From: Thermoplasmata archaeon
GTDB lineage: Archaea > Thermoplasmatota > Thermoplasmata > Lutacidiplasmatales > UBA184
Length of the DNA: 52,061 nt
Assembly: GCA_021798415.1 (NCBI GenBank)
Contig: JAJZGO010000003.1
Span: 1-52,061 of the forward strand
Direction of reading: 5' to 3'
This document shows, piece after piece, positions 1 to 52,061 of this stretch. How positions within the stretch are numbered: position 1 is the first letter of the stretch; the number at the start of each line of letters is the position of its first letter. The position numbers were made by a program, and so were the translations under genes. The notes under the pieces are model-generated. The model saw only the letters and a list, made by a program, of their open reading frames with translations, did not search any database and was not told the DNA's origin.

Positions 1-17
1 ACCCGTCGTCCTGGTGG

Positions 18-2075
18 ATGCGCGACGGGAACTCGACGGCCCTCGCGGCGGTCTGGACCGGGCTCCCTCCCGGGTGCGAGAACATCCCCCTCTGGTACCG
101 CTGGTCGGACCCGCCGGGACCCGGGGCGGGAACCCTCGCGTCGTCCGACCAGAACTCGACCGTCTTCACCGCGGCTTCCCTCGACCCCGGAACGTCGGAG
201 GTCCGTGTGGAGGCCGCGACGGTCGTGCGTTGCGGCGCCGACGAGACGGTCGTCGACGCGACCGCCGGCTCGAACGTCACGGTCGTGGCGCCTCTCGCCC
301 TCGACCGGCTCACGGTCACGCCGGACCCGGTACCCGCGGGCGCCGTGGCCAACCTCTCGGGGGTCCTGGTCGGAGGCGCTCCCCCGTACCGGCTCGAGGT
401 CGCCTGGGGTGACGGGGCGGTCTCGTTCGCGAACGTGAGCGCTACCGGCGCGTTCTCGTTGGGTCACGGATTCCCGGCCGGCGACTTCGGACCCACCGTC
501 GTGGCGACCGATGCGTCCGGTCAGCGCGCGAACGCGTCGACCGACGAACCGCTCTACTCGAGCGGGGGGCTCGCGGTCGGGATCCGCCCCTCCACGACGG
601 TCGCCGAGGTCGGAGTACCGGTCGGGTTCGCGGGCGTGGTCATCGACCCTCCGACGGCGTACGGCTCCGCATCGCTCTGCACCGGACCGGGAGGCGGCGT
701 CGCCCGCCGGCCCCCGGCGGACGCGACCGCCGAGAATTTCAGCTGCACGTTCGCGAACCCGGGGACGGCGCAGGTCGAGTTCGAGGTCGTGCCGGTCTCT
801 TCGCAGGTCCCCCCGGCCTCGGCCGAGCTCTCCGAACCGGTCGAGCCACAGCTCGGGCTCGAGGTCGTGACCCCGCCGGCGAGCGCGGAAGCGGGACGCG
901 TCGCGGGCGTGAGCGCGACCGTCACGGGCGGAGTGCCCCCGTTCGCGATCTCCTGGCAGCTCTCGGGGACGGCGAACCTCTCGTCGACCACGCTCGCCAC
1001 CGACGGGACCGTCGAACTCCCGATCCTCGCGGGCCGTCCCGGCAGCTACGTCGCGACCGTGACGGTCGTCGACGGAGTCGGCGAGGTGGCGGCGAACTCT
1101 TCCTCGACCCTCGAGGTCGCGCCGCGACTCTTCGCGTCGGCGGCGGTGGGTCGTACCGTCACGCCGAACGGAACGGCGGTCGAGGTGGCGGGCACGGTCA
1201 CCGCGGGCGACGGTCCGTACCTCTGGGCGGTCGTTCCCTCGCTCGTCCCGGCGTTCGGGAGCCCGCAGAACGGCTCGCTCGTCACCGCCGCCGGCTTCGA
1301 CTGGAACGGGACGTTCTCCGAGGAGGGGAACGTATCGGTGACGGTCGCGGTCGTGGACCAGGACGGGGCGGGCTGGTGGGCCGCCCTCCCCACGCCGCTC
1401 GTTTCCCCCCTCCGCGTGGACGGCGGCCTGAACGCGAGCCGCGACGGGAACTCGACACTCCTTCGGCTCGGACTCACGATCGAGGGCGGCCTCCCGCCGT
1501 TCGTCGTCGAGGCGAACGCGACGCGGGGCGTCGAGGGGAACCTCTCGGCCCCCTCGGACGGGTCGTTCTCCTACTCGTGGGTCGTCAACGGCACCGGCGC
1601 GTTCGGCCTGACGGTCGCCGTCCTCGATCGGCTGGGGGCCCGGGCGACGGTGAACCTGAGCGCTTCGACGCCCGCGTCCTCGCCTCCACCGTCCTCGCCG
1701 CCGCCGTCGGCCCCGCCGCCCGGGTCCGCGCCCCCTCTTCCCTCGACCGCCCCCCCGGTGCTCGACGTCACGGTCGGCACGACGCTCGCGGTGGCCCTCG
1801 CGCTGGGAGCGGCGGGCGTGTGGACCCGTTGGCGGCGCCGGGACCGTTCCCCCCAGGGACCCGCGCCCGAGCCCGACGCGGTCGCGGTGCTGCGGGGGAT
1901 CATCGAGCCGGCCGACGGCGTCGACCGGTCGACCGTCGAGCTCCTCGCCGAGGAGGAGGGGGTCCCGCTCGCCCGGGCGCGCTCCACGCTCGACCGCCTC
2001 GTCGCCGAGGGGACGGTCCGCTCCGAGACCGGGGCGGACGGGGAGGAGGTGCTCGCGTGGTCGACGCGCGCGTGA
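18..2075 (+). CDS. Large glycosylated surface protein (PKD/Ig-like beta repeats, Pro/Ser linker, TM helix, C-terminal winged-helix-like domain); probably 5'-truncated by the window edge
   Basis: Frame is open from position 3. Val/Thr/Gly/Ala-rich beta-strand repeats; 19 of 21 Asn lie in N-x-S/T sequons; PPPSSPPPSAPPP linker; TM segment VTVGTTLAVALALGAAGVW followed by RWRRR; helical tail VDRSTVELLAEEEGVPLARARSTLDRLVAEGTVRSE. Stop overlaps the next start (GTGA). Confidence 0.75.
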   Translation: MRDGNSTALAAVWTGLPPGCENIPLWYRWSDPPGPGAGTLASSDQNSTVFTAASLDPGTSEVRVEAATVVRCGADETVVDATAGSNVTVVAPLALDRLTVTPDPVPAGAVANLSGVLVGGAPPYRLEVAWGDGAVSFANVSATGAFSLGHGFPAGDFGPTVVATDASGQRANASTDEPLYSSGGLAVGIRPSTTVAEVGVPVGFAGVVIDPPTAYGSASLCTGPGGGVARRPPADATAENFSCTFANPGTAQVEFEVVPVSSQVPPASAELSEPVEPQLGLEVVTPPASAEAGRVAGVSATVTGGVPPFAISWQLSGTANLSSTTLATDGTVELPILAGRPGSYVATVTVVDGVGEVAANSSSTLEVAPRLFASAAVGRTVTPNGTAVEVAGTVTAGDGPYLWAVVPSLVPAFGSPQNGSLVTAAGFDWNGTFSEEGNVSVTVAVVDQDGAGWWAALPTPLVSPLRVDGGLNASRDGNSTLLRLGLTIEGGLPPFVVEANATRGVEGNLSAPSDGSFSYSWVVNGTGAFGLTVAVLDRLGARATVNLSASTPASSPPPSSPPPSAPPPGSAPPLPSTAPPVLDVTVGTTLAVALALGAAGVWTRWRRRDRSPQGPAPEPDAVAVLRGIIEPADGVDRSTVELLAEEEGVPLARARSTLDRLVAEGTVRSETGADGEEVLAWSTRA

Positions 2076-2467
2076 CCCGCTCCTTTCGGAGGCGGCGCAC
2101 CCCCGCCGGCCTCGGGGCCGCGCTGCTCGTCGCCCTCCTCGTGGCCCTCGCGCTCCTTCCGGCCTTTGCCGCGGCGAAACCGTCCGCGAACACGGCCCCC
2201 CCACCGTCGGGCTCGGCGGCCTCTCCCGCGGTCGGGAACTTCACCGCCGCGGTCAATCGGCTGGTCGAGCTCGTGGGCCTCGCCGGGAGCGGACTCCTCG
2301 CGCTCGTCTGGGCCCGCGTCGCCCTGAGCTGGTTCTCGAACGACATCACGAAGAAGGTCCAGGCCAAGGACCGGGCGAGGGACGCGCTGGTCGGCACCCT
2401 CCTCTTCACCGCGGCGATCACGGGCCTGTTCTGGGGCCTCGCGCACTGGGTCCTGACGGGCGTGTAG
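2072..2467 (+). CDS. VirB2/TrbC-like T4SS pilin (signal peptide plus two hydrophobic helices)
   Basis: GTG at 2072 overlaps the upstream TGA. Signal-like LLVALLVALALLPAFAAA; two hydrophobic helices joined by the basic loop NDITKKVQAKDRARDALVG; 131 aa; lies upstream of VirB6-like and VirB4-like genes. Confidence 0.65.
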   Translation: MTRSFRRRRTPAGLGAALLVALLVALALLPAFAAAKPSANTAPPPSGSAASPAVGNFTAAVNRLVELVGLAGSGLLALVWARVALSWFSNDITKKVQAKDRARDALVGTLLFTAAITGLFWGLAHWVLTGV

Positions 2468-2481
2468 GAGCGTACGGCGGG

Positions 2482-3618
2482 ATGCTCGGCCTCAGCCTCG
2501 GCGACCTCATCCGCGCGATCCTGTTCCTCTTCTTTGCGAACCTGACCGCGCTCGTCGCGGCGGTGACGGGGCCGACGTACGACCACCTCCTCGTCCCCGA
2601 GCTCGGGACGGGGGCGCTCTACCCATCGCTCGCCGCGGGCGCTTCGGACCCGACGAACTTCCTCGCCTCGGCCGCCCGGTTCTCGACCTTCACGATCGCG
2701 AACGTGGTCGACCCGGCCATCACCCTGGTCGCCCTCGGGGTCGCGGTCTCCTACCTCGCCAAACCGTTGGTCGCCCGCTGGGCGGCCACGCTCGACGGGC
2801 TCCTTCCGCGCCTCGTCCTCGCGGTCGTCGCCGCGAACTTCACGGTGCCGATCGCGGGGGCGATCCTCGGCCTCGGGGGCGCCCTCTATCCGGTCTTCAC
2901 CGGCTGGGACGGCGGGGCCTGGCAGCAGTGGGTCCACTTGGCCGGGTGGGGGGAGTACAGCTTCTCCTGGGACAACGGGGTGGTCGCGTTCGTCCTCGCG
3001 ATCGTGCAGTTCGCCGTCGTCTTCGCGCTCGTGCTCGCGGTCGGGGTCCGGGACGCCGTCCTCGCCGTCCTCCTCGTCCTTTTGCCGCTCGTCAGCCTCC
3101 TATGGCCGATCCGCCCGCTCGCACCGCTCGCGCGGCGTGCGTGGCTCCTCTTCGTGGAGCTCGTCTTCCTTCCCTGCGTCCTCGTCGTCCCGCTCGAGCT
3201 CGCGGTCGGCAGCCCGAACCCGGTGATGCTCGTCGCGTTCCTCGGCACCGCCGTCGCCTCCCCCTACTTCCTCTCCCTCGCCGGCACCCAGCTCGTCGCG
3301 TTCGGCTTCCCCGGCAGCGGCAGCACGATCCACCCCGGCGTGCAGCGAGGCTGGGGGGCCGCGTCGTCCGCTGCGGTCGGGCCCGCGAAGCCGGCGGCGG
3401 CGAGCGCCGCTCGGTCGAGCCCGACCATCGGGCGGGCGTTCGCCGGGGCGACCCGGGCGGCGGGGAGCGCGGCGGTGCCCGTCGCGGCGCCCCTCGCGGC
3501 CGTCGAGCTCGTCGGCCACGGGGCCCTCCACCTCGTGCGGCACCTGTCGCACCGGGCGGGCGGGTCTGGAGCGCCTCCCGGCCGCTTCGACCCGGGCCCC
3601 CGCGGAGGGGCGAAATGA
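2482..3618 (+). CDS. VirB6/TrbL/CedA-like polytopic membrane protein
   Basis: 378 aa with 6-7 hydrophobic segments; pattern VRDAVLAVLLVLLPLVSLLWP...ARRAWLLFVELVFLP resembles VirB6-like channel subunits; Ala/Gly-rich cytoplasmic tail; operon context. Confidence 0.6.
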   Translation: MLGLSLGDLIRAILFLFFANLTALVAAVTGPTYDHLLVPELGTGALYPSLAAGASDPTNFLASAARFSTFTIANVVDPAITLVALGVAVSYLAKPLVARWAATLDGLLPRLVLAVVAANFTVPIAGAILGLGGALYPVFTGWDGGAWQQWVHLAGWGEYSFSWDNGVVAFVLAIVQFAVVFALVLAVGVRDAVLAVLLVLLPLVSLLWPIRPLAPLARRAWLLFVELVFLPCVLVVPLELAVGSPNPVMLVAFLGTAVASPYFLSLAGTQLVAFGFPGSGSTIHPGVQRGWGAASSAAVGPAKPAAASAARSSPTIGRAFAGATRAAGSAAVPVAAPLAAVELVGHGALHLVRHLSHRAGGSGAPPGRFDPGPRGGAK

Positions 3619-3619
3619 G

Positions 3620-4393
3620 ATGCCGACCGAGGCACCCCGGGTGGCGTTCCCCGAACGGACGGACCGCCGCCTGCGCCTCGGGCCGTTCCCCTCGGCCCGC
3701 GACGCGCTCAAGTTCCTCGCGTACGCCGCCGTCGGGGCGGTCCTCGCCCCGGCGCTCGGCCCGGGCGTCGCGCTGCCCCTGGTCGCCGCCGGCTTCGGAC
3801 TCGCCGTGTGGCGTCCGGACGGCCAGGCGGTCGACGAGCGGGCGCTCTCGTTCGCGCGGTGGAGGTTCCGGTCCGTCCGTCGGGAGGCCGTCGTGAGCGA
3901 CGGCCCCCTCTCCCCTCTATTGCGGAACGGCTTCTTCCGCGTCGGCCCGTCACGCTTCGCGATCGTCCTCCGATCGGGGGGCACGCCGGTCGCGTACCTT
4001 CCCCCGGGCGACCTCGCCCATCGGTTCGAGCTGTACCGGGAGCTCCTTCGCGCGACCGAGGGCCCCGTCGCCCTCTACGTGACGTCGGTCCCGCTCCGCG
4101 CGACACCGTTCGTTCCGGTGCGATCGGATTCGACCGGACCCGACCGGGAGGCCCGCGCGGGGTACGGAGAGCTCGTGGAGCTCCTGTGCCGCCGGCGCTC
4201 GGGCCGGAGGGTCTACCTCGCGGTCGCCGCCTCCGTCACCGGTACCGAAGCGGTCGTTTCCCTCGAAGCGGAGGCGGCCCGCCTCATCGACCGCCTCGCC
4301 GCCTTCGGGCTGCGGGCGGTCCGCCTCAAGGACCGCGAGCTCGCCGACGCCGGCCGACGGTTCGGTTGGCCGATCCCGCCCGGAGGCCCATGA
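3620..4393 (+). CDS. PrgI/VirB3-like membrane protein with a C-terminal soluble domain
   Basis: N-terminus DRRLRLGPFPSARDALKFLAY, two TM helices, then WRPDGQAVDERALSFARW (PrgI-like layout), then about 160 aa of alpha/beta domain; upstream of VirB4-like ATPase. Confidence 0.55.
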   Translation: MPTEAPRVAFPERTDRRLRLGPFPSARDALKFLAYAAVGAVLAPALGPGVALPLVAAGFGLAVWRPDGQAVDERALSFARWRFRSVRREAVVSDGPLSPLLRNGFFRVGPSRFAIVLRSGGTPVAYLPPGDLAHRFELYRELLRATEGPVALYVTSVPLRATPFVPVRSDSTGPDREARAGYGELVELLCRRRSGRRVYLAVAASVTGTEAVVSLEAEAARLIDRLAAFGLRAVRLKDRELADAGRRFGWPIPPGGP

Positions 4394-4764
4394 CCGCGAC
4401 GGAGCCACCGGGCCCTCCGGCCGAGTTCGAGGCGTTCGGTGCTGCGGTCGGGAGCGCGGTCGTCGCGGGCGGGCTCTCGATCGTCGCACCGTTCCTGAGC
4501 GCCCTCACCGCCGCGCTCGCGGCCCTCGCGGTCGCCGGATGGTTCTCCCGCCTGCACGAGAGCGGGTCCGCGCGGCGGGAGGTCGTCCGGTCCGACCGGC
4601 TGGCCGCCGCCGCCCTCGTCGGCGCCGCGGTCGTCGTCTTCCTCGTCCCGGTTCCGGAGCTCGAGAACCTCAAGGCGCTCCTCCTCGGCCTCTCGTTCGT
4701 CCCGTTGTGGCTCGTCGAGCGACGCGGCCCGGGGACACCGCGGCCGGTCGGGAGGGTCGGATGA
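4390..4764 (+). CDS. Small membrane protein (about 4 TM), T4SS-like operon
   Basis: ATGA overlaps at both ends (4390-4393 and 4761-4764); 124 aa, mostly hydrophobic. Confidence 0.7.
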   Translation: MTATEPPGPPAEFEAFGAAVGSAVVAGGLSIVAPFLSALTAALAALAVAGWFSRLHESGSARREVVRSDRLAAAALVGAAVVVFLVPVPELENLKALLLGLSFVPLWLVERRGPGTPRPVGRVG

Positions 4765-6425
4765 ACCCGGCCGCCCGGACCCGGACGAAGGTCGAGGGGG
4801 CGACCTGGGAGCGCGTCGGTCGACACTACCGCGCCCCGCTCCTCGTCCGCCAGTTCCCCACCGAGGTGCCGTTCGGATTCCTCGGTCGGGTCCTGCCCGC
4901 GACCGAGCCGGCCGACCTCGTGCTCGAGGCCCACCGGATCCCGCCGGCGCGGGCCCTCGCTCTTCTCGAGGCGGCCCGGGCGGTCGCGGCCGCGGAGCTC
5001 TCGGGCGGAGGGGCGAACGGCGACACGGCGGAGCTCGAGGCCGAGCAGGAGAGCGCGGAAGAGCTCGGCAGCGCCATCGCCCGGAGGGCGCAGGAGCTCT
5101 GGAAGGTCGGTCTCTGCCTGGTGGCCCGGGGTCCGTCGCGCCCCCGCGTCGAGGCCGCGCGGACCCGGCTCGTCGAGCGGCTCGCGACGCTCGGGTTCCG
5201 GACTCGCGTGCCCCGGTACGAGGTCGCGTCGGCGCTCGCGCCGGCCGACTTCGGGGTCACGAACGGCCGGCCGGGAGGGTACTGGCAGACGTTGCCGAGC
5301 GACGGGCTCGCCGCCCTCTTCCCGTTCGGGGACGAGAGCGTTCTCGAGCCGGCGGGGGTCCTGGTGGGTCTCGCGCTCGCCGACGCGAGCCCGGTCTTCC
5401 TCGACCGGTGGTCGCACTCGAGCCATTCGTGGGGGATCTTCGGCTCGACCGGTGCCGGCAAGTCGTTCGCCGCGGCGCTGATCGCGTTGCGGACGCGGTG
5501 GCTACGCCCCGAGGTCGACCTGATCGTCCTCGACCCGCTCGGGGAGTACGGATCGCTCGTCCGCGCCCTCGGCGGCTCGGTCGTTCGGCTCGCCGACGGC
5601 GAGCGCGGCCGGCTGAACCCGCTCGACCCCGTGACGACGGGCGGGGACCGGCGGGAGAAGGCCGCGCGCGTCGGCGCGATGCTGCGAGCGCTCTTTCCGA
5701 GCCTTCGCGACGAAGAGGCCGCCGCGCTCGACACGGCCGTCTCCCGGCTCTACGACCGTGGTCCCGAGGTCCCGACGTTCGACGATCTGATGGCGAGCGT
5801 CACCCTCGGCCGGGAGGCGAGCGACCGGCTCGCGACCCTTCTCGAAGTGTTCCGCTCCGGGTCGCTCTCGGGCGCCAACGGCCCGACGACCCTCCGCCTC
5901 GACGCGGGGCCGGTCTCGGTCGACTTTCGGGGCGTCGCCGAGGACCAGCTCCCGTTCCATCTCGCGTACGTGCTCGACTGGGCGTACGGGAGGCTGCGCG
6001 AGCGGCCCGGACCGAAGCTCCTCCTGGTCGACGAGGCGCACCTCCTCGTACGACACGCGGCGACCGCCGGGTTCCTCGACCGCGTCGTCCGCCACATCCG
6101 CCACTACAACGCCGGCGTGCTCGTCCTGAGCCAGAACCCGGACGACTTCCTCGAGCACGCGAGCGGACGATCGACCCTGCGCAACCTCTACGCGACCGCG
6201 CTCCTCCGCCTTCGGGAGGTGTCGCCCGGTACCCGAGAGTTCTTCGGACTCACCGACGCCGAGGCGGAGTGGCTTCCGAAGGCCCGTCTGCCGCGTGAGG
6301 CGGGGTATTCGGAATCTCTCTGGCGGATCGGGGACCTCCACCTTCCGCTGGCGCTCGTTGCCTCGACGCCCGAGTACGAGTTCCTCAACCGGGCGCTCGG
6401 CCCGGAGCCCCCGGCGCCGCCGTGA
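4761..6425 (+). CDS. VirB4-like (CedB/TedB/HerA-FtsK superfamily) ATPase
   Basis: SD GGAGG before ATG 4761; Walker A GSTGAGKS, IVLDPLGEY, LNPLD, Walker B LLLVDEAH, RHYNAGVLVLSQNPDDF; 554 aa. Confidence 0.85.
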   Translation: MNPAARTRTKVEGATWERVGRHYRAPLLVRQFPTEVPFGFLGRVLPATEPADLVLEAHRIPPARALALLEAARAVAAAELSGGGANGDTAELEAEQESAEELGSAIARRAQELWKVGLCLVARGPSRPRVEAARTRLVERLATLGFRTRVPRYEVASALAPADFGVTNGRPGGYWQTLPSDGLAALFPFGDESVLEPAGVLVGLALADASPVFLDRWSHSSHSWGIFGSTGAGKSFAAALIALRTRWLRPEVDLIVLDPLGEYGSLVRALGGSVVRLADGERGRLNPLDPVTTGGDRREKAARVGAMLRALFPSLRDEEAAALDTAVSRLYDRGPEVPTFDDLMASVTLGREASDRLATLLEVFRSGSLSGANGPTTLRLDAGPVSVDFRGVAEDQLPFHLAYVLDWAYGRLRERPGPKLLLVDEAHLLVRHAATAGFLDRVVRHIRHYNAGVLVLSQNPDDFLEHASGRSTLRNLYATALLRLREVSPGTREFFGLTDAEAEWLPKARLPREAGYSESLWRIGDLHLPLALVASTPEYEFLNRALGPEPPAPP

Positions 6426-6479
6426 GCGGCTGCCCGTCGAAAGCGAGGTTTATAGGCCGGTACTGGGCCGGGTCCGGCC

Positions 6480-7010
6480 GTGGGCGGCGAGGCGACGATC
6501 GAAGGGCCCGCCCGTCGTCGGACGAGCTGGAGCCTGAAGGCGATCGTCGAGGATGTCGCGGGCCGCCCGATCGGCGAGCTCCAGGACCCGGCCCGTCCGG
6601 TCCATCCGTACCTCGAAGGCAAGATCGCGAAGCTTCCTCCTCGCCCCGCAATCGCGCCCGCGGATGGCGACGAGTACGACCCGATCGACCACGTCTACCC
6701 GCCGCTCGTCGGGCCGACCGGACGTCGCTACCACGGCCCCGACCACGAGCATCACCAGGAGACGATCGAGCGCCACCGCCTCCTCACGGACGCGGCCGGC
6801 AACCCGCTACGCCGACCCGGACCGTCGCACCGGCCCGAGCGGCTCTACCTGCACTACCTCCTCCTCCACCTCGACCGGCTCGGCGACACGGGGCTCCGCT
6901 ACCTCCGGGCGGCGATCGACGAGGAGCTCAACCACCGGGAGACCCCGCCCCCGACCCCGGAGCCGACGGCGCTGGCGGCCAAAGCCCCCGAGCCCGAGCC
7001 CTCCGGGTGA
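6480..7010 (+). CDS. Hypothetical His-rich protein
   Basis: TTTATA at 6449-6454, about 25 nt before GTG; 176 aa with a globular-looking core; 3' end overlaps the convergent methyltransferase by 83 nt. Confidence 0.6.
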   Translation: MGGEATIEGPARRRTSWSLKAIVEDVAGRPIGELQDPARPVHPYLEGKIAKLPPRPAIAPADGDEYDPIDHVYPPLVGPTGRRYHGPDHEHHQETIERHRLLTDAAGNPLRRPGPSHRPERLYLHYLLLHLDRLGDTGLRYLRAAIDEELNHRETPPPTPEPTALAAKAPEPEPSG

Positions 7011-7773
7011 GCTCGTCATAGACGACCGGGTCCCACTCGACGCCGACCGCGTTCCGTCCCGAGGCGACCGCGGCCCACAGCGTCGTCCCGGTCCCCGCGA
7101 ACGGGTCGAGCACGGTGTCGCCGACGACGGAGAACATCCGCACCAAGCGCTCCGCGATCGCCGACGGGAACGCGCCCGTCCGCCGCTCCCGCGGGCCCTG
7201 GGGAGCCCCCCGGACGTCGCTCCAGACCTGGCTGAACCACGCGTCGCGCTCCGCCCGGGCGAGGCGGCTCGCGAGCCGGCGGGGGTCGTGCGGCGCGAAC
7301 CGGCGCAGGCCTCCCTTGCGGAAGAGGAGGAGGAACTCGCAGTCGAGGGTGACGTAGGCGTTCGGCGGCAGGAACCCCGACCCGAGGAAGGCGTTCGGCC
7401 GGTTCGTCGGCTTCTTCCAGAGGACGTACGGGAGCGGCGTGAACCCCGCCCGGGCCGCGCTCTCGAGCACCGCGGCGTGGTTCGGCCAGAGCCGAAAGCC
7501 CCCCGCGTCCGAGCGCAGGGCGTCGCCGACGTTCACCGCGAGGATCCCGCCGGCCACGAGCGTGCGATGACACTCCCGCCACGCCTCTCCGAGGACCGAG
7601 TGCATCTGCGCGTACTCGGTCGCGCCGAGCGCGGCGAAGAGGCCGTCCCACTGCGGGATCATCGGGTACGGCGGCGAAGTGACGACGAGGTGGACCGACC
7701 CGGCGGCGAGCGCCGCGACGTCCCGAGCGTCACCACGGAGGAGCCGGACCGTCGGGGGCGGGGAGGGGGACAC
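6928..7773 (-). CDS. Site-specific DNA methyltransferase, N4/N6 beta class (orphan; resembles CTAG m4C Zim/M.MthZI-type enzymes)
   Basis: Catalytic motif TSPPY precedes SAM motif DPFAGTGTT; LWKKPTN...GSGFLPPNAYVTL segment; GTG 7773 lies 23 nt from a TATTAA box. Specificity is inferred from remembered family resemblance. Confidence 0.85.
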   Translation of the reverse strand: MSPSPPPTVRLLRGDARDVAALAAGSVHLVVTSPPYPMIPQWDGLFAALGATEYAQMHSVLGEAWRECHRTLVAGGILAVNVGDALRSDAGGFRLWPNHAAVLESAARAGFTPLPYVLWKKPTNRPNAFLGSGFLPPNAYVTLDCEFLLLFRKGGLRRFAPHDPRRLASRLARAERDAWFSQVWSDVRGAPQGPRERRTGAFPSAIAERLVRMFSVVGDTVLDPFAGTGTTLWAAVASGRNAVGVEWDPVVYDELTRRARARGLWPPAPSAPGSGAGSPGG

Positions 7774-7793
7774 CGGCGCCGAGCACCCATCGA

Positions 7794-7803
7794 CAGTTAA
7801 TAC
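7794..7803. promoter_or_regulatory. Bidirectional TATA box shared by the methyltransferase and HPS-RraA genes
   Basis: TTAATA/TATTAA at 7797-7802 lies 22 nt from ATG 7825 (+) and 23 nt from GTG 7773 (-). Confidence 0.55.
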
Positions 7804-7824
7804 GGCCGCCACCTCGACGGTTCG

Positions 7825-9129
7825 ATGCGCCTCGAGCGTCCGGTCCTCCAGGTGGCCCTCGACTTCGAGAACCTCTCCCGGGCGATGCTCGCCGCGCGGG
7901 AGGCGGTCGACGGCGGCGCCGACTGGGTCGAGGCCGGGACCCCGCTCATCAAGAGCGAGGGACTGAACGCTGTCCGCGAGCTCAAGAAGGCGTTCCCCGA
8001 CCACCGCGTCGTCGCCGACATGAAGGTGATGGACACCGGCGCGTTCGAGGTCGAGATCGCCGCGAAGTCGGGCGCCGACCTCGTCACGGTCCTCGGCGCC
8101 GCCGACGACGACACGATCGCGGAGGCGGTGCGCGGTGGCGAGCTCTACGGCGCCGAGGTCGTCGTCGACCTGCTCGGCGTCCCGGACCCCGTCGCGCGGG
8201 CAAAGCGGGCCGCCGAGCTCGGTGCCGGCGCCGTCTGCTTCCACATCGGCATCGACATGCAGATGCAGGGGAAGACGCCGTTCGCGGTGCTGGGCGAGCT
8301 CGCGAAGGCGTCGCCGATCCCGGTCGCGGTCGCGGGCGGCCTCAACAGCGAGACGGTCGCCGAAGCGGTCCGGGCGGGCGCCCAGATCCTGATCGTCGGC
8401 GGCGCGATCACGAAGAGCCCCCGGATGGCCGAGGCGACGCGACGGATCCGGGAGGCGATCGCGACCCAGACGGAGGTCGCGACCGAGCTCTTCCGCCGCT
8501 ACTCGGGCGACGAGGTGCGCACGGCGTTCCTCAAGGTCTCGAGCCCGAACGTGACCGACGCGATGCAACGCCAGGGGGCGATGCACGGGATCGTCCCCCG
8601 CCTGCGCGACCGATCGGTGCGGGTCGCCGGACCCGCGGTCACGGTCGTGACGCGGGACGGCGACTGGGCGAAGCCCGTCGAAGCGATCGACCGGGCGGGG
8701 CCGGGCGACGTGATCGTCATCGACGTCGGAGGGGGTCCCACGGCCGTCTGGGGGGAGCTCGCGAGCTGGAGCGCGCACGGCCGCAAGGTCGCCGCGGTCG
8801 TCATCGACGGCGCGATCCGCGACCTCGACGCGATACTCGACCTCGGCTTCCCCGCGTTCAGCCGGTCGGTGAGCTCCGACGCCGGCGAGCCGAAGGGCCA
8901 CGGCGAGATCGGGGTCGAGGTGACGGTCGGGGGCCAGCGCGTTCGTCCGGGCGATTGGATCGTCGGCGACGCGAGCGGGCTCGTGGTCGTGCCCCGGGAG
9001 CGGGCGCAGGAGGTCGCGAACCGGGCGCTCGACGTCCTCGAGCACGAGAACCGTGTCCGCGAGGAGATCCAGCGGGGCTCCACCCTGAGCGCCGTCCAGA
9101 AGCTCGAACGCTGGGAGCGGGTCGGCTAG
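7825..9129 (+). CDS. hxlA: 3-hexulose-6-phosphate synthase (OMPDC-like barrel) fused to an RraA/HMG-aldolase-like domain
   Basis: LQVALD, WVEAGTPLIKSEG, VVADMKVMDTG, AVAGGL, IVGGAIT; C-terminal SPNVTDAM, GDWAKPVEAI, AVWGELA, VIDGAIRD, PGDWIVGDASGLVVVP. Confidence 0.9.
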   Translation: MRLERPVLQVALDFENLSRAMLAAREAVDGGADWVEAGTPLIKSEGLNAVRELKKAFPDHRVVADMKVMDTGAFEVEIAAKSGADLVTVLGAADDDTIAEAVRGGELYGAEVVVDLLGVPDPVARAKRAAELGAGAVCFHIGIDMQMQGKTPFAVLGELAKASPIPVAVAGGLNSETVAEAVRAGAQILIVGGAITKSPRMAEATRRIREAIATQTEVATELFRRYSGDEVRTAFLKVSSPNVTDAMQRQGAMHGIVPRLRDRSVRVAGPAVTVVTRDGDWAKPVEAIDRAGPGDVIVIDVGGGPTAVWGELASWSAHGRKVAAVVIDGAIRDLDAILDLGFPAFSRSVSSDAGEPKGHGEIGVEVTVGGQRVRPGDWIVGDASGLVVVPRERAQEVANRALDVLEHENRVREEIQRGSTLSAVQKLERWERVG

Positions 9130-9280
9130 CCCGCGGTCGCGAACGCCCGGGCGGCGGGGCCGAGACCGAGCGCCGCGGAGGGGGAGGGCCTCCTGCTCCT
9201 CGTCGGCGGCCGCAGCGTGCGCGCTCCCCGATCGTGGCGGAGACGCCCGTTCCCGGTCCCACCGGGCAAGGAGCGAGCGG

Positions 9281-10111
9281 CTAGAGCCCTCGCCCGGCCC
9301 CTGCCGAGGGGGGCCCGGGCTCGATGTCCCGGAGGACCCGGCTCCGCTGCCAGAGACCCGAGCGGATCGAGTCGAGATAACGGACCTGGTGGCGGGTCGG
9401 TCCCCGCCAAAAGACCGTCCACGGAAACGGATACTCCACCTCGTAGAGCACGAGCGGCTCGGGGTCGGCGAGCGGGAGCGTGAGCCGTTCCCGGCCCCGG
9501 AGCGCGCCTTCGAGCCGAGCGAGCGGTAGCCGTCCGGCGTCGTGTTGGCGCAGCGCCGCGACGATCTTCCGGACCATGCCCCAGACGAACGACGGGGCGC
9601 GGACCTCGATCTGCAGGCCGCCGTCCACGGGATCGACGGTGACGGCGTCGACGTCCCGCCAGACCGGCGCGCCGGCGCCAAGGCCCCGTCCGAACGAACG
9701 GACGTCGACCGTACCGACAAAACGACGGGCCGCCTCCCGCCACCGCGCGAGGTCCGGCGCCGTCGCCGCCTCGTGATAGCGGTAGACCCGGCGGACCGCG
9801 GAACGCACCCGCGCGTCGTCCGCGAGCGGAACGGCCGCGGTGAAGAAGAGCTCGGGCGAGAGGCCGTTCAGCGACCTCAGGAGGTTCGGGCCCGAAAGGT
9901 CGGAACGCAGCGCGAGCGCGTTCGCCCGCGCGCTCACGCCCCGGTCCGTCCGGCTCGCGACCTCGAGACAGGCGTCGGCCTCCGACTCCGCGATCCCCCA
10001 GCGCACGAGCCCGCGGCGGATCTCGCCTTCGACCGTGCGACGTCCGGGCTGGCGGGCCCACCCCCAGAACGAGCGGCCGTCGTAGCCGAACCGAACGAGC
10101 CAGCGCGCCGT
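9281..10111 (-). CDS. truA: tRNA pseudouridine(38-40) synthase TruA; start uncertain (candidate ACG at 10111)
   Basis: RFGYDGRSFWGWARQPGRRTVEG, catalytic ASRTDRGVSA, SFVWGMVRKIV. The conserved N-terminus lies upstream of the first GTG (10006) and downstream of an in-frame TAG at 10201-10199. Confidence 0.85.
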   Translation of the reverse strand, partial: TARWLVRFGYDGRSFWGWARQPGRRTVEGEIRRGLVRWGIAESEADACLEVASRTDRGVSARANALALRSDLSGPNLLRSLNGLSPELFFTAAVPLADDARVRSAVRRVYRYHEAATAPDLARWREAARRFVGTVDVRSFGRGLGAGAPVWRDVDAVTVDPVDGGLQIEVRAPSFVWGMVRKIVAALRQHDAGRLPLARLEGALRGRERLTLPLADPEPLVLYEVEYPFPWTVFWRGPTRHQVRYLDSIRSGLWQRSRVLRDIEPGPPSAGAGRGL

Positions 10112-10183
10112 GTCCGGCCGGACCGGCGGGGCGACTAAGCCTCTCCCGTCCGTCGGACCTGCGCCCGAAATGCGTGAGAAACC

Positions 10184-10240
10184 GTCACAGATATGTATCT
10201 ATTGTCATGTATACAGTCTAAAGTCACTTTCTATATATCT
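10184..10240 (+). promoter_or_regulatory. AT-rich pst promoter with repeated GTCAY half-sites and a TATA box
   Basis: GTCAC 10184, GTCAT 10204, GTCAC 10223; CTATATAT 10231-10238; strongly AT-rich island in a GC-rich background, upstream of pstS. Confidence 0.6.
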
Positions 10241-10457
10241 CTTACAGGGCTCGGACGGACGGTGACGGCGACCGGGAACCGGGAGGACCGAGGACCTCCT
10301 CGGGTCGGCGGTGGAGAGATCCACGGAACCGAGCGAGGCCAACGAATGAGACGGATCGACCACCCAGAGACCGGACCCACGGCCGACCCTCGACGCCCGC
10401 GAGCGGGCGCCTCGGGGCGCCCGTCCCGCACGTCACCGCACGGAGGAACCTAGTGCC

Positions 10458-11720
10458 ATGAGCGGAACCGCCCAGAGCCCACCGACGACGAACGACAGCC
10501 TCACGGGGTCGCTTCCCCGCACGTCCCGGCGACGGACGCTATCGGCCGGAGCGGCCGTGGCGGTCGCGATCGTCCTCTTGATCGTCGGGATCGGCGCGGG
10601 GTACGCCCTCGGGAAGTACGCCGGGGGGTCCTCGACTACCTCTCCCTCGGGAGGCTGCGCGACCACGATCTCCGAGACGGGGTCGAGCCTGATCTACCCC
10701 TACCTCCAGATCCTCTCGCCGAACTTCACGGCCCAGAATCCCGGTATCTGCCTCTCTCCGGCGTCCACCGGTAGCGGTACCGGTATCAGCTCGGCCGAGT
10801 CGGGCGTTGTCGACATCGGCGGCACCGACGCCTACCTCTTGCCGGCGACCGCGGCCCAGTACAACCTGATCAACGTCCCGATCGCGATCTCGTCGCAGCT
10901 CGTCGTCTACAACCTCCCCGGTATCTCCCAGCACCTGAACTTCAACGGCACGGTGCTCTCGATGATCTACCAGGGCGCGATCACGACCTGGAACAACCCC
11001 CTCATCCAGGCCGCGAACCCGGGCGTCAGCCTCCCCTCCAACACGATCGTCCCGATCCACCGGTCGGACGGGAGCGGGGACACCTTCATGTGGTCGTCGC
11101 TCTGCTACCTGTCCTGGGCCGGCTGGAAGCAGGGGTACGGGACGACGATCTCGTGGCCGGTGGGACCCGGAGCGACGGGCAACGCGGGCATGGTCACGAC
11201 GTTGGGGAACACCCAGTACGGCATCGCCTACATCGGGATCAGCTACCTGACGCAGATCAAGGCGACCCCGGGACTCCAGTACGCGGCGGTCGGGGACCAG
11301 AACGCGAACTTCAACGGGACCGTGAGCTCGGGCGGGGCGGGAGCGGCGAACTACATCATGCCGACCCCGACCAACATCAGCCAGGACGCGAACCTGGCGC
11401 TCCAGAACCTGCAGCCCCCGAGCGTGGCGATCAGCCTCATCCTCGGTGGGGTGCCCGGTGCGACGAACCTCGTGCTCGGCCATGGGGGGACGAACGCGAC
11501 CTCCGCCGACCCGACGCCGTACCCGGACACCAACCTCGAGTACACGCTGATCTCCACGCACCCGGCGAGCACCTCCCACCAGAAGTGGGTCGTGGCGTTC
11601 CTCGAGTGGGCGCTCACGTACGGGGGGACGTACGCCTCGAAGGCGAACTTCCTGCCGCTGACCGCCACGGTGATCGGGTACGACATGCTGGCGCTCAACG
11701 CGGTACCGGTGAGCGCCTAG
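10458..11720 (+). CDS. pstS: Phosphate ABC transporter substrate-binding protein
   Basis: SD GGAGG; N-terminal TM anchor; ETGSSLIYP, STGSGTGI, DIGGTDA, HRSDGSGDT. Confidence 0.95.
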   Translation: MSGTAQSPPTTNDSLTGSLPRTSRRRTLSAGAAVAVAIVLLIVGIGAGYALGKYAGGSSTTSPSGGCATTISETGSSLIYPYLQILSPNFTAQNPGICLSPASTGSGTGISSAESGVVDIGGTDAYLLPATAAQYNLINVPIAISSQLVVYNLPGISQHLNFNGTVLSMIYQGAITTWNNPLIQAANPGVSLPSNTIVPIHRSDGSGDTFMWSSLCYLSWAGWKQGYGTTISWPVGPGATGNAGMVTTLGNTQYGIAYIGISYLTQIKATPGLQYAAVGDQNANFNGTVSSGGAGAANYIMPTPTNISQDANLALQNLQPPSVAISLILGGVPGATNLVLGHGGTNATSADPTPYPDTNLEYTLISTHPASTSHQKWVVAFLEWALTYGGTYASKANFLPLTATVIGYDMLALNAVPVSA

Positions 11721-11738
11721 ACGGATCCGAGGTGCGAC

Positions 11739-12773
11739 GTGGGAAGTGCCGGAGTCCAACCTCTTCCGGAGCCCGCGGGCGGGGAGCCCGCGGTCCCTCC
11801 GTCTTCCTCGGCCTCGGATCGCTCGGGGCCGAGCCTCTGGGCGTGGGTCGGTAGCCCGCTCGCGCTGATCCCCCTCGTGCTCGTCGCGGCGGTCGCGACC
11901 GTCCTCGTCGTCGCGAGCGGCCTCCACAACTTCGGAGGGACGTTCTGGGGGATCCTCTACAACTTCGTGCCGGGCGATCCCGGAGGGTCGAGCTGGGGGA
12001 TCGGTGCGTACGTGGTCGGCACCGCGCTCACCGCCGGGCTCGCGCTCCTCCTCGCCACCGCGCTGAGCCTCGCCCTCTCGATCTCGATCGTCGTCTACCT
12101 GCCCACGGTCGCGAGCCGCATCCTCGCGATCCTGACGAACCTCCTCGCCGGCATCCCGAGCGTCGTGTATGGGATCTGGGGGTTCGTGATCCTCGCCCCC
12201 TTCTTCGGCCTCACCCTCGAGCCCTCGATGCGCGATGCGATCGGTTGGCTCCCCGGCTTCGGCGGACCCGCCTCCGCGATCGGGTCGTGGGGGATCCTGC
12301 TGGCCGTCTTCCTCCTCACGATCATGATCATCCCGTTGACGACGGCGCTGATGAGGGAGGCCCTTCGCAGCGTTCCGCACGACCTCGTCGAGGCCGGCCT
12401 CGCCCTCGGCGCGACCCGCTGGGAGGTCGCCCGCCGGGTCCGCATGCGCTCGGCCCGCCTCGGGATCTGGAGCGCCATCCTCCTCGGGTTCGGTCGGGCC
12501 GTCGGGGAGAGCGTCGCGGTCGCGATGGTGATCGGAGCCGTCCCGAGGCTCCCCGAGAGCCTCTACTCGCCGTCCACGAGCCTCGCGTCGTTCATCTTCT
12601 ACCAGCTCGACAGCGCCTTCTACTACCCCGACCTTCTCAAGTTCCTCGTCGAGGTCGCGCTCGTCCTGCTCCTCATCTCGCTGGCCGCGAACGTCCTCGC
12701 CCAGCGGCTCACGCGCACGGAGATCGCGACGGCGACGACCGTGGGGGCCGCGGGAGGATTGGAGACCCAATGA
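11739..12773 (+). CDS. pstC: Phosphate ABC transporter permease PstC
   Basis: SD GAGGTG; LAGIPSVVYGIWG, EAGLALGATRWE, GRAVGESVAV. Confidence 0.95.
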   Translation: MGSAGVQPLPEPAGGEPAVPPSSSASDRSGPSLWAWVGSPLALIPLVLVAAVATVLVVASGLHNFGGTFWGILYNFVPGDPGGSSWGIGAYVVGTALTAGLALLLATALSLALSISIVVYLPTVASRILAILTNLLAGIPSVVYGIWGFVILAPFFGLTLEPSMRDAIGWLPGFGGPASAIGSWGILLAVFLLTIMIIPLTTALMREALRSVPHDLVEAGLALGATRWEVARRVRMRSARLGIWSAILLGFGRAVGESVAVAMVIGAVPRLPESLYSPSTSLASFIFYQLDSAFYYPDLLKFLVEVALVLLLISLAANVLAQRLTRTEIATATTVGAAGGLETQ

Positions 12774-13690
12774 CCGGCCCGGCCGGGGCCGGGGGCCCCG
12801 CGCTCGCACCGCGGAACGAGCTCGTCGATAGTTCCGGACGGCTCCGACGGCGCCTTTTGTTCGACCGGGCGATCGGCTGGGCGCTCCCGCTCGCGTTCGT
12901 CGCGGTCCTCTTCCCGCTGTTCGACATGCTCTACTGGATCTCGACGAGGGCCCTCCCGACGTTCACGTGGGCGACCTTGACCGAGAACCAGGTGGGCACC
13001 GGTGGGGGGCTCTACCCGATGATCCTCGGAACGCTCGTCCTCATCGCTCTCGGGACCGCCCTCTCGACCGGGATCGGCCTCGTGGCGGGTTTCTACACGA
13101 GCGAGTATGCCCCCGCCCCGGTGGCCCGGGTCGCCCGGATCGCCGGGAACCTCCTCGCGGGCGTGCCCGCGATCGTGCTCGGGTACTTCGGCTACTTCCT
13201 CCTCGTGCTGTACACCCACTGGGGGTTCACGGCCCTCGCCGGCGGGATCACGCTCGGGATCTTCATGACCCCGTACGTCTACCGCACGGCCGACGTCGCG
13301 CTCAGCAACGTGCCGCCGTCCCAGCGCGAGGCGGCGCTCGCGATGGGGAGCCGACGGGACCAGTACCTCGTTCGCATCGCTTTCCCGATCGCGCTCCCGA
13401 CCATCCTGACCGGGATCTTCTTTGCCATGGCGCTCGGTCTCGGGGAGGCCGCCCCGATCCTCTTCACCGCCGGCTTCAGCTCGACCCCGATCACGAGCCT
13501 GATGCAGCCGACCGGCTTCCTCTCGGGCGCCGTCTGGCTGTTCTACGACTTCCCGTCGACCTACGGGTCGTTCCTCGGCCTCGCGTTCCAGGCGGCGTTC
13601 CTGTCGGTCGTGATCGTGCTCGCCCTCAACGTCGCCGTCCAGCTCTTCTCCGACCGCTACCGCGAGCGCCTGCGGGGCCTCTACCAATGA
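12770..13690 (+). CDS. pstA: Phosphate ABC transporter permease PstA
   Basis: ATGA overlap with pstC; LAGVPAIVLG, EAALAMGS, GEAAPILFTAG. Confidence 0.95.
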   Translation: MTGPAGAGGPALAPRNELVDSSGRLRRRLLFDRAIGWALPLAFVAVLFPLFDMLYWISTRALPTFTWATLTENQVGTGGGLYPMILGTLVLIALGTALSTGIGLVAGFYTSEYAPAPVARVARIAGNLLAGVPAIVLGYFGYFLLVLYTHWGFTALAGGITLGIFMTPYVYRTADVALSNVPPSQREAALAMGSRRDQYLVRIAFPIALPTILTGIFFAMALGLGEAAPILFTAGFSSTPITSLMQPTGFLSGAVWLFYDFPSTYGSFLGLAFQAAFLSVVIVLALNVAVQLFSDRYRERLRGLYQ

Positions 13691-14472
13691 GCGCGACCCT
13701 CGGCGACGTCCCGCCGCCGGACGCCTCGGTGTTGACCGTCGAGCACCTGAGCGTCCGGGCCCCGACCAAGACGATCCTCTCCGACATCTCGATCGAGTTC
13801 CCCGACAAGGACGTGACGGGGATCATCGGCCCCTCCGGCTGCGGCAAGACCACGCTCATCCGCACGCTGAACCGGATGATCGACACGAGCCCGGGCCTCG
13901 TCGTCGAGGGGCGGGTACGCTACCGCGGGCAGGACATCTACGACCGCGCGGTGAACCCCGTGCTCGTCCGCCAGCGGATCGGGATGGTCTTCCAGCGACC
14001 GACCGTCTTCCCGCTGTCGGTCTTCGAGAACGTCGCCTTCGGCCTGCGCCTTCAGCGGGCCGAGGAGTCGACGGTCGAGGAGGTCGTCCGCCGCTCTCTC
14101 GTCCGGGCCGGGCTCTGGAACGAGATCGGGAACGACCTCGACCAGCCGGCGCTCGAGCTGTCGGGAGGCCAGCAGCAGCGCCTGTGCATCGCCCGGGCAC
14201 TCGCGATCGAGCCCCGCGTCCTCCTGTTCGACGAGCCGACGTCGAGCCTCGACCCGATCGCCGCGCAGAAGGTCGAAGAGCTCTTTGCCGAGCTCGCCCG
14301 GGACTTCGCGGTCATCATCGTGACGCACAACCTCACGCAGGCCGCGCGGGTCGCGAGCCGGACGGCGTTCCTCTACCAGGGACGCCTCGTCGAGTTCGCG
14401 CCCACCGAGGAGCTCTTCGAGCGCCCGCGGGAACGGCTGACGCAGGAGTACATCACGGGGAGATTCGGATAA
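13687..14472 (+). CDS. pstB: Phosphate ABC transporter ATP-binding protein
   Basis: GPSGCGKTT, IGMVFQRP, LSGGQQQRLCIARALA, LLFDEPTSSLDP, IVTHN, TQEYITGRFG. Confidence 0.97.
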   Translation: MSATLGDVPPPDASVLTVEHLSVRAPTKTILSDISIEFPDKDVTGIIGPSGCGKTTLIRTLNRMIDTSPGLVVEGRVRYRGQDIYDRAVNPVLVRQRIGMVFQRPTVFPLSVFENVAFGLRLQRAEESTVEEVVRRSLVRAGLWNEIGNDLDQPALELSGGQQQRLCIARALAIEPRVLLFDEPTSSLDPIAAQKVEELFAELARDFAVIIVTHNLTQAARVASRTAFLYQGRLVEFAPTEELFERPRERLTQEYITGRFG

Positions 14473-15203
14473 TGTCGGACGACCCGCCCCCCCCGGAGAA
14501 CCCTCGAGGACTGGACGCCGAGCTCGGACGGCTCAAAGGCCGGGCCGTGGAGATGGGGAGCTGGGCGCTCGCCATGGTCCACGACGGCTGGCAGGCGTTC
14601 CGCACGGGGGACCTCGACCTCGCCCAGGCGGTCCTCGACCGCGACACCCAGCTCGACCGGTTCGACCAGGACGTCGAGCACGAGGTCATCGGCTTCCTCG
14701 TGCTGCGCCAGCCCGCCGCCGGCGACCTGCGAACGGCCGCGGCCCTGCTCAAGACCACGACCCACCTCGACCGGATCGGGCGCCTGGGATTCGACATGGC
14801 CCGCATCGCGACCCCCGCCGAGGGTCACGACGTCGCGGAACTGGTGACGCTCCTAGAGTCGATGGACCAGGCGGTCGAGTCGATGGTCCGCCAGGCGCTG
14901 GACGCCCTCAACCGCGGCGACGCGGAGCTCGCCAAGGGGCTCTTCGCCCGCGACGACGAGGTCGACCGCATGCACCGTCAGGCGACGCGGATCGTGGTGC
15001 GCGAGCTCGTGCACGATCCCCTGCTCGCGCAACGGCTTTCGGGTTCCCTCCTGGTCGCGCGGCACTTCGAGCGGATCGCCGACAACGCCTGCAAGATCTG
15101 CGAGCGGACGATCTACGCGACGACCGGCCAGCGCCGGGCGGAGTACCTCCCGCGCCACCCCTACCGCCCCTACGTCCTCGAGCAACGGAACCGGGGACAG
15201 TGA
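14472..15203 (+). CDS. phoU: Phosphate uptake regulator PhoU
   Basis: Two PhoU repeats: RQPAAGDLR, LDRIGRL, DDEVDRMH, FERIADNACKICE; follows pstB with TAATG overlap. Confidence 0.93.
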   Translation: MSDDPPPPENPRGLDAELGRLKGRAVEMGSWALAMVHDGWQAFRTGDLDLAQAVLDRDTQLDRFDQDVEHEVIGFLVLRQPAAGDLRTAAALLKTTTHLDRIGRLGFDMARIATPAEGHDVAELVTLLESMDQAVESMVRQALDALNRGDAELAKGLFARDDEVDRMHRQATRIVVRELVHDPLLAQRLSGSLLVARHFERIADNACKICERTIYATTGQRRAEYLPRHPYRPYVLEQRNRGQ

Positions 15204-15300
15204 CCCCGCGGAGCGTGGGCCCTCCACGGGACCGGCGCGGACCGCCGAGGGCGCGAACGACGGAACACTTCAAGCGCCCCAACGACTAGGGGCCCTGGCT

Positions 15301-15401
15301 GCTCCCGTAGTCTAGTCCGGTCAAGGATAGAGGGCCTTCGAAACGTCCGTCGAGGACGTTGAGGAAACCCTCCAACGCGGGTTCGAATCCCGCCGGGAGC
15401 A
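15301..15401 (+). tRNA. tRNA-Glu(UUC) with a 26-nt canonical intron (15341-15366, position 37/38); C at position 33
   Basis: Acceptor GCTCCCG/CGGGAGC, discriminator A, T arm GCGGG-TTCGAAT-CCCGC, anticodon stem GAGGG/CCCTC. Perfect BHB: helix CCTT/GAGG, bulges CGA and AAA, intron stem AACGTCC/GGACGTT. Spliced loop CCUUCGA. CCA is not encoded. Confidence 0.88.
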
Positions 15402-15463
15402 TACCCAACTTGGTTCGGTACCTCGGCATCGGCACGCCGAAAGTGGGCCTCGGTCGCCCGTCG

Positions 15464-15775
15464 GTGGGGTCGAGATCCCCCGCTCCTTACCCGGCCGGCC
15501 CGAAGGCCTGCAAGACGTGCGCGAAGCCCACGTGGGCGGGTCACGTCCCCGATATGACGAGTGTCGCCTGGTTTGCCGCGACCATCGGATGGCTTTCCGG
15601 GTCCACCCGACCCTCGGGACCGGGATTGGGCGACTCGCTCGCGTCGGACCCGCTGGTCGAGCTCGGTTCGGCCGCGGCGGGCGCCTCCACGAAACGCCCG
15701 CGGTTTCCGGCCTGGCGCTGCCCGCGCTGTCGAATCGTGGAGTTTCCCCACGGCGAGGGGGCGACTCGACCGTAG
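15464..15775 (+). CDS. Small zinc-ribbon protein (DUF6487/PF20097-like layout)
   Basis: CKTC near the N-terminus and AWRCPRCRIVEF at the C-terminus; start uncertain (GTG 15443 or 15464). Confidence 0.5.
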   Translation: MGSRSPAPYPAGPKACKTCAKPTWAGHVPDMTSVAWFAATIGWLSGSTRPSGPGLGDSLASDPLVELGSAAAGASTKRPRFPAWRCPRCRIVEFPHGEGATRP

Positions 15776-15929
15776 GTAACCGCGCTCGTCGAACGGCCGC
15801 ACGATAGCACGCCACCGGCGCGGAGAGGCCCCGAGCCGAGCGAGGGAGAGGACCCGCGACACGAGGGTAGATATTCGGAGCCAGCCTTCACCTCCATCGC
15901 AACTCCGGCGAGGGGGACGCGATACCACC

Positions 15930-16202
15930 ATGGGTCCACGAGCGCGCGCCGCGGCGTCCTACGCGCCGGGACTCGTCTTGTTCGTGGCGGGGCTGATCGC
16001 TCTGGTCGCGATCCCGTTCGGAGGCTACCCGACATGCACGTGCTCCACCGGACCCAACGGGACGGTCTGTCCGACGTGCGCGCCGGTAGCGGTCCCTGTG
16101 GTCCCTCTCGGGCTCCTGCTGATAGTTGCCTCGGGCATCTACGTGCTTTCTGCCTTCCTCGTTCGGCTCACGCTTCGGCTCAATCCACCTATCCGGGGGT
16201 GA
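15930..16202 (+). CDS. Small two-TM membrane protein with a Cys-rich external loop
   Basis: TM - YPTCTCSTGPNGTVCPTCAP - TM; contains an NGT sequon; AT-rich AGATATT box upstream at about 15870. Confidence 0.55.
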   Translation: MGPRARAAASYAPGLVLFVAGLIALVAIPFGGYPTCTCSTGPNGTVCPTCAPVAVPVVPLGLLLIVASGIYVLSAFLVRLTLRLNPPIRG

Positions 16203-16845
16203 AGCTTCCCTCGTCCACGCCCCCGCCACGGCCCGCTCGGGTCCGACCGCCAGGTACGCGAAGAACGCACCCGGGCGGAGCGCGGACGCGTGGGGTCGGT
16301 ACGCCGGTCGGCAGTGCCCGCGTTGAAGTTCGCGAAGGCCCCCGCGCTTACCAACAAGATGGGGCTGACCAAGGTGACGATACCTCCGCCCATCCCTGAC
16401 CGGGTCCTCGCTTGGTGGTGGAGCATCGTTCCGCCTCGCTCCGAGAGGAGGAAGGTGCGCGTGCGGCCGGCTCGTGGACCCGACACGGGGGCCTCTTCGG
16501 CGAGGGGTACGCCTTCGGGATAGCGGCCGCCCCGTGTACCCCGACTTCCCCGTGACCGTCGTACGACACGACGAGGTTGTCAACGGGACCTTTTCGATCC
16601 CACCCTCTGCCTCCGGGACTCCGTCTCGGAATCGCGCCCCGGTCGCCTCCCTCCGCGCGCAGGACCGGGCCGACCGTCGCCGGTCGCACTCAGAACTCCC
16701 TCGACGAGCTCCGACGTGACCGCCACGTTCTCGCGCGCGGCCCGGTGAAGCGGTTCAGGGTCCCATGGGCCCGTCTCCGGACGACCGTTGCGGAACGGCG
16801 GAGGTCGCGACTCCCTTACCCGACGACCCCGAGTGGGATGGGGGG

Positions 16846-18339
16846 CTACACGACGAGGAGGAGGTGGTACGGTGCCAGGTTGTCCCCTTCCGAAAGCACC
16901 AGCGATGGCGTTCGGGGGTCGAGCCCTTGAACGAAGATCCGCCCTTCGCGGGAGAGCAGTCGAAGGCGCGTGCGCGCCATCGACCGGAGCGACTGGGTGA
17001 GCGGATCGTCCTCGGCCCCGACCCAGATCGTGTGGACGGGGGACTGGTGAAGGTAGGTGAGCGCCATGCCCGGGAGCGTGTCGGCGTTGTAGGTGCCCGG
17101 CACCAGCGAATTGATGGACTTCAAGCCCGAGATCCAAACGAGCGCGAGGTTCGGAGTCTCCGGGTTCGCGTTCTCGCTCAAGAACCTCGCGGCCTCGGGG
17201 GTTCGGGGATTGTAGCCGTCCACGTTCCCGGACGGGAGCGGGAGCATCGCGGCGGCGAGGTCTTCCGATTCGTCGCGGGCCAGCATGCCGAGGATCCGCA
17301 CCTGACGGAGGAACGCTTCCTTTGGGACGCGTTCCTTGTAGAGGTCCCACACGTCGACCGGATGGATCCCGGGCGGGGGCACGAGAAAGATGCGGCCCCC
17401 CCGTTGGAACACGTGGCTCTGGATCGGATTCAGCAGCAGGTTCACGGCGGCCAGGGGAACCTCGGCATCGTGTTCGATGAGCGTCAGTTTGCGGACGGGA
17501 AGCCATCCGAAGAACGACGCGTAGTCGGCCGAGCCTGGCCAGATCTGGCCCGGCGAGCGACCGGGCTCCGGGTCGACGCGGCCGAAGGAGGGGATCGCGT
17601 TGGTCTGCAGCGGCGTGATGCACCGGAATCGGCCCCCTTCGAGCGAGAAGGGATACGACGGATGCGTGGTCCGCGTCCCCCGCAGCTTGTCGATGCGCAG
17701 CCAGCGCTCGGTCCGGTCGTTTCGGGTCTCCCGCTCCATCGTCACCACCCCGTTGACGAGATACTCGAGCTGGCCGGCTTCGCGGTGCTCCACGACGAAC
17801 ACGAGGAAGACCGGCCCCTCGGCCATCTGAGCGAGCGCGATCCGCTCGATCTCCTCGCGCGAGGATAGACCGTCGTCGGCCCGCTCCTCGCGCCCGACAT
17901 GCCGTTCGACGAGCGCATCCCACGAGTCGAGCACGATCAGGGTTCGCGTCGCGGGAGAGGTCTGGCTCCAGGCCTCCAGAACTTCGGGAGGCAACAGGAG
18001 CGCGCGGAGACTTCGGCTCCGGTCGTCGGTGGCGATCAGCGCTCGGGAGGCTCCCAGCGCTTGAGCGGCCGAGCGGAGGTCGTGCTCCGTGGCGGTCGGT
18101 TCCACCACCGACACGGGCCCGGACTTCTCCACGTTGCGAAGGTAGGGAAAGTCGAGGTCGAGATCGGCCCGACGCACCCGGCTCGAAACGTAGATCCGCC
18201 GACCGGGGAACGCTTGGAGGAGCGAGAGCGCCAGCATCGTCTTCCCCGTCCCGGGAGCCCCTCGCACCAGAAGCGCCTGGGGAACCGGGCGATTCAGGAA
18301 GTGAACCAACTCGGCCGGAAGGTCGAGAGTCCCTCCCAT
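16846..18339 (-). CDS. GvpD-like / KaiC-RAD55 family P-loop ATPase (active N-terminal domain plus degenerate second RecA-like domain)
   Basis: LLVRGAPGTGKTMLA, LIVLDSWD, LEYLVNGVVTM, WLRIDKLRG, YPFSLEGGRF; CTTAAA box upstream; 497 aa. Confidence 0.8.
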   Translation of the reverse strand: MGGTLDLPAELVHFLNRPVPQALLVRGAPGTGKTMLALSLLQAFPGRRIYVSSRVRRADLDLDFPYLRNVEKSGPVSVVEPTATEHDLRSAAQALGASRALIATDDRSRSLRALLLPPEVLEAWSQTSPATRTLIVLDSWDALVERHVGREERADDGLSSREEIERIALAQMAEGPVFLVFVVEHREAGQLEYLVNGVVTMERETRNDRTERWLRIDKLRGTRTTHPSYPFSLEGGRFRCITPLQTNAIPSFGRVDPEPGRSPGQIWPGSADYASFFGWLPVRKLTLIEHDAEVPLAAVNLLLNPIQSHVFQRGGRIFLVPPPGIHPVDVWDLYKERVPKEAFLRQVRILGMLARDESEDLAAAMLPLPSGNVDGYNPRTPEAARFLSENANPETPNLALVWISGLKSINSLVPGTYNADTLPGMALTYLHQSPVHTIWVGAEDDPLTQSLRSMARTRLRLLSREGRIFVQGLDPRTPSLVLSEGDNLAPYHLLLVV

Positions 18340-19336
18340 GAACCCTCGCCGGCACGGGTATGCCGGCCCGGGCGGTTTAAGCTTTTCGAGGGAAGGCTCC
18401 GCGACTCCTCGAATCGCTCGGCGCGGGACCGCAGCGGGGGCAGAGCGGGCTCGGCCTGCCGGGGGCCCCTGCGGCCTTCCACCTCGCCGGTTTCGTCGCG
18501 GGGAGCGATGCTCGCCCGCAAGGTCATCGACCCCGACCTCCGGCCCGACGGGGGTTACTCTCCGAAACTGCACCGCAAGACCCCGAACCCCGCCCGGGAT
18601 ACCGCTGGTTTCCGCCGGTCACGCCGCAGGAGGTCCACAACGCCGGGCGTCGTGGCGACGACCGCGCACGCTGCCTTCACCCGCGCGCGCGTCTCGCAAA
18701 CCCCACGTGGTGTGACCCCGTCGTCCTCCCCCCGGACCGGGGCCGCCCACCCGTGACCCCGGACGCGACGAAGCTCCCCGTCGAGGCAGCGACCTCCTCT
18801 GCGCCCTCGCCCCCCCCGGCGCCCAGAGCGCCGGCGGTCACGGCGAACGGTCGGATCGGGCGAGCGCCGGAGGCGATCGTTCGCGTCGTGCGCGCGCAGC
18901 GGAGTACCTGACCGAGATCACGACGCCGGCCCGCGGAGGTCGCCGGGACGCCCGTCCGTGCCCGCTCGCGGATTGGGGGTCGTGCCCAGGGGGTGTCAAC
19001 CGGAGCCGCGGGACGACGGCTTGAGAAGGAGCTCCCGGCGCTCTCCTTCCCCCGCTCCTCCGCCGAGCCGGTAGAGCGAACCGATCGAACAACCCCCCAC
19101 ACGTTGAGGAAGAGTTCGGCGCCTCGTGGTGAGCCCTCCGACGCCCTCACTACGTCGCACCCCCAGTCTGCAGCACCGGAGCGCTCCCGCGGGGAGCCCC
19201 GACCCGGCGGTTCGTGCCACCGGCGACATGATTGAAGAGGAGGAAGTCGAGGCGGCGGGTCCGAGGACGGTCCGGCGTTACCGGACGCGAAAGGGCCAAG
19301 CCATGCCCTCCTCTTCGGTCGGGACCTCGACCCACC

Positions 19337-20383
19337 ATGCCGTCCGACACGATGGCCCTGGAAACCCGCGATCTAGGGTACTCCTACGCGCCCGGAAGGT
19401 TCGCCGTCCGGCACCTCTCGCTGAACCTGCGTCGAGGAGAAGTCCTGGGCCTTCTCGGCCGCAACGGCGCGGGAAAGACGACCACCGTCCGGCTGCTCAC
19501 GACGCTCCTCCCGCCCACGGAGGGAACGGCGACCGTATTGGGTCAGGACCTTCGCACGGGCGGGCGGGACCTCCGAGCGCGCCTCGGGGTGGTGCTGCAG
19601 TCGGAGTCGCTCGATTTCGTCACGGTCGAGAAGAACCTCACGCTGTACGCGTTCCTCTGGGGCGTCGCGCGGGAGACCGCCAAGACCCGCGCCGAGGAGA
19701 TGATCGAGCTCTTCGAACTGGAGCAGGCCCGGCGCCGCAAGCCCTGGGCCCTGTCGGGCGGGGAACGACGCCGCTTCCAGGTGGCCCGGGAGCTCATGCA
19801 CGACATGGAGATCCTCTTTCTCGACGAGCCCACCGTCGGACTCGACGCGATCGCGCGCCGACGGATCCTCCGCTACCTCCGAGAACGGGCCCGCGGCGGC
19901 CTCTCGATCGTGTTCACCACGCACATCCTCCACGAGGCGGACATGCTCTGCGACCGGATCGCGGTGCTCCACACGGGCCGGCTCATCGCCCTCGACACCG
20001 CCGACGCGCTCAAGCAAAAGCACGGTGGCGCGCGGGAGGTCTCGGTGACCTTCGATTCGGTGCTCGCGCCGGGACTCCGTGGGGAGCTCACGCAGGCGCT
20101 CGCGTCCCGGGGCGCCCTCCTTCTCGAACCGGAGGACCCCGACACCGCGGCGACCAAGGTCGCGTTCCGGGCGAGCGCGGCCGAGGAGCTCCTCCCGTGG
20201 CTCAGCCACTGGGCGCAGACCCACGCGCTCGGATTCGAACGACTGGCGGTGGAGGAAGCCACCCTCGAAGGCGTCTTCCTCGGCATGGTCGGAGGCGCCG
20301 ACGGTGAGGAGAATGCCCCGGCCAAGGTGGGGGACCCCGCCAACCGCACGCTCCCGCCGGGTGGCGTCGAGGGACTGACGTGA
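19337..20383 (+). CDS. ABC-2 type exporter ATP-binding protein (DrrA-like)
   Basis: GRNGAGKTT, LSGGERRR, LFLDEPTVGLD, FTTHILHEA; C-terminal ATLEGVFL. Confidence 0.92.
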   Translation: MPSDTMALETRDLGYSYAPGRFAVRHLSLNLRRGEVLGLLGRNGAGKTTTVRLLTTLLPPTEGTATVLGQDLRTGGRDLRARLGVVLQSESLDFVTVEKNLTLYAFLWGVARETAKTRAEEMIELFELEQARRRKPWALSGGERRRFQVARELMHDMEILFLDEPTVGLDAIARRRILRYLRERARGGLSIVFTTHILHEADMLCDRIAVLHTGRLIALDTADALKQKHGGAREVSVTFDSVLAPGLRGELTQALASRGALLLEPEDPDTAATKVAFRASAAEELLPWLSHWAQTHALGFERLAVEEATLEGVFLGMVGGADGEENAPAKVGDPANRTLPPGGVEGLT

Positions 20384-21153
20384 GGATCCCGCCGGTGCTC
20401 CGGCTCGTGGTCCGGAACTTCGCCTCGAACCTCGACCCCCTTACGGTGATCATCCGCTTCGGCCAGCCGGCCGTAACGATCGTCGTGCTGGGCACGATGT
20501 TCAGCTCGATCATCTCCTCGTCCGTGACCGGCGGGAGCTCCTACACGTCGTTCCTCGTCCCCGGCATGATCGCCTTCCAGATGATCACGGGCGGCGTGGT
20601 CTCGGGCAACCTGTTCTGGCTCGATCGACGCTGGGCCATGGTCGAACAGATCTTCTCCGGGCCGTTCCTGCGCTCGGAGTACCTGGGCGGACTCGTGCTC
20701 ACGACGCTCCTCTTCTCGCTCGTGGGGGTCGGCGTCATGATGCTGGTCGGGCTGCCGTTCATCGGGCTCCCCTCGCTCTCCCTGCTCGGAGTGGGCACGG
20801 TCCTCCTCACCGTGGCGCTCGGAAGCGTCTTCTTCGCCGGGCTATTGATCGCGCTCGGTACCCGGCTCCGCTCGGCGAACGCCTACTTCACGATCCAGTC
20901 GTTCCTTCAGCTGTTCGTCATCTTCCTCTCGACCGTCTACTACCCCATCACGCCGAGGACCCCGAAGGTGCTCGCGGCGGTCTTCTACGGCAATCCGCTC
21001 ACGTACGCCGCCGACACGATCCGAGATGCGTTCGCGGGCACGCTCGGCGGCGGGGACCTCGTGTCCCTGGGCATCCTCGCCCTGCTGGCCGCCGCCGCGT
21101 TCGCCGCGGCCATCTGGGGCTTCCGGGCCATGGATCTCGGGCCGATCCAATGA
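20380..21153 (+). CDS. ABC-2 type exporter permease
   Basis: GTGA overlap with the ATPase; six TM; YTSFLVPGMI, FLSTVYYP, NPLTYAADTIR. Confidence 0.9.
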   Translation: MRIPPVLRLVVRNFASNLDPLTVIIRFGQPAVTIVVLGTMFSSIISSSVTGGSSYTSFLVPGMIAFQMITGGVVSGNLFWLDRRWAMVEQIFSGPFLRSEYLGGLVLTTLLFSLVGVGVMMLVGLPFIGLPSLSLLGVGTVLLTVALGSVFFAGLLIALGTRLRSANAYFTIQSFLQLFVIFLSTVYYPITPRTPKVLAAVFYGNPLTYAADTIRDAFAGTLGGGDLVSLGILALLAAAAFAAAIWGFRAMDLGPIQ

Positions 21154-21229
21154 GGGGGCGAACGAGGACCGGCCGAGCGAGCCGGTCCGGGAGGGAGGCG
21201 CGCCGGTCGGCCGAGGTGGGCGCGAACGC

Positions 21230-21697
21230 TCAGAGCCCCAGATCGCTCAAACCGGGGTGGTCGTCCGGTCGGCGTCCGAGCGGCCAGCGATACCTTCGCT
21301 CGGATTCCCGTATGGGGAGGTCGTTGATGCTGGCCAGGCGCAGGCGCATCCGGCCGTCGTCGTCGAACTCCCAGTTCTCGTTGCCGTACGAACGGAACCA
21401 GTTCCCGGCGTCGTCGTGCCACTCGTAGGCGAAACGCACGGCGATGCGGTTGCCCTCGAACGCCCAGAGTTCCTTGATGAGACGGTACTCGAGCTCCTTC
21501 GCCCACTTCCGCTCGAGGAAGGCCACGATCTCCCGCGTTCCGTGGACGAACTCCGAGCGGTTTCGCCACCTCGAGTCCGGCGTGTAGGCCAGCGAGACCT
21601 TCTCTGGATCGCGAGAATTCCAGGCGTCCTCCGCGAGACGGACCTTCTGAGCGGCCGTCTCCCGCGTGAACGGTGGTACCGGAGGACGCGCCGACAC
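21230..21697 (-). CDS. DUF1348 / SnoaL-NTF2-like family protein
   Basis: [66 protein letters not shown]; SD GGAG before GTG. Confidence 0.9.
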
Positions 21698-22183
21698 GGA
21701 GGCTCCTTCGTCCGTAGGCACCCACCCGATTTTTAGCTCGATGGTCCCGTCGAGGGCGGGCGCCGGTAGCATCCGCCTCGGATCGCGCGCTCCCCTCGGC
21801 CATCGACACGGAGCGGGCGCAAAGGCCCGCCGAACGCCCCATCGACCCGAGAGAGGGCCGTTCGGAGGGCCGTTCGACCTTGCCCGTTCGGTAGGCGCCC
21901 ACGGTTTCACGGTACATCGAGCGACCGCCACCGGGTGGGGAGGGTGCGGTCCTCCGCGGCCGGCCGAGGCTCGCTAAGGGCCGACCACGGGATTGAAGGC
22001 ACCCGGGACCATCCGAACCCGAACCACGATGAGCGCAGAGCCCGCACGCGGAGGGAGAGGAGCCCGGCGCGCCGTGGTCGCCGCTGACCCGGCGATCCGG
22101 ACCCACCGTAGATCTCTCTCGGTGGCTCAGCACGCCGTGGGCGCCCGGCCCGGGCGGGCGGGCCGGCCGTGCGCGCCCTCCTC

Positions 22184-23416
22184 ATGAGCGACGTCGCATC
22201 CCTCGCACGGAATCCTCGCTTCGTTCGTCTGTGGACCGCGCGGGTCGTCTCCCGGTTCGGCTCCGCCCTGTCGTACGTCGTGCTCCTCTGGCTCACGTTC
22301 GCGGAGACCCACTCGGCCCTCGCGGTCGCCTACGTGGGCGTCGCCGGGTTCGTGCCCACGGTGGCCCTCGGCCTCTTTTCGGGCGCCCTGGTGGACCGGT
22401 TCGACCGACGGCGGGTCATCGTTCTTTCTACACTCGGGCGGGGCGTGGCGATGGGAGCGCTCGTGCTCTCTCTCGAGTGGCTCGGGTTCCGCCTCCCGGT
22501 CGTGCTCCTCGCCTCCGTGGTCTTCTCGGTGTGCGCTACGTTCTTCGGTCCGGGGAGCCAAGCACTACTTCCCGAGCTCGTTCCGCGGGCGTCCCTCGCC
22601 GATGCGAACGGCCTCTTCGAGTCGACCGAGTCGATGTTCGGGATCGCCGGCAACGCCGCCGCTGGCGTCCTCATCGTGGCCGTCGGCGCGACCCCGAGCC
22701 TGGGGATCGACGCCGTCGCGTACTTCGTCGCGGCGCTCTTCATCGGTCTGATCGCCGTGAGCGCGACGTCGCCCGGGCGGACGGATCGCTCGGAACCTCT
22801 GGTCCGCCAGGTCCGGGAGGGGCTGAGCTACCTGCGGCACGCGGTCGGACTCCTCGAGCTCACGGTCGCCGCGCTCGTCCTCAACTTCCTGTTCGCGTTC
22901 GTCCTGACGTTCCTCGTGGTGTACTCGACCCAGCTGCTCCACGGAGGGGCCCTCGTCTACGCGGCCCTCGAAGCCCTCCTCGCGGCGGGGTGGGGCGCGG
23001 GCGGACTGCTGGTCGGTCGGTTCGGTCTGACGAGGTACACGGGTCGGATCCAGACGTACTCCGCCTTCGCGCAGGGCGGCGTCATCCTCGCGCTCGTCGC
23101 GGGACCGACCGTGCTCGTCGCCCTACCCGTGTTCTTCGTCGCCGGGATCATGCAGGGGATCGTCAACGTCAGCTGGCTGAGCACCGTGCAGGCGATCGTC
23201 CCCGAACGGCTCCAGGGGAGATACTTCGCGACCGACAACATGGTGAGCTTCGCGGCGATCCCGGCCGCGCAGATCCTGGGCGGCGTCCTGATCGTCGTGA
23301 GCGGACTTCCCGATACGTTCCTGGCGGCGGGCATCGGCTCCATCGCCACGGGCGCTGTGCTCCTCCGCTTCCGGGAGCTGCAGCGCGTCCGCTACGATGC
23401 CCGCGCACCGGACTAG
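22184..23416 (+). CDS. MFS transporter (DHA3/macrolide-efflux-like)
   Basis: About 12 TM; GALVDRFDRRRV motif A, ANGLFES, LQGRYFA; alternative GTG start at 22169. Confidence 0.9.
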   Translation: MSDVASLARNPRFVRLWTARVVSRFGSALSYVVLLWLTFAETHSALAVAYVGVAGFVPTVALGLFSGALVDRFDRRRVIVLSTLGRGVAMGALVLSLEWLGFRLPVVLLASVVFSVCATFFGPGSQALLPELVPRASLADANGLFESTESMFGIAGNAAAGVLIVAVGATPSLGIDAVAYFVAALFIGLIAVSATSPGRTDRSEPLVRQVREGLSYLRHAVGLLELTVAALVLNFLFAFVLTFLVVYSTQLLHGGALVYAALEALLAAGWGAGGLLVGRFGLTRYTGRIQTYSAFAQGGVILALVAGPTVLVALPVFFVAGIMQGIVNVSWLSTVQAIVPERLQGRYFATDNMVSFAAIPAAQILGGVLIVVSGLPDTFLAAGIGSIATGAVLLRFRELQRVRYDARAPD

Positions 23417-23657
23417 GTGCGTGGGGACGCTCCCGGAAAACGGTGGTCAGGGGCACCGGCCGGCCCGCAGCCCGATCGGAGCGCCAGAGGGACCCGCCGA
23501 AACCGCGTCCGTACGGAGGCGGGTTTCCTCCGGCCCGAGCCGCGCGCCGGGATGGGGCGATCGCGACGTTCGCCCTCGATCTCCAAGGCGGGACGCCCCC
23601 ACGAGGCCCGTTACCAAATACAGTAACCCTTTAATTCGACCGGGCCATGGAGCGGAC

Positions 23658-23996
23658 ATGTTCAGCCCTCGCGAGCGAGATTACCTGCGCCTCCTGGCCG
23701 AGCCCCCGGCTCTAGGGCTCGAACTCGGCATCGCCTTCCCGAACCCCGTCTATCGTCGCAAGCTCTCGTGGGGGATCCGCCGCAAGGTCACGGCGGCTCT
23801 CCCCGACTGGGAGCTGTACGCCGCTGCCGCCGAGCGGAACGAGCGGGTCCGCGTCGTCGTCCCCCGGCCGGATCATGAGACCGTCCCGGTCTACACCGAT
23901 CCGTTCATCTCGGTGTTCCGGGCCGTGAGGGCGACCCTCGGACGGAAACCGACCGCACCTCCTCCGCCTCCCGGCCGCCGCCGGGACGAGGTGTGA
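23658..23996 (+). CDS. Hypothetical protein
   Basis: TTTAAT box 22 nt upstream of ATG; MFSPRERDYL start; GTGA overlap with the next gene. Confidence 0.6.
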   Translation: MFSPRERDYLRLLAEPPALGLELGIAFPNPVYRRKLSWGIRRKVTAALPDWELYAAAAERNERVRVVVPRPDHETVPVYTDPFISVFRAVRATLGRKPTAPPPPPGRRRDEV

Positions 23997-24298
23997 CGAT
24001 GGTGCTCTGGATCTCGCTCGTGTCGGTGCCAGTGGTCATCGTGGTCGTCCTGGTCCTGGTCTATGCCTGGACTCGAAAGTTGAACCGGCGCTCCGGACGG
24101 ACGGGCGTAGTGGAGCGCTCCCGGCTCCACTGTCCGAAGTGCGGCAAGACGTTCGACTACGAGTGGGTCCCCCTCGCGGCGGCCACGGCCGTCCGGCTGG
24201 GCTCGTCCCGCTACATGGCGTGCCCGCTTTGCCATCACTGGTCGACGTTCAACGTCGCCGGGACGGTCATCCCCGAGCCGACCCCGCCGGCTCCCTGA
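23993..24298 (+). CDS. Membrane-anchored zinc-ribbon protein
   Basis: N-terminal TM helix, then HCPKCG...RYMACPLCHHWS. Confidence 0.7.
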   Translation: MTMVLWISLVSVPVVIVVVLVLVYAWTRKLNRRSGRTGVVERSRLHCPKCGKTFDYEWVPLAAATAVRLGSSRYMACPLCHHWSTFNVAGTVIPEPTPPAP

Positions 24299-24679
24299 AC
24301 ACCGGAGCTCCTCCTGCGGAGCGGGTCCGGGCGCTCGCGTCTCCCAGCCCGGAGCGCGATGGCCCGGTCCCAGCCGCTCCCCAGGCTCCGGGAGCCCCTG
24401 CGGCCAGCGCGGGCCTGGCCCGTTCGGCCCACGGAGGGCCCCGTTATGCGACGACCGCCAGATCACGGCGGGCCGCAGCACCCTCCGAGGTCGTCTCAGC
24501 ATCGCGAGCCGACGAACGGTCCCATCCCACGCCGTCCGGCGGCCTTGGAGGAGCTTACTCCTACCGACCCGCGACATGAACCCCCGGTACCTCACGACCC
24601 GCAGCCTCCGTCGCCACCCCGTTGCTCCCCGGCCTTCGGGATCCCTCCCCCGAACCCGCCGCACCCCGGGTCGCGTCCT

Positions 24680-25144
24680 TTAGGCACGTTCGGGTCCGCC
24701 GGCGCTTGGTGGCGCGACGTCCGCTCCCGGGGTGTCGTCCCCCGTTCGATCCGGCCCACGAGACGTAAGGGCGCTCCCGGCCTCGGTGAGCCGGTAGTAG
24801 ACCCACTTCTTCCGACGGCTCGAAGAGACCAGGCCGGCGTCCTGGAGCAACCGCATGTGCTCGCTCACGGTCGCGTGCGTCACGCCGAGCGCCGCCTGGA
24901 TCTCGGACGCGCAGAGCTCCGTCCTCCGGTGGAGGAGGTTGAGGGTCAACAGGCGGGCCTCGCTCGACATCGCCCGCGCCCGTCGCAGCGCGAGCTCGAA
25001 GGCGGGCTCCTTGCGGATCTCCTCTCCCAGGGACCGGTACGCCGGCACGCCTGAATCTTCGGACGGACCGACCCGCCGGCCGAGCCGGAGGGCCAGGACC
25101 GACTCCGGCTCCGTCGCGGCCATCGTGTTGACCATGGTCGACAT
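24680..25144 (-). CDS. ArsR/SmtB family transcriptional regulator
   Basis: RAMSSEARLLTLNLL, ELCASEIQAALGVTHATVSEHMRLLQDAGLVSSSRRKKWVYYRL. Confidence 0.9.
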   Translation of the reverse strand: MSTMVNTMAATEPESVLALRLGRRVGPSEDSGVPAYRSLGEEIRKEPAFELALRRARAMSSEARLLTLNLLHRRTELCASEIQAALGVTHATVSEHMRLLQDAGLVSSSRRKKWVYYRLTEAGSALTSRGPDRTGDDTPGADVAPPSAGGPERA

Positions 25145-25149
25145 GAATA

Positions 25150-25171
25150 CATGTAGTCTACTACCTACATG
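25150..25171. promoter_or_regulatory. Inverted repeat CATGTAG-N8-CTACATG just upstream of arsR (candidate autoregulatory operator)
   Basis: Perfect 7-bp arms in an AT-rich patch 5 nt upstream of the arsR ATG. Confidence 0.55.
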
Positions 25172-25379
25172 AGTGAACTGAACGGGGCCGCCCGGGCCTC
25201 CTGACCGCGCACGTCGGACCCTCCGGCCGCCGGCCCGGTACCGGCCGGTCGATGGTGGCGGAGTGACGCCGGAGCGGCCGCGATCGGGAGGACGGTTACC
25301 CCGCGTTCCCAAGCGCCCTCCTCCTTTTGTAGTCGGCGTGGGTCGATAGAGGCAAGGACCATGGTCTGGGAGGGAGAGC

Positions 25380-25628
25380 ATGCTGGCGGATCCGATTGCC
25401 CGAGCTTACCGCACGGCCGGCTCGCTCCCCGGTGGGGTCGCTGTTAGGGAGTTCGCGGACCGCGAGTTCCCGCGCGAGGACCCCGCTTGGATCGCGTCCC
25501 AGGCACGCCGTACGGCTACCCCGTGGGTAGGCGGTCGCGCGAGTTGGGGCAGATTCCGGCGGTGGTTGGGCACCCCCGGGGGAATCGAACCGGCCCCGGA
25601 GGCCACAGCCGAGCCCGTTCCCGCGTGA
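25380..25628 (+). CDS. Hypothetical small protein
   Basis: SD GGGAGGAG before ATG; 82 aa; divergent from arsR. Confidence 0.45.
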   Translation: MLADPIARAYRTAGSLPGGVAVREFADREFPREDPAWIASQARRTATPWVGGRASWGRFRRWLGTPGGIEPAPEATAEPVPA

Positions 25629-25823
25629 GCGGGGGCGTTCGGCGTCCGGCCGCGTGGTGAAGATGCACTGCGGACCGGACGAACCTTTTCCGAGTACCGG
25701 CGGCCCGGCTGGGGTGGGCGTTTCGAATTCCCTCGTCGGGGCCTGCCCCGGACCCTCGGGCCCCGCGATCGAACGTAGAACCGGCCTCGACCGGGAAAGG
25801 TCTTCGACGCGGTGCGAGCCGGT

Positions 25824-27191
25824 CTAGACCGATTCCTCGATCTCGCCGGCCTGGGGGGTCCCGGCGAGGCGGTCGGCCACGGTGCCGAGGATCTCGAGGT
25901 GACGGTCGACGTCGGCGTCGGTATGCTGGACCGATATCGTCCACTGCTCGTCCGGTCCCGTGCCGGACGGGATGAGTCCCTTGTTGAGGCAGAGATAGTA
26001 GTAGAGCATCGAGCGGTCGCCGTCGACGCGCAAGAAGTCGCGCCAGTTCCTCACCGGGTGGTCCGAGAAGAACGTGGTTCCCGAGACCCCGTCGGCGGAG
26101 ACGTACGCGGTCACGCCCGCGTCGTCGAAGACCTCCGCGTACCCCTTCGCGAGCCGGGAGTTGAGGCGGGCGGAGCGCTCGAGCCCCTCCTCCGTGAGGA
26201 TCTCGTCGAGCGAGGCGAGGCAGGCGGCCATCGCGAGGGGGTTCGAGTTGTACGTCCCCGCGTGGGCAACCTTGCGCGGGCCGACCTCGTCGAGGATGCC
26301 GGGGCCCGCGGCGATCGCGGACATCGGCACGCCGCAGGCGATCGACTTTCCGAGCGTGATGAGGTCCGGCCGGACCCCGACACGGCCGGCGCCGCCGTGA
26401 GGGTACTTCGCGCCGGTCTTGATCTCGTCGAGGACGAGGAGGGCCCCGAGCTCGTCCGCGAGCTCGCGGAGGCCCGGGAAGAACCCGTCCTCGGGCAGGA
26501 TGAACCCCATGTTCATCGGGACCGGCTCCGCGATGATCGCCGCCAGGTCGTCACGGTGCTCGAGCGCGATCGCCCGCGTGGCGGCGAGGTCGTTGAACGG
26601 GGCGACGAGCGTGCGCTCCGACACCTCGGAGAGGATCCCGGGCGAGGCCGGAGCGGACTTGGGGTGGTCGTGCGGGCCGGCGACCTGGAGCCGCGGCTTG
26701 ACGCCGACGAGGAGGGTGTCGTGCGAACCGTGGTACGACCCTTCGAACTTGAGCACGTACCGCTTCTTCGTGTACGCGCGGGCGAAGCGGATCGCGTGGT
26801 GCGTCGCCTCGAGGCCGGTCGTGCTGAACCGCACCTTCGTCATCCGGTAGCGGCGGCAGATCCGTTCGGAGACCTCGGGAGTCCGCTCCCACTCGTAGCC
26901 GTACACGCTCCCCTCGCCCAGCTGGCGGGAGAGCGCCTCGACCAGCTTCGGGTGGGCGTGCCCGCTCTGCAGCGAGCCGAATCCCATGTTGAAGTCGAGG
27001 TAGTCGTTCCCGTCGGCGTCCCAGAGGGTGACGCCCTTCGCGCGGCTGACGTAGAAGGGGTAGGGGTCGAGGAACCGGTAGTTCGAGTGCACCCCGAGGG
27101 GGCTCCACTTCTGGGCGCGCTCCCAGAGTTCCTTCGAGCGGGGGGTCCGGCGCCGGTACTCGTCGTAGGCCGCCTCGAATCTCGGGTCCAT
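25824..27191 (-). CDS. Class-III PLP aminotransferase, GSA-aminomutase-like paralog 1
   Basis: DADGNDYLDFNMGFG, KFEGSYHGSHD, IIAEPVPMN, LDEIKTG, DLITLGKS, HAGTYNSNP. Diverges from typical HemL (DEVMTGFR), so not labelled hemL. Confidence 0.85.
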   Translation of the reverse strand: MDPRFEAAYDEYRRRTPRSKELWERAQKWSPLGVHSNYRFLDPYPFYVSRAKGVTLWDADGNDYLDFNMGFGSLQSGHAHPKLVEALSRQLGEGSVYGYEWERTPEVSERICRRYRMTKVRFSTTGLEATHHAIRFARAYTKKRYVLKFEGSYHGSHDTLLVGVKPRLQVAGPHDHPKSAPASPGILSEVSERTLVAPFNDLAATRAIALEHRDDLAAIIAEPVPMNMGFILPEDGFFPGLRELADELGALLVLDEIKTGAKYPHGGAGRVGVRPDLITLGKSIACGVPMSAIAAGPGILDEVGPRKVAHAGTYNSNPLAMAACLASLDEILTEEGLERSARLNSRLAKGYAEVFDDAGVTAYVSADGVSGTTFFSDHPVRNWRDFLRVDGDRSMLYYYLCLNKGLIPSGTGPDEQWTISVQHTDADVDRHLEILGTVADRLAGTPQAGEIEESV

Positions 27192-27352
27192 GGCCCACTC
27201 CTCCGACCGCCGGCGGCTCGGGCCCACCGGCGCGGTTTGGAGCGGGGGCCCCTACAAAAGGGCATGCGGGACGGGGAAATTTCGACAATCGCCGAACTCC
27301 GGGACCCGAGAGGGTCAAGACCTCCGATGGCTCGGGCGGGGAAGGGTAGTCC

Positions 27353-28801
27353 ATGTCCGAAGCGGAAACGGTCGAGAACTACGTCGCCGGCGCCTGGGTG
27401 CGCCCGTCCGCACTGGGGACGCTCGACGTCCCGGACCCCTCGACGGGCGTCGTGATCGCCCGGGTCCCCCGGTCGGACGCCCGGGCGGTCGACACGGCGG
27501 TCCGGGCGGCGCGAGCGGCGTTCCTCACTTGGCGGGACGTGCCGGTCGCGGAACGGGCGCGCAAGGTCCTCGCGCTGCGGAACCTCCTCGAGGCCCACGC
27601 GGAGGAGCTCGCCCGCACGGTCGTCCGCGAGAACGGCAAGACGATCGACGAGGCCCGCGGGTCGGTCCGCCGCGGGATCGAGGCGACGGAGTTCGCCGCG
27701 AGCGCCCCCACGACGATGCAGGGGGCGTTCCTCGAGGACGTCTCTCCGGGCGTCGACACGACGCTCGTGCGCCAGCCCCTCGGGGTCGTCGTCGGCATCA
27801 CCCCGTTCAACTTTCCGGTCATGATCCCGCTCTGGATGGTCCCGCTCGCGCTCGTCTGCGGCAACGCGGTCGTCCTGAAGCCTTCCGAGCGGGTGCCGCT
27901 CTCGGCCGTGCGCCTCGCCCGGTGGATCGACGAGGCCGGCTTTCCGGCCGGGACGTTCAACCTCGTCCACGGGGACGCCCCGGCGGTCGACGCGCTCCTG
28001 GCGCATCCCGGGGTCGACGCGGTCTCGTTCGTCGGCTCGGCCCCGACCGCCCGCCACATCTACACGACCGCCGCCGCACACGGTAAGCGCGTCCAGGCGC
28101 TCGCCGGCGCGAAGAACCATCTCATCGTGATGCCCGACGCCGACCTCGAGCGCTCGGTGCCGGCGATCGTGTCGAGCGCGTTCGGCCAGTCGGGCGAGCG
28201 CTGCCTCGCGGCGAGCGTGATCGTCGCGGTCGAACCCGGCGCGGATCGGCTCGTCGAACGGCTCGCGAAGGCCGTCAAGGCGCTCACCACCGGGCCGGCC
28301 GACGACCCCGCGACGCACGTCGGGCCCGTGATCCGCCCGGACCACCGCGACCGGGTCCTGGCGTGGATCCGCGACGGCGAGGCGGGAGGCGCCCGCGTCG
28401 TCGCGCGGGGCCGGGTCCCCGAGGGCTCGGACGGGTACTACGTGCCCCCGGTGCTGTTCGACGGGGTACGACCCGAGATGGCGATCGCCCAGGAGGAGGT
28501 CTTCGGCCCCGTGCTCTCGGTCGTGCGCGTCGCCTCGCTCGCCGAGGGGATCGAGGTCGCCAACCGGTCGAGGTTCGGCAACGCGGCGGCGATCTTCACG
28601 CGCGACGGCCGGGCCGCGCGGGAGTTCACGCACCGGATCGAGGCCGGCATGATCGGTGTCAACATCGGCGTCCCGGCGCCCGCCGCGTACTTCCCGTTCG
28701 TCGGGTGGAAGGGGTCGTTCTACGGCGACCTCCACGCGACCGGCCGGGACGCGATCGACTTCTACACCCGCAAGAAGGTCATCACGAGCCGCTGGTTCTA
28801 G
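27353..28801 (+). CDS. mmsA: CoA-acylating (methyl)malonate-semialdehyde dehydrogenase
   Basis: GITPFNFPVMIPLWM, KPSERVP, SFVGS, RVQALAGAKNH, GERCLA, IGVNIGVPAP, FVGWKGSFYGDLH, FYTRKKVITSRW. Confidence 0.92.
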   Translation: MSEAETVENYVAGAWVRPSALGTLDVPDPSTGVVIARVPRSDARAVDTAVRAARAAFLTWRDVPVAERARKVLALRNLLEAHAEELARTVVRENGKTIDEARGSVRRGIEATEFAASAPTTMQGAFLEDVSPGVDTTLVRQPLGVVVGITPFNFPVMIPLWMVPLALVCGNAVVLKPSERVPLSAVRLARWIDEAGFPAGTFNLVHGDAPAVDALLAHPGVDAVSFVGSAPTARHIYTTAAAHGKRVQALAGAKNHLIVMPDADLERSVPAIVSSAFGQSGERCLAASVIVAVEPGADRLVERLAKAVKALTTGPADDPATHVGPVIRPDHRDRVLAWIRDGEAGGARVVARGRVPEGSDGYYVPPVLFDGVRPEMAIAQEEVFGPVLSVVRVASLAEGIEVANRSRFGNAAAIFTRDGRAAREFTHRIEAGMIGVNIGVPAPAAYFPFVGWKGSFYGDLHATGRDAIDFYTRKKVITSRWF

Positions 28802-30023
28802 GGCCCGGGCGCGCGGGCGGGAGCCGACGCACCACCGGGACCCAGAGGAGCGCGGCCCCGACCGCGCCGACCGCGCTGAGCCCGAACATCGGGACGATGC
28901 CGACGCCGAGGCTCAGGACCACGCCGGCGACGACGGCCCCCGCGAGGCCGCCGAAGTTGAACGCGGCGGTCATGAGCCCGACGGCCCTCCCGCGCTCCTC
29001 CGGGGTGCTCGCGTCCGTCGCCTCGCGGACCCCGGCGACCGTGAAGAAGACGGCGACCGGGACGACCCAGACCCCGAACGTCACGGCGTAGTTCGGTACG
29101 GCGAAGAGCGCGACCCAGATCGCCGCGTACGCGCTCGCCGAGAGGACGAGGACCCACCGGCGGCTCGCCACCGGCTCGGCGAGGCGCCCCGAGAGGGGGG
29201 CGGCCGCCAGGTTGAAGAGCGAGGAGACCGCGAGCCAGACGGCTAGCTGCTGGTCCTCGTTGAACGGAACGCCGAAGAACCCCTGCCGGGCGAGCGTGGC
29301 CGCGAGGTAGACCGGGACCGCGCTCACCGCCATGTACCGGAACGTCGCGACCGCGGTCGTCGCGCCGGCGAGCTCGAGGACCTCGCGGCGGAGATGGGAC
29401 CCCGCACCCGCCGGCCCCCTCGGTGCGCGCCGGTGCGGAAGGTCCCCCGCGAGCGCGTAGGCGACCGCCGCTACGGCGGTGAGCGCCGCGAGGAGCCCGA
29501 CGAGCGCCCAGCCCCCGGCCGAGTCGAAGCGGAACGTCGGACCCGAGAGGAGCGGGACGCTCGCGACCACGCCGAGGAGCATCCCGCCGCTCGACGCGAA
29601 CTGGAGCCACCCGAGCCGCGGACCCGCGCTCCGGCCCGCCTCCTCGGTCGCGAGGGTCGTCGCGAGGACGACCGACCCGAAGAGCGCGCTCTGGAGCACG
29701 CGGAGCACGAAGAGCTCGACCGCTCCGCCGAGCGGCAGGAGGAGGAAGATCGGGGCCTGGAGCGCCGTCGCGACGACGAGGAGCCCGCGACGGCCCCCCC
29801 GACGGTCCGAGAGCCACCCCCACCCGTACGACGCGAGGGTCTGGCTCGCGAGCGGGGCCCCGAGGACGAGCGTCGCGAGGAGCGGCCCCCCGCCGAGCTC
29901 GAGCTCGACGAACGGGAGGACCGCGAGGAGGACGCCGTAGCTCGCGTACGCGAGCCAGGTGCCCGCGGCGACGCGGGAGAACGAGAACGGGGCGTGGACG
30001 GGTCCCCCGCCGGCCCCCGGCAC
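28782..30023 (-). CDS. MFS transporter
   Basis: About 12 TM; WGWLSDRRGGRR motif A, EERGRAVGL; last gene of the amidohydrolase-aminotransferase operon. Confidence 0.85.
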   Translation of the reverse strand: MPGAGGGPVHAPFSFSRVAAGTWLAYASYGVLLAVLPFVELELGGGPLLATLVLGAPLASQTLASYGWGWLSDRRGGRRGLLVVATALQAPIFLLLPLGGAVELFVLRVLQSALFGSVVLATTLATEEAGRSAGPRLGWLQFASSGGMLLGVVASVPLLSGPTFRFDSAGGWALVGLLAALTAVAAVAYALAGDLPHRRAPRGPAGAGSHLRREVLELAGATTAVATFRYMAVSAVPVYLAATLARQGFFGVPFNEDQQLAVWLAVSSLFNLAAAPLSGRLAEPVASRRWVLVLSASAYAAIWVALFAVPNYAVTFGVWVVPVAVFFTVAGVREATDASTPEERGRAVGLMTAAFNFGGLAGAVVAGVVLSLGVGIVPMFGLSAVGAVGAALLWVPVVRRLPPARPGPRTSGS

Positions 30024-30033
30024 GCGAGGTCCC

Positions 30034-31371
30034 TTACGCGGCGACGACCTTCTGGTCGGCCACCACGAGCGATCGGTCGAGGACGTCGAGCGCGCGGTCG
30101 AGCTCCTCGCGGGTCACGATGAGCGGCGGCGCGACGATGAGGTGGGACACCCAGCCGACGCAGAAGACCCCCTCCTTCAACATCGCCGCCGTCACCTGCT
30201 CGACGACCAGGGGGCGGCCGGCCAGCTTGTCGTCCTCGGTGTTGAACGGCTCGCGCGTCGCCCGGTTCTTCACGAGCTCGACGGCCGCGAAGAGGCCGAG
30301 ACCCCTCACCTCGCCGACGGACGGGTGGGCGTCGCGGATCTCCCCGAGGCGGCGGAGGAGGTACTCCCCGTCGCGGCGCGACTTCTCGAGGAGACCGAGC
30401 CGGCGGTACTCGCCGATCGCGGCGACCGCGGGCGCGAGCGTCAGCGGATGCGCTTCGTAGGTGTGGCCGTGGGGGAAGTAGCGGTCGCGGAAGGCGTCGT
30501 GGACCTCGGCGGTCGACGCCGTGAGCCCGAGCGGCACCTGGGCGCCCGTGATCCCCTTCGCCGTCGTGAGGAGGTCCGGCCGCACGCCCCAGTGGTCGAC
30601 CGCGAACCATTCGCCGACGCGGCCCCAGGCGCTCATCACCTCGTCCGCGATCAGGAGCACGCCGTGCTTCTTCGTGATCTCGCGCAGGCGCGGCAGGTAC
30701 TCCGGGACCGGCACGAGCACGCCGTTGGTCCCGACGACCGGCTCGACGATCATCGCCGCGACGTCCCCCTCGCGCTCGAGCTGGTAGTCGACGTACTCGG
30801 CGCAGGCGACGCCGCACTCGGGATACGTCCGCCCGAACGGGCAGCGGTAGCAGTAGCAGTCCGGGGCGAAGACGGTCCCCGGGACCTTCTCGAGCGGCTC
30901 GATCGCGCGACGACGGAACTCGCCGGTCACGCTGATCGACGCCGCGGTCGAGCCGTGATACGACCGGTACCGCGCGACGACCTTCGTCCGTCCGGTCACC
31001 GCGCGCGCGATCTTGAGCGCCGCCTCGTTCGCCTCCGTCCCCGAGGTGCTGAAGAAGAAGCGGGAGAGGCCCTTCGGAAGGACTTCGGTGAGGACCGAGC
31101 TGAGGCGCGCGCGGGCCTCGGTCGCGAACCCCGGGGCCGCATAGGCGACCGAGCGCGCCTGCTCGGCGATCGCCTCGGCGACGGCGGCGTTGCCGTGGCC
31201 CAGGTTCGTCGCGATCAGCTGGGAAGAGAGGTCGATGTACTCGCGGCCGGCCCCGTCCCAGAACTTCGACCCTTGCGCGCGCGCGAGGACGAGGGGGTCC
31301 CAGCCGCCCTGACGGCGCCACGTGACGTAGTTCGTCTCTCGGACGATGCGGCGGATCTCCTCGGGGTCCAT
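30034..31371 (-). CDS. Class-III aminotransferase (omega-amine/taurine/beta-alanine-type)
   Basis: YIDLSSQLIATNLGH, STSGTEANE, YRSYHGST, IVEPVVGTNG, IADEVMSAWGR, TTAKGIT, HGHTYEAHP. Confidence 0.9.
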   Translation of the reverse strand: MDPEEIRRIVRETNYVTWRRQGGWDPLVLARAQGSKFWDGAGREYIDLSSQLIATNLGHGNAAVAEAIAEQARSVAYAAPGFATEARARLSSVLTEVLPKGLSRFFFSTSGTEANEAALKIARAVTGRTKVVARYRSYHGSTAASISVTGEFRRRAIEPLEKVPGTVFAPDCYCYRCPFGRTYPECGVACAEYVDYQLEREGDVAAMIVEPVVGTNGVLVPVPEYLPRLREITKKHGVLLIADEVMSAWGRVGEWFAVDHWGVRPDLLTTAKGITGAQVPLGLTASTAEVHDAFRDRYFPHGHTYEAHPLTLAPAVAAIGEYRRLGLLEKSRRDGEYLLRRLGEIRDAHPSVGEVRGLGLFAAVELVKNRATREPFNTEDDKLAGRPLVVEQVTAAMLKEGVFCVGWVSHLIVAPPLIVTREELDRALDVLDRSLVVADQKVVAA

Positions 31372-31398
31372 CGCGCGCGCCCCCGACCTCGAGCCGGG

Positions 31399-32259
31399 TT
31401 ATGAGGACCCGGTCCGGCGCGGGGCCGGCTCGGGCAGTCGGAACAGTCGACGGGCGTTCCCGCCCAGGATCGCGTCGAGGTCCTCGGCCGGAAGGTCGAG
31501 CCCGCGGACGAGGTCGACCGCGACGGTGAGCTCCTCGAGGGGCCAGTCGGAACCGTAGAGGATCCGGTCGGGCGAGCCGACCGTCACGATCGCGTTGTAC
31601 AGGCGGCGCCGCGCGCGGTCCACCATCCGCGCGAAGTACGGGGCGGACGGGTGGGCGAGCAGCCCGGAGGTGTCGGCGTGGACGTTCGGGTTCTTGTAGA
31701 CGATCTCGGCCGCCTCCTCGACCCAGGGGTTCCCGAAGTGGCAGAGGACGAACGAGAGGTCGCGGTACCGCCCCGCGACCTCGTCGACCTCGATCGGGCG
31801 GGCGTACTTGACGAGCCCGATCCCGTCGAGCGTGTCGCCCTGGTGGATCATCACCGGGAGGCGCCGGCGGCGGGCGTACTCGTAGACCGGGTCGAGCCGG
31901 GGGTCGTGGGGGTAGAACGCCCGGTACCCGGGGTAGAGCTTGATCGCGACGAGGTCGGGTTCGCGCCCCCAGTTCTCGATCGTCTCGTGCACGACGGCCT
32001 CCCCGGCCGTCGGGTCGACCGTCGCGACCGGGTGCAGCCGGCCCCCGCTCGCCCCGGCCACGGAACGACCCTCCGCGAGGCCCTCGGCCGAGCTCGGGGC
32101 CTCGAACAGCTGGAGGACGAGTCCGCGGTCGATCCCGGCCCGGTCCATCTCGGCGAGCAGGCTGGGGACCCCGAGGTCGAGGTCGGGCCGGTACGCCGTG
32201 CGCGGAAGGTCCCGCCACCATCGGCTCAGGTGGAGGTGGACGTCGACCCGGCCCGTCAC
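31399..32259 (-). CDS. Amidohydrolase_2 family metal-dependent hydrolase
   Basis: DVHLHL, KLYPGY, VMIHQG, LCHFGNPW, ADTSG, LYGSDWP. Confidence 0.88.
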   Translation of the reverse strand: MTGRVDVHLHLSRWWRDLPRTAYRPDLDLGVPSLLAEMDRAGIDRGLVLQLFEAPSSAEGLAEGRSVAGASGGRLHPVATVDPTAGEAVVHETIENWGREPDLVAIKLYPGYRAFYPHDPRLDPVYEYARRRRLPVMIHQGDTLDGIGLVKYARPIEVDEVAGRYRDLSFVLCHFGNPWVEEAAEIVYKNPNVHADTSGLLAHPSAPYFARMVDRARRRLYNAIVTVGSPDRILYGSDWPLEELTVAVDLVRGLDLPAEDLDAILGGNARRLFRLPEPAPRRTGSS

Positions 32260-32378
32260 CGTTACCGCCTCCGACCCGGAAGGCCCAGACGGACGCGGCG
32301 GATAACGAATCTGCGGGAACCTCGGGCACCCTCCGAGAGTTGATATGGCGCGGACCGCTGCGTAGGTCCGGTGCTGCC

Positions 32379-33893
32379 ATGACCGGTCGCGATGCGTGGC
32401 TCAGCTTTCCCGACGCCCCGCGGATCCTGCATCCCCCGCCCGGGCCGCGGTCCCGCGAGCTCCTCGCCGACCAGGCGCGCTGGGAGACCGACGCCGTCGG
32501 CTATCCGCACTACTTCCCGATCGCGCCGAAGGTCGCCCAGGGGTCGACGATCGAGGACGTCGACGGCAACCGGTTCATCGACTGGATGGCCGGGATCTCG
32601 GTCCTCAACCTCGGTCATCGCCATCCCCGCCTCGTCGCGGCGCTCGAGGAGCAGTCGCGCGCGATCTGGCATGCCCTCGAGCTCCCCACCGAGGCCCGGA
32701 TCCGGTTCCTCAAGGAGCTGCGCGACGTCCTGCCGGGGACCCTGCGGAACCACGCCCGCATCTTCTTCTCGGTCACGGGCGGGGACTGCATCGAGACCGC
32801 CGTCAACCTCGCCGATTTCGCCCAGGGGAAGCGCGGCACGGTCGCGTTCTCGGGAGCCTACCACGGGGTCCACGGCGGGGTCGTCCACCTCACGAGCGGG
32901 CGTCGCTACCACTCGACCACGAGCTTCGGGGGCGGCACGGTCGTTCGGGTGCCGTACCCGGACCCGTACCGGCCGGTTCTCGGCGCCGACAAGGGGGCGG
33001 CCGGCACGATCGCGTACCTCGAGCACCTCGTGAACGACCCGCACTCGGGCGTCGACGCGATCTCCTCCGTTCTCGTCGAGCCGATCCTGGGGGAGGGCGG
33101 GTACGTCGTCCCCCCCGACGATTTCCTCCCGTCGCTCCGGGAGTTCTGCGACCGCCACGGGATCCTCCTGATCGCCGACGAGGTCCAGACCGGCCTCGGC
33201 CGCACGGGCCGTATGTGGGCCGTCGAGCACTCGGGAGTCACCCCGGACATCCTCTGCATCGCGAAGACGATCGGCGGTGGGATCCCACTCGCGGTCGTCG
33301 CGTACCGGGACGACCTCGTCCGGGAGCTCCCGCGGGGGTTCCACCTCGGCACGTACCGGGCGAACCCGCTCGCCCTCGCGGTCGGCGCCGAGACCCTCGA
33401 GCTCCTCAAGGAGGGCGACCTCCTCGACCGCACCCGCCACCGCGGTCCCCAGCTCCTCCAGAAGTTCCAGGGGCTCGCCGACCGCCACCCGGCGGTCGGG
33501 AGCGTGCGGGGGCGCGGGTTCATGATCGGCGTCGAGTTCGTCCGCGACCGCCGCAGCCGCCTCGCCTGGGGGGACGGAGCGCGCTCGATGCGGTCGGCGC
33601 TCCTCGCCCGGGGCGTCCTCATGCACACCTGCGGCGCGTGGGACCAGGTCCTGCGGTTCATGGCGCCGCTCACGATCGAGGACGAGCTCCTCGAGCGGGG
33701 GGTCGCCGCGTTCGAGGAGTCGCTCGAGAGCCTCGCCACGACGCCCGTGACCCGGCCCGCCGGGGGCCCGGTGCACTACCCGGCCGGCCCGGGGGAGCCG
33801 CACCCGCTACCGGAGCACATGGTCCCGACGCCCGGGGTCCCCCCGATCCCGGGACCGCGCCTGCCGGTCGAGCACGTCGACACGGACGACTAG
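32379..33893 (+). CDS. Class-III aminotransferase, 4-aminobutyrate/diamine type, with a Pro-rich C-terminal tail
   Basis: DVDGNRFIDWMAGISVLNLGH, FSGAYHG, VEPILGEGG, IADEVQTGLGRTG, CIAKTIGGG, HLGTYRAN, VRGRGFMIG. Confidence 0.9.
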   Translation: MTGRDAWLSFPDAPRILHPPPGPRSRELLADQARWETDAVGYPHYFPIAPKVAQGSTIEDVDGNRFIDWMAGISVLNLGHRHPRLVAALEEQSRAIWHALELPTEARIRFLKELRDVLPGTLRNHARIFFSVTGGDCIETAVNLADFAQGKRGTVAFSGAYHGVHGGVVHLTSGRRYHSTTSFGGGTVVRVPYPDPYRPVLGADKGAAGTIAYLEHLVNDPHSGVDAISSVLVEPILGEGGYVVPPDDFLPSLREFCDRHGILLIADEVQTGLGRTGRMWAVEHSGVTPDILCIAKTIGGGIPLAVVAYRDDLVRELPRGFHLGTYRANPLALAVGAETLELLKEGDLLDRTRHRGPQLLQKFQGLADRHPAVGSVRGRGFMIGVEFVRDRRSRLAWGDGARSMRSALLARGVLMHTCGAWDQVLRFMAPLTIEDELLERGVAAFEESLESLATTPVTRPAGGPVHYPAGPGEPHPLPEHMVPTPGVPPIPGPRLPVEHVDTDD

Positions 33894-33922
33894 GGCGGTG
33901 GCTGTCGCGGGCCGCCCGTGCG

Positions 33923-35407
33923 CTACGGGAGGCCGTAGTTGACCGAGATCAGCTTGACCTCGGTCATCTCCTGCATCGCATAGCGCAGGCCCTCGCGCCC
34001 GAGGCCGCTCTCCCGCACGCCCCCGAACGGGAGCGCGTCCCAGCGCAGGTTGGTCGGATCGTTCAGATGGACCCCGCCCGCCCGGATCCGGCGCGCGAGG
34101 CGGAACCCCCGGGCGATGTCCCGGGTGTACACGGCCGCCTGGAGGCCGTACACCGTCGAGTTCGCGATCCGGATCGCGTCGTCGACCTCCCGGAACCGAA
34201 CGACGGGCGCGATCGGGCCGAACGGCTCCTCGCGGACCACCTCGGCGGACTCGGGGACCTCGTCGAGGACCGTGGGGGCGTAGAAGTTCCCGGGGCCCCG
34301 CTCGACCCTCGCCCCGCCCGCGAGGACCTTGGCCGACCGGTGGCGGGCGTCGGCGACGAGCCGGTCCATCCGCTCGAGGGCCGCGCCGTCGATGAGGGGG
34401 CCGACCTCGGTCGTCTCGTCGAGCGCTGGTCCGACGCGCAGCGCCTTCGCCCGATCGGCGAACGCCCGCGCGAACTTCTCGGCGATCCCGTCCTGGACCA
34501 GGAACCGCTTCGAGGCCGTGCAGACCTGGCCCGAGTAGCTGAACGCGCCCCGGACCGCCGCGTCGACCGCCGCGCCGAGCGGCGCGTCGTCGAGCAGGAC
34601 GAACGGGTCGAGTCCGCCCATTTCGAGGATGACGCGCTTCGCCTGGCGTCCGGCCCGCTCGGCGATCCCCTTGCCGACGAGCGTCGAACCGGTGAACGTG
34701 ACGAGGCGGGTCGCGCGGTGGTCGACGAGCGCGTTCCCGACCGAGCTCCCCGGACCGACCACGACGTTCATCACGCCGGCCGGGACGCCGGCCGCCCGGA
34801 GGTGCTCGGCGAGGCGGAGGGCGGTGAACGGCGCGGCGCTCGTCGGCTTCGCGACGACCGGGTTCCCGGCGGCGAGCGCCGGCGCGACCTTGTGGCAGAG
34901 GAGGTTGAGCGGGAAGTTGAACGGACCGATCGCGACGACGACGCCGATCGGGTCGCGGACCGAGAAGAGGAACCGGTGCTCGTTGCCCGCGGGGCGCTCG
35001 TAAGCGTCGGCGGGGTAGCTCTCTCCGCCGAGGTGGCGGATCTCCTCCGCGGCGAGATCGAAGACGCCGGCCGCCCGGTCGGCCTCGACGCGCGCGTCGA
35101 CGATCGGCTTCCCCACTTCCGAGGAGATCAGTCGGGCGATCGTCTCCCGGTCGGCGCGCAGGCGCTCGGCCGTCGCCCGCAGGATACGGGCGCGCTCGTG
35201 GCCGGGGACCGAACCCCACGCCTCCTCGACCGCGGCCGCCGCGTCGACCGCCGCGCTCGCCTCGTCCGCGGAGGCGACCGGCGCCTCCCCGATCCGGCGG
35301 CCGGTCGACGGGTCGACGACGGGTACGTACTGGCCCGAGGCCGGAGGTCGGAAGGTTCCACCGATGAACAGCGCGCCCCGCCCGCCCTCCGGGATCCCGT
35401 CGACCAT
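33923..35407 (-). CDS. NAD(P)+ aldehyde dehydrogenase (lactaldehyde/succinate-semialdehyde-like)
   Basis: PFNFPLNL, KPTS, FTGS, LEMGG, GQVCTAS, EEPFGP, PFGGVRESGLGREG. Confidence 0.88.
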   Translation of the reverse strand: MVDGIPEGGRGALFIGGTFRPPASGQYVPVVDPSTGRRIGEAPVASADEASAAVDAAAAVEEAWGSVPGHERARILRATAERLRADRETIARLISSEVGKPIVDARVEADRAAGVFDLAAEEIRHLGGESYPADAYERPAGNEHRFLFSVRDPIGVVVAIGPFNFPLNLLCHKVAPALAAGNPVVAKPTSAAPFTALRLAEHLRAAGVPAGVMNVVVGPGSSVGNALVDHRATRLVTFTGSTLVGKGIAERAGRQAKRVILEMGGLDPFVLLDDAPLGAAVDAAVRGAFSYSGQVCTASKRFLVQDGIAEKFARAFADRAKALRVGPALDETTEVGPLIDGAALERMDRLVADARHRSAKVLAGGARVERGPGNFYAPTVLDEVPESAEVVREEPFGPIAPVVRFREVDDAIRIANSTVYGLQAAVYTRDIARGFRLARRIRAGGVHLNDPTNLRWDALPFGGVRESGLGREGLRYAMQEMTEVKLISVNYGLP

Positions 35408-35415
35408 CGTCGCCC

Positions 35416-36918
35416 CTAGGCCGGGTCGCCGTAGACGGTGTAGTGCCAGCCCTTGCGGGCCTGGCCGGTGAGGTCGAAGTAGATGTTCTTCACGACCGTG
35501 TAGTCGTTGAGCGAGTCCGTCCCCAGGTCCTTCCCGAACCCCGACTGCTTGAACCCGCCGTGCGGCGTCTCCGAGCCGAGCGGGAGGTGGTCGTTCACCC
35601 AGACGTCCCCGAACCGGAGCGCATGGGCCGCCTTGAGCGCCGTGCGCACGTCCCGCGTCCAAACGCTGCCGGCGAGGCCGTAGTCGACGCCGTTCGCGAT
35701 CTCGATCGCCTCGTCGAACGTGGAGAACTCGAGGACGTCGAGGACCGGCCCGAAGATCTCCCGCTGGGCGATCGTCATGTCCGGCGCGACCCCGTCGAAC
35801 ACCGTCGGCAGGACGAACGCCCCGTTCGGGAAGTGCGGGTGGTCGTCCGTTCCACCGACCTTGAGCGTCGCCCCCTCGGCCCGGCCCTTCGCCACGAAGT
35901 CGAGGACCGAGCGCTGCTGCACCGGGCTCACGAGCGGCCCGAGGTCGGTCGACCGCGAGAGCGGGTCGCCGACGCGGATCGTGCGGACCCGCTCGAGGAG
36001 CCGCTCCACGAACTTCGCCCGGAGGCTCTGGTGGACGATGAGCCGCGTCGCCGCCGTGCAGTCCTGGCCCCCGTTCACGAAACCGCCCACGACCGCTCCC
36101 TCCACCGCGGCCGGGAGGTCCGCGTCCTCGAAGACGACGAACGGCGCCTTCCCGCCGAGCTCGAGCTGGACGCGCTTGACGCTCGCGCTCGCCGCCTCCA
36201 TGATCTTCTTGCCGGTCGCGGTGTCGCCGGTGAGGGAGACCATGTCGACCTTCGCGTTCCGGCAGAGCTCGTCCCCGACCTCCGCGCCGGGGCCCGTGAT
36301 GACGTTGAGCGCACCGGTCGGAAGGCCCGCGTCCTGGAACGCCCGACCGAGCTCGAGGCTCGTGAGGGGCGTGTAGCTCGCCGGCTTCAGCACGACCGTG
36401 TTCCCGACGATCAGCGCGGGAGCGACCTTCCAGACCGCCATCATGATCGGGTAGTTCCACGGCGTGATCGAACCGACGACGCCGACCGGCTCGCGCCGGA
36501 AGATCGTCGTGCCGTCGCCGGTGAACTCGCCCGGGCTCCGCGCCTCGAGCGTGCGCCCGGCCCCGGCGTAGAACATCAGGTTGTCGATCGTGAACGGGAG
36601 GTCCGCGTCCGCCGCCTGCTTGATCGTCTTGCCCTGGTTGCGGCTCTCGAGCTCCGCGACCTCGCCGAGCCGCTGCTGCAGGATCTGGGCGGTCTTCACG
36701 AAGACCTCGGACCTCGCCTTCGGCGGCCACCGGGGCCAGGGACCCCGGTCGAACGCCTCGCGCGCCGCGTCGATCGCCCGTCGGGCGTCCTCGCGCGTCG
36801 ACCGGGGAACCGTGCCGAGCGAGGACCGGTCGAAGGGGCTCACGACCGGGATCGTCGCCTCGTCGGACGCCGTCACCCACTCGCCCCCGATCAGCATCGT
36901 GCGGTCCATCGTGCCCAC
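35416..36918 (-). CDS. Gamma-aminobutyraldehyde dehydrogenase-like (PatD/ABALDH) aldehyde dehydrogenase
   Basis: TPWNYPIMM, KPAS, LELGGKAP, NGGQDCTAATR, EIFGPV, PHGGFKQSGFGKD; start GTG 36918 or ATG 36909. Confidence 0.85.
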   Translation of the reverse strand: MGTMDRTMLIGGEWVTASDEATIPVVSPFDRSSLGTVPRSTREDARRAIDAAREAFDRGPWPRWPPKARSEVFVKTAQILQQRLGEVAELESRNQGKTIKQAADADLPFTIDNLMFYAGAGRTLEARSPGEFTGDGTTIFRREPVGVVGSITPWNYPIMMAVWKVAPALIVGNTVVLKPASYTPLTSLELGRAFQDAGLPTGALNVITGPGAEVGDELCRNAKVDMVSLTGDTATGKKIMEAASASVKRVQLELGGKAPFVVFEDADLPAAVEGAVVGGFVNGGQDCTAATRLIVHQSLRAKFVERLLERVRTIRVGDPLSRSTDLGPLVSPVQQRSVLDFVAKGRAEGATLKVGGTDDHPHFPNGAFVLPTVFDGVAPDMTIAQREIFGPVLDVLEFSTFDEAIEIANGVDYGLAGSVWTRDVRTALKAAHALRFGDVWVNDHLPLGSETPHGGFKQSGFGKDLGTDSLNDYTVVKNIYFDLTGQARKGWHYTVYGDPA

Positions 36919-37046
36919 CCGGGTCGCCGAGTCCGGGCGGCCTAATGACCCTAGGCGGGGAGCGGCCCGCCGCCCGCGTTCCGGGCGTTTTTCGCGGGGT
37001 TTATGAAGGATGAGGGCGTCGGGACTCGAGACCCTGGGGCGTTCTC

Positions 37047-38948
37047 ATGGACCCGAAGTGGCGCAACGCAATCGTCGTCGGTATCGTCGTGGTCGTCGTG
37101 GTTGCCGGGCTCGGGCTCTACCTGACCCGCCCCCAGAGCTCCTCGAAGAGCTGCGGGGTCGCGCTCAAGTCGACGAACCCCATCCTCATCGATCAGGCCG
37201 AGATCCCCGACTCGCTCGATCCGGCCGTGACGTTCTCGACCCCCGGCTGGGCCGCCGTACAGCAGGTCTACCAGGGTCTCGTGAACTACAACGGGTCGAG
37301 CTACACGACCTTCTCGGGCGTCCTCGCCCACAACTGGACGGTCTCTCCGAACGGCTACAGCTGGACGTTCCACCTGCGCCCGGGGGTCCACTTCTCGAAC
37401 GGGGACCCGTTCAACGCCTACGTGATGTGGTACAGCCTCTACCGGAGCCTCTTGCTCGTCCAGGGGCCGCAGTTCATCCTGGAGCAGAACTTCTTCTCGA
37501 CCAACTTTAGCGCCTCGAACCCGCTCACGTACTACTCGGACGTGAACTACTCCAACGCCGCGAACGCGACCCTCCTGAACGACCTCAACACGTGGAACTT
37601 CGACACCCCCACCTCGGCCGAGATCGCCCTGATGGGCACAGCGAACCAGTCGTTCCAGGTGCTCAACAACCTCACGATCGAGCTCAACCTGGGCTACGGG
37701 TACCTCGGGACCAGCTACAGCTACCTGCTCGCGTCGATCTCCGCGCCGAACTCCTACGCGGTCGACCCGGTCTGGGTCGACCAGCACGGGGGCATCTCGT
37801 TCGGGCAGCCGAACTCGTACATGTCCGTCAACACCCTCGGGACGGGCCAATACGTCCTCGAGAACTACAACGGCCTCGCGGGCGGCGGATACACGCTCGC
37901 CCCGAACCCGAACTACTGGGGAACGACGGCGGCCGCGAGCGACCCGACGAACCCGATGATCCAGCCCGCGCTCAACTCGGTCGAGATCATCTTCCAGGAC
38001 CAGCAGGCCGTCACGATCAACAACCTCAAGAGCGGTGCGGTTGCCGAGGCCTCGTTCGCCTACGTCGGGCCCTCGACCGTGAGCCAGCTCCAGGGCAACC
38101 CGTGCGTCACGGTCCAGGCGCTCCCGACGGTCTACGGCTCGACGAGCGGTTCCTGGTGGATCTACCTCGACCAGAACCAGTTCCCGTTCACCAACCTCTC
38201 CGTCCGCGAGGCGATCGCGCACGCGATCAACTACACGCAGATCATCCAGCAGGCGTTCGGGGGGTACGCGAGCCAGTGGGTGGGCCCGGTCCCCCCTTCG
38301 TACCCGTACTACAACCCGCAGGGACTCTCGCCGTACGCGTACAACCTCCCGCTCGCGCGCCAGGAGATCGCCAACTCCCCCTGCGCGAACGGCGCGTGCA
38401 AGTCGCTCGACTTCAAGTACGCCTACATCAACACGGGAGGAACCGACTGGTCCGATACCGCCCAGTTCCTGGCGGCGGACCTCGCGCAGATCAACCTCAC
38501 CATCACGCCGACCGCCATCAGCCTCGACCAGCTCTACCAGGAGCAGACGATCGACCCGACGACCGGGGTCTGCACGACGCTCGAGAGCACGAACGGCGGG
38601 CCGTTCTACATGGGCCAGGAGTTCTACACGTCCGACTACATCTCGCCGGACGACTGGACGCAGAACGACGCGATCAGCTACGGGAGCGCGAACCTGTGCA
38701 TGTCGCAGTTCGCGAGCGCGACGGTCGACAACCTCACCCTCGCGGCCGCGGCGAGCTCGAACGCGACGTTCCTGAACTCGAGCTACTCGACCATGACGAA
38801 CATCATGTACAACAACTACACCGACATCTGGCTCGTCGTCCCGACGTCGTTCGCGGTCTACTCCACGTACCTCCACGGGTTCCTCGAGAACCCGATGGCG
38901 AGTGCCGAGCCGTACTCGCTCCTGTTCAACACGCAGTCGGTCACCTGA
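37047..38948 (+). CDS. Family-5 (Opp/Dpp-type) ABC substrate-binding protein, N-terminally anchored, sequon-rich
   Basis: SLDPA, VYQGLV, LAHNWTVS, WTFHLRPGVHFSNGDPF, GTGQY, VREAIAHAIN. Confidence 0.9.
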   Translation: MDPKWRNAIVVGIVVVVVVAGLGLYLTRPQSSSKSCGVALKSTNPILIDQAEIPDSLDPAVTFSTPGWAAVQQVYQGLVNYNGSSYTTFSGVLAHNWTVSPNGYSWTFHLRPGVHFSNGDPFNAYVMWYSLYRSLLLVQGPQFILEQNFFSTNFSASNPLTYYSDVNYSNAANATLLNDLNTWNFDTPTSAEIALMGTANQSFQVLNNLTIELNLGYGYLGTSYSYLLASISAPNSYAVDPVWVDQHGGISFGQPNSYMSVNTLGTGQYVLENYNGLAGGGYTLAPNPNYWGTTAAASDPTNPMIQPALNSVEIIFQDQQAVTINNLKSGAVAEASFAYVGPSTVSQLQGNPCVTVQALPTVYGSTSGSWWIYLDQNQFPFTNLSVREAIAHAINYTQIIQQAFGGYASQWVGPVPPSYPYYNPQGLSPYAYNLPLARQEIANSPCANGACKSLDFKYAYINTGGTDWSDTAQFLAADLAQINLTITPTAISLDQLYQEQTIDPTTGVCTTLESTNGGPFYMGQEFYTSDYISPDDWTQNDAISYGSANLCMSQFASATVDNLTLAAAASSNATFLNSSYSTMTNIMYNNYTDIWLVVPTSFAVYSTYLHGFLENPMASAEPYSLLFNTQSVT

Positions 38949-38954
38949 GCCGGC

Positions 38955-38974
38955 GGGGGCCCTCCGCGGCCCCC
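38955..38974. terminator. GC hairpin between the convergent SBP gene and oppF
   Basis: GGGGGCC-CTCCGC-GGCCCCC located between two stop codons 31 nt apart. Confidence 0.4.
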
Positions 38975-38979
38975 TTCGC

Positions 38980-40050
38980 CTACCCGCCGGTGGGCCCGAC
39001 GGGGTCGGCGCCGCCGATCAGGGACGCCGCCGGCACCGACCCGATCTCGTCCGCGCGGTGGCAGGCGACCCGGCGTCCGGGGAACCCCATCGGCTCCACG
39101 AGCGGGGGGTCCTCGATGCGGCACCGGTCGACCACGAACGGGCAGCGAGGGGCGAACCGGCACCCCGGCGGGGGGTCGATCAGCGTCGGGATGTCGCCGC
39201 CGATGCGATACCGGGCGCGGCGCCGCCGGGGGTCGGGCTCGGGGACCGCCGCGAGGAGCGCCTTGGTGTACGGGTGGACCGGGGCTTCGAGCACCGGCCG
39301 GACCGGGCCGACCTCCGCGAGGCGGCCGAGGTACATCACCGCGACCCGGTCGGCGACGTACCGCACGGCGGCGACGTTGTGGGTGATCAGGAGGTAGGAG
39401 TACCCCCGCTCCCGCTGGAGCTGCACGAGGCGGTTCAGGATCTGGGCCTGCACCGCGACGTCGAGCGCGCTCGTCGGCTCGTCGAGCACGACCAGCTTCG
39501 GGTTCACGCTGAGCGCCCGGGCGAGCGAGAGGCGCTGGCGGCCCCCCCCCGAGAACTCGTGGGGGTACTGGTCGAGGCAGTCCGGTGGAAGCCCGACGGT
39601 GGGAAGGAGGTCGAGGACCCGGCGCCGGTACTCGCTCCGGGAGGCGGACCCGCCGTCGAGCGCCGCCTGGGCCCGGATCGGCTCGCTGACGATCTGCCAG
39701 ACCCTCAAGCGGGGGTTCAGCGAGCCGACCGGGTCCTGGAAGACGACCTGGACGTTGCGACGCCAGCGCAGGAGAGCCCGCCCCTTCAGGTGCGTGATCT
39801 CCTCGCCGTCGAACCTCAGGCGGCCCGCGGTCGGCTCGTGAAGGCGCGAGACGAGCCAGCCGAGCGTCGTCTTGCCCGAGCCCGACTCGCCGATCAGGCC
39901 CAGGGTCTCGCCTCGCCCCACCGAGAGGTCGACCCCGTCGACCGCGTGGATCGCCCGGTGGGGTTCCCGCCGTACGATCTCGCCGAGCGAGCGGGTGAGC
40001 GGAAACTCCTTCGCGAGGCCGTCGATCTCGAGGAGGGGAGCGTCGGTCAA
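38980..40050 (-). CDS. oppF: Oligopeptide ABC ATP-binding protein (OppF/DppF-like)
   Basis: TTG start overlapping the oppD stop; [51 protein letters not shown]. Confidence 0.92.
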
Positions 40051-41201
40051 GGGGGGGCCTCGACGTCCGACGCGAAGAGGCAGGCGCTGAGATGGGTCGC
40101 GGGGGCTCCGGGCGTCGTCCCGACCGGCACGAGCGGGGGGCCGGGGTCGCTCGCGCACTCGGGACGGGCGAGCACGCACCGCGGGTGGAACGAGCATCCC
40201 GTCGGGAGGCGGGAGAGGTTCGGGACGGCGCCCGGTATCGAGTCGAGCGCCCCGTCCGCCTTGTACCGCCGCGGGCTCGACTTGAGGAGCGCGGCCGTGT
40301 ACGGGTGCCGGGGGTGGTGGAAGACCTCCTCGACCGGCCCGTACTCGACCAGGTGGCCCGCGTACATCACCCCGAGCTCGTCGGCCATCTCGGCGACCAC
40401 CCCGAGGTCGTGGGTGATGAACAGGATCGAGGTACGGACCTCCTCGATCAACTCCTTCATCAGCGTCAGCACCTGGGCCTGGATGGTGACGTCGAGCGCG
40501 CTCGTCGGCTCGTCGGCGATGAGGAGCGCCGGCCGCCCGGAGAGCGCCATCGCGATCATGATCCGCTGGCGCATGCCGCCCGAGAGCTCGTGCGGGTAGA
40601 GCCCGAGGATCGTCTCGGGGTCGTTGATCCGCACGAGACGGAGGAAGTCGAGCGCCTCGTCCCACGTCGCACCTCGGGCGCTCTTCGCGCGCTCGGCGGA
40701 ACGCGCCGCGAGCCCCCCGACCGTGAGCGGGTGGGCGAGGGCCGAGGAGGTCGAGACGGGCGGCGGACCACGGCTGTAATCGAACGGCTCCACGCGGCTG
40801 CGGGGGACATCCTTCGGGGACGCGTCTCGCCCGCGCCGGATGCGGATCGCCTCGGCGACCTGGTCGTAGACCCGGTAGGCCGGGTTGAGCGAGTTGAGCG
40901 GCTCCTGGAAGATCATCCCGATCCCCGTCCCTCGGACGAACGGGAGCTTCCACGCCGGGTAGCTCAGGAGGTCGGTGCCCAAGAACCGGATCCGGCCGCC
41001 GGTGACCTCGGCCGGCGGCTGGGGGAGGAGGCGGGGGATCGCCCGCGCGAGGGTGCTCTTGCCGCACCCGGTCTCGCCGACGATCCCGACGACCCTCCCC
41101 GGGTCGACACGCAGCGAGACGTCGGTGAGGGCGTGGAACCGCCCCGCCCCGACCACGTAGTCGATGCTGAGGTGCTCGACCTCGAGGACCGGTTCGCCCA
41201 C
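40047..41201 (-). CDS. oppD: Oligopeptide ABC ATP-binding protein (OppD/DppD-like)
   Basis: [56 protein letters not shown]; about 40-aa insertion after the Q-loop. Confidence 0.92.
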
Positions 41202-41204
41202 GGC

Positions 41205-42263
41205 TCACTCCTCGGCCCGGCGGACGAGCATCGCGGAGCCCGCCTCGGCCTGGGCGCGCCGGCTCCGCGGGTCGAGGATGTCCCGGAGGCCATCGCCGAG
41301 AAGGCTGAACGCGAGCACCGTGACGAAGATCGCGAGGCCCGGCGCGAGGACCATCCAGGGGTACGTCGAGAGGAACGGCTGGTAGGCCTGGATCATGCTG
41401 CCCCACTCCGGCGTGGCCGAGGGGTAGGGCAGGACCTGGACCACGTAGAAGATCGTCGAGATGACCACGATGACCGTGCCGACGTCCATCGTGAAGTAGA
41501 CGACCAGCGGCTCTAGGACGTTGCGAAGGACGTGGCGGAGGAGGATCCGGCCCTCGCGCACCCCGGCGGCGCGCGCCGCCATCACGTACGGCTGGTGCTT
41601 CACCGACAGGACCTCGCCGCGCGCGAGGCGGACGTAGTACGGCCACCACGTCACGAGCACGGCCACGATCGCGCCGTCGACGGTCCGTCCGATCGACGCG
41701 GCGATCGCGAGCGCGAGGACGAGGCTCGGGAACGACAGGAAGATGTCGGCGAGCCGCATGATCGTCACGGAGACGGCGCCCCCGAGCGTCCCGGGACGGT
41801 CCCAGTAGCCGGCGACGAGCCCGAGCGCCCCGCCGGCGACGAGCGAGATGCCGGCGACGGAGAACCCGATCGCGAGGTCGATCGGGAGCGCCGCGACGAC
41901 GTTCGAGTAGATGTCGCGGCCGAGCTCGTCCGTGCCGAGCGGGTGGGCCCACGACGGCGCCTGGTGGTACGCGGTCGACAGCTGGTTGGGCGGGTAGAGG
42001 AGGACGAGTCCGGGCGCCACCACCGCGAGGAGCGCCATCACCGCGATCACCACGACCAGGGCGAACCCGACGAACGAGAGCGGGTTCGCCCAGAGGATCC
42101 GCAGGAACGAGACGACGCCCCGACGTACCTTGTCCGCCGTCGCGGCCACGGCGTCCGCGCGGGCGGAGCGGCGAGCCGGCGGGAGAGCGCCGGGGTAGGG
42201 TTCCCGGGCGTCCGCGTCGTCGACCGGGGCGGCGGGCGGCGGGGGTCGGCCGGATCCCGCCAT
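41205..42263 (-). CDS. oppC: Oligopeptide ABC permease (OppC/DppC-like)
   Basis: HPLGTDELGRD, YVMAARAAG, RHVLRN, PEWGSMI, FSLLGDGLRDILDPR. Confidence 0.92.
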   Translation of the reverse strand: MAGSGRPPPPAAPVDDADAREPYPGALPPARRSARADAVAATADKVRRGVVSFLRILWANPLSFVGFALVVVIAVMALLAVVAPGLVLLYPPNQLSTAYHQAPSWAHPLGTDELGRDIYSNVVAALPIDLAIGFSVAGISLVAGGALGLVAGYWDRPGTLGGAVSVTIMRLADIFLSFPSLVLALAIAASIGRTVDGAIVAVLVTWWPYYVRLARGEVLSVKHQPYVMAARAAGVREGRILLRHVLRNVLEPLVVYFTMDVGTVIVVISTIFYVVQVLPYPSATPEWGSMIQAYQPFLSTYPWMVLAPGLAIFVTVLAFSLLGDGLRDILDPRSRRAQAEAGSAMLVRRAEE

Positions 42264-43283
42264 CTAGCGCCACTCCACGCGAGGGTCGAGGACCCCGTAG
42301 AGGATGTCGGCGATCATGTTCGCGATCACGACCCCGATCGCGAAGACGATCACGACCCCGATCGTCCCGGAGAAGTTGTAGCCCGTGATCGCGCTGAACG
42401 CGTAGGAACCGATCCCCGGCCACGCGAAGACCTCCTCGACGACCACCGTGCCCGAAAGGAGCCCGCCCGCCGTGACCCCGAGGACCGTGGTCGTCGAGAT
42501 GAGGGCGTTCCGGAGCGCGTGCTTGTAGAGGACGATGAACTCGGAGAGGCCCTTCATCCGCGCGGAGTTCACGAAGTCGAGCGGGAGGACCTCGAGCATC
42601 GAGCTCCGGGTCATCCGGGTCGCGATGCCCATGTTGACGAACGCGAGGACCGACGCGGGGAGGATCAGGTGCACGATCGCGTCCCCCGCCCACGGGAGGT
42701 TGCCCGCGAGGAGGGCGTCGACCACGCTCATGTGGGTGACCTGGGCGAACGGCGGCGGGGTCGACGTGTACTCCCCGCCCGTGGGCAATCCGAGGAACGG
42801 GCCGACGAGGATCGCCGCGACCACCGCGCCGAGGTAGGTCGGCGTCGCCCATCCCGAGAGGTAGAAGATCCGGACGAGGTGGTCGCCGAGGCGGCCGGAG
42901 TATTGGGCCGCCACGACGCCGAGCGGGATCCCGATCAGGACCATCAGGACGAGGGAGGCGAGCACGAGCTCGAGCGTGGCGGGGAGGGCGACCGCGATCA
43001 CGGGGAGCACCGGCACGCCCGCCGGGGAGTTCCCCCAGTTCCCGTCGATCAGGTTCGCGGTGTACTTGAAGAACTGGACATAGAGCGGCTGGTGGAGGCC
43101 GAAGGTGATCGCGCACTGGGCCAGCTGGGCCGCCTTCGCCCGCGGGAACCAGACCGCGCAGGGGTTCGAGACCGCGACGTGGGTGAAGAAGAACGTGATG
43201 ACGATGACCCCGAAGAGGACGGGGATGAGGAAGAGGAGGCGCTTCGCGACGAAGACCGCGAGATCGGTGAGACTACGACCCAA
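42264..43283 (-). CDS. oppB: Oligopeptide ABC permease (OppB/DppB-like)
   Basis: SD AGGAGG, TTG start; LPATLEL, SARMKGLS, HALRNAL, VEEVFAWPGIG, DILYGVLDPR. Confidence 0.92.
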   Translation of the reverse strand: MGRSLTDLAVFVAKRLLFLIPVLFGVIVITFFFTHVAVSNPCAVWFPRAKAAQLAQCAITFGLHQPLYVQFFKYTANLIDGNWGNSPAGVPVLPVIAVALPATLELVLASLVLMVLIGIPLGVVAAQYSGRLGDHLVRIFYLSGWATPTYLGAVVAAILVGPFLGLPTGGEYTSTPPPFAQVTHMSVVDALLAGNLPWAGDAIVHLILPASVLAFVNMGIATRMTRSSMLEVLPLDFVNSARMKGLSEFIVLYKHALRNALISTTTVLGVTAGGLLSGTVVVEEVFAWPGIGSYAFSAITGYNFSGTIGVVIVFAIGVVIANMIADILYGVLDPRVEWR

Positions 43284-43388
43284 CCCCCGCTCCTCCTATC
43301 GGGAGAGCGGAGCCCCCGCCCCCCGGCCACCCGGGGGCCAACCGGCCGAGGCTATTAATTCCCCCGACGACCGGGGGCGACCCGTCGG

Positions 43389-45017
43389 TTACGGAAGGTA
43401 ATCGCGGGGGAGCGACCGGAGCTCCTTCAGCGTCTCGGTCGCGATCGAGACGAACTTGTCGACGTCCTTCTCGGTGTGCGCGCTCGAGAAGGTGATCCGC
43501 TCGTAGTTGTCGGGGTGGATGTAGATCCCCTTGTCGAGCAGGAGCTGGTGGTGCCGGAGGTAGAGGTTCCAGTCGATCTGGAGCGACTCGCGGTAGTTGA
43601 CGATCTTCTTGCGACGCGTGAAGAAGAACTGGAGCATCCCGTTCACCGACTGGACGAGCATCGAGATCTTCGCGTCGCGGGCCGCCTCCTCGAGCCCCTT
43701 CTCGAGCTTCGTCGTGAGACGACCGAAGCGAGCGTAGAGCTCCTCGCCGCCGCGGTGGAGCATCTTGAGGTTCGCCAGCGTCCCGGCCATCGAGAGGTTG
43801 TTCGCGAAGTACGTGCCGCCGAACGAGATCCGCCCCGGGGCGATCATGTCCATGTACTCCGCCTTCCCGCTGACCGCGGAGACCGGGACCCCACCGCCGA
43901 GCGCTTTGGCCCAGCAGGAGATGTCCGGTTCGACCCCGTAGAGCTGCTGCGCGCCCCCCGGGGCGATCCGGAAGCCCGTGAACACCTCGTCGAAGATCAC
44001 GAGCATCTCGTTCTCGTGGGCGACATCGACCAGGCGCTTCAGGTAGCCGGGTTCGGGCGGGATGATGCCGGCGTTCGCCATCACCGGTTCGAGGATCACG
44101 GCGGCGAGCCGGTGGCGGTAGCGGCGGACCATCCGCTCGAACGCCGTCACCGAGTTGAACGGAGCGACCATCACGTAGTCGGTGACCCCCGGCGGGATCC
44201 CCGCCGAGTTCGGCAGCGGCCGCGGGTACTCGTCGAGGCCCGCGACGACCGGGGGCGCTTCCGCGCTGATGAGCGCGAGGTCGTGCTGGCCGTGGTAGTG
44301 ACCCTCGAACTTGAGGATCGCGTCCTTGCCCGTCACGGCGCGCGCGATCCGGATCGCGTTCATCGTCGCGTCGGAGCCGTTCGAGCAGAACGCGACGCGC
44401 TCGGCGTTCGGCACGAGCTTCTGGAACATCTTGGCCGTCTCGATCTCGAGCGCGGTCGGGGAGGCGAAGTGCAAGCCGAACTGCGCCGCCTCCTGGACGG
44501 CGCGCACCTGTTCGGAGGGCGCGTGGCCGTTGATGAGGACCCCGTACGCGAGGTTGAAGTCGAGGTATTCGTTGCCGTCCTCGTCCCAGATCCGCGGTCC
44601 CTTCGCTCGGGCGATGAACGGGGGGACGGGGTCGTACGAGGCGACCCGGATGAGCGAGCTCGAGGAGTTCGGGATCCGCTTCTTTCCTTCCTCGAACAGC
44701 TTCGCGCTCTTCTTGAGCTTCGGGACGAGCCGCGCGATCGGGATCGGCAGCGGGGAGGCGTCGAGGTCGGCCTCCGGCGGGGCCGACCCGAGGTCCTTCG
44801 GGGCGTCCTTCGCGGGCTCTCGGGCGGACTCCTTGCGCGGCTCCTTCGGTTCCTCGGCCGCGTCGTCCTTCGGCGTGGGGGGTCCGGCGGGGGCCGGGAT
44901 CGCGGCGTCCTCCGCCGTCAGGAGGCTGGAGAGCGGGTCCGCCCGGGCGAGGCTGGTCGAGACTCCGGGCTCCCGGGACGGGAGCGCGGACGTCGGGGCG
45001 GGTTCCCTTTCCGCCAT
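43389..45017 (-). CDS. Class-III PLP enzyme, GSA-aminomutase-like paralog 2, with an approximately 90-aa disordered N-terminal extension
   Basis: DEDGNEYLDFNLAYG, NGSDATMNAIR, KFEGHYHG, ILEPVMAN, IFDEVFTGFR, WAKALGGG; strong TTATATAT box upstream. Confidence 0.87.
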   Translation of the reverse strand: MAEREPAPTSALPSREPGVSTSLARADPLSSLLTAEDAAIPAPAGPPTPKDDAAEEPKEPRKESAREPAKDAPKDLGSAPPEADLDASPLPIPIARLVPKLKKSAKLFEEGKKRIPNSSSSLIRVASYDPVPPFIARAKGPRIWDEDGNEYLDFNLAYGVLINGHAPSEQVRAVQEAAQFGLHFASPTALEIETAKMFQKLVPNAERVAFCSNGSDATMNAIRIARAVTGKDAILKFEGHYHGQHDLALISAEAPPVVAGLDEYPRPLPNSAGIPPGVTDYVMVAPFNSVTAFERMVRRYRHRLAAVILEPVMANAGIIPPEPGYLKRLVDVAHENEMLVIFDEVFTGFRIAPGGAQQLYGVEPDISCWAKALGGGVPVSAVSGKAEYMDMIAPGRISFGGTYFANNLSMAGTLANLKMLHRGGEELYARFGRLTTKLEKGLEEAARDAKISMLVQSVNGMLQFFFTRRKKIVNYRESLQIDWNLYLRHHQLLLDKGIYIHPDNYERITFSSAHTEKDVDKFVSIATETLKELRSLPRDYLP

Positions 45018-45221
45018 ACAGAACGCATCTCGGGCGTCCGTCGGAGCCCGAACTGGCTATATATAATTGGCTTACGGCGCGAACACACGGTACCGTTCAC
45101 GTTACGCCAAGATACGCGCAACCTAACGTGCTATTCCACGTGCCGAACCGTACCAAAACAGCCAGCAAACCGTCTCAATATGAGCGATTCGATGGCGTTT
45201 CGTAGCGGATGAGGTCGATCT

Positions 45222-46412
45222 TCATCCGTTCCGGAACGGGGGCAGCGGAGGTTCGTCCGGCGCGATCGTCGTCTCGATCCCGCGTTTCGCGAGCGCCGTC
45301 CGGAACGGGCCCGCCGGCACGCACCGCTCGGGCGGAACGACGCCGACCTCGCGGACCTCGCCGCGGGCGATCATCTCGGCCCCGATAGCGCCTGCGACAC
45401 CGACCGCGTATTCTGTGGCCGTGAGATGCCAGTCGGGGCGCGGGGGGAACCGCGCGATCGCGTGGCGCACGACCGGGCGCCCGGCCTTCGTTCCGGTGAG
45501 CTCGACATCGCAGACCTCCCAGTCGTCGACCGTGACCCCCTCGGGCGCCCCGAGGAGCTTCTCGCGCTTGAGGAGCGCGAGCGTGAACTCGCGCGGAGTG
45601 ACCGCGTGGCCCTTGACCTCGAGCGGGGTGTCGGAGCCGAGGCCGAGCTTCGACATGATGCGGAGGACCTCGATCCCCGGCCCACCCTCCTTCCACTCGC
45701 AGTGCGTCAGCCCCTTCGACCGGAGGCTCTCGGGCAGCGTCGCCGGTTCGGAATGGAGCGTCCGGTAGACCCGCGTGCGTCCGACCGGCGGGGCGAAATC
45801 GAACTCCTCGGCCCCGCTCATCGCTTCCCGGTCCTCGTACCGGCCGCCCTCAAACACGACCGCCGGCAGGATCATCTCGTCCAGGAACGTGCTCGGTGAC
45901 CAGGTGAACGAGACTTCGGGGCCGTTGACCGTGAGGTCGCGCCAGCCGTCGCGGATCACGACCGAGTCGACGCGCTCGAGGTCGCTCGCCGCCTGCATCG
46001 CGAGCACGTTCGAGACCCCGGGGACCTGCCCGAGGCCCGGGATCGCGATACGGTCGGCTTGCCGGAACGCCGCGTCGAGCGCGAGCTGGCGGCGGGTCAT
46101 GTGGAAGAGCCCACCGAAGTCGAGGTACGGGACCCCGGCGTCGAGCGCCGACTCCATCACCGTGAGGTTGAACGTGTACTGCACGGCGTTGACGACGACC
46201 GTCGTGTTCTCGAGGAGGCGGCGGACCGCGGCCTTGTCGCGGACGTCGATTCGCTCGGCGAGCGCCCGCGGCCCCGCGGCGCGGGCCGCCGACTCGGCCA
46301 GGCTGGCATCGAGGTCCGCGGCGACGACCGTGTCGAACACTCCGCCGGTCGCGAGATCGCGTACCGTGCACCGTCCCGTCAACCCCCCGCCGCCCAGCAC
46401 CACTGCCCGCAT
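45222..46412 (-). CDS. Saccharopine dehydrogenase family oxidoreductase (carboxynorspermidine-synthase/lysine-6-DH-like fold)
   Basis: VLGGGGLTG Rossmann motif, VNAVQY, YLDFGG, GLGQVPGVSN, HSEPATL. Confidence 0.88.
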   Translation of the reverse strand: MRAVVLGGGGLTGRCTVRDLATGGVFDTVVAADLDASLAESAARAAGPRALAERIDVRDKAAVRRLLENTTVVVNAVQYTFNLTVMESALDAGVPYLDFGGLFHMTRRQLALDAAFRQADRIAIPGLGQVPGVSNVLAMQAASDLERVDSVVIRDGWRDLTVNGPEVSFTWSPSTFLDEMILPAVVFEGGRYEDREAMSGAEEFDFAPPVGRTRVYRTLHSEPATLPESLRSKGLTHCEWKEGGPGIEVLRIMSKLGLGSDTPLEVKGHAVTPREFTLALLKREKLLGAPEGVTVDDWEVCDVELTGTKAGRPVVRHAIARFPPRPDWHLTATEYAVGVAGAIGAEMIARGEVREVGVVPPERCVPAGPFRTALAKRGIETTIAPDEPPLPPFRNG

Positions 46413-46482
46413 GGTCCGCACCCTACCGCGGGCGCCAAGAGGCCCGGCTATACGAGCCTTCGGTCGGGAACCGCGTACGGGG

Positions 46483-47127
46483 TCACGCGGACGAGCGCTT
46501 CCGGGGGGTCCGTGCGGTCTTCCCCACCGGTCTCCGGGGCGCCGAGGGCGCGGGCGTGTCCGCGGTCGCCGGAGCCGTCGCGGCGCCCGACGTGCGGCTC
46601 AGGAGCTCCCGGAACGTCTCGAAGTGCCGGAGGAACGGGTCGGCGCGCCGCCGATCCTCGAGCTCCCCGAGCGCGATCTCGAGCAGGGCCTTCGCCTTCG
46701 CGTTCCCCGCCGCCCCCTGGACGAGGTAGACGCACAGCACCTGGTAGTGCGGGAGAACGAAGGCGTCCGTGCGGGGGGTGCTCATGTCGCCCTTGCGCGG
46801 ACGGTACATCCGCTCGATCGGCACCTCCGCGGCCACCGCCCGGCGGTGGGAGAATCCGAAGTAGCGGCCGGGCCCGAGGATCCGGGTGACCTCGCGGACG
46901 TTGCCGCTCAGGTTGTTGGTCAGGCGATCGCACTCGTGCCAACACCAGAGGCCGAACCCGAAGTCCCCGTCGAGGTACGCGGCCCACGCCTGGCTGTACA
47001 GCTCGCGCTCCCGCTCCTCCTGCGGGAGCTCGGGGAGGAGTGCCGCCTTCCAGTCGGAGACGAGGAGGTCGACCCGCATCGACGGCGAGAACTCCTTCTT
47101 CGGAGGCACCGGGGGCGGGGTCGCCAC
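46483..47127 (-). CDS. Hypothetical protein
   Basis: TCTAAC box 22 nt before GTG; 214 aa with an aromatic-rich globular core; same orientation as its neighbours. Confidence 0.7.
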   Translation of the reverse strand: MATPPPVPPKKEFSPSMRVDLLVSDWKAALLPELPQEERERELYSQAWAAYLDGDFGFGLWCWHECDRLTNNLSGNVREVTRILGPGRYFGFSHRRAVAAEVPIERMYRPRKGDMSTPRTDAFVLPHYQVLCVYLVQGAAGNAKAKALLEIALGELEDRRRADPFLRHFETFRELLSRTSGAATAPATADTPAPSAPRRPVGKTARTPRKRSSA

Positions 47128-47150
47128 GTCGCGCGAAGAGAGTGCGGAGG

Positions 47151-48737
47151 TTAGACTGTTTCCTCCGGACTACCCCCACGACGGCGGTAGACGCGGGCGC
47201 CGTCCACCCAGGTCTCCCGCACCGACGCGGCTCCCCGGCCGACGGCCCCCCTCAGGTGGGGGACGTCCAGGACGACGAAGTCGGCGCGCGACGCGGGTTC
47301 GAGCGTCCCCAGGACCGCTGTGCCGAGGGCCCGGCCCGCGTTGACGGTGTAGAGCCGCAGCGCCGTCTCGGGGTCGAGCGCCTCGCCCGGCGATGGGTTC
47401 GCCGAGCGCCCGGACGCCGGGTCGGACCGCTCGACCGCGGCCCGGATCCCGCGCCACGGGTCGAGCGGGTCGTACGGGGCATCGCTCGAGCCGGCGAGCA
47501 AGAAGCCACGGCCGAGGAGCGAGCGGAACGCGTATCCCCAGCGCGCGCGCTCGGGGCCAAGGCGAGCCCCGAGCCAGTGGTCGCTCCAGACGAACCCGGG
47601 CTGCACGACGAGCGCCGGATGCGCCTCTTCCATCGAGGGCCACGACGCGGGTGGGGTCAGGGCGGCATGCTCGATCCGGACCGGCGACCGGGTTTGTCCG
47701 GTCCAGGGCCGTAGGAGCCGCGCCGCCCGCTCGACGGCACGGTCGCCGATCGCGTGCAAGGCGGGGGCGAGCCCGAGCTTCACCGAGTGCTCGATCGCGC
47801 CGCCAAGCTCCTCGTCCGTGCCCACGGGCATCCCCTCCTCTGACGGAAGGTCCGTGTACGGCGCCGAGAGCCAGGCCGTTCGGGGACCGAACGCACCGTC
47901 GGTGAATCCCTTGGTGCCGAGGACCGCGAAGCGGTCCGGCCTCCCCGCGGGGGCGAGGGCCGGGCGGGGGAACTCTCCGAGCCGGGACATGCGAACGTAC
48001 AGGCGGACCCGAATCGGCAGTCGGCCGACCTCCGCGAGACCCCGGAGCAGCCCCGCCTCCTCGGGACCGGTGCTCATCGTGGCGACCGTGGTCAGCCCGA
48101 AGGAGGCGCAGAGCTCGAGCGTCCGTTCGAGCGCCGGAGGGTCCGCGAGGTCGGCGTCGGACGCGAGGGCCGTGACCGACGCCATCGCCCCCTCGAAGAG
48201 ACGGCCGTCGGGCCGTCCGTCCGTTGTCCGGCCGAACCGGCCGTTGCGGGGCTCGGACGACGCCCGGTCGACACCGGCGGCGCGAAGCGCCGCCGTGTTG
48301 ACCACGGCCGCATGGCCGCTCGCGTGGTAGAGCACTACGGGCCGGTCCGCGACCGCGCGGTCGAGGTCGGCCGCGAGCGGCCACCGGCGGTCCGCGAACC
48401 GCTCGGAGTCCCACCCGTGGCCGACGACCGCGCCCCCGGGGTGCACCGCGCTTCGGGCCGCCAGGCGGCCGACGAGGTCGGCGACCGACCGCGCCTCGGC
48501 GAGGTTGAACCCCTCCCGGGCGCGCGTCGCCTCTCCGAGGTGGAGGTGGGCATCGATCAGCCCGGGGACGACGAGACGACCCGAGAGGCGCTCGACCTCG
48601 GCGCCCGCCGGCGTCGCCCGCTCGACCGAGGCGAGGGTCCCCACGGTCCGGATTCGGCCGTCCTCGACGAGCATCGCCTCGACGTACCGGTGGCCGGTGA
48701 AGATCCGACCGTCCCGGAAGAGACGCGTTTCGCTCAT
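47151..48737 (-). CDS. YtcJ-like amidohydrolase (Amidohydro_3)
   Basis: PGLIDAHLH, KGFTDGAFGPRTAWL, HAIGDRAV, RIEHA, GSSDAP, LYTVNAG, ADFVVLD. Confidence 0.9.
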   Translation of the reverse strand: MSETRLFRDGRIFTGHRYVEAMLVEDGRIRTVGTLASVERATPAGAEVERLSGRLVVPGLIDAHLHLGEATRAREGFNLAEARSVADLVGRLAARSAVHPGGAVVGHGWDSERFADRRWPLAADLDRAVADRPVVLYHASGHAAVVNTAALRAAGVDRASSEPRNGRFGRTTDGRPDGRLFEGAMASVTALASDADLADPPALERTLELCASFGLTTVATMSTGPEEAGLLRGLAEVGRLPIRVRLYVRMSRLGEFPRPALAPAGRPDRFAVLGTKGFTDGAFGPRTAWLSAPYTDLPSEEGMPVGTDEELGGAIEHSVKLGLAPALHAIGDRAVERAARLLRPWTGQTRSPVRIEHAALTPPASWPSMEEAHPALVVQPGFVWSDHWLGARLGPERARWGYAFRSLLGRGFLLAGSSDAPYDPLDPWRGIRAAVERSDPASGRSANPSPGEALDPETALRLYTVNAGRALGTAVLGTLEPASRADFVVLDVPHLRGAVGRGAASVRETWVDGARVYRRRGGSPEETV

Positions 48738-48794
48738 GCGCGCCTGCGGGGCCGCAACCGGGGCGGGCGGAAGAAAGGGTTGGGCGACCCGGCG

Positions 48795-50264
48795 TTATAC
48801 GTCGAGGTACCGGTAGAACTCGTACGGGTGGGGCCTCAGGTTCAGCTCGAGCTGCTCCTCGCGTTTCAGCTCGATGTAGGTATCGAGGAGCGTAGAGGAG
48901 AACGCGGGCTTGAGGAACTCCCGGTCCGACTCGAGGCAGTCGAGGGCCTCCCCCAGCGAGCCGGGGAGCTCCCGAATCCTCAGCTCGCGGCGCTTTCCTG
49001 GCGTGAGCTTGTAGATGTTCTCGTCGACCGGCGGGGGCGGTTCGATCTTGCGCCGGACGCCGTCAAGGCCCGCGAGCGCGAGCGCAGCCTCGGTGAGGTA
49101 GATGTTCGCCGCCGAGTCGGGCGTGCGGTACTCGACCCGCTTCGCCTCGGGTCGCTTGCGGTGGTAGAACGGGATGCGGATGCTCGCCGACCGGTTCGCG
49201 CGGCTCCACGCGATGAAGACGGGAGCCTCGTAGCCGGGAACGAGGCGGCGGTAGGAGTTCGTGATCGGGTTCGTGATCGCGCAGAGCGCGCGCGAGTGCT
49301 CCATCAGGCCGCCGACGTAGTAGCGGCACGTCTGGCTGACCTCGGCGTACGCGTCGTTCGCGTCGTAGAACGCGTTCGCTCCCTTCGACCAGATCGACTG
49401 GTTCGTGTGCATGCCGATCGCGTTGTCCCCGTAGATCGGCTTCGGCATCAGGCAACCGAGCTTGCCGTGGCGGTGCGCCACGTTCTTGATCACGTACCGA
49501 AGGTCCTGGATGTGGTCGGCGGTCGGCACGAGGTCGTCGTAGTGGATGTTGATCTCCGACTGGCTCGCGGTCGCGACCTCGTGGTGGTGCGCGTCGATCA
49601 CGACTCGGAAGTCGTCCTCGAGGACGCCGCACATCTCGGCCCGCAGGCCCACGAGGGAATCGACCGGGGGCGTGCGGTGGTACCCCTCCTTGAAGCGGAC
49701 GGTCGGCCGGACCTCGCCGGTCTGCCACGGGGCTTCGGACTGGTTGATGAGGTAGCCCGCGCCGGCCCAGGCGTCCCGGACGCCGGCGTACGACGGGATC
49801 ATCTGGACCGAATCGAAGACCCAGAACTCGACCTCGGGTCCCCAGTAGGAGTGGTCGTAGCCGGCCTCCGCGAGGACCTGCTCGGTCCGTCGGGCGACCC
49901 AGCGGGGGTCGTGGTCGTACGGGTCCTGGGTCCCGCCGATCCGGACGTCACAGATGAACCGGACCGTCCGGCCGGATTCGGGGTTCCACGGGATCGTCGC
50001 GAGGGTGCGAGGGTCCGGGACGAGCACCATGTCGGAGTCGAAGATCTCCCGGAATCCGCGGACCGAGGAACCGTCGAGCTTCGGAACCCCCGACCGGAAC
50101 ATCTCGGCGTTGAGCTCGGAGAACGGGATGTCGACCTGGTTGTACCCTCCGAAGACATCCGTGTAGAACAGTTCGACCCAACGGGTCTTCTCCGCCTTGA
50201 GCCGGTCGAGGATCGCCGTCGCATCCGTTGCCGCCTTCGCGCCGCGTTTCGGTGCCGTAGAGAT
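48795..50264 (-). CDS. glnA: Glutamine synthetase type I; start uncertain (no canonical start in frame)
   Basis: WVELFYTDVFG, DGSSVRGF, DSDMVLVPD, GPEVEF, HHHEVAT, MPKPIYGDN, SYRRLVPGYEAP, NRSASIRIP, RVEYRTPD. The ORF track begins at an internal ATG (50102). Confidence 0.9.
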   Translation of the reverse strand: MSTAPKRGAKAATDATAILDRLKAEKTRWVELFYTDVFGGYNQVDIPFSELNAEMFRSGVPKLDGSSVRGFREIFDSDMVLVPDPRTLATIPWNPESGRTVRFICDVRIGGTQDPYDHDPRWVARRTEQVLAEAGYDHSYWGPEVEFWVFDSVQMIPSYAGVRDAWAGAGYLINQSEAPWQTGEVRPTVRFKEGYHRTPPVDSLVGLRAEMCGVLEDDFRVVIDAHHHEVATASQSEINIHYDDLVPTADHIQDLRYVIKNVAHRHGKLGCLMPKPIYGDNAIGMHTNQSIWSKGANAFYDANDAYAEVSQTCRYYVGGLMEHSRALCAITNPITNSYRRLVPGYEAPVFIAWSRANRSASIRIPFYHRKRPEAKRVEYRTPDSAANIYLTEAALALAGLDGVRRKIEPPPPVDENIYKLTPGKRRELRIRELPGSLGEALDCLESDREFLKPAFSSTLLDTYIELKREEQLELNLRPHPYEFYRYLDV

Positions 50265-50304
50265 GCCCCCGGGCCTTCCGAACTCCGTCCGCTACTTCAA
50301 GTCT

Positions 50305-50327
50305 CGTGCGGGATTATTGGACGCACG
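50305..50327. promoter_or_regulatory. Inverted repeat CGTGCG-N11-CGCACG with an AT-rich core between divergent glnA and Lrp
   Basis: Perfect 6-bp arms around GGATTATTGGA in the 113-nt divergent spacer. Confidence 0.5.
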
Positions 50328-50377
50328 GTCAACTTCGTTGCCGATTTCCTTAACTTCGCCCGACCCACTCATGAGCC

Positions 50378-50869
50378 ATGGGACGAACGTCCACATTGGA
50401 CGACCTCGACCGGTCGATCCTCGAGGAACTGAACGCCGACGCGCGCCGCAGCCACCGCGAGATCGCGCACCGCCTCAAGGTCTCGCCGACGACCGTCAGC
50501 GCGCGGGTCTCGCGGCTCGAGGCCCAGGGGACCATCCGAGGGTACATCCCGGTCCTCGACGACGAGCAGCTCGGCTGGGACCTCTGGGCGGTCGTCGGGA
50601 TCCGCATCCTCAAGGGGCGGCTGCGCGAGGTCGAGGAGCGGCTCGCGAAGGACCCTAGGGCCTACGTCATCTTCGACGTGACGGGCGACTACGATGCGCT
50701 CCTCATCGGCCGCTTCCGGGACCGACGCGACCTCGACCGCTTCGTGAAGCACGCCCTCCAGGACCCGCACGTCGAACGGTCCAACACCCAGGTCGTCCTC
50801 AACCGCGTGAAGGAGGACCGGAGGGTGCCGGTCCAGCGCCGAAGCGCCGGCCGCGAGACCGCGGAGTAA
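50378..50869 (+). CDS. Lrp/AsnC family transcriptional regulator
   Basis: LDDLDRSILEELNADARRSHREIAHRLKVSPTTVSARVSRLE, FDVTGDYD, SNTQVVL; TTAAC box 23 nt upstream. Confidence 0.95.
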   Translation: MGRTSTLDDLDRSILEELNADARRSHREIAHRLKVSPTTVSARVSRLEAQGTIRGYIPVLDDEQLGWDLWAVVGIRILKGRLREVEERLAKDPRAYVIFDVTGDYDALLIGRFRDRRDLDRFVKHALQDPHVERSNTQVVLNRVKEDRRVPVQRRSAGRETAE

Positions 50870-50915
50870 CGGCTAAGAGCGTCGGGGACCCCTTCCGGCA
50901 CCGAGGGGGGCGACC

Positions 50916-51731
50916 ATGGACTGGGGAATGGCGAACCGGATGCACCGGATGTTCTCGCCGGCGAGCGGGAACACGGTCATGCTGGCGGTCGATCACGGCT
51001 ACTTCATGGGACCGACCCGGCGGCTCGAGGATGCCCGAGCCACGATCGCACCGCTCGTGCCGTACGCGGACGCTCTCGCGCTGACGCGGGGCCTCCTTCG
51101 CCACAGCGTCGACCCGACGACCTCGGTCCCGATCGTGCTGCGGGTCTCGGGCGGTTCGACGATCCTCAAGGAGGACCTCTCGCACGAGGCCGTCACGACC
51201 TCGATGGAGGAAGCCGTACGGCTGAACGTGAGCGCGGTCGCGCTGAGCGTCTTCGTCGGCGCGCCGCACGAGCACGAGTCGCTCGTCCACCTCTCCGAGC
51301 TCGTGGACGACGCGGAGGCCGCCGGTCTCCCCGTGATGGCGATCACGGCGGTCGGCAAGGAGCTCGAGAAGCGCGACGCCCGGTACCTCGCGCTCGCGTG
51401 CCGCGTCTCCGCCGAGCTCGGAGCGCGGATCGTGAAGACCTACTACTGCGACGACTTCTCGAAGGTCGTGGAGGGGTGTCCGGTCCCGCTCGTGGTCGCG
51501 GGCGGCCCGAAGCTCGACAGCGACGAGGCGGCCCTCACGCTCGCGCGCCACGCGATCGACGAGGGCGCGCACGGGATCGACATGGGCCGGAACATCTGGC
51601 AGTCGGACCACCCGGTCGCGATGCTGAAGGCGCTGCGAGCGATCGTCCACGAGAAGGCGACCGTCCGGGAGGCCCTCGACGTCCTGAACGGCTCGAAGGC
51701 GAACCCGTCCCCGCGCGCGGCGGTGACCTGA
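50916..51731 (+). CDS. lsrF: LsrF-like thiolase / DhnA-type class I aldolase
   Basis: MDWGMANR, MLAVDHGYFMGPT, LRVSGG, ELGARIVKTYY, CPVPLVVAGGPK, GIDMGRNIWQSDHPVAM. Confidence 0.8.
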   Translation: MDWGMANRMHRMFSPASGNTVMLAVDHGYFMGPTRRLEDARATIAPLVPYADALALTRGLLRHSVDPTTSVPIVLRVSGGSTILKEDLSHEAVTTSMEEAVRLNVSAVALSVFVGAPHEHESLVHLSELVDDAEAAGLPVMAITAVGKELEKRDARYLALACRVSAELGARIVKTYYCDDFSKVVEGCPVPLVVAGGPKLDSDEAALTLARHAIDEGAHGIDMGRNIWQSDHPVAMLKALRAIVHEKATVREALDVLNGSKANPSPRAAVT

Positions 51732-51808
51732 GGCGGGTCGTCCTCGGCTCGCGGGCCGTGCCGTGCGCCCCGTCGGAGATATAGCCCGGTCCGTCTACGC
51801 CCCCTCGC

Positions 51809-51896
51809 GCGGGGATTGCCAAGCTTGGCCAAAGGCGCCAGATTCAGGGTCTGGTCCCGTAGGGGTTCGTGGGTTCAAATCCCTCTCCCCGCACCA
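51809..51896 (+). tRNA. tRNA-Leu(CAG), long variable arm, CCA encoded
   Basis: Acceptor GCGGGGA/TCCCCGC, anticodon stem CCAGA/TCTGG, loop TT-CAG-GG, variable arm CCCGTAGGGG, T loop TTCAAAT; GATATA box about 25 nt upstream. Confidence 0.95.
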
Positions 51897-52061
51897 CCTT
51901 GGGCGGTTCAAATACCACAAATAGTTGAACTTCGCTACCTGCTTCGTGGCGCGCCAGACGCGAGCAGAACGACCCCGCGAGGAGCCCCACCGGGTCCTTG
52001 GACGACACCGTGGCCTGCTCGAGGACCCGTTGGTTCGCCCCTGGTGGGAAGAACGTTCGCT

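Follow-up and report, generated by a model that had tools for sequence, protein, structure and literature searches.

Is a conjugation-type apparatus that stands without a relaxase in an archaeal genome a resident machine for DNA exchange, or is it a mobile element, a relic, or a device for adhesion or secretion? Two archaeal systems, Ced and Ted, are domesticated VirB2/VirB6/VirB4 systems, both without a coupling protein (T4CP) or relaxase; import has been shown experimentally for Ced (PMC9905601, PMC11868833), and DNA transfer is only inferred for Ted. The locus analysed here lies at one end of a 52,061-nt stretch of Thermoplasmata DNA, hereafter the window. Its hosts are a clade of uncultured, high-GC soil and peat Thermoplasmata (TMEG/Lutacidiplasmatales-like).

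A seven-gene module among housekeeping genes

The module comprises genes g1 to g7 (3-7010), all on the + strand. The first six (3-6425) are co-oriented and overlap or nearly abut: g1/g2 overlap by GTGA, g4/g5 and g5/g6 by ATGA, while gaps of 14 nt and 1 nt separate g2 from g3 and g3 from g4, respectively. These genes have a GC3 of 0.87-0.95, and the GC content of the module (0.72-0.76) is close to that of the next 5 kb and exceeds the window average by a few points. On the right flank we found housekeeping genes, that is an N6/N4 methyltransferase (MTase) on the - strand, an OMPdecase/HPS-RraA fusion, truA and pstSCAB. The remaining large ORFs scanned in the window encode transporters or metabolic enzymes, and none of the large ORFs scanned encodes a relaxase, a coupling protein or an integrase.

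Most of the initial annotation, made from sequence alone, held: six co-oriented genes joined by GTGA/ATGA overlaps or gaps of at most 14 nt; their products (surface protein, pilin-like, VirB6-like, PrgI-like, 4-TM and VirB4-like proteins, the PrgI-like identity being refined below); and HPS, truA and pst genes to the right, with no relaxase, T4CP or integrase among the large ORFs scanned in the window. The boundaries did not hold. The proposed start at position 18 failed, since the g1 frame runs without a stop to base 1 of the window, which places the ATG at 18 inside the gene, and the proposed end at 6425 partly failed, since g7 (6480-7010) is co-inherited and belongs to the module. Also, the ATPase ORF starts at 4761 and not at the longest-ORF start, 4539.

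The module is vertically inherited at a fixed chromosomal site

By collecting related loci by homology, a procedure in which clade genomes without the module would have gone unseen, we found that the order fibrillarin-[g1-g7]-MTase-HPS is common to about 100 loci, without coupling protein, relaxase or integrase. This order is kept in 15 GTDB species genomes whose ATPases are 52-97% identical. Among 80 metagenome loci, and counting only those whose flanks allow the check, fibrillarin was present in 35 of 35, g3 in 49 of 49, g6 in 36 of 37, g7 in 32 of 33 and HPS in 24 of 24. Contigs reaching past the window carry fibrillarin, RidA, DUF885, an ABC transporter and GTP cyclohydrolase II upstream, and no relaxase, T4CP, integrase or repeat boundary was found upstream in them. 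Two observations that would have refuted the initial reading, namely mobility genes immediately upstream and patchy presence among close relatives, were thus not made: the upstream genes are of housekeeping type, and synteny extends over the 15 species and the 80 metagenome loci. As for the synteny with an MTase-HPS-truA block that had been proposed as a check, the MTase-HPS order is conserved across loci.

A sister lineage, 40% identical, carries all seven genes in other chromosomal surroundings, and there too no T4CP accompanies them. In a neighbor-joining tree, the chromosomal ATPases form one clade (100 of 100 bootstraps) apart from the ATPases of mobile elements, which are about 30% identical to them and sit in variable contexts; relatives on haloarchaeal plasmids are 26-28% identical. 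The mobile-element T4SS clusters share gene order with the module and differ from it by a coupling protein, an integrase and a variable context: L027/L028, L031 and L112 all carry a VirD4/TraG-type T4CP, and L027/L028 and L112 also an integrase.

The locus could have been an ordinary ICE or a plasmid remnant lying beside housekeeping genes, and the nearest relatives outside the clade are indeed on mobile elements or plasmids (haloarchaeal plasmids, L027, L031, L112). However, this reading is refuted by the conserved synteny, with an identical insertion site and gene order in about 100 loci despite the spread in ATPase identity. Moreover, integrase, T4CP, relaxase and repeat boundary are absent, the GC content is close to that of the neighbouring 5 kb, and the module components are conserved as much as truA and more than pstS. 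We therefore regard it as all but excluded. Taken together, the fixed synteny, the lack of mobility genes, the sister lineage and the T4CP-bearing mobile relatives indicate that the module derives from an archaeal-type (MPF_FATA-like) type IV secretion/conjugation apparatus and has been domesticated and inherited vertically.

Pilin, probable channel protein and a VirB4 motor split over two genes

In the mobile-element locus L112, the order is an Ig-like surface protein (with a TM helix and a cytoplasmic HTH-like tail), a T4SS_pilin protein, homologues of g3 and g4, a small membrane protein and a short VirB4. L027 carries a pilin, a protein labelled TrbL_3 and a PrgI-VirB4 fusion.

g2 (2072-2467, + strand, 131 aa) is a VirB2-like pilin of the T4SS_pilin family. 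It consists of a variable signal peptide and linker (22-40% identity across loci for this N-terminal part) followed by a 78-aa mature hairpin (TM, basic loop, TM; 67-92% identity) that opens with an invariant N-F-S/T sequon. Direct Pfam matches were only sub-threshold; the assignment follows from profile-profile links to T4SS_pilin-labelled proteins of mobile-element T4SS clusters. By hhalign, g2 matches the 177-aa pilin of L112 (prob 98.4-98.6, E 7e-15 to 6e-16), a protein that, over the region aligned to g2, scores 31.3 bits with Pfam T4SS_pilin, above the gathering cutoff of 26.6 bits.

g3 (2482-3618, + strand, 378 aa) is a polytopic protein with a Gly/Ala-rich C-terminal tail in the VirB6/TrbL position. 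It is homologous to proteins at that position, and its role as a channel is inferred. First, it aligns with the 429-aa TrbL_3-labelled protein of L027 (hhalign P 3.5e-5, score 43.5), against 16.2 +/- 2.6 (maximum 22.3) for 100 block shuffles. Second, it matches the 425-aa protein of L112 (prob 97.4, E 1e-11). Third, a precomputed PF19590 label is attached to 16 of 120 g3 homologues; this label was not reproduced on rechecking. The link to VirB6 rests on transitive profile matches and on this label. The AF2 model of g3 was poor (pLDDT 63), and Foldseek found no match for it.

The initial annotation was only partly right in calling g4 PrgI-like, for g4 (3620-4393, + strand, 257 aa) joins a PrgI portion to the N-terminal region of VirB4. 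In it, a PrgI/VirB3-like TM hairpin, with a weak PrgI match, precedes an alpha/beta domain that corresponds to the very N-terminus of VirB4. Long VirB4 homologues are matched by the g4 profile from residue 1 to about residue 260 (P0215, 9e-14; P0146, 3e-11; P0132, 7e-10 with hmm positions 1-242 covered); these are PrgI-VirB4 fusions, with PrgI above its gathering score in P0215 and P0138. Structural support is weak: the AF2 model (pLDDT 78) retrieved TrwK/VirB4 (7o42) with Foldseek at prob 0.90 and a non-significant E of 0.06.

g6 (4761-6425, + strand, 554 aa) is the VirB4 ATPase. It lacks the first ~300 aa of the PrgI-VirB4 fusions (~200 of unfused VirB4), its residues 8-542 aligning to 301-836 of P0132. 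Its Walker A (GSTGAGKS, residue 228) and Walker B (LLLVDE, residue 420) motifs are intact in nearly all loci. Its homologues form more than 500 clusters at 90% identity, the best 120 being 67-94% identical. In NCBIfam, the best match is CD1110 VirB4 (1.3e-36), followed by Mycoplasma ICE VirB4 (7e-30), and a PDB sequence search gave a single match, the VirB4 domain 4AG5 (1.6e-16). A non-T4SS HerA is ruled out, HerA matching far less well (2e-4). Hence, with this VirB4 grouping and the profile links of the membrane proteins, the remaining case against the initial reading, an ATPase grouping with HerA beside membrane proteins unrelated to VirB2/VirB6, is not met. Since g4 carries the hairpin and the N-terminal part of VirB4, g4 and g6 together constitute a split VirB3-VirB4 motor.

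This split, along with interrupted ATPase frames in two loci (L020 and L021), could point to a relic, an old integration now decaying and no longer functional. However, VirB4 is divided in this way throughout the clade, and the 40%-identical sister lineage and a mobile-element relative share the arrangement; in almost every locus, all seven reading frames are uninterrupted. The two interruptions we take to be possible indels from MAG assembly, an inference left unchecked. Given the identities of the ATPase and of the mature pilin and the intact Walker motifs, purifying selection is likely, and a relic is practically ruled out. Although we have no expression or functional data, the locus is thus very likely a functional domesticated T4SS derivative.

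A glycosylated surface protein and a small membrane protein complete the operon

g1 (3-2075, + strand) is truncated at its 5' end by the window edge; near-identical contigs hold its full 753 aa (L009, 5054-7315; L024, 6195-8456). A signal/anchor and an Ig/PKD-like ectodomain are followed by a Pro-rich stalk, a single TM helix and a conserved winged-helix-like cytoplasmic tail of about 75 aa. As read from its sequons, the ectodomain is heavily N-glycosylated: N-x-S/T sequons account for 19 of the 21 Asn of g1, whereas shuffled sequences gave 3.4 +/- 1.7 and none of 2000 reached 19. The Ig-like character relies on weak PKD/Big matches and on NCBIfam PamR Ig-like repeats. The tail is kept across loci, whereas ectodomain identity drops to 26-46%, and TM helix and tail also occur in the sister lineage (E 7e-20). 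This tail, assigned from weak matches, is the sole candidate DNA-binding element of the module.

g5 (4390-4764, + strand, 124 aa), inserted between the two VirB4 halves, is a conserved accessory membrane protein without an assigned family. It is kept at this position in all loci (37-51% identity), its four hydrophobic segments align across lineages, L026 and L029 included, and a 138-aa counterpart occupies the same position in L112. Adhesin, PrgI-like and 4-TM proteins had been considered extra components beyond the core Ced set; because the mobile-element relative has the same layout, the adhesin and the 4-TM protein were not added after domestication.

Relation to known systems and possible function

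We found no description of this module in the literature searched. In composition it resembles Ted (TedA/TedB/TedC; PMC9905601), which is likewise chromosomal, lineage-wide and without relaxase and combines a VirB4-like ATPase with a VirB6-like channel and a VirB2-like pilin; g2 seems to share the cleavable N-terminal signal sequence of the Ted pilin. Unlike Ted, its VirB4 is split, with the PrgI/VirB3-like hairpin on the first half, and it includes the glycosylated Ig-like protein with its winged-helix tail, the 4-TM protein and g7. ParA, Rad50 and HerA genes lie near some Ted loci but not near the module, and Ted hosts are hyperthermophilic Thermoproteota rather than soil and peat Thermoplasmata. 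Ced (CedA, CedA1, CedA2, CedB, CedD/CedE; PMC11868833), which imports chromosomal DNA, is likewise a domesticated T4SS derivative. Its VirB4 function is also spread over two polypeptides, CedB and CedD covering different parts of the VirB4 N-terminal domain. However, g6 matches NCBIfam CedD over the P-loop region only (1.2e-10; 40.8 bits vs a cutoff of 600), compared to 1e-36 for conjugative VirB4. The Ced authors also report VirB3 homologues to be absent from archaeal systems (PMC11868833), whereas the module has a PrgI/VirB3-like hairpin. Finally, Ced genes are dispersed, UV-induced and dependent on Ups pili, while the module is a single compact operon.

By analogy to Ced and Ted, DNA exchange is the most likely function, although it is untested. 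In such a mechanism, g4 would anchor a g6 hexamer to the membrane beside the g3 channel, and ATP hydrolysis would extract signal-peptide-processed, glycosylated g2 from the membrane, building a conjugative-type pilus or conduit. g1 would contact and recognise partner cells via its fast-evolving ectodomain, and the machine would import and/or export DNA, transferring it among conspecific cells.

Alternatively, the domesticated T4SS might not transfer DNA at all and serve as an adhesive/contact pilus or in secretion or uptake of proteins or other molecules, for instance, by analogy with what is proposed for Patescibacteria, in attaching cells to one another or to surfaces in soil and peat. In favour of this, the module and its surroundings lack a T4CP, a relaxase and any DNA-processing gene; nuclease, helicase, ParA and HerA/Rad50 are all absent from the module itself, and its first gene encodes a large, fast-evolving glycosylated Ig-like protein. 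Furthermore, the chromosomal T4SS of Patescibacteria (MPF_FATA-derived; PMC12102498) shares conserved VirB4, PrgI/VirB3, VirB6 and a T4SS_pilin/VirB2-like pilin of the same Pfam family (PF18895), the lack of a relaxase and MPF_FATA affinity. It differs in its bacterial host, its link to an epibiotic lifestyle and not to demonstrated DNA exchange (PMC12102498), and its accessory set (TrsD, VirB8-like, others), and VirB3-VirB4 fusions or splits are not reported for it. An epibiotic role is unlikely here, because the Thermoplasmata hosts are described as free-living heterotrophs with genomes of ~2 Mb. Against a non-DNA role, DNA transfer is the function assigned to the two domesticated T4SS derivatives characterised in archaea, although they too lack T4CP and relaxase, and a VirB4 with a VirB6 channel exceeds the needs of a purely adhesive filament. 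We hold the non-DNA role to be possible but less likely.

The initial proposal of a fixed DNA import/exchange or secretion machine is therefore supported as far as a domesticated T4SS is concerned, while DNA import remains an inference. That the substrate is DNA, inferred from Ced and Ted, could as well be wrong as right; overall, we lean modestly towards a domesticated conjugation apparatus, fixed between fibrillarin and HPS, that moves DNA between cells. As a machine of plasmid-conjugation descent that sits at a fixed site without the mobility parts, it is a candidate for a third archaeal system, after Ced and Ted, of DNA exchange between cells.

g7 is co-inherited with the operon and has its own promoter

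g7 (6480-7010, + strand) encodes a soluble, conserved accessory protein of 176 aa and unknown fold, with the invariant motif RPER(I/L)YLHYLLLH(M/L)DRL and no match in Pfam, NCBIfam or PDB searches. It belongs to the module: it follows g6 across the loci at 42-93% identity, being present in all but one of the 33 checkable metagenome loci, and the sister system L029, in a context without MTase or HPS, is likewise followed by a homologue (E 2e-18). Just upstream, at 6440-6454 (+ strand), we found a BRE-like AAAG followed by GGTTTATA, about 26-31 nt before the start codon, with TTTATA at 6449-6454. By aligning 22 sequences (21 loci and the window), we observed GGTTTAT or GCTTAT at the matching distance in nearly all of them, L017 having GTTTAAG. 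Such a conserved archaeal promoter implies that g7 is leaderless and separately transcribed.

A seven-gene module at a conserved chromosomal site

At the start of the window, seven plus-strand genes, g1 (3/18-2075), g2 (2072-2467), g3 (2482-3618), g4 (3620-4393), g5 (4390-4764), g6 (4761-6425) and g7 (6480-7010), follow one another with junctions that are, in order, GTGA, +14 nt, +1 nt, ATGA, ATGA and +54 nt. Their GC3 is 0.87-0.95, and the G+C of positions 1-7010 is 72-76%. The first base of the window already lies inside the open g1 frame; near-identical contigs show that the full g1 encodes 753 aa, starts 33 nt past the fibrillarin gene and is preceded by an ATATA element. Within the 54-nt g6-g7 spacer we found a promoter-like element, AAAG-N5-GGTTTATA, ~26-31 nt upstream of the g7 GTG start, and this element is seen again at that distance in nearly all of 22 aligned sequences (21 related loci and the window). 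We therefore take g7 as a transcription unit of its own, probably leaderless, a reading inferred from sequence alone.

Downstream of the module lie an N6/N4 DNA methyltransferase gene (minus strand), a gene for an OMPdecase(HPS)-RraA fusion, truA and pstSCAB-phoU, and the other large ORFs scanned in the window encode transporters and metabolic enzymes. All contigs reaching past the window, among them contigs of 80 kb (with an identical g4), 245 kb (97% ATPase identity) and 1.8 Mb, share the order DUF885 (minus strand), RidA, fibrillarin, g1-g7, methyltransferase (minus strand), HPS, truA and pst, and the site between fibrillarin and methyltransferase-HPS was identical in every locus with sufficient flank. 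No coupling protein, relaxase or integrase was found in the contigs extending beyond the window. VirD4/TraG coupling proteins were also missing among the window's large ORFs and within 10 kb on either side of the module in eight long contigs, the remainder of the genomes being outside this search. Neither criterion for a self-transmissible element, that is an adjacent coupling protein or an integrase with a variable site or patchy presence, is met at the loci examined. The operon described in the initial annotation is confirmed, its claim that relaxase, coupling protein and integrase are lacking held in the window and in the extended contigs, and the synteny it proposed to check, with the methyltransferase-HPS-truA block, is kept in all contigs with enough flank.

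The module was found in 15 GTDB species genomes. All bear the label Thermoplasmata and one is assigned to Ca. Lutacidiplasmatales, an order with which the high G+C is consistent. A pilin-based scan of JGI metagenomes returned 186 relatives, of which 80 loci were fetched. Counting each gene only where the flank permitted checking, we observed fibrillarin in 35/35, g3 in 49/49, g4 in 44/45, g6 in 36/37, g7 in 32/33, the methyltransferase in 28/28 and HPS in 24/24. The conservation of module components equals that of truA and exceeds that of pstS. Homologues of every module gene, including the g1-type tail and g7, also occur in a sister lineage (L029/L030; ATPase identity 40%), where the system is located between a tRNA synthetase gene and glycosyltransferase genes, with no methyltransferase, HPS or coupling protein. 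The module therefore comprises g1-g7, and the methyltransferase is merely a neighbour.

Some observations concern this neighbourhood. The orphan N6/N4 methyltransferase (6928-7662, minus strand) is convergent with g7, their 3' ends overlapping by ~83 nt; its position is kept in 28/28 loci of the clade and it does not stand beside the sister system L029. No other gene nearby is as conserved as the HPS-RraA-like fusion (7825-9129), which is 78-98% identical in all loci. Synteny was seen to be interrupted only by an MNT/HEPN (NTP_transf_2 / HepT-like) toxin-antitoxin pair, which one sub-lineage (L007 and L008, 12364-13172) carries between g7 and the methyltransferase gene.

A VirB4 motor split between g4 and g6

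The g6 product is a VirB4-family ATPase, identified by sequence matches, with intact Walker A (residue 228) and Walker B (residue 420) motifs. Its top NCBIfam matches were the CD1110 VirB4 (1.3e-36) and Mycoplasma-ICE VirB4 (7e-30) models, against just 2e-4 for HerA, and its sole match among PDB sequences was the VirB4 C-terminal domain 4AG5 (1.6e-16). The CD1110 match falls under the equivalog cutoff, so g6 is not a member of that subfamily. The protein is short: its residues 8-542 pair with 301-836 of an 856-aa relative (P0132).

The missing part was found in g4, whose profile matches the N-terminal ~260 residues of numerous long VirB4 relatives (P0215, 9e-14; P0146, 3e-11; P0132, 7e-10, spanning hmm 1-242). 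By Pfam these relatives are PrgI(VirB3)-VirB4 fusions, and in P0215 and P0138 the PrgI match exceeds the gathering score. Since g4 aligns with the N-terminus of such fusions, it represents the PrgI/VirB3 hairpin together with the first domain of VirB4; with g6 short, VirB4 is therefore split, with g5 between the halves. A VirB3/PrgI-like hairpin tied to VirB4 is thus present as g4, on the strength of this profile alignment. Other evidence is weaker: the direct PrgI match of g4 has an E of 0.06-0.18, and a profile search against PDB sequences gave nothing relevant. In its AF2 model (pLDDT 78) a helical hairpin precedes an alpha/beta domain; Foldseek returned no significant match for this model, TrwK/VirB4 7o42 (prob 0.90, E 0.06) standing amid ferredoxin-like noise. 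The same split arrangement occurs in another relative, L026.

In two MAGs the ATPase frame is interrupted (L020, 10001-11640; L021, 9995-11709). These come from 'MFD' assemblies, and the breaks may be indel errors instead of pseudogenes.

Pilin and probable channel protein

In the g2 product, a signal peptide and linker that vary between loci (22-40% identity) precede a 78-aa hairpin of TM, basic loop and TM. This hairpin is 67-92% identical where ATPase identity is 52-76%, retains 58% identity in the lineage with a 40%-identical ATPase, and opens with an invariant N-F-S/T sequon. Direct Pfam matches of g2 were sub-threshold only, and its profile matched no pilin among PDB sequences. By hhalign, g2 aligns with a 177-aa protein of the mobile-element locus L112 (prob 98.5, E ~1e-15), which passes the T4SS_pilin gathering score over the residues aligned to g2. 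From this profile link and the architecture, without any predicted structure, g2 is a VirB2/TrbC/T4SS_pilin-type pilin. Because CedA1 resembles the N-terminus of CedA, we also compared g2 with g3, and rejected such a resemblance, the match being merely 21 columns (E 0.058).

For g3, homology to VirB6-position proteins is supported by a match to the polytopic protein in that position of L112 (hhalign, E 1e-11) and to that of L027 (P 3.5e-5; score 43.5 against 16.2 +/- 2.6 for block shuffles, z ~10). A precomputed TrbL_3 label (PF19590) is carried by the L027 protein and by 16 of 120 g3 homologues. We could not reproduce this label by hmmscan with the Pfam copy used, even where the match listed for a protein was strong; a difference in library version may be the cause, and we treat the label as secondary evidence. 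The AF2 model of g3 was poor (pLDDT 63) and returned no Foldseek match, and a profile search against PDB sequences gave nothing relevant. Given the unreproduced label and the poor model, membership of g3 among VirB6/TrbL-type channel proteins is probable, not proven. Thus, of the identities first assigned by eye, 'VirB4-like ATPase' held for g6, VirB4 families far outscoring HerA; 'pilin-like' held for g2 through L112; and 'VirB6-like' is probable but unproven for g3, homology being found without reproducible TrbL_3 membership.

Two independent assemblies (L001, GCA_027448145.1; L002, ERZ27237400) have contigs that both end at the equivalent of window position ~3434, inside the Gly/Ala-rich 3' part of g3, where a repeat or strain-variable stretch might hamper assembly.

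Surface protein and accessory genes

In g1, 19 of 21 Asn residues sit in sequons, against 3.4 expected, all within a fast-evolving ectodomain (26-46% identity). Beyond it the chain runs through a stalk rich in Pro and a single TM helix into a cytoplasmic tail of ~75 aa, which is conserved and winged-helix-like. Judged by sequence only, g1 is a glycosylated surface protein. In L021 (7101-7409), g1 has apparently shrunk to ~100 aa, mainly the conserved tail, and in L012 similarity is recognizable in the tail alone; the constrained part of g1 is the tail, not the ectodomain. An NCBIfam PamR match of g1 was rejected, as it rests on generic Ig-like repeats and the Pam pilus is unrelated (chaperone-usher-like).

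The g5 product has four hydrophobic segments that align across lineages but belongs to no assigned family, and in g7 the motif RPERxYLHYLLLHxDRL is invariant. When g2, g3, g5 and g7 were compared directly with Pfam and NCBIfam, there were either no matches or only sub-threshold ones, and no relatives of g7 were detected in Pfam, NCBIfam or, by profile search, PDB.

Origin from mobile elements

Outside the clade, relatives are located on mobile elements. L027/L028 encode an integrase, a pilin (TrbC and T4SS_pilin over gathering score), the TrbL_3-labelled protein, a PrgI-VirB4 fusion and a coupling protein; L031 has a short VirB4 and a coupling protein. L112 encodes an Ig-like protein with a TM and HTH-like tail, a T4SS_pilin protein, g3 and g4 homologues, a small membrane protein and a short VirB4, then an integrase and a coupling protein. 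The nearest plasmid VirB4s are haloarchaeal (26-28% identity), and the neighbours of the closest, on a Haladaptatus plasmid (L025), did not resemble g2, g3 or g4. A scan of viral contigs with narrow peptide patterns found nothing.

The chromosomal ATPases group as a single clade in an NJ tree (100/100 bootstraps), separate from those of mobile elements; only relatives found by homology were taken in, with CedB, CedD and TedB outside it. Since the mobile-element relatives share the layout and stand outside this clade, the split VirB4 and the surface protein are older than domestication, which consisted of chromosomal fixation and loss of coupling protein and integrase. The components initially seen as extras, such as the surface protein, were therefore present before domestication, given the L112 layout.

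Also in L112 (2908-6126), three proteins of 326-406 aa each carry a C-terminal sub-threshold T4SS_pilin-like domain (E 2e-4 to 0.035) and could be minor pilins with large N-terminal domains.

Comparison with known systems and putative function

Taken together, the components most likely form a minimal T4SS of the monoderm type, which combines VirB4 and VirB3 with a VirB2-type pilin and a channel protein at the VirB6 position. Ced and Ted are archaeal precedents for chromosomal sets without a coupling protein, in which hyperthermophilic Thermoproteota converted conjugation machinery into DNA-exchange systems; DNA import was demonstrated for Ced and inferred for Ted (PMC11868833, PMC9905601). 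A bacterial precedent is the chromosomal T4SS of Patescibacteria, linked to epibiosis (PMC12102498). The g6 product reaches the NCBIfam CedD model at P-loop level only (1.2e-10; 40.8 bits, where the cutoff is 600) and does not qualify as a Ced orthologue, in a comparison limited to NCBIfam models that did not include CedA or CedA1. We found no description of a T4SS-like system in Thermoplasmata in the literature searched.

By inference, a conjugative-type glycosylated pilus or conduit would exchange DNA between cells of the same species. We rank this function first, at slightly less than even odds; a role in adhesion or other secretion instead ranks second and seems rather less probable. For the Ced/Ted-like DNA exchange system originally proposed, structure and evolutionary status are thus supported, and DNA exchange is still inferred.

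With DNA exchange as the preferred function, a bolder reading can be formulated, which as a joint claim we consider more doubtful than not. The module would be a third, independent archaeal domestication of conjugation machinery, the first outside Thermoproteota, and, across this whole lineage of uncultured Thermoplasmata that abound in soil and peat, an organelle through which cells exchange chromosomal DNA. The winged-helix tail of g1, perhaps with g7, would stand in for the missing coupling protein as DNA-side receptor, and the division of the VirB3-VirB4 motor would be an obligatory part of the design and no accident.

If the module works like Ced and Ted, their strategy reaches Thermoplasmatota from soil and peat samples, and homologous recombination and gene flow could then be approached through specific genes in a major soil lineage that is uncultured. 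As a natural experiment, the module also offers a way to learn which parts a T4SS requires once coupling protein and relaxase are gone, and clear evolutionary steps lead from a mobile-element cluster with this gene order to an operon fixed in the chromosome. For structural work, the split VirB3-VirB4 and the pilin, which is nearly invariant and bears a sequon, are good targets.

Other features of the window

A G+C dip (0.64-0.66) at 37047-38948 coincides with an SBP_bac_5 solute-binding protein gene whose GC at codon position 1 is low (0.51), and no mobile-element genes were seen there. A 575-aa KaiC/GvpD-type P-loop ATPase, unrelated to the T4SS module, is encoded at 16846-18573 (minus strand). 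Finally, Rfam detected a 101-nt tRNA (49 bits) at 15301-15401, missed by ARAGORN, which is likely an intron-containing archaeal tRNA and as such marks the genome as archaeal.

Follow-up and report, generated by a model that had tools for sequence, protein, structure and literature searches.

Gene content and layout of the locus

The window, by which we mean the whole 52,061-nucleotide stretch of DNA analysed, comes from a Thermoplasmata archaeon of acid-loving habit, most likely a member of Lutacidiplasmatales, found in soil and mine drainage. GC3-based gene calling and Pfam/NCBIfam scans across the window recovered at their expected positions, between 25824 and 50869, all the elements listed in an initial annotation: four class-III aminotransferases, three aldehyde dehydrogenases (ALDH), two amidohydrolases, a saccharopine dehydrogenase (SDH) family protein, an MFS transporter, an Opp-type ABC transporter, a glutamine synthetase (GS) and an Lrp regulator. 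To these is added an orphan gene, g16, which was absent from that gene list. The archaeal origin of the region is confirmed, the arrangement in divergent and convergent units agrees with the earlier description, and conserved A/T-rich promoter boxes sit in the divergent spacers. Unrelated genes fill the left flank (1-25800), namely HerA-like, pst-type phosphate ABC, KaiC-like, ABC-2 exporter, MFS and ArsR genes. Transcripts from a near-identical strain, present in mine-drainage metatranscriptomes, span parts of g8, g9, g11 and the g6/g7 boundary.

The right end is occupied by g19 (50378..50869, + strand), an Lrp/AsnC regulator by Pfam with haloarchaeal Lrp as best NCBIfam match (122, cut-off 190), and, divergent from it, by g18 (48795..50264, -), a type I GS of the housekeeping GlnA kind (TIGR00653, 530 against 429), whose full-length frame offers only a non-canonical ATC where relatives have a start codon. 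With the gamma-glutamylputrescine synthetase model, g18 scores 226 (cut-off 650). Pairing of lrp with glnA is known in haloarchaea (PMC8229911). Next come g17 (47151..48737, -), an Amidohydro_3 (YtcJ-like) metal hydrolase matching 3ICJ and 3IGH in the PDB, both deposited as uncharacterised metal-dependent hydrolases, and g16 (46483..47127, -), which matches nothing in Pfam or NCBIfam, and whose AF2 model (pLDDT 85) has no fold neighbour in the PDB. Among the matches listed that carry a source name, all g16 homologues are from Thermoplasmata; it is a lineage-restricted orphan and probably stands outside the amine module discussed below. The other metal hydrolase, g5 (31399..32259, -; Pfam Amidohydro_2), heads the g5-g4-g3 unit, matches nothing in the NCBIfam scan and has as best PDB match 3IRS, deposited as uncharacterised.

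Enzymes and importer of the amine cluster

The SDH-family gene g15 (45222..46421, -; Pfam Sacchrp_dh_NADP and Sacchrp_dh_C) belongs to an uncharacterised subfamily, labelled lysine 6-dehydrogenase by JGI, which comes nearest, in sequence as well as fold, to the carboxy(nor)spermidine dehydrogenases. Carboxynorspermidine synthase is the sole specific NCBIfam match for any family member (33 bits for g15, cut-off 800), a phmmer search of the PDB found 4INA and 8DEB (E about 1e-11 to 1e-12) but not 3ABI (LysDH), and Foldseek with the AF2 model of g15 (pLDDT 96) gave TM-scores of 0.82-0.84 for CASDH, 0.75 for LysDH and 0.67 for HSS. A nearly invariant residue, Asp36, closes beta-2 ('AADLD'); the corresponding residues of 4INA are 'ASR'. 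Under Rossmann-fold rules, an Asp at this position points to NAD+, and Asp36 therefore suggests NAD+ rather than NADPH as cofactor, which would fit a catabolic enzyme. We propose that g15 is the entry enzyme, using NAD+ either to cleave an imported amine oxidatively at a C-N bond or to deaminate it.

The most constant partner of g15 is g14 (43389..45017, -), a GSAM/HemL-like class-III aminotransferase by Pfam with a low-complexity N-terminal extension of ~100 aa, which passes the PRK00062 subfamily model (407 against 398) but fails the hemL equivalog (397 against 527), and which matches GSAM in the PDB (303 bits). Its upstream spacer (45018..45221, -; 204 nt, relatively A/T-rich, read directly) has a TTATATATA box ~40 nt before the g14 ATG, and is likely to hold the predicted archaeal promoter of the g14-OppBCDF unit. 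A second GSAM-like class-III aminotransferase, g1 (25824..27227, -), diverges from g2 and is 35% identical to g14. The catalytic Lys and the GSAM-type Arg/Glu positions are kept in g14; both proteins have the GSAM-like carboxylate-binding Arg and, where ordinary transaminases carry the 2-oxoacid-binding Arg, both keep the GSAM-type Glu, so that their chemistry may differ from simple transamination. We propose that g14 is an omega-amino-acid (beta-alanine/GABA-type) aminotransferase and g1 a beta-alanine-type one. The remaining two class-III enzymes are g6 and g4. The former (32340..33893, +; possibly beginning with the ATG at 32379) is GABA-AT/ornithine-AT-like, of the 2-oxoglutarate type, 33.5% identical to E. 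coli GabT, and keeps an Arg aligned with the arginine of GabT 'NVLRIL'. The latter (30034..31371, -), an omega-transaminase of the PRK06062/taurine-AT/SpuC clade (PRK06062, 424 against 472; in the PDB, 279 bits with the taurine:2-OG aminotransferase 6JIX and 226 with the polyamine:pyruvate transaminase 9J4Z), is the candidate diamine aminotransferase.

Among aminotransferases and ALDHs, only g2 (27353..28801, +) meets an equivalog cut-off, that of CoA-acylating (methyl)malonate-semialdehyde dehydrogenase (MMSDH; TIGR01722, 574 bits against 448.5); the PatA, PatD, GabT and GabD equivalog cut-offs are reached by none of the cluster enzymes. An omega-aminoaldehyde dehydrogenase of the PatD/BADH/AMADH clade is encoded by g8 (35416..36918, -; PRK13473, 575 against 615), which is 42.6% identical to E. 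coli PatD and matches 1WNB (E. coli YdcW/PatD, 395 bits), BADHs and plant AMADHs in the PDB. Starting 8 nt downstream, g7 (33923..35407, -) is SSADH-like (8HAP, 405 bits; E. coli GabD, 367 bits and 39.4% identity) and scores below cut-off with the lactaldehyde-DH and SSADH models. The earlier view that the enzyme set is coherent for conversion of omega-amines to aldehydes and then acids holds for g8, g7, g6, g4 and g2.

The importer consists of a family-5 solute-binding protein, g9 (37047..38948, +; Pfam SBP_bac_5), two BPD_transp_1 permeases, OppB-type g13 (42264-43283, -) and OppC-type g12 (41205-42263, -), and two ABC_tran/oligo_HPY ATPases, OppD-type g11 (40047-41201, -) and OppF-type g10 (38980-40050, -), the latter starting with a TTG at 40050 that overlaps the g11 stop. 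With its N-terminal TM segment and 14 NxS/T sequons (0-2 in the cytosolic enzymes), g9 is a membrane-anchored and probably N-glycosylated binding protein; its PDB/NCBIfam matches are weak and non-diagnostic, NikA and CntA weakly among them. Best NCBIfam matches of g10-g13 are Opp/Dpp/Nik types, every one below cut-off, those of the permeases being nickel and opine-metallophore systems.

Conservation in relatives and distant lineages

The expected synteny in relatives is confirmed, the gene order g1-g20 being kept in ~35-40 species-level Thermoplasmata genomes (MAGs) at 55-90% amino-acid identity. These are all from a single order, and part of the synteny is therefore inheritance. The MFS gene g3 (28782..30023, -; Pfam MFS_1) is a variable member, found in only ~9 of the syntenic loci and missing from most relatives. 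In L019 and L053, the locus (rather than the whole genome) keeps DeoC-Lrp-GS-g17-g16 and g5 while g1-g4 and g6-g15 are missing. The amine genes thus behave as a single unit, and the genes that stay, GS/Lrp, g17, g16 and probably g5, are conserved neighbours rather than pathway steps. A pathway role is thus not supported for either amidohydrolase, although both had been counted in, nor for the GS, a canonical GlnA of type I that haloarchaea likewise pair with Lrp. No pointer was found to deacylation or to the N-acyl polyamines that had been suggested.

Could these simply be housekeeping enzymes for omega-amino acids that work independently of one another (those of the GABA shunt and of beta-alanine turnover, and general ALDHs) and a peptide/nickel importer, kept together mainly by descent? 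Such a reading would suit the restriction of syntenic loci to one order or family (also PMC9287336), the presence of at least five separate transcription units, each with promoter boxes, the absence of g2, g3 and g4 from some relatives, and the fact that a dedicated regulator was not identified within the module. We nevertheless consider it decidedly unlikely, because both halves are missing jointly in L019 and L053, and because the SDH-like, GSAM-like aminotransferase, omega-transaminase, ABALDH, MMSDH, ABC importer and AsnC genes recur, reordered, in other orders and another phylum at 33-58% identity. Together with the order kept in ~35-40 genomes, this recurring partnership means that clustering of the amine genes is not due to chance.

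The recurrence was seen around ten distant g15 homologues (33-43% identity) sampled from other lineages, whose partners are again class-III aminotransferases, aminoaldehyde dehydrogenase, MMSDH or aldehyde:ferredoxin oxidoreductases, AsnC and an ABC importer. Aminotransferases and aldehyde oxidisers lie beside the g15-like gene in six of the ten contexts; the association is absent in two (L092 and L097). In I-plasma, AsnC, OppCB, SBP5, MMSDH (TIGR01722, 493 against 448.5) and g4-like and g14-like aminotransferases are divergent from the SDH-like gene, OppDF and a g8-like ALDH, while in Sysuiplasma the SDH-like gene is found with a g4-like aminotransferase, AsnC, two further aminotransferases and OppDF. 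Orthologues of g14 adjoin g15-like genes in L089, L093 and L096; in L098, a g1-type orthologue (49%) comes after the SDH-like gene instead, with an ABALDH passing PRK13473 (the g8 orthologue, 57%) and OppBCDF 65-70% identical to those of the window. Modules also include orthologues of g4 in L089 (51%) and L091 (58%), and of g8 in L089 (51%) and L096 (48%), and in L089, L091 and L098 the g15-like genes have linked g10-g13 orthologues (35-70%). L096 is a single operon, AT-ABALDH-SSADH-AT-SDH, whose first gene is of the L-lysine 6-transaminase (LAT) family (passing TIGR03251). In other Thermoplasmata, the importer near the g15-like gene is Opp-type, and three lineages have one of PotABCD type (polyamine): PotFBCA precedes SDH and MMSDH (444, just below the 448.5 cut-off) in L094, a Nitrososphaerota MAG, SDH precedes PotA-PotD-PotB in L099 (the PotA of both passing TIGR01187), and in L095, where aldehyde:ferredoxin oxidoreductases replace the ALDHs, a partial PotA-like ATPase abuts the g15-like gene. 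These neighbours, and the kinship with carboxy(nor)spermidine dehydrogenases, strengthen the original suggestion that g15 is the entry step.

Some of the same contexts point towards lysine or peptide-derived amines, namely the LAT-family gene of L096, an M1 peptidase directly after or near the SDH-like gene (L093 and L096), an M20 peptidase in L098, and the JGI label. Opp would then import oligopeptides, g15 would deaminate the epsilon-amine of lysine (or ornithine/cadaverine), g8 would oxidise the semialdehyde, and aminotransferases and other ALDHs would handle 2-aminoadipate, 5-aminovalerate or GABA. The Opp/Dpp type of the transporter, the good fold match of P. horikoshii L-lysine DH to g15 (TM 0.75/0.85), and the description of Lutacidiplasmatales as peptide users (PMC9287336) are in keeping with this possible but rather unlikely scheme. 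It is at odds with the closer likeness of g15 to carboxyspermidine DHs in sequence and fold, the PotABCD-type importers abutting the family in three lineages, the recurrence in the window, I-plasma and L094 of MMSDH, a C3-unit enzyme that has no role in lysine breakdown, and the redundancy of a LysDH wherever LAT is present.

Very unlikely, in our estimation, is breakdown or recycling of aminocarboxypropyl-type secondary amines (carboxyspermidine-like, or nicotianamine- or opine-type metallophores), in which Opp/Nik-type uptake would feed g15 as a reverse carboxyspermidine-DH releasing aspartate semialdehyde and an amine. The closest relatives of g15, the nickel/opine-metallophore permease matches (and NikA and CntA for the binding protein), and the carboxylate-binding Arg of g14/g1, which suits an amino-acid semialdehyde, could all be read this way. 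However, the transporter matches are all far under cut-off, PotABCD-type importers elsewhere favour plain polyamines, the cluster has no metallophore synthase or decarboxylase, and MMSDH and SSADH are left unexplained.

A proposed route for omega-amine catabolism

With slightly better than even confidence, we propose that g1-g4 and g6-g15 form a single module that breaks down imported omega-amines, most likely aminopropyl/aminobutyl polyamines (spermidine/norspermidine type) and their diamines. The evidence for a module comprises family assignments, synteny, joint presence/absence at the locus, partner recurrence near distant g15 homologues, and fold; from it we infer what the substrate is, which reaction g15 catalyses and in which direction, which step each aminotransferase performs, and what the transporter binds. 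In the proposed route, (i) the Opp-family importer g9-g13 would take up the substrate, (ii) g15, probably NAD+-dependent and working in the oxidative direction, would open it at a C-N bond or, alternatively, deaminate a terminal amine, yielding either way an aminoaldehyde and a diamine or ammonia, (iii) the omega-transaminase g4 would convert diamines to aminoaldehydes, (iv) g8 would oxidise 3-aminopropanal to beta-alanine and 4-aminobutanal to GABA, (v) the GSAM-like pair g14/g1, along with the GABA-AT-like g6, would remove the amino group of these to give malonate semialdehyde and succinate semialdehyde, and (vi) MMSDH g2 and SSADH-like g7 would yield acetyl-CoA and succinate, nitrogen exiting as glutamate or alanine. 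Of the 'complete route' for spermidine/norspermidine first envisaged, catabolism of omega-amines, probably polyamines, is supported; its completeness and the exact substrate (spermidine or norspermidine in preference to diamines or lysine) are conjecture.

In norspermidine synthesis, a class-III aminotransferase beside a CANSDH-type gene is typical, a pairing that g14 beside g15 resembles. Along with the CASDH-like fold of g15, this might evoke biosynthesis, with g15 and g14 using reductive amination to make a polyamine(-like) compound, in the manner of the CANSDH and DABA-aminotransferase route. We regard this as extremely improbable, since the Pfam scan found no PLP decarboxylase (CANSDC or DABA-DC) in the module, the module is consistently accompanied by importers and by aldehyde-oxidising enzymes of three kinds, and Asp36 suggests NAD+, not NADPH. 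A catabolic module for omega-amines is supported by the match between the enzyme families of the cluster and those of the aminotransferase pathway plus the beta-alanine branch; the importer of this locus, of peptide/nickel rather than PotD type, speaks against it.

Composition and conservation of the locus

In the window, whose G+C content is 68-75%, genes were called on the basis that a GC3 above 0.9 marks real genes and were then scanned with Pfam and NCBIfam, which recovered every element that the initial annotation had listed at 25824-50869. These are four class-III aminotransferases (g1, 25824-27227, g4, 30034-31371 and g14, 43389-45017, all on the minus strand, and g6, 32340-33893, plus strand), three aldehyde dehydrogenases (g2, 27353-28801, plus; g7, 33923-35407, and g8, 35416-36918, both minus), two amidohydrolases on the minus strand (g5, Amidohydro_2, 31399-32259; g17, Amidohydro_3, 47151-48737), a dehydrogenase of the Sacchrp_dh family (g15, 45222-46421, minus), an MFS transporter (g3), an ABC binding protein of the SBP_bac_5 family (g9, 37047-38948, plus) with OppFDCB (g10-g13, 38980-43283, minus), a glutamine synthetase (GS, g18) and an Lrp/AsnC regulator (g19). 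The one gene overlooked was the orphan g16 (46483-47127, minus). Next to Lrp, which it adjoins in every case, lies g20 (50916-51731, plus), an LsrF-type DeoC-family aldolase or thiolase (PRK08227, 377 vs 297). On the left, the first 25 kb of the window have no relation to the amine cluster; among the genes there is one for an OMPdecase/HUMPS-RraA fusion protein (7825-9129, plus). An Rfam scan of the window returned two tRNAs only and no riboswitch: a 101-nt tRNA (15301-15401, plus), which has no ARAGORN counterpart and probably contains an intron, and a tRNA-Leu(CAG) at the end of the window (51809-51896, plus).

The order Lutacidiplasmatales (TMEG/UBA184) is described as comprising peptide-using archaea of acid soils with ~69% G+C and genomes of ~2.1 Mb, and the study in question gives no description of the cluster, its coverage being a table of KOs such as puuE, gabD and mmsA (PMC9287336). 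DNA runs containing the window sequence are mostly mine-drainage metagenomes, one contig (JAKAVQ010000002.1) is 96-99% identical to the window, and homologues of g15 and g5 carry the source name Thermoplasmata archaeon. Synteny across relatives, which the initial annotation had named among its checks, is maintained: when the 20 window proteins were compared by tblastn with 53 Thermoplasmata loci, the order g1 to g12 was found in ~35 species representatives at 55-90% identity, loci centred on the g15 homologue extended it to g20, and the whole block lies on a single contig in DATJWA010000027.1 (L004 and L045). The flanks past g20 vary among relatives, g3 is mostly missing, and g2 and g4 are missing from a few genomes. 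In two species (L019 and L053), the locus reads DeoC-Lrp-GS-g17-g16, followed by a 552-aa group II PLP decarboxylase and then g5, with none of g6-g15 or g1-g4 found within 10 kb at these loci. Because of this gene content, the two amine sub-clusters (g1-g4 and g6-g15, the proposed amine module) are gained or lost together at this locus, and GS, Lrp, g17, g16 and g5 form its backbone. The decarboxylase (Pyridoxal_deC; L019, 8187-9845, and L053) occupies the slot of the amine module, between g16 and g5. Two further oddities are a TnpB/Cas12f-like gene (Cas12f1-like_TNB) that separates the Amidohydro_3 gene from g16 in a single relative (L001, 7619-9016), and the presence in MAG YP4.bin112 of two g1-g12 blocks on separate contigs (L005 and L013), whose identities to the window are 92-99% and 59-90% and which reflect either a true duplication or two co-binned populations.

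A part in amine breakdown is not supported for GS or the amidohydrolases of the backbone. GS, which the initial annotation had listed in the region, scores 530 on the GlnA equivalog model when its frame is read from 50258 (TIGR00653, cut-off 429) and 226 on gamma-glutamylputrescine synthetase (NF045547, cut-off 650), and is a canonical type I GlnA, not the GlnA-2/PuuA type. A divergent lrp-glnA pair is known in haloarchaea, where Lrp activates glnA (PMC8229911), and the pair persists here where the amine module is absent; a role for GS as a gamma-glutamylpolyamine synthetase was rejected on these three grounds. At the beginning of g18 (50102-50291, minus), the full-length frame has no ATG, GTG or TTG start: an ATC (50264-50262) aligns with the ATG/GTG start of four relatives, and use of the first canonical ATG, at 50102, would shorten the N-terminal beta-grasp domain by ~52 residues. 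Possible explanations are a non-canonical start, strain variation or an error in assembly. The relatives conserve a TGAWGTAGCGG-like element ~30 nt upstream.

The amidohydrolases, which had been proposed as deacylases, fare no better, since their PDB relatives are uncharacterised (3ICJ and 3IGH, metal-dependent hydrolases, are the only ones for g17, and 3IRS is the best match for g5) and both are retained at loci devoid of the amine module. The contexts of bacterial g5 homologues (pantothenate kinase, sporulation genes) were uninformative, and a function of g5 or g17 as polyamine deacylases finds no support from any of these sources. In the closest Clostridiaceae homologue of g5 (L056, 9124-10792; 34%), the gene lies immediately downstream of one for a type III pantothenate kinase, a single case that may be due to chance. 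The orphan g16, a protein of ~200 aa encoded between the Amidohydro_3 gene and g15, is 70-95% conserved, which exceeds its neighbours; its homologues are all from Thermoplasmata among the matches listed with a source name. It has an invariant WCWHECD motif, conserved His and Cys and a basic disordered tail, and its AF2 model (pLDDT 85) is all-alpha, with no structural neighbour in a fold search of the PDB.

As for expression signals, g14, whose A/T-rich spacer contains a TTATATATA box, probably heads a g14-OppBCDF unit. TATA-like boxes are conserved in the g8/g9, g5/g6 and g1/g2 spacers and are unit-specific, no palindrome common to the divergent spacers being found in a search for a shared operator. 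A bacterial sigma-70 promoter/terminator scan was set aside, its model not being meaningful for an archaeon. In mine-drainage metatranscriptomes, a near-identical strain is represented by pieces of g8, g9 and g11 and of the g6/g7 boundary; these fragmentary contigs show that some genes are expressed, being too partial to define operons or induction.

Aldehyde dehydrogenases and aminotransferases

Among the enzymes of the cluster, equivalog cut-offs are reached by MMSDH and GlnA alone, and the specificities of the enzymes are therefore ones that we infer. The firmest assignment is that of g2, which scores 573.7 on the (methyl)malonate-semialdehyde dehydrogenase model (TIGR01722, cut-off 448.5) over residues 7-481 of 482, as expected of a bona fide CoA-acylating methylmalonate/malonate-semialdehyde dehydrogenase. 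The second aldehyde dehydrogenase, g8, falls below both the PatD equivalog (TIGR03374, 430 vs 909) and the PRK13473 subfamily (575 vs 615); owing to these scores, its 42.6% identity to E. coli PatD and an orthologue in L098 that passes the subfamily cut-off (634 vs 615), it can be placed in the omega-aminoaldehyde dehydrogenase clade, with a substrate specificity that is predicted. Its PDB neighbours are E. coli YdcW/PatD, betaine-aldehyde dehydrogenases and plant aminoaldehyde dehydrogenases. The third, g7, is best described as SSADH-like: it lies below the SSADH subfamily cut-off (TIGR01780, 399 vs 646), its best model is archaeal lactaldehyde dehydrogenase (458 vs 650), and it matches E. 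coli GabD in the PDB with 367 bits and 39.4% identity.

When aligned with HemL, GabT and PatA of E. coli, all four aminotransferases are seen to retain the catalytic lysine. By its scores, g6 appears GABA-AT/ornithine-AT-like: it is under the PatA equivalog cut-off (NF008570, 233 vs 612) and scores 291 on GabT (TIGR00700, cut-off 507), is 33.5% identical to E. coli GabT, has P. horikoshii 7VNO, E. coli GabT and PuuE as PDB relatives, and keeps in the same alignment the arginine of the GabT 'NVLRIL' motif, which we take to be the 2-oxoacid-binding Arg. Its C-terminus (33740-33893) is a Pro-rich tail of ~50 aa. The omega-transaminases are the group of g4, its best PDB match being taurine:2-oxoglutarate aminotransferase (6JIX), with polyamine:pyruvate transaminase (9J4Z) also matched (226 bits); the PatA model (NF008570) does not figure in the list of its 25 best families. 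Finally, g1 and g14 are GSAM-like, under the HemL equivalog cut-off (TIGR00713, 527; g14 397, g1 315), and in this alignment they and their orthologues keep the SxxxR arginine and have a Glu at the position of the 'NVLRIL' Arg, presumably GSAM-type residues. Both are outside any tetrapyrrole-synthesis context, and a genuine HemL was ruled out for g14 by score and gene context, its pass of the looser PRK00062 subfamily being marginal (407 vs 398). A Pro/Ala/Glu/Lys-rich low-complexity extension of ~100 aa at the N-terminus of g14 is kept in length in close relatives (549-552 aa) and is missing from the I-plasma and L096 orthologues.

The g15 dehydrogenase, its neighbours and a possible route

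The proposed entry enzyme, g15, belongs to a family that spans archaea and bacteria, with ~260 families (50%-identity clusters) at E<1e-30 in a search of 1.8 billion cluster representatives. Homologues at E<1e-10 number roughly 1,400. Its AF2 model (pLDDT 96.1) is closest in fold to the carboxyspermidine dehydrogenases (CASDH) of H. pylori and B. fragilis (TM 0.82-0.84, 18-22% identity), followed by P. horikoshii lysine dehydrogenase (0.75), saccharopine reductases (~0.74) and homospermidine synthases (0.67). For g15 and the sampled homologues, carboxynorspermidine synthase is the only specific NCBIfam match, with scores of 28-88 bits where the cut-off is 800 (NF043000; g15 itself, 33 bits), and Pfam scans found no CANSDC decarboxylase in the window cluster. 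An opine or carboxy-polyamine substrate and a biosynthetic role are both less likely readings. The second Rossmann strand ends in an Asp (Asp36) whose conservation in the family is at least 90%, and the CASDH-like 4INA has Ser-Arg instead; an Asp at that position usually goes with NAD+ rather than NADPH. Because of this residue at the dinucleotide-specificity position, g15 is predicted to use NAD+, which would fit a catabolic direction.

Ten contexts of g15 homologues, all outside Lutacidiplasmatales, show what this enzyme travels with. In I-plasma (L089, Thermoplasmatales; g15-like 42%), one arm has AsnC, OppC, OppB, SBP5, MMSDH (493 vs 448.5) and two aminotransferases (g4-like, 51%; g14-like, 49%), divergent from an arm with the g15-like gene, OppD, OppF, a g8-like aldehyde dehydrogenase (51%) and then AsnC. 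Sysuiplasma (41%) has an aldehyde dehydrogenase divergent from the g15-like gene, then a g4-like aminotransferase (58%), AsnC, two further class-III aminotransferases and OppD/F (56-58%). In L098 (37%), the g15-like gene is followed by a g1-like aminotransferase (49%), an aminobutyraldehyde dehydrogenase (ABALDH; the g8 orthologue), an M20 peptidase and OppBCD(F), 65-70% identical to the window system, and in L096 (34%) a single operon contains an L-lysine 6-transaminase (LAT)-family aminotransferase, a g8-like (48%) and an SSADH-like aldehyde dehydrogenase, a g14-like aminotransferase (40%) and the g15-like gene. L095 (35%) has a PotA-like ATPase fragment, the g15-like gene, two aldehyde:ferredoxin oxidoreductases, AsnC and two class-III aminotransferases; L093 (39%) has a g14-like aminotransferase divergent from the g15-like gene, then a peptidase M1. 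In L094 (Nitrososphaerota, 33%), an MMSDH-like aldehyde dehydrogenase is divergent from PotF/D-like, PotB, PotC and PotA genes (PotA, 372 vs 355.6), followed 31 nt later by the g15-like gene and a second Sacchrp_dh gene, and in L099 (35%) the g15-like gene precedes PotA (380 vs 355.6), a PotD/F-like binding protein and PotB. The set of aminotransferases, aldehyde dehydrogenases and importer is not repeated in L092 (Acidobacteriota) or L097 (Bacillota), the latter with two Sacchrp_dh genes and an SBP_bac_5 gene. Three Sacchrp_dh-family genes lie near the Pot-type importer of L094 (9286-10503, 14346-15551), one of which scores 137 bits on the carboxynorspermidine dehydrogenase (CANSDH) model; a radical-SAM gene follows.

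Over wide evolutionary separation and with gene orders shuffled, the g15-type dehydrogenase thus keeps class-III aminotransferases, aldehyde oxidisers, AsnC and an ABC importer as neighbours; that the genes serve no single pathway is a less likely view. In three lineages the importer beside the g15-like gene is a polyamine-type one, such Pot-type systems being seen only beside distant homologues. The window importer has an SBP_bac_5 protein and oligo_HPY ATPases rather than the PotD/F-type binding protein, PotB/C permeases and TOBE-domain PotA that define a PotABCD system, and the PDB and NCBIfam matches of g9 (GsiB, HbpA, NikA) were too weak to name a ligand from its sequence. The main rival is catabolism of lysine or peptide-derived amines, with which the Opp-type importer, the JGI label of the g15 family, the LAT in the L096 operon and the M1/M20 peptidases near g15 homologues are all consistent, but against which stand the Pot-type importers, the recurrence of MMSDH and the closer relationship of g15 to CASDH.

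On the polyamine reading, (i) an imported amine would be opened by g15 into an aminoaldehyde and a diamine or ammonia, (ii) g4 would convert diamines to aminoaldehydes, (iii) g8 would oxidise aminoaldehydes to beta-alanine and GABA, (iv) g14, g1 and g6 would deaminate these and (v) g2 and g7 would lead to acetyl-CoA and succinate. The I-plasma set (g15-like enzyme, two aminotransferases, ABALDH and MMSDH) would be exactly what a substrate of C3 units needs, which could be norspermidine, 1,3-diaminopropane or aminopropyl groups, and Lutacidiplasmatales would have the C4 branch (g6, g7) in addition. All of this beyond family assignment and gene context is our reading of the sequence. We consider it a real possibility, if a little short of an even bet, that the g15 family is an unrecognised class of NAD+-dependent polyamine dehydrogenases with a CASDH fold and oxidative C-N cleavage, served here by an Opp importer with acquired polyamine specificity. 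If so, the family would open polyamine catabolism without oxygen, flavin or gamma-glutamylation, supplied in acidophilic Thermoplasmata by that importer.

Relation to known systems

Polyamines are abundant nitrogen-rich metabolites, and to our knowledge their catabolism in archaea is almost unexplored. For widespread archaea of acid soil and mine drainage, the cluster provides a candidate, open to testing, for a complete aminotransferase-type route. The widely distributed g15 family may supply an entry enzyme for tri- and tetra-amines that needs no oxygen, and the locus suggests possible transport of polyamines by an ABC importer of the peptide type. Should the substrate prove to be lysine or a diamine, the g15 family would still receive its first functional assignment.

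E. coli PatA-PatD-GabT-GabD shares the reaction series of omega-transaminase, aminoaldehyde dehydrogenase, GABA-type transaminase and semialdehyde dehydrogenase, but in the window, whose host is archaeal, there is no PatA orthologue, the counterpart enzymes are under equivalog cut-offs, and the same cluster also encodes an importer and a Sacchrp_dh enzyme. Polyamine and beta-alanine utilisation in P. aeruginosa (SpuC, KauB, BauABCD) is alike in its polyamine:pyruvate-type transaminase (g4, 9J4Z), aminoaldehyde dehydrogenase, beta-alanine transaminase step and MMSDH leading to acetyl-CoA. Entry in Pseudomonas is by gamma-glutamylation (PauA) or a haem/FAD spermidine dehydrogenase, with import by a PotD-type system, whereas the window has no PauA-like ligase (its GS being canonical), a proposed CASDH-fold entry and an Opp-type importer. 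CASDH/CANSDH (8DEB, 8H4Z) are similar to g15 in length and two-domain fold, and their chemistry acts on polyamine secondary amines, but the context of g15 is catabolic and not beside a CANSDC decarboxylase. L-lysine 6-dehydrogenase (P. horikoshii 3ABI) has the same superfamily fold, was not found with g15 by phmmer, and no lysine dehydrogenase profile matched g15 in NCBIfam, which may hold none. The mycobacterial lysine catabolic locus (lat-lrp-pcd type) resembles these clusters in joining a class-III aminotransferase and an aldehyde dehydrogenase to an AsnC regulator, and in the LAT-family enzyme of L096, yet lysine does not account for MMSDH and Pot-type importers.

In archaea, g19 and g18 have the same divergent arrangement as haloarchaeal lrp-glnA (PMC8229911), but g18 is by its scores a canonical GlnA, in contrast to GlnA-2 of Hfx. 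mediterranei, an experimentally supported glutamate-putrescine ligase (PMC8394153). That enzyme is the only experimentally supported archaeal polyamine-catabolic step that our literature search found, and the search returned no paper tying a saccharopine-dehydrogenase-family enzyme to polyamine catabolism. In conclusion, the proposed reactions follow the scheme of known bacterial aminotransferase and beta-alanine pathways, and what is new is that the host is an archaeon, that a CASDH-fold enzyme of an uncharacterised family is proposed for entry and that the importer is Opp-type.
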